From: Nitrosopumilus maritimus SCM1
GTDB taxonomy: Archaea > Thermoproteota > Nitrososphaeria > Nitrososphaerales > Nitrosopumilaceae
Reading direction: 5' to 3'
NCBI RefSeq assembly: GCF_000018465.1
Contig: NC_010085.1
Location: 960,001-992,000, forward strand
Length of the DNA: 32,000 nucleotides
The position numbers were made by a program, and so were the translations under genes. Below are positions 1-32,000 of the stretch, in pieces. The notes beneath the pieces were generated by a model. That model saw only the letters and a program-made list of their open reading frames with translations, had not been told where the DNA came from and did not search any database. Numbering within the stretch: position 1 is the first letter of the stretch; each line of letters opens with the position of its first letter.

Positions 1-3000
1 GGATGCAGTCCATCCAAGGGATACTTGAGTACTACCAAATGTTGGAATTAAGTTAGTTGGTGGGGTTGGAACAGTTGCAGGAGTTACAGATATTGTAGTA
101 GATACAGGTCCATCATCAATATCGTTTTGTGCATATACTCTAAATTCATAGGTCACACCATTCTCCAAGTTACCAATTACGGCGTTAGTTACTGGTGGAA
201 GTCCAGTTACTGTTTGAGTAAGAGTATTTGCAAATCCATCTTTAGAGTATTCAATTACATAAGTATCAATGGTTACACCACCATCAAATGGTTCAGACCA
301 AGATAGTGAGACTTCACCATTACCTCGTTGTCCACTAAGACCAGTAACTTGACTTGGGCCATCAACTGGTGTTGCAGTTATTGGTGCAGATGGGTCACCA
401 AATCCAACTTCGTTTTCAGCAGATATTCTAAATTGATATTCTACACCGTTTTCCAAGTCTTCAATGTCAACTACAGTTGTTGGGTGAGTGACAAACTCTG
501 ATTGGTATTGACCTTCTACAAATGAATTAGCAGAAGTATAATCAATTCTGTATCGCTCTATTGGTTCACCGCCAGTATTACCTGGAGTCCATGATAATCC
601 AACAGTACCAGCAGAAGGTTGTGGGTCATCAAATGTTGGGGCATCTGGAACAGTAGCTGGTTTTGCAGTATCAGTGTTTGATGGGCCACTAGGTCCGGCA
701 GTGTTTACAGCAATAACACGGAATGTGTAGGTTACGCCATTTTGAAGACCGTTAATTATAGTATTAGTTGGTACAGGTAATGTTTCACTTGTTACGGTTT
801 GTGATGATGGGTTTGCACCAAAGTCACCATTTGCATCATCAGTGTATTCAACAATGTATGATGTAACTGGAACACCGCCAGTAACAGCTGGTGCGGCCCA
901 TGTTAAGGATACTTGAGTATTACCACGAGTTGCAACTAGATCAGTAGGATTACCAGATAATGCAGCAGGTGTTTCTGCCACTGGAACTGATTCATCACCA
1001 GGACCCACTCCGTTTACTGCAACTGCACGGAAGAGGTATTCTTGCCCATTGTTAAGACCAGTAACGGTAATCTCAGGAGTAGTTGATTCGGTTTGATCAT
1101 TAAACTCAAACCAGTTATCTCCGTTGTCAACACTGTATTCAATATAATAGTCAATAATGTCAGAACCACCATCCTCTACTGGAGGAGTAAATCCAATTGT
1201 AACTTGTCCATCTCCAAGTGTTGCAACTAGATCAGTTGGAGCATCAGGTGCTCTAGCTGGAGTTGCAGAGTCAACATCAGATGGTTCACCAAAGTCTACG
1301 CTGTTAGTAGCAGTTACTCTAAAGTAGTAAGTGTCACCATTGTTCAAGTTATTAATTGTTGCAGATAATGGAGATGCTGCAACATCAACAGATGATGTGA
1401 AGACACCATTGTTTGCATCAGTTTCATTAGTAGTGTATTCAATTCTATAACCAGTGATTGGAGTACCACCATTTGTTGGCTCAGACCATTCAACTTCCAC
1501 TTGAGCATTACCAGGAGTTAAGCTGATAATTTCTGTCTTGCCAGGTACATCAAATGTTGTGGCTTCTGCAGTAGAGGATGTGTCTCCTACTCCTGCATCA
1601 GTAATAGCAGCAACTCTGTAAGTGTATGATGTTCCTCTATCCAAGCCAGTGTCAGAGTATGTAGTATCAGCGCTTCCGGTGTCTGCCACAATTATTGTAA
1701 AGTCAGCCTCGCCTTCTGCTTGTCTTTCAATTTGGTATCCATCAATTGAAGCACCGCCTGTAAGTAATGGTGCATTCCATTCAAGATCAATTTCAGTGTC
1801 AGATATTGCTTCAGCATCTAGTCCAGTTGGGGCATCAGATAATGTTGCAGGTCTAGCAGTTGCTACATTAGATGTAGGACCAACATCTACTGCGTTTTCA
1901 GCAGAGACTCTAAACTCGTAAGTTAATCCGTTTGTAAGACCAGTTACAGTTACAAAGAGATTAGTGTTAACACCACCAACACCTTCATCAAATACTTGCC
2001 ATGTGGCTTCTGGTATTTGTGATGCAAGTCTATATTCAATAATGTAATCAATGATTTCCTCGCCACCATTATCTGCTGGTAATTGCCAATCCAGTATGAC
2101 TAGCAGATTTCCAAATTCTGCGTTGAGTTGTAGTGGTTTTGTTGGAACAGTAGCAGGTTTAGCGTCAAGGGTGTTTGATACTGGGCCGTTGTCTTCAATG
2201 TTTGTTGCAAATACTCTGAATGTGTAAGTAACACCATTTGTTAGACTGTCAATTGTTACAGTAGTTGGTAATGGTTCAGTATCAAAGACTTCAGATACAG
2301 TGTTTTCTGGATCAAATATTCCAGTTGGTGTGTATTGAACGGTATATTGAGTCAAATCAGAACCACCGTCAAATCCAGGAGTCCATGAAAGGGTTACAGA
2401 TTCATCACCGCGAACAGCAGAGTCTAATGTTGGGGCATCAGGTGCTCTAGCTGGAGTCTCAGTTACTTCATTAGAATAACCACTTGAACCATTATCGTTG
2501 GTTGCCTTTACACGGAATGTGTATTCAACACCATTATCTAGACCAGAGACAGTTGCTTGGGTATCTAGTGTTTCATCATCACCAATTATTACAGATGATG
2601 GAGGTTCATCAAAGACTCCGTTTTCATCGTCAGTGTATTCAACAACATAGGTGTTTAATGTAGAACCGCCATCAAATACAGAAGCAGTCCATGAGAGTGA
2701 TACAAATCCATTACCATGGTCTGTGACTTCAAGTAATGTTGGGGCATCAGGTACTGTAGATGGTGTTGCACTTACTGTGTTTGATGGATCACTAGAATCA
2801 TCAGTATCATCATTGTCACCATCATCTTCGTTATGAGCAATTACTCTAAACTTGTATTCTGAGCCATTATCTAGACCAGATATTGTTGCAGTTGTTGGTA
2901 ATACACCATCAACAGGAATAATTTCTTGTGTAGAGATAGTTGCAAAGTTGTCATCAGAATATTGTACTGTGTATCCTACAAGGTCATCTCCACCATCATC

Positions 3001-6000
3001 TAATGGGGTCAACCAGGAAAGTGAGACAAATGCATTACCGCTATCAGTTACTTGAAGGTCTCTTGGAGGTAGCGGATTAGTTGAAGGAATTCCAGTTAGA
3101 ACGTTTGATGGGTCACCAGAATCAACAAGGTTTCTTGCAGTTACTCTAAATGAGTACTCTACACCATTATCTAGTCCATCAATTGTTGTGGTTATAGGAT
3201 CATTGTTTTGTGGAGCAGTGATAACAACAGATTCTGTGTCTTGTGGATTAAATGCACCAGTAGAAGTGTACTCTACAAGATAATCGATTATTGGAGAACC
3301 GCCATTTGCTGGTTGGTTCCATACAATTGTGCTTTCTTGATCATCATCACTTGTTACAGATACAAGTACTGGGGCATCAGGTGGATTTGCAGGTGTTGTT
3401 GTTGCAGGGTTTGATGCAGGTCCTTCATCTGCAGAGTTTGTAGCAGTTACAACAAAGGTGTATGTTTGACCGTTTGTCAAACCAGTAACAGTTGTAGTAG
3501 TTACAGGTGGAGCTACACCATCAACGCTAGTAATTGTTACAGATTCAAAGTTGTTTGGATCAAATGTTTCTCCAGGAGTCCACTTTACTGTGTAAGATGT
3601 GATTGTGGCACCTCCATTACTTGATGGTTTCTCCCATACCAATAGAACTTGACCAGTTTGAGGAGTTGCAACAAGATTCTGTGGAGCAGATGGGGCTGTT
3701 GCAGGAGTTGCAGTTACTCTATCAGAGATATCACCATCTCCAACATCGTTGTGTGCAAATATTTCAAATAGATATGGTGTACCATTAGTTAATTCATCAA
3801 TTACAAGGGAGAATGTATTTCCATTAGCAGTTTGTTCCTCAGTCCAAGAGCCGCCATCAGTACTGTAACGAACTACATAGTATTCAATTTCAGCACCACC
3901 ATCACTGGCTGGTAAGGTCCAAGAAACTTCAACTTGGTTAGGTCCAGGTTCAGCAGCAGGATTTAGTGGTTCACTTGGAGTAGTAGCTGGAGTTTGTGAC
4001 AATACATTAGATGGTGCACTGTCATCGATTACATTACTTGAAATTATTCTAAAGTAGTAAGTATCACCATTTGTCAAACCAGTAACTGTGTAAGATTCAG
4101 CAGGTGGGTTACCTGAAATTGTTGCAGTATCTAAGATGCTTGCAAAGTTTTCATCTTCAGACCACTCTACATGATAAGAGTCAATTGGTTCACCACCATT
4201 ATTACCTGGAGTCCATGAAAGTGCAACAGATTGATTGCCTCTGTCAGCAGAGTCTAACGTTGGAGCATCAGGGAATGTTGCTGGTTTTGCAGATTTTATG
4301 TTAGATGGATCACTAGGTCCAAAGGCATTACTTGCGATTACTTGGAATTGGTATGTCAATCCATTTGTCAATCCAGAAATAGTTGTAGAAGTTGCTAATG
4401 CTTCATCATCACCAATCACCACAGTTCCAGTTGTTTGGAAATTATCGCTAGAATATTGGATTGTGTATTGAGTGATTGTGCTTCCTTGATCAAATTGAGG
4501 AGTCCATGAAAGGGTTACAGATTGGTTGCCTCTGTCAGCAGAGTCAAGAACTGGGGGTAGTGGGACTGTTGCAGGAATTGCAGTTATTGTTGCAGCATCA
4601 CCAGTTACACCATTAACGTTAGTAGCAGTAATTGTGAATGTGTATTCTACACCATTATTCAAACCATCAATATTTGCCTCATCTGCTGGAGCATTGATTG
4701 TAATTGTTTGAACTACATTGCCATTTGGATCAGTAACAGTGATTGTGTAAGATGCAATTTCACCACCTGCATTAGGAACTGGTTCAGTCCATTCAAGGTC
4801 TACTTGTTTGTCACCAGGAGTTGCTCCAAGGCCTGTTACTGCGTTTGGAGGACCAAATGGAGTTGCAGTGGCAGGAGCAGATGGAGTACTAGTTAATCCG
4901 TGTTCATTAGTAGCAGTAATTGTAAATTCGTATTCTACACCACTTGTTAGTCCAGGAATTACTGTATTATCTGCAGGTGCAGTTACTTGGACTGGATCAA
5001 CAGGAACACCATCAGAACCAGTTATTGTAATTGTATAATATGAAATATCACCACTGTTGTTATCATCTGCTTCATTCCAGGATAATGATGCTTGTCTATC
5101 ACCTGGAGTTGCCTCAAGTCCTGTTACTTGTAGTGGTGCTCCACGTGGAGTTGCAGTTGTTGTTGCAGCACTGCTTGTTAGGTTGTTTTCATTAGTTGCA
5201 GTTACTTCAAATGTGTAGTTTACACTGTTTGTCAAACCAGTAACTAGGTAAGAGGTTGTTAATGCTTCATCATCACCAATTACAATTGTTTGAACTACAG
5301 CACCACTTGGGTCACGTACTGTGATTGTGTAAAGTGTAATGTCACCGCTGCCGTTAAGGTCTGGTTGAGTCCAAGTGAGGTCTACTTGTTTGTCACCAGG
5401 AGTTGGGGTAAGGTTGCCTGGTGCTGCTGGTGGACCATATGGAGTTGCAGTGGCAGTTGCAGCAGGACCAGTGCTGTTGTTTTCATTGGTTGCAGATACT
5501 TCAAAGGTGTATGTTTCACCATTATCCAAACCAGTAACTGTTGTAGAAGTTGCTGGTGGATTTCCTCCAGTTCCAGTTACAGTAATAGTGTCAACTAGAG
5601 TGTTAGAAGAATCATAAACTTCAACTGTGTAAGAGGTAATGGCACCACTGTTGTTTTCATCTGCTGGATCCCATTCTAGAGATACTTGTTTGTCACCAGG
5701 AGTTGCCTCAAGTCCTGTTACTTGTAGTGGTGCTCCACGTGGAGTTGCAGTTGTTGTTGCAGCACTGCTTGTTAGGTTGTTTTCATTAGTTGCAGTTACT
5801 TCAAATGTGTAGTTTACACTGTTTGTCAAACCAGTAACTAGGTAAGAGGTTGTTAATGCTTCATCATCACCAATTACAATTGTTTGAACTACAGCACCAC
5901 TTGGGTCACGTACTGTGATTGTGTAAAGTGTAATGTCACCGCTGCCGTTAAGGTCTGGTTGAGTCCAAGTGAGGTCTACTTGTTTGTCACCTGAAGTTGG

Positions 6001-9000
6001 GGTAAGGTTGCCTGGTGCTGCTGGTGCTCCTAATGGAGTTTCAGTTGTTGTTGCGGCAGGACCAGTGCTGTTGTTTTCATTGGTTGCAGTTACTTCAAAG
6101 GTGTAGTTTACACCATTAGTTAAGCCAGTAACTGTTGTAGAAGTTGCTGGAGGGGCTCCCTGTGAACCAGTCAAGGTAATGGTATCAACAATAGCTCCGT
6201 TTGGATCACGTACTGTAACGGTGTAAGATGTAATGTCACCGCTGCCGTTAAGGTCTGGTTGAGTCCAAGTGAGGTCTACTTGTTTGTCACCTGAAGTTGG
6301 GGTAAGGTTGCCTGGTGCTGCTGGTGCTCCTAATGGAATTCCAGTTACAGGATCAGAAGATTCACTTGAGCCAACACTGTTTATTGCAACAAGTGTAAAG
6401 GAGTACTCATTTCCATTTGTTAGTAGAGATGCAGTATAATCAGTTGCATCTGCAGACAATGAAACATCATCTAAATCAATACCAGTGGTAAGATTTGTAA
6501 TACTAAGTGTATATCCAGTAATTGGAGTTCCTCCATTAGATGGTTTGGACCATGAAACAGTAAGTGAAGAGTCACCTACAACAGGTTCGTTAAGAACTGG
6601 TTTAGCTGGAACAGTAAATGTAGTTGCACTTGCAGGACTAGATGCATCACCTATACCAGCAGTAGTAATAGCAGAAACTCTATAGGTATATTCTACACCA
6701 CTTGATAATCCAAGGTCATTAAATGTAGTAGCAGTAGTTTGGGTATCTGCCACAATTATTGTAAAGTCAGCTTCACCTTCTGCTTGTCTTTCAATTTGAT
6801 AACCTGTCAAAGTACCAAATTGTGGATTCGTTGGAGGTGCAGTCCAAGTTAATTCAATCTCAGTATCAGAAAGTGCAGTTGCATCAAGATTAGTTGGAGC
6901 GTTAGGTGTAGTAATAGGCGTTGCAGTCACAGGAGTAGATGGAGTGCTAGTTAGATTGTTTTCATTTGTTGCAGTAATTGTAAATGAGTATTCTACACCA
7001 TTAGTCAAACCAGTAACTGTTGTAGAAGTTGCTAATGCTTCATCATCACCAATTATTATTGTTTGAACTACATTGCCACTTGGGTCAGTTACAGTAATTG
7101 TGTAAGTTTCAATTGCACCACTGTCATTAAGTTCTGGTTCTTCCCAATCTATGGTGACTTCACCATCTCCTGCATCAGCAGTAGGAGTGTCAATTACTCC
7201 TGGAGGACCAAATGGAATTTCGGTTGTACTTACGGCACTACTATCTAGATTGTTGCTATTAGTTGCAATTATCTCAAAGGTATACTCTACACCATTGTTT
7301 AATCCATCAATATTTACAGAGGTTGCTAATGGTTCATCATCACCAATTACAATTGTTTGAACTACGTTTCCACTTGGGTCACGTACTGTAATTGTATAAG
7401 TTTCAATTGCACCGCCAGCATTAGGAACTGGTTGAGTCCAAATTAGGTCTACTTGTTTGTCACCTGAAATTGCTTGAAGATCTGTTACGGGATTTGGTGG
7501 ACCAAATGGAGTTGCAGTGACAGGAAGAGATGGAATGCTGGTCAATCCATGTCCATTGGTTGCAGTAATTGTAAAGGAGTATGTTTCACCACTTGTCAAA
7601 CCAGGAACTGTTGTAGAAGTTGCTGGCGGATTTCCTCCAGTTCCAGTTACAGTAATAGTGTCAACTAGAGTGTTAGAAGAATCATAAACTTCAACTGTGT
7701 AAGAGGTAATGGCACCACTGTTGTTTTCATCTGCTGGATCCCATTCTAGAGATACTTGTCTATCACCAGGAGTTGCCTCAAGTCCTGTTACTTGTTCTGG
7801 TGCTCCACGTGGAGTTGCAGTTGTTGTTGCAGCACTGCTTGTTAGGTTGTTTTCATTAGTTGCAGTTACTTCAAATGTGTAGTTTACACTGTTTGTCAAA
7901 CCAGTAACTGTTGTCTCTGTTGCTAATGCTTCATCATCACCAATTACAATTGTTTGAACTACAGCACCACTTGGGTCACGTACTGTAATTGTGTAAAGTG
8001 TAATATCGCCACTGTTGTTAAGGTCTGGTTGAGTCCAAGTGAGGTCTACTTGTTTGTCACCAGGAGTTGGGGCAAGGTTGCCTGGTGCTGCTGGAGCTCC
8101 TAATGGAGTGGAAGTTACAGGATCAGATGGAGTGCTAGTTAGATTGTTTTCATTGGTTGCAGTAATTGTAAAGGAGTATGTTTCACCATTATCAAGTCCA
8201 GGAACTGTGTAAGAAGTTGCTGGCGGATTTCCTCCGGTTCCAGTTATGACAATTGTATCAACTAGAGTTCCAGAAGAGTCACGTACTTCAATGGTGTAAG
8301 AGGTAATGTCACCGCTGCCGTTAAGGTCTGGTTGAGTCCAAGTGAGGTCTACTTGTTTGTCACCTGATTCTGCAGTAGGAGTGTCAATTTGTCCCGGTGC
8401 ACCTAATGGAGTGGAGGTTGTTGTTGCAGCACTGCTAGTTAGGTTGTTTTCATTGGTTGCAGTTACTTCAAAGGTGTAGTTTACGCTGTTTGTCAAACCA
8501 GTAACTAGGTAAGAGGTTGTTAATGCTTCATCATCACCAATTACAATTGTTTGAACTACAGCACCACTTGGGTCACGTACTGTAACGGTGTAAGATATAA
8601 TGTCACCGCTGCCGTTAAGGTCTGGTTGAGTCCAAGTGAGGTCTACTTGTTTGTCACCTGGAGTTGGTGTAAGGTTGCCTGGTGCTGCTGGAGCTCCTAA
8701 TGGAGTGGAAGTTACAGGATCAGATGGAGTGCTAGTTAGATTGTTTTCATTGGTTGCAGTAATTGTAAAGGAGTATGTTTCATTGTTGGTCAAACCAGTA
8801 ACTGTTGTAGAAGTTGCTGGGGGATTTCCTCCGGTTCCAGTTATGACAATTGTATCAACTAGAGTTCCAGAAGAGTCACGTACTTCAATGGTGTAAGATG
8901 TAATGTCACCGCTGCCGTTAAGGTCTGGTTGAGTCCAAGTGAGGTCTACTTGTTTGTCACCTGATTCTGCACCAAGGTCATCAATTTGTCCTGGGGCGCC

Positions 9001-12000
9001 AATTGGAATTCCAGTTACAGCATCAGATGGGTCACTTGAACCTTCAGCATTAATTGCAATAAGTGTAAAAGAGTACGTGTTTCCATTGGTTAATTCACTT
9101 GCATTATAGTCAATTGCATTTGCAGGTAATGATACATCAGGGAAAGTGTTACCACCAGTAACATCAGTTATAGAAAGTGTATATCCAGTTAATGGAGAGC
9201 CACCATCATTTGGTGCAGACCATGAAACAGTAAGTGAAGAGTCACCTACAACAGGAGTGTTAAGAACTGGTTTTGCTGGAACAGTTACAGGAATTGCAGA
9301 TTCTACATCAGATGGATCACTTTCATCGACATCATTTATTGCAATTACTCTAAAGTAGTAAGTATCACCATTTGTCAAACCAGTCACAGTGTAAGTGGTA
9401 TCAGGAGGATTGCCTGAAAGTGTTACATCATCAAGTATTGATGAAAAGTCATTAGTGGACCATTCAAGACGGTACTCATCTATTGATTCACCACCATCGT
9501 CTGGAGTAGACCAAATAACTTCGATTTGTCCATCGCCAGCATTGAGTTCTGTTATTACTGGTGCATCAGGTGCTCTAGCTGGTGTTGCTTCAACCTCATT
9601 AGAAGGAGTTGCATTACCAAGTGCATTTACAGCATATACTCTGAATTTGTGCAATACACCATTTTCTAATCCAGTCACAGGAACATCAGTAGTGTCAATT
9701 GATTGGCCATCATTGTAAACTACAAATCCATTACCATCTCCATAATCAACTTCTATTACATAATCAGTAATTGGGAATCCATGGTTGTTAGGTGCAGACC
9801 ATGTAAGAAGAACTTGTTCATCTCCACGTTCAACAGAAAGGTCAAGAATTTGGGCTGGCACATCACCAGGGGTTGCAAGCTCTATTGCAGAGTATGGACC
9901 TTGATTAACACCATTTACAGCAGCAACTCGGAAAGAGTGTTCAACACCATTTTCAAGATTCTGAATTGTGAGTATGTTTTGTGGATCATTAAAGTTAGAA
10001 GATACTGTTTCCCAAGAACCACCTGCAGGTTTTACTTGTATGACATAATGGGTAATTGGTGAACCGCCATTATATGGAGTAGACCAAGCAATAGTTACAA
10101 ATTCATTTCCTGTTACTGTTTGAGCAGGATCAATTACTGGTGCATCAGGAATTGTTGCAGGAGTTGCAGTATCAAGATTAGAAGGAGGACTAGAACCGTT
10201 TTCATTTATTGCAATAACTCTGAATGTGTATGTCTGTCCGTTGGTTAATCCAGGTACAGTGTATTCAGTTAGAGGAGGATTACCAGAAACAGTTACAGAT
10301 GGAGTGTTTTGATCAAAAGTTCCATCAGTAGAATATTGTATTTCATATGAAGAAATTGTAGAACCACCATCATCATTAGGAGCATCCCAATCAACAAATA
10401 CTTCAGAATCACCAGGAGTCAAAGTATGCAAGAATGGAGCTGTAGCAGTAGAGCTAGGAGTTGCAGTGACAGGAGTAGAGAATGGACCTTCACCTGCAGA
10501 GTTTACTGCCTTTACTCTAAATGAATAAGTTTCTCCGTTTTCTAGATTATCTACAGTTACAAATCGGTTGGTACTTGTTCCGTCATTGAATACTTCCCAA
10601 CCATTACCATCATTAACTTCAATGATATAATCAGTAATTGCAGCACCATTGTTTGGAGGATGTTCCCATGTCAAGTATACTTGCCCATTACCACCAAGAG
10701 CCTCATCGATTACAGGTGCATCAGGTACGCCTGCAGGAGTTGCAGTGGCAATATCAGATGCATCACCAGTACCTTCTGTATTTACAGCAGATACTCTAAA
10801 GTCATAAGATTGTCCGTTTGTTAATCCAGTTACTGCAACATCAGTTGTATCAGTACTTGTTCCATCGTTGAATGTTTGCCATCCATTACCATCATTGTAT
10901 TCTATGATGTAATCAGTTATAGCAGAACCGCCGTTACTTGCTGGAGGAGCCCAAGAGAGTAAGACTTGCTCATCTCCAGATTCAGCAGTTAGATTTGTTG
11001 GAGCACCAGGGACACCTAATTCAGCAGTATATGTGATAATTAATCTAGGTGCTTCAGAAGAATCAGCATCATAAGATAATGCATCTCGGTCATTATCAGA
11101 ATTAACATCTTCAAATATGAGTGCAAGAGAATTTCCAGAGACCCATCCACCTCTGTTAACTATTTCTTGAACGATAGATACAAGAGATGGAGTTTGAGTG
11201 TCAGAACTTATTTCATTTTCAGACCAATCAGAAATGCTCCAAGATACAGTAGCACTAGTTGAAGTTCTTGAAGATATGTTAGTAGAATCAGTGGTAAATG
11301 TTGATGCGTTATCTACATCTTCACCGTAAATTGTAACAGATGAAGAACCTGAATCATTGTCTTGAGAGGTAAATTCAACATATGCTCCAGTAATTGTAGC
11401 ACCATTTGGAATTCCAACGTTGTTAAATCTTAAACCAACAAAACGGTCTTCATCTAAATCAAGATCATCATCATCAAGATCCATAGAATATGAAACACCA
11501 CCACCGCCACCATCATCATCGTCATCATCTTCATCAACGGTTCGAATTTGTTCGGCATCATCAGAAGATTGTGAGATTTGTATTGTTATTGTTAAAGCAC
11601 CAATTGGTGTTGCAGTTGCAATATTAGATACAGGTCCTGTTCCTTCTGCATTTACAGCAGACACTCTAAATGAGTATTCTTGGTCGTTGGTTAATCCAGT
11701 AACGGTAGCTGTGGTATCAGTACTTGTTCCATCAGCAAAAGTATTCCAACCAGAACCACTACTGTACTCTACAACATAATCTGTAATATCAGAACCGCCA
11801 TTAAATGGAGCAGTCCAAGATAGTGAAACATCAGTGTTTCCTGCAGTAGCAATAAGATTTGTTGGGGCACTAGGTGCAGAGGCTTCAAATGAATAAGTAA
11901 CTACAAGGAGTGGTGCTGCACTAGAATCGCCATCATGAGATTCAGCAGTTCTTTCACCATCACCAGTAATTATAATTGAAAGGGAATTATCACTGCTCCA

Positions 12001-14847
12001 TCCTGCTCTGTTAACAATCTCTTGAATCACAGATGAAAGGTTTGGTGTTCTTTGGTCAGTTCCTGCTTCACCAGTACTATCCCATTCAACAGGAGACCAT
12101 GAAACAGATGCAGAGGTCTTTATTCTATCTGAAATGTCATAATCACTGTTGGTGAATCTATCAGAGTCATCAGTGTCTTCACCAAAGATTTCAAGATTGG
12201 TGCTCTCACTGTCAGTTTCATCTACAGTAAACTGAACATATGCATTCTGAATTATTGCACCAGAAGGAATTGTAACATCATTGAATCTAATACCAACTTC
12301 TTGCTCAAGACTACCGTCTTCTGTAAGTTCCAAGTCACTACTATCAAGATACATGTTACCATCGTCACCGCCATCATCATCGTCATCATCACCACCAGAG
12401 ACTATTGCTTCTTCAGCATCATCATCATCGTGGTTTACTCTAACTTCAATTGTTGTAGTAGCATTTGGGGTTGCAGTAACGGTACTAGATACATTACCAG
12501 TGCCTTCGCCATTAACAGCAGATACTCTGAATGTATGTTCTTGTCCATTAGTTAGTCCAGTAACTGTAGCTGTGGTGTCAGTGCTTGTTCCATCAGCAAA
12601 TGTTTCCCAACCATCACCATCATCAACTTCAATGATATAATCAGTAATTGCAGAACCGCCATCAGATGGAGCAGTCCAGGATAGTGAGACTTGTTCATTT
12701 CCTGCAGTTGCAGAGAGGTTTGTTGGGGCACTAGGTGCAGTAGCTACAAATGAATAAGTAACTACAAGGAGTGGGGCTGCACTAGAATCACCATTGTGGG
12801 ATTCAGCAGTTCTTTCACCAGTACCAGTGATTATAATTGAAAGTGAGTTATCTTCTTGCCATCCTGCTCTGTTAACAATCTCTTGAATCACAGATGAAAG
12901 GTTTGGTGTTCTTTGATCAAGTCCTGCTTCTCCAACAGTATCCCATGGAACAGGAGACCATGAAACAGATGCAGAGGTCTTTGTTCTGTCAGAAATATCA
13001 TCATCACTGTTGCTAAATCTTTCAGAGTCATCAGTATCCTCACCAAAGATTTGCAAGTCAGTGTCATCATCGTCTTCCTCATCTACTGTAAACTGAACAT
13101 ATGCATTCTGGATTATTGCGCCAGAAGGAATTGCTACATCATTAAATCTAATACCGACTTCTTGTTCATCACCACTATCTTCTGTAAGTTCCAAGTCACT
13201 GCTACCACGATCAACATCGCCATCATCAACTTCTTCTTCTGCATCATCATCATTGTGGTTTACACGAACTTCAATTGTTATAGGACCAGTTGGTGTTGCA
13301 GTAGCAGTTTCAGATGTATTACCAGTACCTTCATCATTTACAGCAGATACTCTGAATGTGTGTTCTTGTTCATTAGTTAATCCAGTAACTGTAGCTGTGG
13401 TGTCAGTACTAGTGCCGTCAGCAAATGTTTCCCAACCATCACCATCATCAACTTCAACAATATAATCAGTAATTGCAGAACCGCCATCAGAAGGAGCAGT
13501 CCAGGATAGTAAGACTTGTTGATTTCCTGCAGATGCAGTTAATTCGGTTGGTTGACCAGGAACTGTCACAGAATCTTCAGGGGTTGCGTTTGCGGCACCT
13601 GAAGGATTACTGTTACCTACAGAGTTGTGGGCTAAAACTTGGAATTCATAAGTTACACCATTAATCAAACCAGTTACTGGTAAAGATGTAGTAGTTCCAT
13701 CAGGAGTATTACCAAAATCAGTCCAAGCAGGTATTCCAGATACTCTGTATTGTACTGTATAGTAATCAATTGCAGCACCGCCATCACTATTAGGAGCTGT
13801 CCAAGATACTGTAACCTGTTCATCACCTGCAGTTGCAGAGATGTTAAGTGGCTGTCCTGGAACAGATGCTGTAGGAGTGCTTTCAAACACTACCCATAAT
13901 ACATGGCCGGTAGCGTGCCCTAGTTCAGCATCTCTAGAAGTTTCTTCGGTAAGTCTAAACTCAACACCAGTACCACTAAGGTTGTTTCGTCCAACAGTGG
14001 TAGAATCAGAACCACTGTGGTTTGTTAAAGCAAGAAATACAGGATTAGAATAAGTGTTTGAAAAGCCTACACTTTTCCAGTCGCCAGCGCCAGGATCTTC
14101 GTCGACACCCGTAGTTCGAACAGATTCTATTCCATCAAATGTACCTCTATCAATTGCAAGCCAGCCCATCACATTGTCATTACCATCACCAACAGAAGAA
14201 GCAGATATTGGTGCACTTCCATGACCTTCACCAATCTCTAAAGATGCCCTTACAGTAGTTGCAGTTGGTTGGCCACTACCAGAGTGATATCTTGCAGAAA
14301 CCCAATCTTGTGCACTATCAGTGTTTGCAGTTGCAATGAAATTAGGTGCAGAACTAAATGCAGGGGAAAAAGTTATTGTTTGAAAAACACTACCAGGGCC
14401 GCCACGTGCATCATATTGAGATACGTTAAGAGTGCCTGCTTGTAATTGTGTACCATCAGGAAGTGTGTGATTACCTTTTTCAACAACAACATAACCAACA
14501 TCACCGGCAATAGAATTACCAGTGCCATCTCCTCTATACAGTTGTACATCAAAGCTGGAGGCAGACACATTTCTAACAACAGCAGTTGCCATCTCCAATG
14601 CAGCGCCACCAGTCTCAAAACCATCTGTCGGTTGCGCAATAACTACAGGATCAGTATATGTTCCCAAGACGGATACTGTGGTCCAACCGTCTGTGGAAAT
14701 TATACCAGATTCATAAGGTAAAGGAGTTTGAGCAGATGCTTCAGGTAAAGGATCAAAAATTGGTAATGTAGCAGGATGGACGAGTAGAATTACAGCTAAG
14801 GTAAAGACTAACAGTCGACTGAGGAATACATCCCTACTATGTTTCAA
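1..14847 (-). CDS. Giant secreted cell-surface protein, at least 4,949 aa within the window. The C-terminal part and the stop codon lie beyond position 1. Order: signal peptide, three N-terminal beta-sandwich-like modules, then about 40 FN3 domains interrupted by three acidic non-FN3 modules.
   Basis: Manual translation of the minus strand, with codon first bases at coordinates divisible by 3. 14847 down reads (TTG)M-KHSRDVFLSRLLVFTLAVILLVHPATLPIFDPLPEASAQTPLPYESGI. 13860 down reads PGQPLNISATAGDEQVTVSW. 13560 down reads PGQPTELTASAGNQQVLLSWTAPSDGGSAITDYIVEVDDG. Spot checks at 10080 (TPYNGGSPITHYVIQVKPAG), 7080, 3060 and 2160, and at 60 down to 1 (PTNLIPTFGSTQVSLGWTAS), are all in the same frame and FN3-like, with no stop in any segment I translated. 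It is absent from the supplied track, presumably because no stop codon falls inside the window. Only short off-frame or antisense ORFs are listed across this 14.8 kb. Confidence 0.9.
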   Translation of the reverse strand, partial: MKHSRDVFLSRLLVFTLAVILLVHPATLPIFDPLPEASAQTPLPYESGIISTDGWTTVSVLGTYTDPVVIAQPTDGFETGGAALEMATAVVRNVSASSFDVQLYRGDGTGNSIAGDVGYVVVEKGNHTLPDGTQLQAGTLNVSQYDARGGPGSVFQTITFSPAFSSAPNFIATANTDSAQDWVSARYHSGSGQPTATTVRASLEIGEGHGSAPISASSVGDGNDNVMGWLAIDRGTFDGIESVRTTGVDEDPGAGDWKSVGFSNTYSNPVFLALTNHSGSDSTTVGRNNLSGTGVEFRLTEETSRDAELGHATGHVLWVVFESTPTASVPGQPLNISATAGDEQVTVSWTAPNSDGGAAIDYYTVQYRVSGIPAWTDFGNTPDGTTTSLPVTGLINGVTYEFQVLAHNSVGNSNPSGAANATPEDSVTVPGQPTELTASAGNQQVLLSWTAPSDGGSAITDYIVEVDDGDGWETFADGTSTDTTATVTGLTNEQEHTFRVSAVNDEGTGNTSETATATPTGPITIEVRVNHNDDDAEEEVDDGDVDRGSSDLELTEDSGDEQEVGIRFNDVAIPSGAIIQNAYVQFTVDEEDDDDTDLQIFGEDTDDSERFSNSDDDISDRTKTSASVSWSPVPWDTVGEAGLDQRTPNLSSVIQEIVNRAGWQEDNSLSIIITGTGERTAESHNGDSSAAPLLVVTYSFVATAPSAPTNLSATAGNEQVSLSWTAPSDGGSAITDYIIEVDDGDGWETFADGTSTDTTATVTGLTNGQEHTFRVSAVNGEGTGNVSSTVTATPNATTTIEVRVNHDDDDAEEAIVSGGDDDDDDGGDDGNMYLDSSDLELTEDGSLEQEVGIRFNDVTIPSGAIIQNAYVQFTVDETDSESTNLEIFGEDTDDSDRFTNSDYDISDRIKTSASVSWSPVEWDSTGEAGTDQRTPNLSSVIQEIVNRAGWSSDNSLSIIITGDGERTAESHDGDSSAAPLLVVTYSFEASAPSAPTNLIATAGNTDVSLSWTAPFNGGSDITDYVVEYSSGSGWNTFADGTSTDTTATVTGLTNDQEYSFRVSAVNAEGTGPVSNIATATPIGALTITIQISQSSDDAEQIRTVDEDDDDDDGGGGGVSYSMDLDDDDLDLDEDRFVGLRFNNVGIPNGATITGAYVEFTSQDNDSGSSSVTIYGEDVDNASTFTTDSTNISSRTSTSATVSWSISDWSENEISSDTQTPSLVSIVQEIVNRGGWVSGNSLALIFEDVNSDNDRDALSYDADSSEAPRLIITYTAELGVPGAPTNLTAESGDEQVLLSWAPPASNGGSAITDYIIEYNDGNGWQTFNDGTSTDTTDVAVTGLTNGQSYDFRVSAVNTEGTGDASDIATATPAGVPDAPVIDEALGGNGQVYLTWEHPPNNGAAITDYIIEVNDGNGWEVFNDGTSTNRFVTVDNLENGETYSFRVKAVNSAGEGPFSTPVTATPSSTATAPFLHTLTPGDSEVFVDWDAPNDDGGSTISSYEIQYSTDGTFDQNTPSVTVSGNPPLTEYTVPGLTNGQTYTFRVIAINENGSSPPSNLDTATPATIPDAPVIDPAQTVTGNEFVTIAWSTPYNGGSPITHYVIQVKPAGGSWETVSSNFNDPQNILTIQNLENGVEHSFRVAAVNGVNQGPYSAIELATPGDVPAQILDLSVERGDEQVLLTWSAPNNHGFPITDYVIEVDYGDGNGFVVYNDGQSIDTTDVPVTGLENGVLHKFRVYAVNALGNATPSNEVEATPARAPDAPVITELNAGDGQIEVIWSTPDDGGESIDEYRLEWSTNDFSSILDDVTLSGNPPDTTYTVTGLTNGDTYYFRVIAINDVDESDPSDVESAIPVTVPAKPVLNTPVVGDSSLTVSWSAPNDGGSPLTGYTLSITDVTGGNTFPDVSLPANAIDYNASELTNGNTYSFTLIAINAEGSSDPSDAVTGIPIGAPGQIDDLGAESGDKQVDLTWTQPDLNGSGDITSYTIEVRDSSGTLVDTIVITGTGGNPPATSTTVTGLTNNETYSFTITATNENNLTSTPSDPVTSTPLGAPAAPGNLTPTPGDKQVDLTWTQPDLNGSGDIISYTVTVRDPSGAVVQTIVIGDDEALTTSYLVTGLTNSVNYTFEVTATNENNLTSSAATTTSTPLGAPGQIDTPTAESGDKQVDLTWTQPDLNGSGDITSYTIEVRDSSGTLVDTIVITGTGGNPPATSYTVPGLDNGETYSFTITATNENNLTSTPSDPVTSTPLGAPAAPGNLAPTPGDKQVDLTWTQPDLNNSGDITLYTITVRDPSGAVVQTIVIGDDEALATETTVTGLTNSVNYTFEVTATNENNLTSSAATTTATPRGAPEQVTGLEATPGDRQVSLEWDPADENNSGAITSYTVEVYDSSNTLVDTITVTGTGGNPPATSTTVPGLTSGETYSFTITATNGHGLTSIPSLPVTATPFGPPNPVTDLQAISGDKQVDLIWTQPVPNAGGAIETYTITVRDPSGNVVQTIVIGDDEPLATSVNIDGLNNGVEYTFEIIATNSNNLDSSAVSTTEIPFGPPGVIDTPTADAGDGEVTIDWEEPELNDSGAIETYTITVTDPSGNVVQTIIIGDDEALATSTTVTGLTNGVEYSFTITATNENNLTSTPSTPVTATPITTPNAPTNLDATALSDTEIELTWTAPPTNPQFGTLTGYQIERQAEGEADFTIIVADTQTTATTFNDLGLSSGVEYTYRVSAITTAGIGDASSPASATTFTVPAKPVLNEPVVGDSSLTVSWSKPSNGGTPITGYTLSITNLTTGIDLDDVSLSADATDYTASLLTNGNEYSFTLVAINSVGSSESSDPVTGIPLGAPAAPGNLTPTSGDKQVDLTWTQPDLNGSGDITSYTVTVRDPNGAIVDTITLTGSQGAPPATSTTVTGLTNGVNYTFEVTATNENNSTGPAATTTETPLGAPAAPGNLTPTSGDKQVDLTWTQPDLNGSGDITLYTITVRDPSGAVVQTIVIGDDEALTTSYLVTGLTNSVNYTFEVTATNENNLTSSAATTTATPRGAPLQVTGLEATPGDKQVSLEWDPADENNSGAITSYTVEVYDSSNTLVDTITVTGTGGNPPATSTTVTGLDNGETYTFEVSATNENNSTGPAATATATPYGPPAAPGNLTPTPGDKQVDLTWTQPDLNGSGDITLYTITVRDPSGAVVQTIVIGDDEALTTSYLVTGLTNSVNYTFEVTATNENNLTSSAATTTATPRGAPLQVTGLEATPGDRQASLSWNEADDNNSGDISYYTITITGSDGVPVDPVQVTAPADNTVIPGLTSGVEYEFTITATNEHGLTSTPSAPATATPFGPPNAVTGLGATPGDKQVDLEWTEPVPNAGGEIASYTITVTDPNGNVVQTITINAPADEANIDGLNNGVEYTFTITATNVNGVTGDAATITAIPATVPLPPVLDSADRGNQSVTLSWTPQFDQGSTITQYTIQYSSDNFQTTGTVVIGDDEALATSTTISGLTNGLTYQFQVIASNAFGPSDPSNIKSAKPATFPDAPTLDSADRGNQSVALSWTPGNNGGEPIDSYHVEWSEDENFASILDTATISGNPPAESYTVTGLTNGDTYYFRIISSNVIDDSAPSNVLSQTPATTPSEPLNPAAEPGPNQVEVSWTLPASDGGAEIEYYVVRYSTDGGSWTEEQTANGNTFSLVIDELTNGTPYLFEIFAHNDVGDGDISDRVTATPATAPSAPQNLVATPQTGQVLLVWEKPSSNGGATITSYTVKWTPGETFDPNNFESVTITSVDGVAPPVTTTTVTGLTNGQTYTFVVTATNSADEGPASNPATTTPANPPDAPVLVSVTSDDDQESTIVWNQPANGGSPIIDYLVEYTSTGAFNPQDTESVVITAPQNNDPITTTIDGLDNGVEYSFRVTARNLVDSGDPSNVLTGIPSTNPLPPRDLQVTDSGNAFVSLSWLTPLDDGGDDLVGYTVQYSDDNFATISTQEIIPVDGVLPTTATISGLDNGSEYKFRVIAHNEDDGDNDDTDDSSDPSNTVSATPSTVPDAPTLLEVTDHGNGFVSLSWTASVFDGGSTLNTYVVEYTDDENGVFDEPPSSVIIGDDETLDTQATVSGLDNGVEYTFRVKATNDNGSSGYSNEVTETPARAPDAPTLDSAVRGDESVTLSWTPGFDGGSDLTQYTVQYTPTGIFDPENTVSEVFDTEPLPTTVTIDSLTNGVTYTFRVFATNIEDNGPVSNTLDAKPATVPTKPLQLNAEFGNLLVILDWQLPADNGGEEIIDYIIEYRLASQIPEATWQVFDEGVGGVNTNLFVTVTGLTNGLTYEFRVSAENAVDVGPTSNVATARPATLSDAPTGLDAEAISDTEIDLEWNAPLLTGGASIDGYQIERQAEGEADFTIIVADTGSADTTYSDTGLDRGTSYTYRVAAITDAGVGDTSSTAEATTFDVPGKTEIISLTPGNAQVEVEWSEPTNGGTPITGYRIEYTTNETDANNGVFTSSVDVAASPLSATINNLNNGDTYYFRVTATNSVDFGEPSDVDSATPARAPDAPTDLVATLGDGQVTIGFTPPVEDGGSDIIDYYIEYSVDNGDNWFEFNDQTESTTPEITVTGLNNGQEYLFRAVAVNGVGPGDESVPVAETPAALSGNPTDLVATRGNTQVSLTWAAPAVTGGVPVTSYIVEYTDDANGDFGANPSSQTVTSETLPVPTNTIINGLQNGVTYTFRVIAVNTAGPSGPSNTDTAKPATVPDAPTFDDPQPSAGTVGLSWTPGNTGGEPIERYRIDYTSANSFVEGQYQSEFVTHPTTVVDIEDLENGVEYQFRISAENEVGFGDPSAPITATPVDGPSQVTGLSGQRGNGEVSLSWSEPFDGGVTIDTYVIEYSKDGFANTLTQTVTGLPPVTNAVIGNLENGVTYEFRVYAQNDIDDGPVSTTISVTPATVPTPPTNLIPTFGSTQVSLGWTAS
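4560..9320 (-). repeat. Block of about 16 FN3 cassettes (~300 bp each) with very high DNA identity. They are organised as two ~2.1-kb super-units (about 4560-6640 and 7210-9310).
   Basis: By manual alignment, 5105-5397 is identical to 5699-5991 (293 bp, offset 594). 5935-6047 is identical to 6235-6347 (~113 bp, offset 300). The 57-mer gtcaccgctgccgttaaggtctggttgagtccaagtgaggtctacttgtttgtcacc (encoding GDKQVDLTWTQPDLNGSGD) occurs exactly at 5341, 5935, 6235, 8308, 8602 and 8905, with a variant at 8005. 5560-5690 matches 7630-7760. 6340-6640 is clearly homologous to 9010-9310 (offset 2670). Confidence 0.9.
11023..11598 (-). repeat. Acidic non-FN3 module, copy 3 (192 aa, the most diverged)
   Basis: ALTITIQISQSSDDAEQIRTVDEDDDDDDGGGGGVSYSMDLDDDDLDLDEDRFVGLRFNNVGIPNG ... 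DADSSEAPRLIITYTA, translated from 11640 down to 11013. One 96-aa FN3 domain (11599-11886) separates it from copy 2. Confidence 0.8.
11887..12456 (-). repeat. Acidic non-FN3 module, copy 2 (190 aa)
   Basis: Starts TTIEVRVNHDDDD (12456 down) and ends SHDGDSSAAPLLVVTYSF (11887). It has the same internal motifs as copy 1 and carries a D/G-rich acidic run of its own near the N-terminal end. One 97-aa FN3 domain (12457-12747) separates it from copy 1. Confidence 0.8.
12748..13281 (-). repeat. Acidic non-FN3 module, copy 1 (178 aa), inserted between FN3 domains
   Basis: Translated fully: ITIEVRVNHNDDDAEEEVDDGDVDRGSSDLELTEDSGDEQEVGIRFNDVAIPSGAIIQNAYVQFTVDEEDDDDTDLQIFGEDTDDSERFSNSDDDISDRTKTSASVSWSPVPWDTVGEAGLDQRTPNLSSVIQEIVNRAGWQEDNSLSIIITGTGERTAESHNGDSSAAPLLVVTYSF. 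Confidence 0.85.
13861..14730 (-). other. Non-FN3 N-terminal head of the giant protein: three tandem modules of about 70-105 aa, tentatively H-type-lectin-like beta sandwiches
   Basis: Three segments share one pattern: W/F-x-S/T-V/I-x-F/V ... Y/F-S/T-x-P-V/N-V/F-I/L-A ... R ... F/V-D/E/R-V/F-x-L ... V-x-Y/W-V/L-V/A-x-E/D-x-G. The segments begin WTTVSVLGTYTDPVVIAQ..VVRNVSASSFDVQLY..VGYVVVEKG, then FQTITFSPAFSSAPNFIATA..VMGWLAIDRG, then WKSVGFSNTYSNPVFLALT..GVEFRLTEE..HVLWVVFES. The family name is a recollection, not a search result. Confidence 0.4.
14731..14847 (-). other. N-terminal secretion signal of the giant protein (aa 1-39)
   Basis: Charged n-region KHSRD, hydrophobic core VFLSRLLVFTLAVILLV, then PLPEASA-Q, which resembles an A-x-A cleavage site. 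Confidence 0.6.
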
Positions 14848-14870
14848 GCACTTTTTGAGTCTCTTTTTGC

Positions 14871-14878
14871 TATTTAAA
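14871..14878 (-). promoter_or_regulatory. Archaeal TATA box (TTTAAATA) for the giant gene
   Basis: The minus strand reads ctcTCTTTAAATAGCaaaaagagactcaaaaagtgcTTG. The box centre is about 27 nt upstream of the TTG at 14847, which implies a leaderless or near-leaderless transcript. Confidence 0.55.
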
Positions 14879-15039
14879 GAGAGACCGATTTTCCTAATTA
14901 TGGGATTTTCTAGATTTCACCAGCTATGGTTGAAATCTTTTACAAACCAGTCAATAAATCCCAAATTTGGGAAAATTACGCCTGTTAGGAACATCCTAAG
15001 TTCATAAAATGAAGATCAACCCAATTTCTTAATTTTTAT

Positions 15040-15057
15040 GTCCAAAACAACTCAAAA
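15040..15057 (-). terminator. Weak oligo-T termination signal after the 389-aa gene
   Basis: The minus strand directly after the stop reads TGA-TTTT-GAGTTG-TTTT-GG. There are only T4 tracts, so support is weak. Confidence 0.3.
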
Positions 15058-16227
15058 TCAGATTGGGGCCAAGTTTCCGCGTACTTTGTCGCGTTTTACA
15101 AAAGCATCCTCAATTGTCTTAGCAGTTGGCTCTACAAGCCAAGTATCTTGTTCACTTTCTATTAACAATGCAACATGATTGATTTTTTGAGGAGTTGATG
15201 GGTTGTCTGAATCAAAGTAGATGAATCTTAGTTCCCAAGTTTTTCCAATATCAGAGGACTTTATCATATCTGCCATCAAAATGGCCAAATCTTCATTGTC
15301 ACCTTCACCCTTTGAGAAGGTATCAAGTGGGTGTTTGGGATCAGGTTGCATTTCATAAGATGTTAGTTCAAACTGAGACACAATCCACCACACTTCAAAG
15401 ATGAATTCACCAGGAGTAGTTACAGTATTGTATAACTCATTCATAGGTTTAGGCATTTGGCCTGTAACAAATTTAGATAAATCACGTATTTCGACAGTCT
15501 CTGCTGTACCTCCTTGACCTACACCAGCAAGAGTTATTGAAAGTGTGTCTTGAGGGGCAGGAAGTCGAACAACTTCATCTATGAAATCATCTGAAAGTTT
15601 TGAAAAAGTGTACGAGTTACCTCTAGAATCGGTAAAGTCCCAACTAATTGTTCCTTCATCCATCGCAACCTCAGGTACTTTGGAAGTTTCAACAAGAATT
15701 TCTCTTTCAAATCCAGTCAAGGATGCAAATATGGAATCTTCATCGGGGTCATCTTGTGCTTCTTCTAATTCCCGTATCTTTGCTTCTAGTGCAGCAATAC
15801 TGTCTTCTTGTTCAGGAGTAGGTTGTACAGTGGCGGCAGGTTGTGATTTGAATTCTTCAATTTGTGCTTCGAGTTTCGTTATTTCTTGCTGTAATAGTTC
15901 TGTTTTTTCGTCAGATGAAGATCGAATATCTTCAATCACAGACACTTGGTTCTCAAGGGCACTAATCTTTTCAGCAAGGTCAGCTCTTTGTTGTTCTGCT
16001 TGGATAATTTGCTCTGCTGTTTGCTCCACACGATCTTTTAGTTCTTCATTTTCTTGTAAAACCGCAGTACTCTTTTCTAAAACAATCTCAGATACGTCAC
16101 CTCCAAGTGGAACTACAGAATATGTTGGTAGAAATTTAGTTTCAATTGATTCATCATTAAGATAACTTACTGATATAACACCAATTACAATAGGTACTAT
16201 TGCCAAAAGTAAGATCTTGCTGCTCAT
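15058..16227 (-). CDS. Type II membrane-anchored protein: N-terminal TM helix, coiled-coil stalk, and a C-terminal transglutaminase/BTLCP-like fold with catalytic Cys replaced by Asn
   Basis: ATG ORF in the track. TM helix is ILLLAIVPIVIGVISVSYL, preceded by MSSK. Heptad-rich, E/Q/L-rich region spans aa ~55-160. The C-terminus reads KHPLDTFSKGEGDNEDLAILMADMIKS...LRFIYFDSD...INHVALLIESEQDTWLVEPT. This matches the papain-like transglutaminase/BTLCP core pattern G-D-C-E-D-x-A ... H-x-V-L ... L-D-N, with N311 at the Cys position, H351, and E366 at the Asp position. Confidence 0.85.
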   Translation of the reverse strand: MSSKILLLAIVPIVIGVISVSYLNDESIETKFLPTYSVVPLGGDVSEIVLEKSTAVLQENEELKDRVEQTAEQIIQAEQQRADLAEKISALENQVSVIEDIRSSSDEKTELLQQEITKLEAQIEEFKSQPAATVQPTPEQEDSIAALEAKIRELEEAQDDPDEDSIFASLTGFEREILVETSKVPEVAMDEGTISWDFTDSRGNSYTFSKLSDDFIDEVVRLPAPQDTLSITLAGVGQGGTAETVEIRDLSKFVTGQMPKPMNELYNTVTTPGEFIFEVWWIVSQFELTSYEMQPDPKHPLDTFSKGEGDNEDLAILMADMIKSSDIGKTWELRFIYFDSDNPSTPQKINHVALLIESEQDTWLVEPTAKTIEDAFVKRDKVRGNLAPI

Positions 16228-16263
16228 TTAGTTCAATTTCTCATTAAACGCTAATAACAATAA

Positions 16264-19200
16264 CTACTGATTTTTGGACAAAACTTCATTAAGTTTGTCA
16301 TTCAAGGATTCTAGAGATTTTATCACATCAGTGGATAATGGTTTTTCAGCTTGACGATTAATCAAGAATAGAATTTGATCTTCAATCTCCTTTAGTTCCT
16401 CTTGGACTTCAGCAGAAGTCTTGCTCATGTGTTCTTTTAGTTTAACCTGAGTCTGCAACAATCTTCTAATTTGTGCTTTTTCTCGTTTTATTTGATCAAT
16501 TATCTGCATTTCATCTTCGGCAAGTTTGATCATTTGGTCTTCATGGTCTTGGTGACTCTTTTCGAGGTCTATTTTCTCTTGCTCAAGGCTTTCCATTCTC
16601 ATCTTGTTTTCAAACTCTTTTTCTCTTAGAGAACTAATCTGGGCTTCAAGGGATTCCTTCTTCTTTAGTGCTCTTTGTTCTGCAAGTACGCTGATTTGCT
16701 CAAACTTTTCAAGTTCATCTTGTAATTTTTGTATCTGTTTTTCAAGTGCAGGGGATATGACTTGGGATTTCTTTTCTGCCTCATCACGTTTCTTCATCAA
16801 TTCTACTAGTTTGATTTGTTGGGTTCGTAGGTCGTTAGTGACAGTCGCACCTGCTTCAGCTTCCTTGATTTGTGCTTGCAGTAACTTTTCATTCAAAGAT
16901 ACAGGATCAACAGGTCTTGCTTTGGATTTCTTGCCCAGTATCTTTGAAAGCCAGGATGGTTTCTTGTCTACAGATTCTTCTTGACCAGACTGGACTAGAG
17001 AGGTTTGTTTGGAAGATAATTTCTTTTCGAGTTCTTTGCGTTCTGCAGTGAGTTTTTTCAAATCAGCATGCTGAGAATTCACCTGTTTTTGAAGTGCGGT
17101 TTTTTCTGACTGGATTTGCTCTAGTTTAGATTGATGCTGTTTGGTTATGGTGTCAATTTCTGCTTGTTTTGATTCTAGTTGCTCTTTTTGTAAGGTGAGT
17201 TTGGATTCTAATTCAGGGTAGGAAGTAGGTTTGGATTTGATTTCCTCGAGTTGAGATTGTTGGAATTTTACCTTATTTTGGAGTGCAGTCTTTTCTGACT
17301 GAACTTGTTCTAGCTTGGATTGATATTGTTTGGTGATAGTGTCAATTTCTGCTTGTTTTGATTCTAGTTGTTCTCTTTCTAGTGTGAGTTGAGACTCTAT
17401 CTTAGAAGAAGGTGATTTTGACTTGAGTTCTTCTAGTTTGGATTGTTGGAATTTTACCTTATTTTGGAGTGCAGTCTTTTCTGACTGAACTTGCTCAAGT
17501 TTGGATTGGTGTTGTTTGGTTAGGGCATCAATTTCTGCTTGTTTTTTCTGCAGTTCTTGTCTTTCTAATGTTAGTTGAGATTCTAGTTTGGGTGAGGATT
17601 TTGACTGAATTGTATCGAGTTCTGCTTGTTTTGATTCTAGTTGTTTTTGAAGTGCGGTCTTTTCTGACTGGACCTGTTCTAGCTTGGATTGGTGTTGTTT
17701 GGTTAGGGCATCAATTTCTGCTTGTTTTGATTCTAGTTGTTCTTTTTGTAAAGCCAGTTGAGACTCTAGTTTAGGGTAGGAAGTAGGCTTGGATTTGATT
17801 TCTTCAAGTTTAGTTTGTTGGAACTCTATCTTATTTTGAAGTGCAATCTTTTCTGATTGTACCTGTTCTAGCTTGGATTGGTGTTGTTTGGTGATAGTGT
17901 CAATTTCTGCTTGTTTTGATTCTAGTTGCTCTTTTTGTAAAGCCAGTTGAGATTCTAATTCAGGAGAAGGTGATTTTGACTTGAGTTCTTCAAGCTCTGC
18001 TTTTTGGACTTCTAACAATTTCTGAAGTGTAGTCTTTTCTGACTGGACCTGTTCTAGCTTGGATTGGTGTTGTTTAGTGATAGTGTCAATTTCTGCTTGT
18101 TTTGATTCTAGTTGTTCTTTTTGTAAAGCCAGTTGAGATTCTAATTCAGGAGAGATTGTAGGTTTTGATTTGATTTCTTCAAGTTCTGCTTGTTTTGAAT
18201 CTAGTTGTTTTTGGAGAGCAGTCTTTTCTGATTGGACTTGTTCTAGCTTGGATTGGTGTTGTCTTGTTAGAGAATAAATCTCGGCTTGTTTTTCTTGTAG
18301 TTGCTCTTTTTGTAAAGTGAGTTTTGATTCTAATTCAGGAGAGATTGATTTTGATTTGGTTGCATCAAGTTCTGCTTGTAGTGTTTGTATTTTTTCATGA
18401 AGTGCAGTCTTTTCTGACTGGGACTTTGACATTACAGCTTGATATTCTTTCATAATATCATCTAGTTGAGCATGTTTTTTCTTGTAATCATCAACTTGAG
18501 ATTGTAATTGAGATTCCATTTTAGCTGAGGAAGATTTTGATTTGGTTGCATCAAGTTCTGCTTGCTGAGATTGGATCTTATTTTGAAGGGCAATCTTTTC
18601 GGATTGTATTTGTTCTATCTTGGATTGGTGTTGTTTGTTGATAGTGTCAATTTCTGCTTGTTTTTCTTGTAGATTGTTTTCTAGATCCGTTATTTGTTGT
18701 TCATTGTTTATTGAATTAGATTTTGATAGATTTTCCAATTGGACCTGTTGAATGTAGAGTTGTTCTTCAAGGGCTGCCTTTTCACTTGCAAGTTTCTTTT
18801 CAAAGGTAGAACGCTCTTCAGAGATAGCCTTGAGTTCAACTTGTAGTGTCTGAATCTTCTCTTCTAACATAGCCTTGTCTGCTGTAGCCTTTCGTTTTAC
18901 AGACTCATAGTCATGGGCCATCTTTTCAAGTTCAGCCTCCTGGGCTCGAATCTGCTCAGTTAGGCTGATTTTTTCCAAGTCATTTGTTTCTTGCTCAGAT
19001 TTTTTTGCAAGTAGTTCTCTGTCTTTTGCTAGTTTTTCAAGTTGTGTTTGTTGAGTTGCAATTTTTTCTTCTAGCTTCATCTTTTCAAGTTTAGCTTTTT
19101 CAAGACTCATTTTGTGTTCTGTTTCTTCTCTGTCTTGAGCAAGTCTTTCAAGCTCTGCTTGTTGAACGTGTATCTGCTCTTCAAGTTTAGCTTTTTCAAG

Positions 19201-19884
19201 AGATGCTTTTCTTGTTGCAACACTATAATCACGAGATAATTGACTGAGTTCTTCTTGTTGCTGTTTGATTTTTTCTTCAAGTTCTGCTTGTTCTACAACT
19301 TTTTTAGATTCAAACTCTGCTTCTTTTTTAGCAAGGTCTCTTTCACCACGAAGTCTCTCAAGTTCACTTTGCTGAGAATATATCTTCTCTTCTAGTTGTT
19401 TTTTACTTTCTTGAAGTTCAGTTTGTGAACTTTCGTAAGTCTTTTTTAATGCATCAAGTTCTGATTGTTTTTGTTTATGTTCTTCATCAATTGTGGAAGA
19501 GACGGTTGTAGATTCAGAGGATTTCTTTTGAGCTACCTCAGCATAATATGATTGAGTTACACTGTCAAGATAATTTTTGTCAGATGCATGTATTGTTTTT
19601 CCTTGTTTTAAAGAATGTAAAATATAGCGTAGTCTGTTAGAGTCGCCAAATCCTTCAGAAACTAGTTTTGAGATAAAATCAATTGATTGTTCTGGAGGTT
19701 GTGTCTCATCAGCAGTGTATTCTTGTTCAACTTTCTCTTCAAGGTACTGCTTATCAGACTTTGCAAGGACTTTGTTATTTTTTATAGAATTTAGTATATG
19801 GCGAAGCCTACCAACATCACCCTTATTCTGAGCGATGAGATCCTCTAGGAACGTTACAGTGTCTTCTGTAGACAGATTGACCAA
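16264..19884 (-). CDS. 1,206-aa cytoplasmic all-coiled-coil protein with internal tandem repeats. No ATPase head, TM helix or signal peptide.
   Basis: ORF in the track with a TTG start. An in-frame stop lies at 19918-19920 and there is no in-frame ATG/GTG/TTG between it and 19884. Composition is dominated by E/K/Q/L heptads. I see no Walker motif. The N-terminus has two ~45-aa related segments. Confidence 0.85.
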   Translation of the reverse strand: MVNLSTEDTVTFLEDLIAQNKGDVGRLRHILNSIKNNKVLAKSDKQYLEEKVEQEYTADETQPPEQSIDFISKLVSEGFGDSNRLRYILHSLKQGKTIHASDKNYLDSVTQSYYAEVAQKKSSESTTVSSTIDEEHKQKQSELDALKKTYESSQTELQESKKQLEEKIYSQQSELERLRGERDLAKKEAEFESKKVVEQAELEEKIKQQQEELSQLSRDYSVATRKASLEKAKLEEQIHVQQAELERLAQDREETEHKMSLEKAKLEKMKLEEKIATQQTQLEKLAKDRELLAKKSEQETNDLEKISLTEQIRAQEAELEKMAHDYESVKRKATADKAMLEEKIQTLQVELKAISEERSTFEKKLASEKAALEEQLYIQQVQLENLSKSNSINNEQQITDLENNLQEKQAEIDTINKQHQSKIEQIQSEKIALQNKIQSQQAELDATKSKSSSAKMESQLQSQVDDYKKKHAQLDDIMKEYQAVMSKSQSEKTALHEKIQTLQAELDATKSKSISPELESKLTLQKEQLQEKQAEIYSLTRQHQSKLEQVQSEKTALQKQLDSKQAELEEIKSKPTISPELESQLALQKEQLESKQAEIDTITKQHQSKLEQVQSEKTTLQKLLEVQKAELEELKSKSPSPELESQLALQKEQLESKQAEIDTITKQHQSKLEQVQSEKIALQNKIEFQQTKLEEIKSKPTSYPKLESQLALQKEQLESKQAEIDALTKQHQSKLEQVQSEKTALQKQLESKQAELDTIQSKSSPKLESQLTLERQELQKKQAEIDALTKQHQSKLEQVQSEKTALQNKVKFQQSKLEELKSKSPSSKIESQLTLEREQLESKQAEIDTITKQYQSKLEQVQSEKTALQNKVKFQQSQLEEIKSKPTSYPELESKLTLQKEQLESKQAEIDTITKQHQSKLEQIQSEKTALQKQVNSQHADLKKLTAERKELEKKLSSKQTSLVQSGQEESVDKKPSWLSKILGKKSKARPVDPVSLNEKLLQAQIKEAEAGATVTNDLRTQQIKLVELMKKRDEAEKKSQVISPALEKQIQKLQDELEKFEQISVLAEQRALKKKESLEAQISSLREKEFENKMRMESLEQEKIDLEKSHQDHEDQMIKLAEDEMQIIDQIKREKAQIRRLLQTQVKLKEHMSKTSAEVQEELKEIEDQILFLINRQAEKPLSTDVIKSLESLNDKLNEVLSKNQ
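17040..18720 (-). repeat. Nine tandem coding repeats of ~187 bp (61-64 aa) inside the coiled-coil gene
   Basis: The DNA motif (g/c)tcaatttctgcttgtttt recurs at about 17152, 17341, 17527, 17709, 17900, 18086 and 18646, with diverged copies near 18275 and 18460. Protein units look like SKPTSYPELESKLTLQKEQLESKQAEIDTITKQHQSKLEQVQSEKTALQKQL-SKQAELEEIK. Each unit begins with a short S/K/P/T hinge. Confidence 0.9.
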
Positions 19885-19951
19885 TGAAATTCGCCTAATT
19901 TGCGATCCGATATCTGCTTAATAAATTACCGATCAATTGATCTTGACAAAA

Positions 19952-21844
19952 CTAGACCTCAACAACAGGTATGGATATAGAGACTGTGGTTTTGTCATCA
20001 GAATCATCTATGCTTGTCGTGCCTGCATGGTCTTTTAGAATTACTTTAGCCATGTAGAGCAGGATGTGGTCTGTTTGAGCAATTCCAACATCATTATCAT
20101 TTAAGGGAGAAAAGATATCAGAATCCATCTTTTTGTCAGAGGTTAATTGGATAGTGATGTTGTTTTCATCTGATGTTGTTTTCATCTGAATAGCACCCTC
20201 ATCAAGATAGGTCATAAAAATATCAATTATGTATCGTAATGCTCTTTCCAACTGATGGGAATCTGCAAACACATATGCATTATCAGATTGTTCCAGGTTC
20301 ATCACCAATTCTTTCTTTGGAGTCTTTTCAATGTCTTTGAGAGAAGAAGTAATGACTTCGTTTATTTTAACATCATTCATGTCATAGGATAATTGTCCTT
20401 GTTCCAAATTGGAAATGTCATTAACAGTAGCAGTTAACAGTTTTAATTGAGACAGTGTATTGTCAATTGAGTTAAGGACTTCGTCTTTTGTTAGTTTATT
20501 ATTTTTTAAAAGATCTGCATTTTTAGCTATATCGCTAATTGATTGATTTGTTTGTTTAGAGATAAATCCCATTATGCTTTTTGTCCATGAATCAGTTTTT
20601 TCAATTTTAGATAATGCCCGTTCTAGTTCATCAGTTCGTAATTTTACAAGATCAGTCAAATTGGAGTTTGTAAAATTAATGCTATCTCTCATGTATTCAA
20701 ACTTGTTAGCAAGATCACCTATTTCATCATCTGTTTTAATGTCAAAGTAAACATCAAAGTTTCCATCTGCGATTTGAGAAGATGCATCACGTAATTCTAT
20801 CAAAGGTTTGGAAATAGATGTTTTAATGTAGAACCAAACAATTACTGCAGACATTATCGTAGTAACAAGTACAATCAAAATTATGTTAGTTAATACAATT
20901 ACAGGAGATAAAACTTCATCAATGTTCTTTTCTACAACTAAATTCCACCCTAGAGGCAATGATGTTTGATCAGGTTTTGCATAAACTTTGAGAATATCAC
21001 TTCCTTCAGCACTTTGAGCAATGTAAAAATCTGATTCTTCAGACATCAAGAGAAATTCTACAAGAGAGATATTCTCACCAAATTCAGAGCCAGTAGTAGA
21101 GTAAATCACTTGGCCTTTATCATCATGAAGAAAAATATTCGTTCCTAGGAACTTGTTTGTCTGTTGGAGATCATGAATTTCAGCTATCAAATCCTGAAGT
21201 TTTATTGTAGTCTTCAAGACACCTAAAAATTCTCCATTTTCATTGTCAATTCTAATTGCAATATTTTGTGAATAAACTTGTGAATCATTATCATAAGATA
21301 CCGGATCTACAAAATTTCCAGTAGAAACTACAGTACTCCACCACTCAGCGTCTTTTACATAATATTCAGGAATGCCACGGTCATATGCAACCAAGATTCC
21401 ATTTTGATTAAAGATTCCAATTTGATCATATATTGGATAAGAGAATTTGGTCTCAACAAGATTTGATGCAAAAACTAATTTTTCAGATAATTCATTGCCT
21501 TTGATTTCATCCATTAAAGGCAAAATTTGGTTTTGATCAAGTGCATCATTCCATTCAGTGTTTGTTTCACTTATCTGAGAATCAGTCAAATCCACAGATT
21601 GAGAATTTGATTCGAATAGAACATCATAAACAAGATCTTTATCAGAAAATTCAATCAAACCATAGGTTTTGTCATCAATGCCTTGAGTCATGTCAGAGAC
21701 AACATCAGATAATGATTGAGAATAATCCTGACCAATGTTGGCAATAAGATTATCTTGTGTCGTAGTAACTATAAGAAACCCCATAATCACAATTGATGTA
21801 ATTATAACTGTAAAACTAAGTAGGATTTTCTTTCCTATCTGCAC
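19952..21844 (-). CDS. Membrane sensor: TM1, extracytoplasmic Cache-like domain, TM2, HAMP, then a degenerate (pseudo) histidine-kinase DHp and catalytic module
   Basis: ORF in the track with a GTG start. TM1 spans aa 7-27. The Cache-like stretches are PVSYDNDSQVYSQNIAIRIDNENGEFLGVLKTTIKLQDL and IFLHDDKGQVIYST. TM2 spans aa ~313-339. HAMP reads ISKPLIELRDASSQIADGNFDVYFDIKTDDEIGDLANKFEYM. The H-box position reads FISKQTNQSISDI (Lys430 where His is expected). The N, G1 and G2 boxes are replaced: LRYIIDIFMTY, LTSDKKMDSD, TDHILLYMAK. Confidence 0.85.
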   Translation of the reverse strand: MQIGKKILLSFTVIITSIVIMGFLIVTTTQDNLIANIGQDYSQSLSDVVSDMTQGIDDKTYGLIEFSDKDLVYDVLFESNSQSVDLTDSQISETNTEWNDALDQNQILPLMDEIKGNELSEKLVFASNLVETKFSYPIYDQIGIFNQNGILVAYDRGIPEYYVKDAEWWSTVVSTGNFVDPVSYDNDSQVYSQNIAIRIDNENGEFLGVLKTTIKLQDLIAEIHDLQQTNKFLGTNIFLHDDKGQVIYSTTGSEFGENISLVEFLLMSEESDFYIAQSAEGSDILKVYAKPDQTSLPLGWNLVVEKNIDEVLSPVIVLTNIILIVLVTTIMSAVIVWFYIKTSISKPLIELRDASSQIADGNFDVYFDIKTDDEIGDLANKFEYMRDSINFTNSNLTDLVKLRTDELERALSKIEKTDSWTKSIMGFISKQTNQSISDIAKNADLLKNNKLTKDEVLNSIDNTLSQLKLLTATVNDISNLEQGQLSYDMNDVKINEVITSSLKDIEKTPKKELVMNLEQSDNAYVFADSHQLERALRYIIDIFMTYLDEGAIQMKTTSDENNITIQLTSDKKMDSDIFSPLNDNDVGIAQTDHILLYMAKVILKDHAGTTSIDDSDDKTTVSISIPVVEV

Positions 21845-21865
21845 CCTTCTACACCTTTACTGATT

Positions 21866-21873
21866 TATATAAA
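21866..21873 (-). promoter_or_regulatory. Archaeal TATA box (TTTATATA) for the sensor gene
   Basis: The minus strand reads gaaTTTATATAaatcagtaaaggtgtagaaggGTG. There are 21 nt between the box and the GTG at 21844, giving leaderless geometry. Confidence 0.55.
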
Positions 21874-21988
21874 TTCTAAAGTAAAAATTCCTGATTCATC
21901 AAATATCTATTTTTTAAATCAGAGTACAAAAATGTCACAGGTAAAGCAGAAGATTTAAACTGATTATTTTCATATTCGAAAATACGGT

Positions 21989-22393
21989 TTGTCAGATAGT
22001 GAAGAGATTATCAAAGTAATTGAAGCATTGTTTGAAGCAGGCATTACAAAAGACACATCAGTTCTAAAAGACATTCACCTCAACGACCCAAAATTTTCTA
22101 GTTTCAGTGACTTGCCACCATATGACCTAAAAGATTATCAAAATACCATAGAATTAGAGGAACTCAAGTTTGTCAGTATTTCAGATTATAGTTATGAGAT
22201 AAAAAATCCAAAAATCAGTATTTTTGGAGATTCAGCAGTTGTTGCAATGGAATTAAACCAGAAAGGAATGCTAGTTGATACCAAAGCATACACAGGAGAA
22301 CATATGGAAATTGAAGGTAGAGCCACTTTTGTTTTAGTAAAGCAACCAACATGGAAAATTGCACACATTCACCTATCAAAGATTAATGGATGA
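21989..22393 (+). CDS. Small NTF2/SnoaL-like (DUF4440-type) protein, 134 aa
   Basis: ORF in the track with a TTG start. Size and the C-terminal W-K-I-A-H-I-H-L-S motif fit NTF2-like cone folds. This is pattern recognition only. Confidence 0.6.
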   Translation: MSDSEEIIKVIEALFEAGITKDTSVLKDIHLNDPKFSSFSDLPPYDLKDYQNTIELEELKFVSISDYSYEIKNPKISIFGDSAVVAMELNQKGMLVDTKAYTGEHMEIEGRATFVLVKQPTWKIAHIHLSKING

Positions 22394-22394
22394 A

Positions 22395-23390
22395 TTAATT
22401 CTTTTTTGGTTGAGGTTTGTTTTGGGGTTTGTTTGACTTGTTTTGGTTTGGCTTTTTGCCTTTGGTTTTGTTTTGATTAGGATTCTTTCCTTTTGATTTG
22501 TTTTGGTTTGGCTTTTTGCCTTTGGTTTTGTTTTGATTAGGATTCTTTCCTTTTGATTTGTTTTGGTTTGGCTTTTTGCCTTTTGATTTTTGTTTCTTGT
22601 TTGAATCTTCGTTTGCAAGTTTTTTGTATAGTTTGAAAGCTTGATCAACATTTGCATTTTGATGAATAATTGCTCTTGTTGCTCTAATCATGGCAACTGG
22701 ATGATCAGATTGCCAGATGTTTCGTCCCATATCAACACCAACAGCACCTGCCTTGACAGCATTGTAAGTTAATTGTAATGCATCACGTTCTGGGATTTTC
22801 TTTCCTCCTGCAACAATAATTGGTACAGGACAAGATTCAACAACTTTTTCAAAATTATCACAATAGTATGTTTTTACAATATGTGCGCCTTGTTCTGCAG
22901 CCATTCTACAAGCTAGAGAGAGATATCTTGCATCTTTGCCCAATTCTTTGCCAACTGCAGTTACGGCCAAAACCGGAATGCCATATTGCTCTGCTTCGCT
23001 GACTAGTTTTCCGAGATTAACAACTGTTTGATATTCATATTTTGAGCCTACAAAGATAGACATTGCAAGGGCACTAGCATTTAGTCTAATGGCATCTTGG
23101 ATTGATACTGTAATGTCTTCTTGAGACAAGTCATCACCAATAATACTAGAACCACCAGATACACGAAGTACCATAGGAGTATCAGTTTCTGCAGGAACAG
23201 ATGTTCTCTGAACACCTCTAGTTAACATCAAAGAATCACAGTGTTTCAATAGAGGTGCAATGACCTTTTTTGGATTCTCTAATCTCTCAGTTGGTCCAAG
23301 AAAATATCCATGATCAACTGCTAACATAAGTGCGCGGTTATTGTGTGGTTTAATTATACTAGATAATCTGTTTTTTAATCCCCAATCCAT
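22395..23390 (-). CDS. DhnA-family class I aldolase (LsrF / ADH-synthase / archaeal FBA-like, DeoC-LacD superfamily) with a 70-aa polybasic C-terminal extension
   Basis: ATG ORF. N-terminus DWGLKNRLSSIIKPHNNRALMLAVDHGYFLGP. Schiff-base lysine context GAHIVKTYY. CPVPIIVAGGKK and GVDMGRNIWQ are characteristic of this family. The core ends near AFKLYKKLANE, then a K/N/Q/P repeat tail follows. Confidence 0.85.
   Translation of the reverse strand: MDWGLKNRLSSIIKPHNNRALMLAVDHGYFLGPTERLENPKKVIAPLLKHCDSLMLTRGVQRTSVPAETDTPMVLRVSGGSSIIGDDLSQEDITVSIQDAIRLNASALAMSIFVGSKYEYQTVVNLGKLVSEAEQYGIPVLAVTAVGKELGKDARYLSLACRMAAEQGAHIVKTYYCDNFEKVVESCPVPIIVAGGKKIPERDALQLTYNAVKAGAVGVDMGRNIWQSDHPVAMIRATRAIIHQNANVDQAFKLYKKLANEDSNKKQKSKGKKPNQNKSKGKNPNQNKTKGKKPNQNKSKGKNPNQNKTKGKKPNQNKSNKPQNKPQPKKN
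22402..22407 (+). terminator. T6 tract directly downstream of the NTF2-like gene, lying inside the converging aldolase tail-coding region
   Basis: The plus strand reads TGAattaattcTTTTTTgg, followed by many further T-rich runs. Archaeal termination uses oligo-T tracts. Confidence 0.35.
22441..22583 (-). repeat. Perfect 60-bp tandem repeat (2.4 copies) encoding the KGKKPNQNKSKGKNPNQNKT units of the aldolase tail
   Basis: 22441-22500 is identical to 22501-22560. 22561-22583 repeats the first 23 bp. Each 60-mer is itself two diverged 30-bp halves. Confidence 0.95.
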
Positions 23391-23427
23391 ATTCCATCGA
23401 ATTTGAGATGCCTTTCTTAAGCCTTTC

Positions 23428-24456
23428 TTATTTTGTAATGATTATTTTCATTGCATTGTCACCACTTCGTGCATGATCAAATGCCTTTTGAGTATCATCA
23501 ATTGGATAAGTGTGTGTGATTAACTGTTTGACATCAATTTGTAATGATTCGATTAGATTCAATGCTTCTTTTGTATCATTATCAGATGCAGCATAACTAG
23601 TAACAAGAGTGATTTCTTTTGAATAGATTTTACTCATGTCTAAATCCATTTTTGCACCTTTTGAAGGAACTCCAAACATCATTATAGCACCGCCTTTTCT
23701 AACCATATCAATTGCATCATCAAGAGCTTTGAGACTGCTAGTTGCAACAATAGCAACATCAACTCCTTGGTTGTCAGTATGCTCTAAGATTTTCTGTTTC
23801 TTAGTTTCATCCATAGAGTTGATGGATTCTGTAATGTTGAATTTTTTTGCAAAGTCCAATCTAAAATCATTAACATCAAAACAGAAGATTTTGGAGAATT
23901 TCTTTGCCTGAGCAAGCATCACATGCATCATTCCAGTAGGACCAACTCCAAAGATTGCAGCACTGTCTCCTTCCTGATAATGGTATTTTGTCCAGGCCCG
24001 AACACAACATGCAAGTGGTTCAATCATCGCAGCTTCTTCAAAACTAAGAGAATCAGATATTTTCAAAACTCCACCATGAGAAACATTCCATGCAGGAACA
24101 ACATATTGCTCAGATAAACCACAGGGAGACAGATTAGTTTCATAGTATTTTTTGCACATTGTCTCGTTTCCATGATTACAAAAATGACAATCATAACAAG
24201 GAACATGATGGTGAGTAAATATTCTGTCACCTTTTTTGAATTCAGTTACACCAGAACCAACATCTAAAACAATACCAGCAGGTTCATGGCCTAGACGCAT
24301 TGATGGTTGTCCATATTGTCCAAATACTTTTTCCAAATCAGAGCCACATATTCCACATGCATGCATCTGAACTAAAATTTCACCAGACTCCAAAGAAGGA
24401 TTTTCTGTTTCACTTACAGAGATAACTGATGGTTCTTTAACAGATGCAGTTTTCAT
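23428..24456 (-). CDS. Zinc-dependent medium-chain alcohol/polyol dehydrogenase (threonine/sorbitol dehydrogenase-like)
   Basis: ATG ORF. Catalytic Zn ligands lie in HACGICGSD and LGHEPAG. The structural Zn motif is CYDCHFCNHGNETMC. The Rossmann motif is AIFGVGPTGMM. Only 37 bp separate it from the aldolase, so co-transcription is likely. Confidence 0.85.
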   Translation of the reverse strand: MKTASVKEPSVISVSETENPSLESGEILVQMHACGICGSDLEKVFGQYGQPSMRLGHEPAGIVLDVGSGVTEFKKGDRIFTHHHVPCYDCHFCNHGNETMCKKYYETNLSPCGLSEQYVVPAWNVSHGGVLKISDSLSFEEAAMIEPLACCVRAWTKYHYQEGDSAAIFGVGPTGMMHVMLAQAKKFSKIFCFDVNDFRLDFAKKFNITESINSMDETKKQKILEHTDNQGVDVAIVATSSLKALDDAIDMVRKGGAIMMFGVPSKGAKMDLDMSKIYSKEITLVTSYAASDNDTKEALNLIESLQIDVKQLITHTYPIDDTQKAFDHARSGDNAMKIIITK

Positions 24457-24475
24457 GATTTTCAGTAGAAAATTG

Positions 24476-24483
24476 ATTATAAG
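24476..24483 (-). promoter_or_regulatory. Possible TATA-like element (CTTATAAT) upstream of the dehydrogenase gene
   Basis: The minus strand reads tttaatctaCTTATAATcaattttctactgaaaatcATG. The box centre is about 24 nt from the ATG. Confidence 0.3.
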
Positions 24484-24492
24484 TAGATTAAA

Positions 24493-24786
24493 TCAAACAC
24501 CAAGAATCTTCTTGAGCATGACTCTATAATCAACTTCAGTTTTTTCGCTTCCTGTTGCAGGTAATGCAAATACCAAAGTAGATTTTTCAGCCCTTAATGC
24601 AGTCAATTCATCATTAATGGATTCAGTGATATCATCACTAACTAGTACCAGTCCAACATCAGAATCATCAGTTAATTTTCTGATATCTTCTAAAGCCTTT
24701 TGAGGAGTATCAGAAATAACGCCTGGAACTCCTGCTAACTGAAAACTAGTTACAAATGATTTGCTTCCAACAGTGAAGATTTTCAC
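24493..24786 (-). CDS. atpF: A/V-type ATP synthase subunit F
   Basis: 97 aa with a GTG start. KIFTVGSKSFVTSFQLAGVPG and VGLVLVSDDI fit the ATP-synt_F family pattern. Confidence 0.75.
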   Translation of the reverse strand: MKIFTVGSKSFVTSFQLAGVPGVISDTPQKALEDIRKLTDDSDVGLVLVSDDITESINDELTALRAEKSTLVFALPATGSEKTEVDYRVMLKKILGV

Positions 24787-24807
24787 AAATTCAAATTTTG
24801 CCCATTC

Positions 24808-24815
24808 TAATTTAA
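24808..24815 (-). promoter_or_regulatory. Possible TATA box (TTAAATTA) upstream of atpF
   Basis: The minus strand reads gggTTAAATTAgaatgggcaaaatttgaatttGTG. There are 21 nt from the box to the GTG start. Confidence 0.4.
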
Positions 24816-24871
24816 CCCTTTTTGGAAGAGTAGATCAGAAGGTTGATTTAGTTTAAAAAATTAGTAGTTTC

Positions 24872-25174
24872 ATGACAGAAATTGACACTCAAAAAGACTT
24901 CTATCTATTCTTGCATGGAAAAATGGATCTTAAGCAAAAGGCAACTGATGTTTTGATTGCAAAAGGATGTTCTGAAGAAAAGATCACCATGGGTGCACCA
25001 ACAAAAGTTGGTAATGTAGGGGATTATATGGTTCAATTATGGCCACCAGGACCAGCACCAAATCAAATCAAAATTCAACAAATAACCAAAGTTGAAGAGG
25101 TTGAACCAGAAGGAATGATAGGTCTTTGGAAAGGGGTTTCAAAAGAAGATGTTGAATCTATTCCATTGGAATGA
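24872..25174 (+). CDS. Hypothetical protein, 100 aa
   Basis: ATG ORF that fills the gap between flanking genes. I recognise no motif. Confidence 0.55.
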   Translation: MTEIDTQKDFYLFLHGKMDLKQKATDVLIAKGCSEEKITMGAPTKVGNVGDYMVQLWPPGPAPNQIKIQQITKVEEVEPEGMIGLWKGVSKEDVESIPLE

Positions 25175-25175
25175 T

Positions 25176-25436
25176 TCAACTAAATCCAGCACCAAAATCA
25201 GAGCCTTTGTCTAAAAGGTCCCCAGAATCTGAACTTTTTAATTTTCTAAACAACAATGTTTCATAGACTAGTTTCATTGCATCTTCATCGTTTAGATTAC
25301 AATCTTCCTTAACTTGATTTTTGTATTTTTCTAATTTTGCAGGTTCTTGTTCATCAGGGGAGATACCATCATGAATCATCAGATTAGCAATTTTTTCAAT
25401 TTCAGAATTTTGCTGTGCTTCATCCATATTGGTCAA
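25176..25436 (-). CDS. Hypothetical acidic protein, 83-86 aa
   Basis: ORF in the track starts at TTG 25436. An ATG three codons in (25427) is an equally good start. I recognise no motif. Confidence 0.5.
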   Translation of the reverse strand: MTNMDEAQQNSEIEKIANLMIHDGISPDEQEPAKLEKYKNQVKEDCNLNDEDAMKLVYETLLFRKLKSSDSGDLLDKGSDFGAGFS

Positions 25437-25475
25437 TAAATTTTCTAGTTATTAATACATTCGAATAAAAAATCA

Positions 25476-25778
25476 TCACAAATCTGAAAGTAGTCCTGAA
25501 AGAAAATCAGAAAATTCATCATCAGAAAAAATAATTTTCTCAACCTTGTTTTCAGTTTGAGCAAGTTTTACAGAATCCAAATGATAGCAAGTGTCTTTTC
25601 CATTTAATTTTCCAAAATAAAATGCAGGACATGAACAATAAAGACCAGATGGATCAACCCAGTGTTCTTCGCCCTTACCAACTACAGTCCAAATTTTCCT
25701 TTGACTAGGCTCAAAAACATGTAATTTTACTCGTTTTTCTGACACCAAGGATTCTATTCTATCAGGATCTTTGTTCAC
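25476..25778 (-). CDS. SWIM zinc-finger protein, 100 aa
   Basis: CSCPAFYFGKLNGKDTCYH gives the C-x-C-x(n)-C-x-H SWIM signature. GTG start. Confidence 0.7.
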   Translation of the reverse strand: MNKDPDRIESLVSEKRVKLHVFEPSQRKIWTVVGKGEEHWVDPSGLYCSCPAFYFGKLNGKDTCYHLDSVKLAQTENKVEKIIFSDDEFSDFLSGLLSDL

Positions 25779-25812
25779 AAGAATTTAATCAGATATCTGC
25801 AGTATAACTTTG

Positions 25813-26562
25813 ATGTTGCAAACTAGAATCATGCAATCTAAACCAGCATTAGTATTGGAAGGAGATAGAAAATATCTTGTTGTAACAGATCTTCATATCG
25901 GATTTGAAAGCAGTATGGCATCAAATGAAATTTTCATTGGAAAAAATTCCACAATAAATGAAACAATTCAAGAATTATCAGATATGATTGATACAGAAAA
26001 ACCAGATTCAGTGATTTTACTTGGAGATATAAAATCAAGTATGAAGAGCATTTCAAAAAGTGAATGGGACGAAGTTCCGTTATTTTTTGATAAAATCAGC
26101 CAGAAATGTGAGATAGTCTTAGTTCCAGGAAATCATGATGCAAACATCTCAAGACTAGTTCCACAAAACATTACGATGATCAGTTCTACAGGAATGGTTG
26201 AAGAAAATACATTGTTAACTCATGGACATACAATGCCATCAGAGAATTTTTCACATGTAGACAAAATCATCATGGGACATGTTCATCCAGTGTTTTTTCA
26301 AGAAGATTCTGTGATTAATGGACAAAGAGTTTGGATTTCAATGAAGATTGAAAAAGAGAAAATTTTTCCAAACAAATCAGGAGAGTTGGAGATTACCATA
26401 ATTCCATCATTTAACAAATACTTTTACGCCACTCATAGAAAAAAATACAAAAAATCAATTTCACCTATAATTGACAGAATAAAATCAGTAGCAAAAGCAA
26501 GAATTGTTACGCTTGATGGTACAATTATTGGAAATGAATTAATTATTGATCAAGTTTTATGA
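25813..26562 (+). CDS. Calcineurin-like metallophosphoesterase (archaeal SbcD/Mre11-related small phosphoesterase type)
   Basis: Motifs in order: VTDLHIG, LGDIK, PGNHDAN, THGH, GHVHP. The track starts at TTG 25810; I prefer the adjacent ATG at 25813. Confidence 0.8.
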   Translation: MLQTRIMQSKPALVLEGDRKYLVVTDLHIGFESSMASNEIFIGKNSTINETIQELSDMIDTEKPDSVILLGDIKSSMKSISKSEWDEVPLFFDKISQKCEIVLVPGNHDANISRLVPQNITMISSTGMVEENTLLTHGHTMPSENFSHVDKIIMGHVHPVFFQEDSVINGQRVWISMKIEKEKIFPNKSGELEITIIPSFNKYFYATHRKKYKKSISPIIDRIKSVAKARIVTLDGTIIGNELIIDQVL

Positions 26563-26565
26563 TAA

Positions 26566-29500
26566 TTATTCAATAGGGTCATATGGTTCAATAGGATCTT
26601 TTGTTGTTTCATTATGTTGTAACCATTCAAGGGTCTTAACAAATGAATCAGCAAGTTCTATTGTAGTTAGCACTGGAATTCCAAGTTCAATTGCCTTTCT
26701 TCTAATTTGATATTCATCATCAAGCATTCCAACATATTTTTCAATTGTAGAAGTACTTGGGATGTTTATGATAAAGTCTATCTTCCTTTCATAAAGCATA
26801 TCTGCAATGTTTGGTAGACGTTCAGGTTCTGAAATCTTGTGAATGATTTCTATACCACCAACTTTTTCTTCAAAGAATTCTGCAGTATGTTCTGTTGCCA
26901 TAATCTTGAATCCTAATTGTTTTAGTTTTGCAATTGAAGATAATAATTTCTCCTTGTTTTCTGTTCCCCCAACAGTAACAACTGCAGTTCCAGTTTGAGG
27001 TAGTTTGATTCCAACTGATGTCAAACCTTTTGCAAGTGCATCATGGAAGCTATTTCCAAAGCAAGCAGCTTCACCAGTAGACTGCATCTCTACACCCAAT
27101 GCAATGTCTGCACCATCTAGCTGCATGAATGAAAATTGTGGAACTTTGATTCCATAATTATGGATTTTCTGCCACTTGTTTTCAGGGATTTTAGGTAACG
27201 GTTTGTCCAAAATAGCCTTTGAGGCAAGTGAAATTAGGTTCATTTTGACTAATTTTGAGACAAATGGCATAGAACGTGATGCACGTATGTTCAGTTCTAT
27301 AACATAGACTTGATCATTGTTTATCAAGAATTGCAGGTTAAATGGCCCTTTAACATTAAAGGTCAATGCAATTCGTTTAGTATAATCAGTAATTGTTTCG
27401 ATAATTTTGTTGCTTAATCTCCATGGAGGAATACACATCATTGCATCACCAGAGTGTACACCAGCTGAATCAATATGTTCAACTATTGCGCCAATAACAA
27501 CTTCTTTTCCATTACTGATTCCATCAACATCAACTTCTAATGAGTTTAACATGAATTTTGAAATTACAACCGGATGATCAGGGGATACATCAGTTGCTTC
27601 TTTGACATATGTTTTGAGTTCTTCTTGCGACCAAACTACTTTCATTGCAGCTCCAGATAAAACATAAGATGGTCTAACTATTACAGGAAATCCCACTTCT
27701 TGTGCAAATGATTTTGCTTCATTAAGGTTTGAGAACGCTTGCCATCTTGGTTGACCAATGTGTAGTTTATCTAATTCTGCACTAAACTTTGAACGGTCTT
27801 CAGCTCTGTCAACATCTTTTGCTGATGTTCCTAAAATATTGATTCCACGTTCTGCTAGTCCAGGAGTCAGATTGTTTGCTGTTTGTCCACCTACACATGT
27901 AATGACTCCTTTTGGATTCTCAAAGTCAGTAATGTCAAGTAATCTTTCTTGTGTAAGTTCTTCAAAGTACAGTCTTGTACAGATATCATAATCAGTTGAT
28001 ACTGTTTCAGGATTACAGTTTACAACTGAGACATTCTTTTCTCCATTCTCTTGCAATCCCCAAACCATGTTTACTGTTCCCCAATCAAACTCTACGCTAC
28101 TACCGATTCTATATGGTCCCGCACCAACTACAACAATTCCTGGATCATCTTTTGGAATTTCAATGTCATGAGAGTGTCCACCATATGTTAGGTATAGATA
28201 ATTGGTAACTGCAGGCCATTCTGCTGCAAGGGTGTCAATCTGCTTTACAGATGGAACCACGCCTAATTCCTTGCGTATTTCACGCACTTCATCAGGAGTG
28301 CTTCCTTTTGCACGGGCAATTTGATTATCAGAGAAGCCTAGTTTTTTGATATCCCACATCAAGGATTTGTCTAGTTCAGATTCCTTGATTTTGGCCTCCG
28401 CGTTAAGGATATTTTGTATTTTATCAATGAACCAAGGATCAATTGCAGAAAGTTTGTAGATTCTCTCAACTGAAATCCCCATTTTCAAGGCAATTGCAAC
28501 ATTGTACAAAATCTCATCATCATGATGAGATAATTTGAATTCAATTTCTTCTTCAGTGTATTTTTTGCCATTAGCACGATTCAATACCAATCCATCATTT
28601 CCAATTGCAAGCATTCTGATTGCTTTTTGTAATGATTCTTCAAATGTTCGTCCAACTGCCATGACTTCACCAACGGATTTCATCGTAACTCCAAGTTTTC
28701 TATTGACTTGTTCAAACTTTGAAAAGTCCCATCTTGGATGTTTGCAAACAACATAATCAAGTGAAGGCTCAAAGCATGCAGTTGTACTTTTTGTAATTCT
28801 GTTTACTAGTTCAGACAAACTATAACCTAATCCAATTTTTGCAGACATGTATGCAAGTGGATAGCCTGTAGCTTTACTTGCAAGTGCAGAAGAACGAGAT
28901 AGACGAGGGTTGATTTCGATTGCAACATATCTGTCTGAATCTGAATCTAATGCATATTGAATATTACATTCACCAACAATTCCAACATGTTTTGTTGCAC
29001 GTAACGCAGCTGAACGCAACATGTGATATTCATGGTTGTTGATTGTTTGAGAAGGTGCAACTACAATGTTATCACCAGTGTGAACTTTCATTGAAAGAAC
29101 ATTTTCCATGTTACAGACAATTACATTATTGCCATCATAGTCTTGCATTACTTCATATTCGATTTGTTTCCAATGACCAATGTATTCTTCAACTAGAACT
29201 TGGCCTACAAGACTTGCATTAAGACCACGTTCAACGATTTCATGGAGTTCAATTTCATTATGGGCAATTCCTCCGCCACGACCTCCTAGGGTATAGGCTA
29301 CTCGGACAATGACAGGGTAGTTCAGTTCCTCTGCTACCTTCTTTGCATCATCGACATTAGTCACAGTTTTACTCTTGAGTACAGGAACGCCTGCTTCAGT
29401 CATTTGATCCTTGAAAAGCTGCCTATCTTCAGTATTTTTGATACCTTGAACCTGAGTTCCAAGCACTTTGACACCATATTTTTGCAAAATTCCCGCTTCT

Positions 29501-29808
29501 TCTAGTTTAACACCACAATTCAGTGCAGTCTGACCACCATAGGCCAACATGATTCCATCAGGTCTTTCTTTTTCTACAACAGATTCAACATATTGTGGAT
29601 TAACAGGTAAAAGATACACTTGGTCTGCAAATCTTGTATCAGTTTGAATTGTTGCAATGTTTGGATTAATTAGAACGCTTTTGAGTCCGTCTTCATGAAT
29701 TGCTTTAAGACACTGACTTCCAGAATAATCAAATTCTCCGGCTTCACCAATTTTAATGGCGCCACTACCCAAAACAAGAATTTTGTTTAGTGATTCGTTT
29801 TTTGGCAT
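26566..29808 (-). CDS. carB: Carbamoyl-phosphate synthase large subunit
   Basis: 1,080 aa. N-terminus ILVLGSGAIKIGEAGEFDYSGSQ, two ATP-grasp halves (a second GSSVEFDWG), and an MGS-like C-terminus. It lies immediately downstream of carA. Confidence 0.95.
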   Translation of the reverse strand: MPKNESLNKILVLGSGAIKIGEAGEFDYSGSQCLKAIHEDGLKSVLINPNIATIQTDTRFADQVYLLPVNPQYVESVVEKERPDGIMLAYGGQTALNCGVKLEEAGILQKYGVKVLGTQVQGIKNTEDRQLFKDQMTEAGVPVLKSKTVTNVDDAKKVAEELNYPVIVRVAYTLGGRGGGIAHNEIELHEIVERGLNASLVGQVLVEEYIGHWKQIEYEVMQDYDGNNVIVCNMENVLSMKVHTGDNIVVAPSQTINNHEYHMLRSAALRATKHVGIVGECNIQYALDSDSDRYVAIEINPRLSRSSALASKATGYPLAYMSAKIGLGYSLSELVNRITKSTTACFEPSLDYVVCKHPRWDFSKFEQVNRKLGVTMKSVGEVMAVGRTFEESLQKAIRMLAIGNDGLVLNRANGKKYTEEEIEFKLSHHDDEILYNVAIALKMGISVERIYKLSAIDPWFIDKIQNILNAEAKIKESELDKSLMWDIKKLGFSDNQIARAKGSTPDEVREIRKELGVVPSVKQIDTLAAEWPAVTNYLYLTYGGHSHDIEIPKDDPGIVVVGAGPYRIGSSVEFDWGTVNMVWGLQENGEKNVSVVNCNPETVSTDYDICTRLYFEELTQERLLDITDFENPKGVITCVGGQTANNLTPGLAERGINILGTSAKDVDRAEDRSKFSAELDKLHIGQPRWQAFSNLNEAKSFAQEVGFPVIVRPSYVLSGAAMKVVWSQEELKTYVKEATDVSPDHPVVISKFMLNSLEVDVDGISNGKEVVIGAIVEHIDSAGVHSGDAMMCIPPWRLSNKIIETITDYTKRIALTFNVKGPFNLQFLINNDQVYVIELNIRASRSMPFVSKLVKMNLISLASKAILDKPLPKIPENKWQKIHNYGIKVPQFSFMQLDGADIALGVEMQSTGEAACFGNSFHDALAKGLTSVGIKLPQTGTAVVTVGGTENKEKLLSSIAKLKQLGFKIMATEHTAEFFEEKVGGIEIIHKISEPERLPNIADMLYERKIDFIINIPSTSTIEKYVGMLDDEYQIRRKAIELGIPVLTTIELADSFVKTLEWLQHNETTKDPIEPYDPIE

Positions 29809-29809
29809 T

Positions 29810-30964
29810 TTATTTCTCCATTAGTTCCTTTAGTTCTTCAAAAACATACTTGCAATCAAAAGGACCAGGTGCAGCTTCAGGATGAAATTGTACTGCAATA
29901 CACCTCTTTGTTTTGTGTTTTATTCCTTCGACTGTTTTGTCATCAGCATTTGTAAACCATAAATTAAAATCAGATTTTTCAAGGGATTCAGGTTTTATTC
30001 CATAACCATGATTTTGACTTGTGACATAGACTTGATTTGTCTCCAAGTTAACACATGGTTTGTTTTGTCCACGGTGTCCATACTTTAGTTTGTAAGTTTC
30101 AGTGTTTCCTGCAATTCCAATTATTTGTGCACCAAGACAAATTCCAAGTGTTGGTATATTATTTTCAATTAATTTTTTAGTTGTTTCAATTGTTGCAGGA
30201 CAGTTTTGAGGATCACCAGGACCACTGCTCAAAACAATTCCTTTTGGATTGTATGACATTATTTTTTCATATGAAGTATTCCATGGGACAACAACTACTT
30301 TGTAACCAAGTTCTCTAACATTTCTAATAATTGCAAATTTTGCACCAGTGTCAATTACAACAACTGTCTGCTCTTCGTTTCCATAGACTTTTTCTTCCTT
30401 GGTGGATACTGCATCCATAAACTGTTCAGAATTGTAATTTGTAGCCTCAGAAAGCTGTTTTTTGACTGCTTCTACATCAATCTCAGTATCTGAGACTACT
30501 AGAGCAGCCATCATGACACCACTAGTTCTAAGTTTTTTTGTTAATGCCCTAGTATCAATTTCAGCAATTCCTGGAATTTTTTCATTGTACATCCATTCAT
30601 CCAAAGTCATGGATAGATTCCAGTGACTTGCAGTATGAGATAGTTCATGTATTACAAGACCTCTAGCTTGGATTTCATTGGCTTCAAAATATTTTGGAAT
30701 TCCATCGTCATCTTTAACTTCTGGATCGGGAACTCCATAATTTCCAACAAGTGGATAAGTTAGTGTAAGAATTTGGCCTTTGTAGGATGGGTCAGTTAGT
30801 GCTTCTGTATACCCAACCATTCCAGTATTGAACACAATTTCACCAAAAACAGTCGTCGAATATCCGAATCCTTCACCGTCAAGAACAGTTCCATCATCAA
30901 AAATGAGCTTTCCAAACTTTTTTGCGTGAGTTGATTTCTTTGTGGATATTGTGACCCTCAGCAA
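29810..30964 (-). CDS. carA: Carbamoyl-phosphate synthase small (glutaminase) subunit
   Basis: LIFDDGTVLDGEGFGY N-domain. Class I amidotransferase residues lie in GICLGAQ and VQFHPEA. The TTG start is the only canonical start upstream of the conserved N-terminus. Confidence 0.9.
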   Translation of the reverse strand: MLRVTISTKKSTHAKKFGKLIFDDGTVLDGEGFGYSTTVFGEIVFNTGMVGYTEALTDPSYKGQILTLTYPLVGNYGVPDPEVKDDDGIPKYFEANEIQARGLVIHELSHTASHWNLSMTLDEWMYNEKIPGIAEIDTRALTKKLRTSGVMMAALVVSDTEIDVEAVKKQLSEATNYNSEQFMDAVSTKEEKVYGNEEQTVVVIDTGAKFAIIRNVRELGYKVVVVPWNTSYEKIMSYNPKGIVLSSGPGDPQNCPATIETTKKLIENNIPTLGICLGAQIIGIAGNTETYKLKYGHRGQNKPCVNLETNQVYVTSQNHGYGIKPESLEKSDFNLWFTNADDKTVEGIKHKTKRCIAVQFHPEAAPGPFDCKYVFEELKELMEK

Positions 30965-31040
30965 TTCCGTTGTAATACGAATTTAAGTTTTATGTGAATT
31001 GTATTTTGAAAAAAATGATCGCTATTGGAATTGGGTTTTG

Positions 31041-32000
31041 TTAGTTTACAGAAATTATTCCAGATTTTATCAAAAATTGCATTCCTTGTACAAAGGCATC
31101 ATCATCAATTGTGCCATCAGCCCACCAACCAGCATTGACTTTAACCCATACAGGAACTTCGTTTGTTTGAGAATTTGAACCAGTCAAAGTAGGAGGAATT
31201 TGAATAATGTTTTCATCAATTAAAAACTGAATTCCTTGAATGAAAGAATCATCATCAATTGACCCATCTGCCCACCAACCAGCATTACTTTTTACCCAAG
31301 ATGGAATTTCGTTTGTCTCAGAATTTGCAGATATGCCAGGCTCAATTACGATAATAAAATTTCCTTTTGATTCAGAATCACCATCAATGTTAGATACAAC
31401 AAGATTTGCTGAGCCAGAATATTTTGAATCAAAGTTTACTTGATGGATATTTGAATAATCAGAATCAATATCACCTTTGAAATGATTTTGATAAATGGTC
31501 TTACCCTGTTGGATTACTGAAAAATCATATTCCACATGGTGTTTATGATGGTCTGAAAAGATTTGCTGAAAATCTATGAAAAATGTCACATCCTCACCTG
31601 CATGAATAATTTCAGGTTCCCAATACAAGAATACTTGATAATCAGAGGTTGTAAAATCTAATGGAAAATCAACTTTGTCATTTGGTTGTAGTTTAAACTC
31701 AATTATTTCATCAGATGTTTGCACATTATTCTTTAACAACTTGAGCAAATCACGAGTAATCACAGTGTGTACAGTTCGATCATCAAAAGAATAATCATCA
31801 ATAGTTGTAATGTCGTGAGGCAGTAAAAGTCCATTTACATATGAATCATAATTTGTAGAAAGAAAATCACTAAACGTATTTGGAATTCGTACTTCTTGAT
31901 GAATCACACTTATCTCTTGAAAATTTTGATTCCAATCAAAAGGAATGGTAAAAGTTAGTTGGTTTGAGTCAAAATTAAAATCTTGAATTTGATCAAAATA
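31041..32000 (-). CDS. Partial gene (N-terminus beyond the window end): probable secreted protein ending in two WWADG-type repeats
   Basis: The track starts it at GTG 31907. The same frame stays open to position 32000 (YFDQIQDFNFDSNQLTFTIPFDWNQNFQEIS-VIHQEV...), so the true start is probably outside the window. Confidence 0.75.
   Translation of the reverse strand, partial: YFDQIQDFNFDSNQLTFTIPFDWNQNFQEISVIHQEVRIPNTFSDFLSTNYDSYVNGLLLPHDITTIDDYSFDDRTVHTVITRDLLKLLKNNVQTSDEIIEFKLQPNDKVDFPLDFTTSDYQVFLYWEPEIIHAGEDVTFFIDFQQIFSDHHKHHVEYDFSVIQQGKTIYQNHFKGDIDSDYSNIHQVNFDSKYSGSANLVVSNIDGDSESKGNFIIVIEPGISANSETNEIPSWVKSNAGWWADGSIDDDSFIQGIQFLIDENIIQIPPTLTGSNSQTNEVPVWVKVNAGWWADGTIDDDAFVQGMQFLIKSGIISVN
31044..31313 (-). 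repeat. Two 40-aa C-terminal repeats (31194-31313 and 31044-31163) separated by a 10-aa linker
   Basis: NEIPSWVKSNAGWWADGSIDDDSFIQGIQFLIDENIIQIP aligns with NEVPVWVKVNAGWWADGTIDDDAFVQGMQFLIKSGIISVN. Confidence 0.9.

What the first reader, a model, noticed from the sequence alone, without database searches (positions are those of the whole stretch)
1..21873. Candidate archaeal Lap-like module: giant adhesin, membrane-anchored inactive BTLCP/transglutaminase-like protein, giant coiled coil, and Cache-HAMP sensor with a dead output domain
Four consecutive minus-strand genes pair a secreted FN3 protein of at least 4,949 aa with three unusual partners.
(a) A two-TM sensor with an extracytoplasmic Cache-like domain, HAMP, and an enzymatically degenerate cytoplasmic module.
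(b) A 1,206-aa cytoplasmic coiled coil.
(c) An outward-facing protein on a coiled-coil stalk whose C-terminus matches the GDCEDxA...H...D core of bacterial transglutaminase-like cysteine proteases.

In bacteria, LapA (giant repeat adhesin), LapG (BTLCP protease) and LapD (TM / periplasmic domain / HAMP / degenerate GGDEF-EAL inside-out receptor) form a system that retains or releases the adhesin. The parts list here is architecturally parallel but built from different domains: a pseudo-HK replaces pseudo-GGDEF/EAL, and a coiled-coil partner is added. The protease-like protein also lacks the nucleophile (Asn311).

I know of no described equivalent in archaea. The functional link is hypothesis only.
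Basis: partly seen in the sequence, partly recalled or inferred. Interest (0 to 1): 0.75.

Follow-up and report, generated by a model that had tools for sequence, protein, structure and literature searches.

The report
Archaeal giant-adhesin module with dead protease
In the marine ammonia-oxidising archaeon Nitrosopumilus maritimus, a giant repeat surface protein is always encoded next to three odd partners (a sensor that has lost its kinase chemistry, a very long coiled-coil protein, and a membrane-stalked copy of a LapG-like protease that has lost its catalytic cysteine), which resembles bacterial adhesin-release systems in its parts but cannot work by cutting.

Summary
The window is Nitrosopumilus maritimus SCM1. 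On the minus strand it carries a giant FN3 gene (open for at least 4,949 codons), Nmar_1074 (389 aa), a 1,206-aa coiled coil and Nmar_1076 (630 aa).

The sensor descends from a dCache-HAMP histidine kinase but has lost the phospho-acceptor His and the G1/G2 ATP boxes in every syntenic ortholog.

The 389-aa protein has a TM helix, a helical stalk and a confidently modelled transglutaminase-fold domain. Its best solved matches are putative Cys proteases and Legionella LapG. It belongs to an unnamed family of about 370 representatives with a Cys-His-Glu/Asp triad. Only one monophyletic clade has Asn for Cys.

That clade alone is linked to the module. All Asn-type loci with enough flank, in three lineages, show sensor, coiled coil, pseudo-protease and giant gene in that order. 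None of about 48 Cys-type loci has the sensor or the coiled coil.

So the module is real and the Lap/Dvh resemblance is more than superficial. Proteolytic release is excluded, because the protein contains no cysteine. The best reading is a non-catalytic holder of the giant protein, coupled to a phosphorylation-dead sensor and a cytoplasmic scaffold. The functional link is still inferred from gene order and predicted structure only.

The parts
1..14847 (-). 5' part (4,949 codons) of the giant secreted FN3 protein gene, probably Nmar_1073. The ORF continues past the left edge of the window. It encodes about 45-50 FN3 units at 93-104-aa spacing, acidic non-FN3 inserts within aa ~500-1340, and no cysteine.
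14716..14847 (-). Conserved leader of the giant protein (aa 1-44): basic n-region, h-region LAVILLV, then a Pro-rich stretch ending AxAQT. It is 50-77% identical across lineages even where the following head domain is not homologous.
13843..14715 (-). Lineage-variable head region (aa 45-335). It is H-type-lectin-like here (weak PF09458 hit; homolog P0201 carries H_lectin). Other lineages have an NHL beta-propeller in its place.
14871..14905 (-). Promoter-like region of the giant gene: imperfect palindrome TCCCATAATTAGGAA (14891-14905) followed by a TATA-like TTTAAATA (14871-14878), 23 nt upstream of the TTG start. Conserved across lineages, with 69% mean column identity.
14959..14972 (.). Second, perfect copy of the palindrome (TCCCAAATTTGGGA) in the same intergenic region.
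15058..16227 (-). Nmar_1074 (389 aa, UniProt A9A4J2): TM helix aa 2-23, conserved membrane-proximal hairpin aa 27-50, helical stalk aa 53-159, and a C-terminal pseudo-protease domain.
15061..15675 (-). Transglutaminase-fold (LapG-like) domain, aa 185-389. The triad positions are Asn311 (15295-15297, Cys in 146/151 family representatives), His351 (15175-15177) and Glu366 (15130-15132). The flanking D310, E312 and D313 are retained. This is the most conserved part of the module (66-68% identity between lineages).
16264..19884 (-). 1,206-aa cytoplasmic coiled-coil protein, probably Nmar_1075. The N-terminus is conserved, with two ~45-aa GDxxRLxxILxSLK...SDxxYL repeats. The centre is of variable length, and the last ~245 aa are conserved.
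17075..18664 (-). Tandem array within the coiled-coil gene: 8.5 units of 186-189 bp (62-63 aa). This array accounts for the length variation among orthologs (1,074-1,513 aa).
19952..21844 (-). Nmar_1076 (630 aa, UniProt A9A4J4): two-TM dCache-HAMP pseudo-histidine kinase with a GTG start.
20900..21742 (-). Extracytoplasmic dCache_1-type sensor domain (aa ~35-315). It is assigned through full-length orthologs that pass Pfam's cut-off.
20675..20818 (-). HAMP domain (aa 343-390).
19955..20659 (-). Degenerate DHp plus HATPase_c module (aa 396-630). Lys430 stands at the phospho-acceptor His position (20555-20557), Ile542 at the N-box Asn, G1 reads LTSDKKMDS and G2 reads TDHILLYMAK.
21864..21873 (-). 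TATA-like box TTTATATAAA, 19 nt upstream of the GTG start of the sensor gene. It is the likely promoter of a three-gene operon; the internal gaps are 67 and 36 bp.

Best explanation
The region is a conserved four-gene cell-surface module specific to Nitrosopumilus-type archaea, built largely from pseudo-enzymes.

Shown:
- A three-gene unit lies directly upstream of a separately promoted giant FN3 surface-protein gene. The unit encodes a dCache-HAMP sensor with a phosphorylation-dead kinase module, a long cytoplasmic coiled coil, and a membrane-anchored, stalked LapG-fold domain lacking its nucleophile.
- The giant protein's leader is conserved, while its head domain is swapped between lineages.

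Inferred mechanism:
- The dead protease domain keeps almost its whole active-site pocket, so it no longer cuts but still binds its ancestral peptide ligand.
- That ligand is most plausibly the conserved Pro-rich N-terminal segment of the giant protein.
- The domain would thereby hold or position the giant protein on a coiled-coil stalk above the membrane.
- The neighbouring sensor would either read the outside state or transmit a cytoplasmic state outward, as LapD and DvhD do. Signalling would be by conformation through HAMP, not by phosphotransfer.
- Its dead DHp/CA module would engage the coiled-coil protein, whose gene occupies the place taken by the response-regulator gene next to the still-active kinase relative.

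In this reading the module shares the logic of Lap/Dvh (adhesin, protease-fold protein, transmembrane receptor), but with binding and release in place of cleavage and with no cyclic-di-GMP module.
For: Synteny:
- 8 of 8 Asn-type loci with at least ~6 kb upstream have the sensor and coiled-coil homologs. L067 also shows the coiled-coil C-terminus.
- 10 of 10 loci with downstream sequence have the giant FN3 gene. These loci span three lineages, with p389 44-70% identical and the sensor 35-37% identical, and their flanking genes are unrelated.

Specificity:
- 0 of 44 Cys-type metagenome loci, and none of four further Cys-type contexts, have the sensor or coiled coil. Only L051 has a small FN3 protein next door.
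- The Asn clade is monophyletic with an all-Cys sister clade.

Pocket retention:
- Only six positions differ systematically between the Asn clade and the Cys family. D310, E312, D313, W331, D339, N350, H351, E366 and T368 are kept.
- The domain is the most conserved part of the module, at 66-68% identity against 28-33% for the dCache and pseudo-kinase parts.

Fold:
- The AF2 model has pLDDT 84.8, above 90 in the domain. Asn311 sits at the N-terminus of a helix, and His351 and Glu366 lie on neighbouring strands.
- Foldseek matches 3isr (E 4e-4), LapG 4fgp (E 1.5e-3) and 3kd4.

Pseudo-kinase:
- H, G1 and G2 are lost in all syntenic sensors. The relative P0031, about 25% identical, keeps all boxes and is followed by a response-regulator gene.

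Leader and precedent:
- The leader is conserved while the head domain is exchanged.
- DvhG is TM-anchored through a long linker, docks onto adhesin retention domains beyond the scissile bond, and is controlled by a dCache receptor (PMC13090378).
Against: - No interaction has been tested. AlphaFold-Multimer could not be run.
- All module instances come from one family of closely related archaea, so part of the synteny could be inherited rather than selected.
- The giant gene has its own promoter and an operator-like palindrome that is absent upstream of the sensor operon. Co-regulation is therefore not shown.
- The ligand of the dead domain is unknown. The leader may simply be a cleaved Sec signal with an unusually long c-region.
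- The stalk differs about two-fold in length between lineages (375-566 aa proteins), which does not fit a fixed geometric role.
- The C-terminus of the giant protein, and hence its own anchor, lies outside the window and could not be retrieved.
- No expression or proteomic data for these genes were found.
Confidence: 0.42

Rival explanations
1. Neighbours without a shared function. The three-gene unit is a self-contained signalling or cytoskeletal system, the giant FN3 gene is an unrelated surface protein, and their adjacency is gene order inherited within one archaeal family.
For: - Promoters are separate. The giant gene's palindromic element is absent from the sensor operon promoter.
- A 210-bp gap precedes the giant gene, against 36 and 67 bp inside the unit.
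- All instances come from Nitrosopumilus-type genomes.
Against: - The four genes stay together while the flanks on the sensor side change completely between lineages.
- Loss of the nucleophile coincides exactly with linkage to the giant gene. Cys-type relatives in similar low-GC marine contigs never show it.
- The giant protein keeps its leader while exchanging its head domain.
Confidence: 0.25
2. Outside-in adhesion sensing without tethering. The giant protein is anchored by its own, unseen C-terminus. The stalked dead-protease domain acts as a co-receptor that reports engagement of the adhesin, or a soluble ligand, to the dCache sensor. The sensor then reorganises the cytoplasmic coiled coil, for example to affect cell shape or division.
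For: - dCache domains are typically extracellular ligand sensors.
- HAMP is the second most conserved element of the module, at 62-68% identity.
- The coiled-coil gene replaces the response-regulator gene seen next to the active relative.
- The membrane-proximal hairpin of Nmar_1074 (aa 27-50) is conserved in the clade at 53-55% identity. It lies at the height of the dCache domain.
Against: No ligand, no output and no interaction data are available. The architecture does not distinguish signal direction. The retained protease-type pocket argues for a peptide ligand but does not say which one.
Confidence: 0.2
3. A true Lap/Dvh-type proteolytic release system. Nmar_1074 would still cleave the giant protein, either through a non-canonical nucleophile or by activating or recruiting a Cys-bearing paralog.
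For: - The fold and the GGDxED motif are shared with LapG.
- His351 and Glu366 are invariant.
- Cys-bearing paralogs exist in similar marine archaeal contigs.
Against: - Asn replaces Cys in all 19 clade members, and the protein has no cysteine anywhere.
- No Cys-type paralog was found near the module.
- No paralog from N. maritimus itself appeared in the homology search.
- There is no outer membrane or type 1 secretion pore from which cleavage would release the protein.
Confidence: 0.06

Closest known systems
Desulfovibrio vulgaris Dvh system (DvhA adhesin, DvhG protease, DvhD receptor; PMC13090378)
   Same: - The protease-fold protein is membrane-anchored by an N-terminal TM helix followed by a long linker (~180 aa in DvhG, ~160 aa here).
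- The receptor has an extracytoplasmic dCache domain.
- Both are encoded next to a very large repeat adhesin.
- The acidic G-D-x-E-D motif around the nucleophile position is retained.
   Different: - DvhG has an intact C-H-D triad and is an active calcium-dependent protease. Nmar_1074 has Asn and no cysteine.
- DvhD senses c-di-GMP through PAS/HD-GYP. Nmar_1076 has HAMP plus a dead histidine-kinase module.
- Dvh includes a type 1 secretion system and an outer-membrane pore. The archaeal giant protein has a Sec-type leader, and there is no outer membrane.
- The archaeal module adds a 1,206-aa coiled coil.
- There is no significant sequence similarity beyond the nucleophile motif.
Pseudomonas/Legionella LapA-LapG-LapD system (PMC4359373, PMC3032545)
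   Same: - The parts list matches: giant adhesin, transglutaminase-fold protein, and a two-TM receptor with HAMP and an enzymatically degenerate cytoplasmic module.
- LapG (4fgp) is among the top three solved structural matches and is the only PDB sequence hit of the family profile.
   Different: - LapG is soluble and catalytically active, and docks on the GWxQ loop of LapD's LapD/MoxY domain.
- LapD binds c-di-GMP through a degenerate EAL domain.
- LapA is an RTX/T1SS substrate held in LapE.
- None of these features is present here.
Transglutaminase-like superfamily (Pfam Transglut_core PF01841, DUF553; structures 3isr, 3kd4, TgpA 6g49)
   Same: The fold and the order of the triad elements match: the nucleophile position at a helix N-terminus, with His and the acidic residue on adjacent strands. 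Weak but recurrent Pfam hits are seen in 18 of 70 family members.
   Different: The family falls below Pfam's cut-offs and has no Pfam or NCBIfam model of its own. The module clade lacks the nucleophile.
Pseudo-histidine kinases that signal by protein binding (e.g. Caulobacter DivL, Pseudomonas RetS; from general knowledge, not tested here)
   Same: A histidine-kinase scaffold is retained without phosphotransfer chemistry.
   Different: Here the phospho-acceptor His and the ATP-binding G1/G2 boxes are all lost, no response regulator is linked, and the adjacent partner is a giant coiled coil. RetS appeared only as a non-significant PDB hit (E~0.8).

Membership tests
Lap/Dvh adhesin-release systems | BTLCP protease with an intact Cys-His-Asp catalytic triad | tested here: not met
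   Asn311 replaces Cys in all 19 clade members, and there is no Cys anywhere in the protein. His351 and Glu366 are present.
Lap/Dvh adhesin-release systems | [quoted passage not shown] | tested here: inconclusive
   The acidic residues D310, E312 and D313 flanking the nucleophile position are invariant or nearly so. They align with GGGDCED of LapG. Further coordinating residues and actual calcium binding could not be assessed.
Lap/Dvh adhesin-release systems | Transmembrane receptor whose cytoplasmic module binds c-di-GMP (degenerate GGDEF-EAL or HD-GYP) | tested here: not met
   Only HAMP and a degenerate DHp/HATPase_c module were found. No GGDEF, EAL or HD-GYP hit appeared.
Lap/Dvh adhesin-release systems | Extracytoplasmic receptor domain that engages the protease (LapD/MoxY with GWxQ, or dCache in DvhD) | tested here: inconclusive
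   A dCache_1-type domain is present by homology (P0028 47.6 bits against cut-off 45). Interaction with Nmar_1074 was not testable.
Lap/Dvh adhesin-release systems | Giant adhesin exported by a type 1 secretion system, with an N-terminal retention module and cleavage site | tested here: not met
   The giant protein has an N-terminal hydrophobic Sec-type leader. No ABC, MFP or TolC genes occur in the window or in the related loci. The organism has no outer membrane.
Lap/Dvh adhesin-release systems | Genetic linkage of adhesin, protease-fold protein and receptor | tested here: met
   The order is conserved in three lineages. It is present in all Asn-type loci with sufficient flank.
BTLCP family (Pfam PF06035, Peptidase_C93) | Significant match to the family model | tested here: not met
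   The BTLCP model does not appear in the Pfam scans of the family. In one search (70 members, E<=0.01) only the 25 families hit by the most members are shown. In one search (10 catalytic domains, E<=10) all five matched families are listed, and only Transglut_core and DUF553 are relevant. The sole sequence link is a 20-residue motif match to LapG, E 0.32.
Transglutaminase-like / papain-like cysteine peptidase fold | Core fold with the nucleophile position at a helix N-terminus and His plus an acidic residue on adjacent beta-strands | tested here: met
   In the AF2 model the domain has pLDDT above 90. It shows helix 311-323, and strands 351-357 and 362-365. Foldseek gives 3isr E 4e-4, 4fgp E 1.5e-3 (prob 1.00) and 3kd4.
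Sensor histidine kinase (HisKA + HATPase_c) | Phospho-acceptor His in the H-box | tested here: not met
   Lys430 stands at the His position. K or S occupies it in all syntenic orthologs, whereas His is present in P0031, P0032, P0033 and P0045.
Sensor histidine kinase (HisKA + HATPase_c) | N, G1 and G2 ATP-binding boxes | tested here: not met
   G1 and G2 are lost in all syntenic orthologs. The N-box Asn is lost in the N. maritimus group (Ile542) but kept in other lineages.
Sensor histidine kinase (HisKA + HATPase_c) | Homology of the whole architecture to bona fide kinases | tested here: met
   Full-length alignment at about 25% identity to P0031 and P0032, which carry dCache_1, HAMP, HisKA and HATPase_c.
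Fibronectin type III repeat proteins | Multiple significant fn3 domain matches | tested here: met
   PF00041 in 41 stretches, 1588 bits. Motif spacing is 93-104 aa.

The most novel reading that the evidence does not exclude
This would be an archaeal envelope-spanning adhesion-control complex made entirely of pseudo-enzymes. A substrate-trapping dead LapG-fold domain on a stalk would reversibly hold the conserved N-terminal peptide of a ~5,000-aa surface protein. Capture or release would be gated by a dCache-HAMP pseudo-kinase, which would be mechanically or allosterically coupled to a cytoplasmic coiled-coil filament. It would be a functional analogue of bacterial Lap/Dvh inside-out signalling, evolved independently in archaea, without proteolysis, without a nucleotide second messenger and without phosphotransfer.
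Probability: 0.2. Interest if true: 0.85.

Novelty: new variant of a known kind. Interest (0 to 1): 0.62.

Why it matters

This module points to a giant surface protein with exchangeable head domains (lectin-like or NHL propeller) and a dedicated, conserved control unit.

If the link is functional, three things would follow:
- It would be the first archaeal counterpart of the bacterial Lap/Dvh logic of adhesin control.
- It would be an instructive case of a protease turned into a binding module at the moment it was recruited to a new partner.
- It would be an example of a histidine-kinase scaffold re-used for non-phosphoryl signalling to a coiled-coil protein.

The work also defines an unnamed transglutaminase-fold family of about 370 representatives at 50% identity. 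The family has a Cys-His-Glu/Asp triad and no Pfam or NCBIfam model.

Tried and rejected
- **Shallow model.** The shallow 9-sequence domain-only model (pLDDT 69) gave only non-significant matches of the same kind. It was set aside in favour of the 70-sequence model.
- **Profile searches against PDB sequences.** The Asn-clade profile found nothing. The Cys-family profile found only a motif-level LapG hit.
- **Giant protein C-terminus.** The last homology search, on the giant protein's N-terminal region, did not return the full-length protein. Its C-terminal anchor remains unknown.
- **N. ureiphilus.** Exact-sequence look-ups for the N. ureiphilus orthologs P0008 and P0028 were not on record. 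That lineage's gene order is unverified, although both proteins come from the same 2.17-Mb contig.
- **Literature.** Searches for Nmar_1073 to Nmar_1076 and the glycoproteomics supplement returned nothing.
- **Shared operator.** A search for one operator upstream of both promoters was negative.
- **Other scans.** tRNA and Rfam scans of the window were empty. NCBIfam gave only coiled-coil noise for Nmar_1074 and the 1,206-aa protein.
- **Rejected: the coiled coil as an SMC/Rad50-type protein.** The hits are far below cut-off, lie only in coiled-coil regions, and no ATPase head is present.
- **Rejected: horizontal origin for the higher GC of the giant gene.** The value (0.40-0.42 against ~0.33) follows from its Thr/Gly/Ala/Pro-rich repeats.
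- **Not used.** The sigma-70 promoter scanner does not apply to archaea.

Full report
**Identity and layout**

The window is from Nitrosopumilus maritimus SCM1. The 389-aa protein is identical to Nmar_1074 (ABX12970.1, A9A4J2) on a 1,645,259-bp contig, and the 630-aa protein is Nmar_1076 (A9A4J4).

On the minus strand lie four genes:
- a giant ORF, open from the left edge to a TTG start at 14847;
- the 389-aa gene (15058-16227);
- a 1,206-aa gene (16264-19884);
- the 630-aa gene (19952-21844).

Gaps inside the three-gene unit are 36 and 67 bp. A 210-bp gap precedes the giant gene. To the right are unrelated housekeeping genes: a SnoaL-like protein, a DeoC-type aldolase, a Zn-dehydrogenase, a metallophosphoesterase and carAB.

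**Giant protein**

- Within the window it has 4,949 codons with no stop and no cysteine. Pfam reports fn3 in 41 stretches. A hallmark motif recurs every 93-104 aa.
- Acidic inserts with no family match lie within aa ~500-1340.
- The start codon is supported by orthologs that have ATG at the aligned position.
- The first 44 residues are a basic n-region, LAVILLV, and then a Pro-rich stretch ending AxAQT. They are 50-77% identical across lineages.
- The following ~300-aa head is not homologous between lineages. It is H-lectin-like here and in L008. It is an NHL beta-propeller (E~1e-40) in L010, L012 and L067. L007 has an extra insert.
- The C-terminus is outside the window and could not be retrieved.

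**Sensor**

- HAMP is significant.
- Full-length orthologs carry dCache_1 above Pfam's cut-off and a recognisable HATPase_c.
- In all syntenic orthologs the H-box His is Lys or Ser, and G1 and G2 are destroyed. The N-box Asn is lost only in the N. maritimus group.
- Same-length relatives at about 25% identity (P0031, P0032) keep H, N, G1 and G2. P0031 is followed by a stand-alone response-regulator gene.
- The module's sensor is therefore a derived pseudo-kinase. Its downstream neighbour is the coiled-coil gene rather than a regulator.
- dCache kinases are reported to be rare in archaea outside Methanomicrobia (PMC5847659).

**Coiled coil**

- The protein has no hydrophobic segment, no Pfam family and an E/K/Q/L-rich composition.
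- A 62-63-aa unit is repeated 8.5 times.
- Orthologs range from 1,074 to 1,513 aa. The N-terminus (two ~45-aa repeats) is 46-48% identical, and the last ~245 aa are 45-46% identical.

**The 389-aa protein**

- With a 70-sequence alignment, AlphaFold2 gives pLDDT 84.8, above 90 for aa 185-389.
- The model shows a TM helix (2-23), a small hairpin, a 76-residue helix and a second helix, followed by an alpha/beta domain. In that domain position 311 starts a helix, and His351 and Glu366 lie on neighbouring strands.
- Foldseek against PDB returns 3isr (putative Cys protease, E 4e-4), Legionella LapG 4fgp (E 1.5e-3, prob 1.00, 161 aligned columns of 186) and 3kd4. TglA and arylamine N-acetyltransferases follow further down. 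All are papain/transglutaminase-type folds.
- An exhaustive profile search finds 370 representatives at 50% identity, 299 of them at E<=1e-10.
- In 151 of these, the triad positions read Cys 146, His 150 and Glu/Asp 147.
- Pfam touches the family only weakly: Transglut_core in 18 of 70 members and DUF553 in 4 of 70. No BTLCP hit was seen. NCBIfam has no model for it.
- The family profile's only PDB sequence hit is LapG, through GGGDCEDxAI, at E 0.32.

**The Asn clade**

- Asn at the nucleophile occurs only in one monophyletic clade, whose sister clade is all Cys.
- Apart from C311N and the adjacent G308E, only four other positions switch. D310, E312, D313, W331, D339, N350, H351, E366 and T368 are retained.
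- Nmar_1074 has no cysteine at all.
- Its C-terminal domain is the most conserved element of the module, at 66-68% identity between lineages. Other elements score lower: HAMP 62-68%, the membrane-proximal part 53-55%, dCache 30-33% and the pseudo-kinase 28-30%.

**Gene neighbourhood**

Asn-type loci fall into these groups:
- the N. maritimus group (window, L007, L008);
- a second lineage (L009-L012, L019-L021; about 70% identical to the first in the domain);
- a third lineage (L067/P0016; 44% identical over the full length);
- L022, which is too short to show context.

Every locus with enough flank shows the order sensor, coiled coil, pseudo-protease, giant gene. The genes beyond the sensor differ between lineages.

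In contrast, 44 Cys-type metagenome loci and four further contexts (P0020, P0052, P0053, P0068) show no sensor or coiled-coil homolog. Only L051 has a 753-aa secreted protein with a single FN3 next door.

Loss of the nucleophile and recruitment into the module therefore coincide.

**Promoters**

- A TATA-like TTTATATAAA lies 19 nt upstream of the sensor start.
- Upstream of the giant gene, a TATA-like box sits 23 nt before the start. It is preceded by an imperfect palindrome, TCCCA-N5-TGGRA, that is conserved in all lineages (69% mean column identity).
- The window has a second, perfect copy 55 bp further upstream.
- The element is absent from the sensor promoter.
- The giant gene is therefore probably regulated on its own, and co-regulation is not shown.

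**Comparison with known systems**

In Lap systems, LapG is a calcium-dependent transglutaminase-fold protease with a C-H-D triad. It cleaves the adhesin's periplasmic retention module, and c-di-GMP-bound LapD sequesters it (PMC4359373, PMC13090378).

The Desulfovibrio Dvh variant is closer to what is seen here. DvhG is TM-anchored with a ~180-residue linker, DvhD has a periplasmic dCache domain, and DvhG docks onto adhesin retention domains beyond the scissile bond.

The archaeal module shares the parts list and the TM-linker-protease-fold and dCache architectures. It fails the defining tests for membership: there is no nucleophile, no c-di-GMP module and no type 1 secretion, and the family is not recognisably BTLCP at sequence level.

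**Conclusion**

The Lap-like reading is partly supported as an analogy of architecture, but it is excluded as a proteolytic mechanism.

The most economical mechanism has three elements:
- a dead protease retaining its pocket and acting as a binding module for the giant protein;
- a phosphorylation-incompetent dCache-HAMP sensor;
- a cytoplasmic coiled-coil partner.

The steps from 'conserved neighbours' to 'physical complex' are inference.

Noticed in passing
window 14871-14972; aligned regions of L007, L008, L010-L012, L019-L021, L067: The non-coding region upstream of the giant gene is strongly conserved across lineages (69% mean column identity). It contains an imperfect palindrome TCCCA-N5-TGGRA next to a TATA-like box, and the window has a second, perfect copy (TCCCAAATTTGGGA). 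This is a candidate operator for an unknown transcription factor. It is absent from the sensor operon promoter.
   Followed up: partly
window 13843-14847 versus L010 8578-9900, L012 11843-13099, L067 3005-4048, L007 11252-12900: Head-domain swapping in the giant protein. The head is H-lectin-like in the N. maritimus group and an NHL beta-propeller in two other lineages, and L007 carries an extra ~220-aa insert. The leader in front of the head stays conserved throughout.
   Followed up: partly
window 1-21844 (all four module proteins): None of the four proteins contains a single cysteine. That covers 4,949 + 389 + 1,206 + 630 residues.
   Followed up: no
window 10798-13347 (giant protein aa ~500-1340): There are highly acidic non-FN3 inserts with a repeated motif ...VGxRFNxVxIPxGAxIxxAYVxFT... 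and poly-Asp runs. They match no Pfam or NCBIfam family.
   Followed up: partly
window 31041-31907 (288-aa ORF, minus strand); also the N-terminus of P0020 and ORFs in L029, L035, L036: The motif (E/N)xPxWVKxNAxWWxxGxIxDxxFxxGxQ(F/Y)LI is present twice in the window's 288-aa protein, which has no Pfam hit. It also occurs in the Cys-bearing family member P0020. ORFs similar to the 288-aa protein (46-51% identity) lie near Cys-type family genes in several marine contigs.
   Followed up: no
window 22395-23390 (331-aa DeoC/LacD-type aldolase, minus strand): The aldolase carries a C-terminal low-complexity tail of tandem KGK(K/N)PNQNK(S/T) repeats, which is unusual for this enzyme family.
   Followed up: no
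P0052 / L013 10001-11311; family members in alignment A4: The Cys-bearing family occurs in varied architectures. N- or C-terminal fusions to TPR, cupredoxin/plastocyanin and pentapeptide repeats were seen. P0052 matched the domain profile in two stretches, so it may contain two copies. The family has no Pfam or NCBIfam model of its own.
   Followed up: partly
L011 (JAJDDC010000029.1): This contig is labelled as a Phycisphaerales bacterium MAG, but it carries the Nitrosopumilus-type pseudo-protease and giant FN3 gene. It is probably a mis-binned archaeal contig.
   Followed up: no
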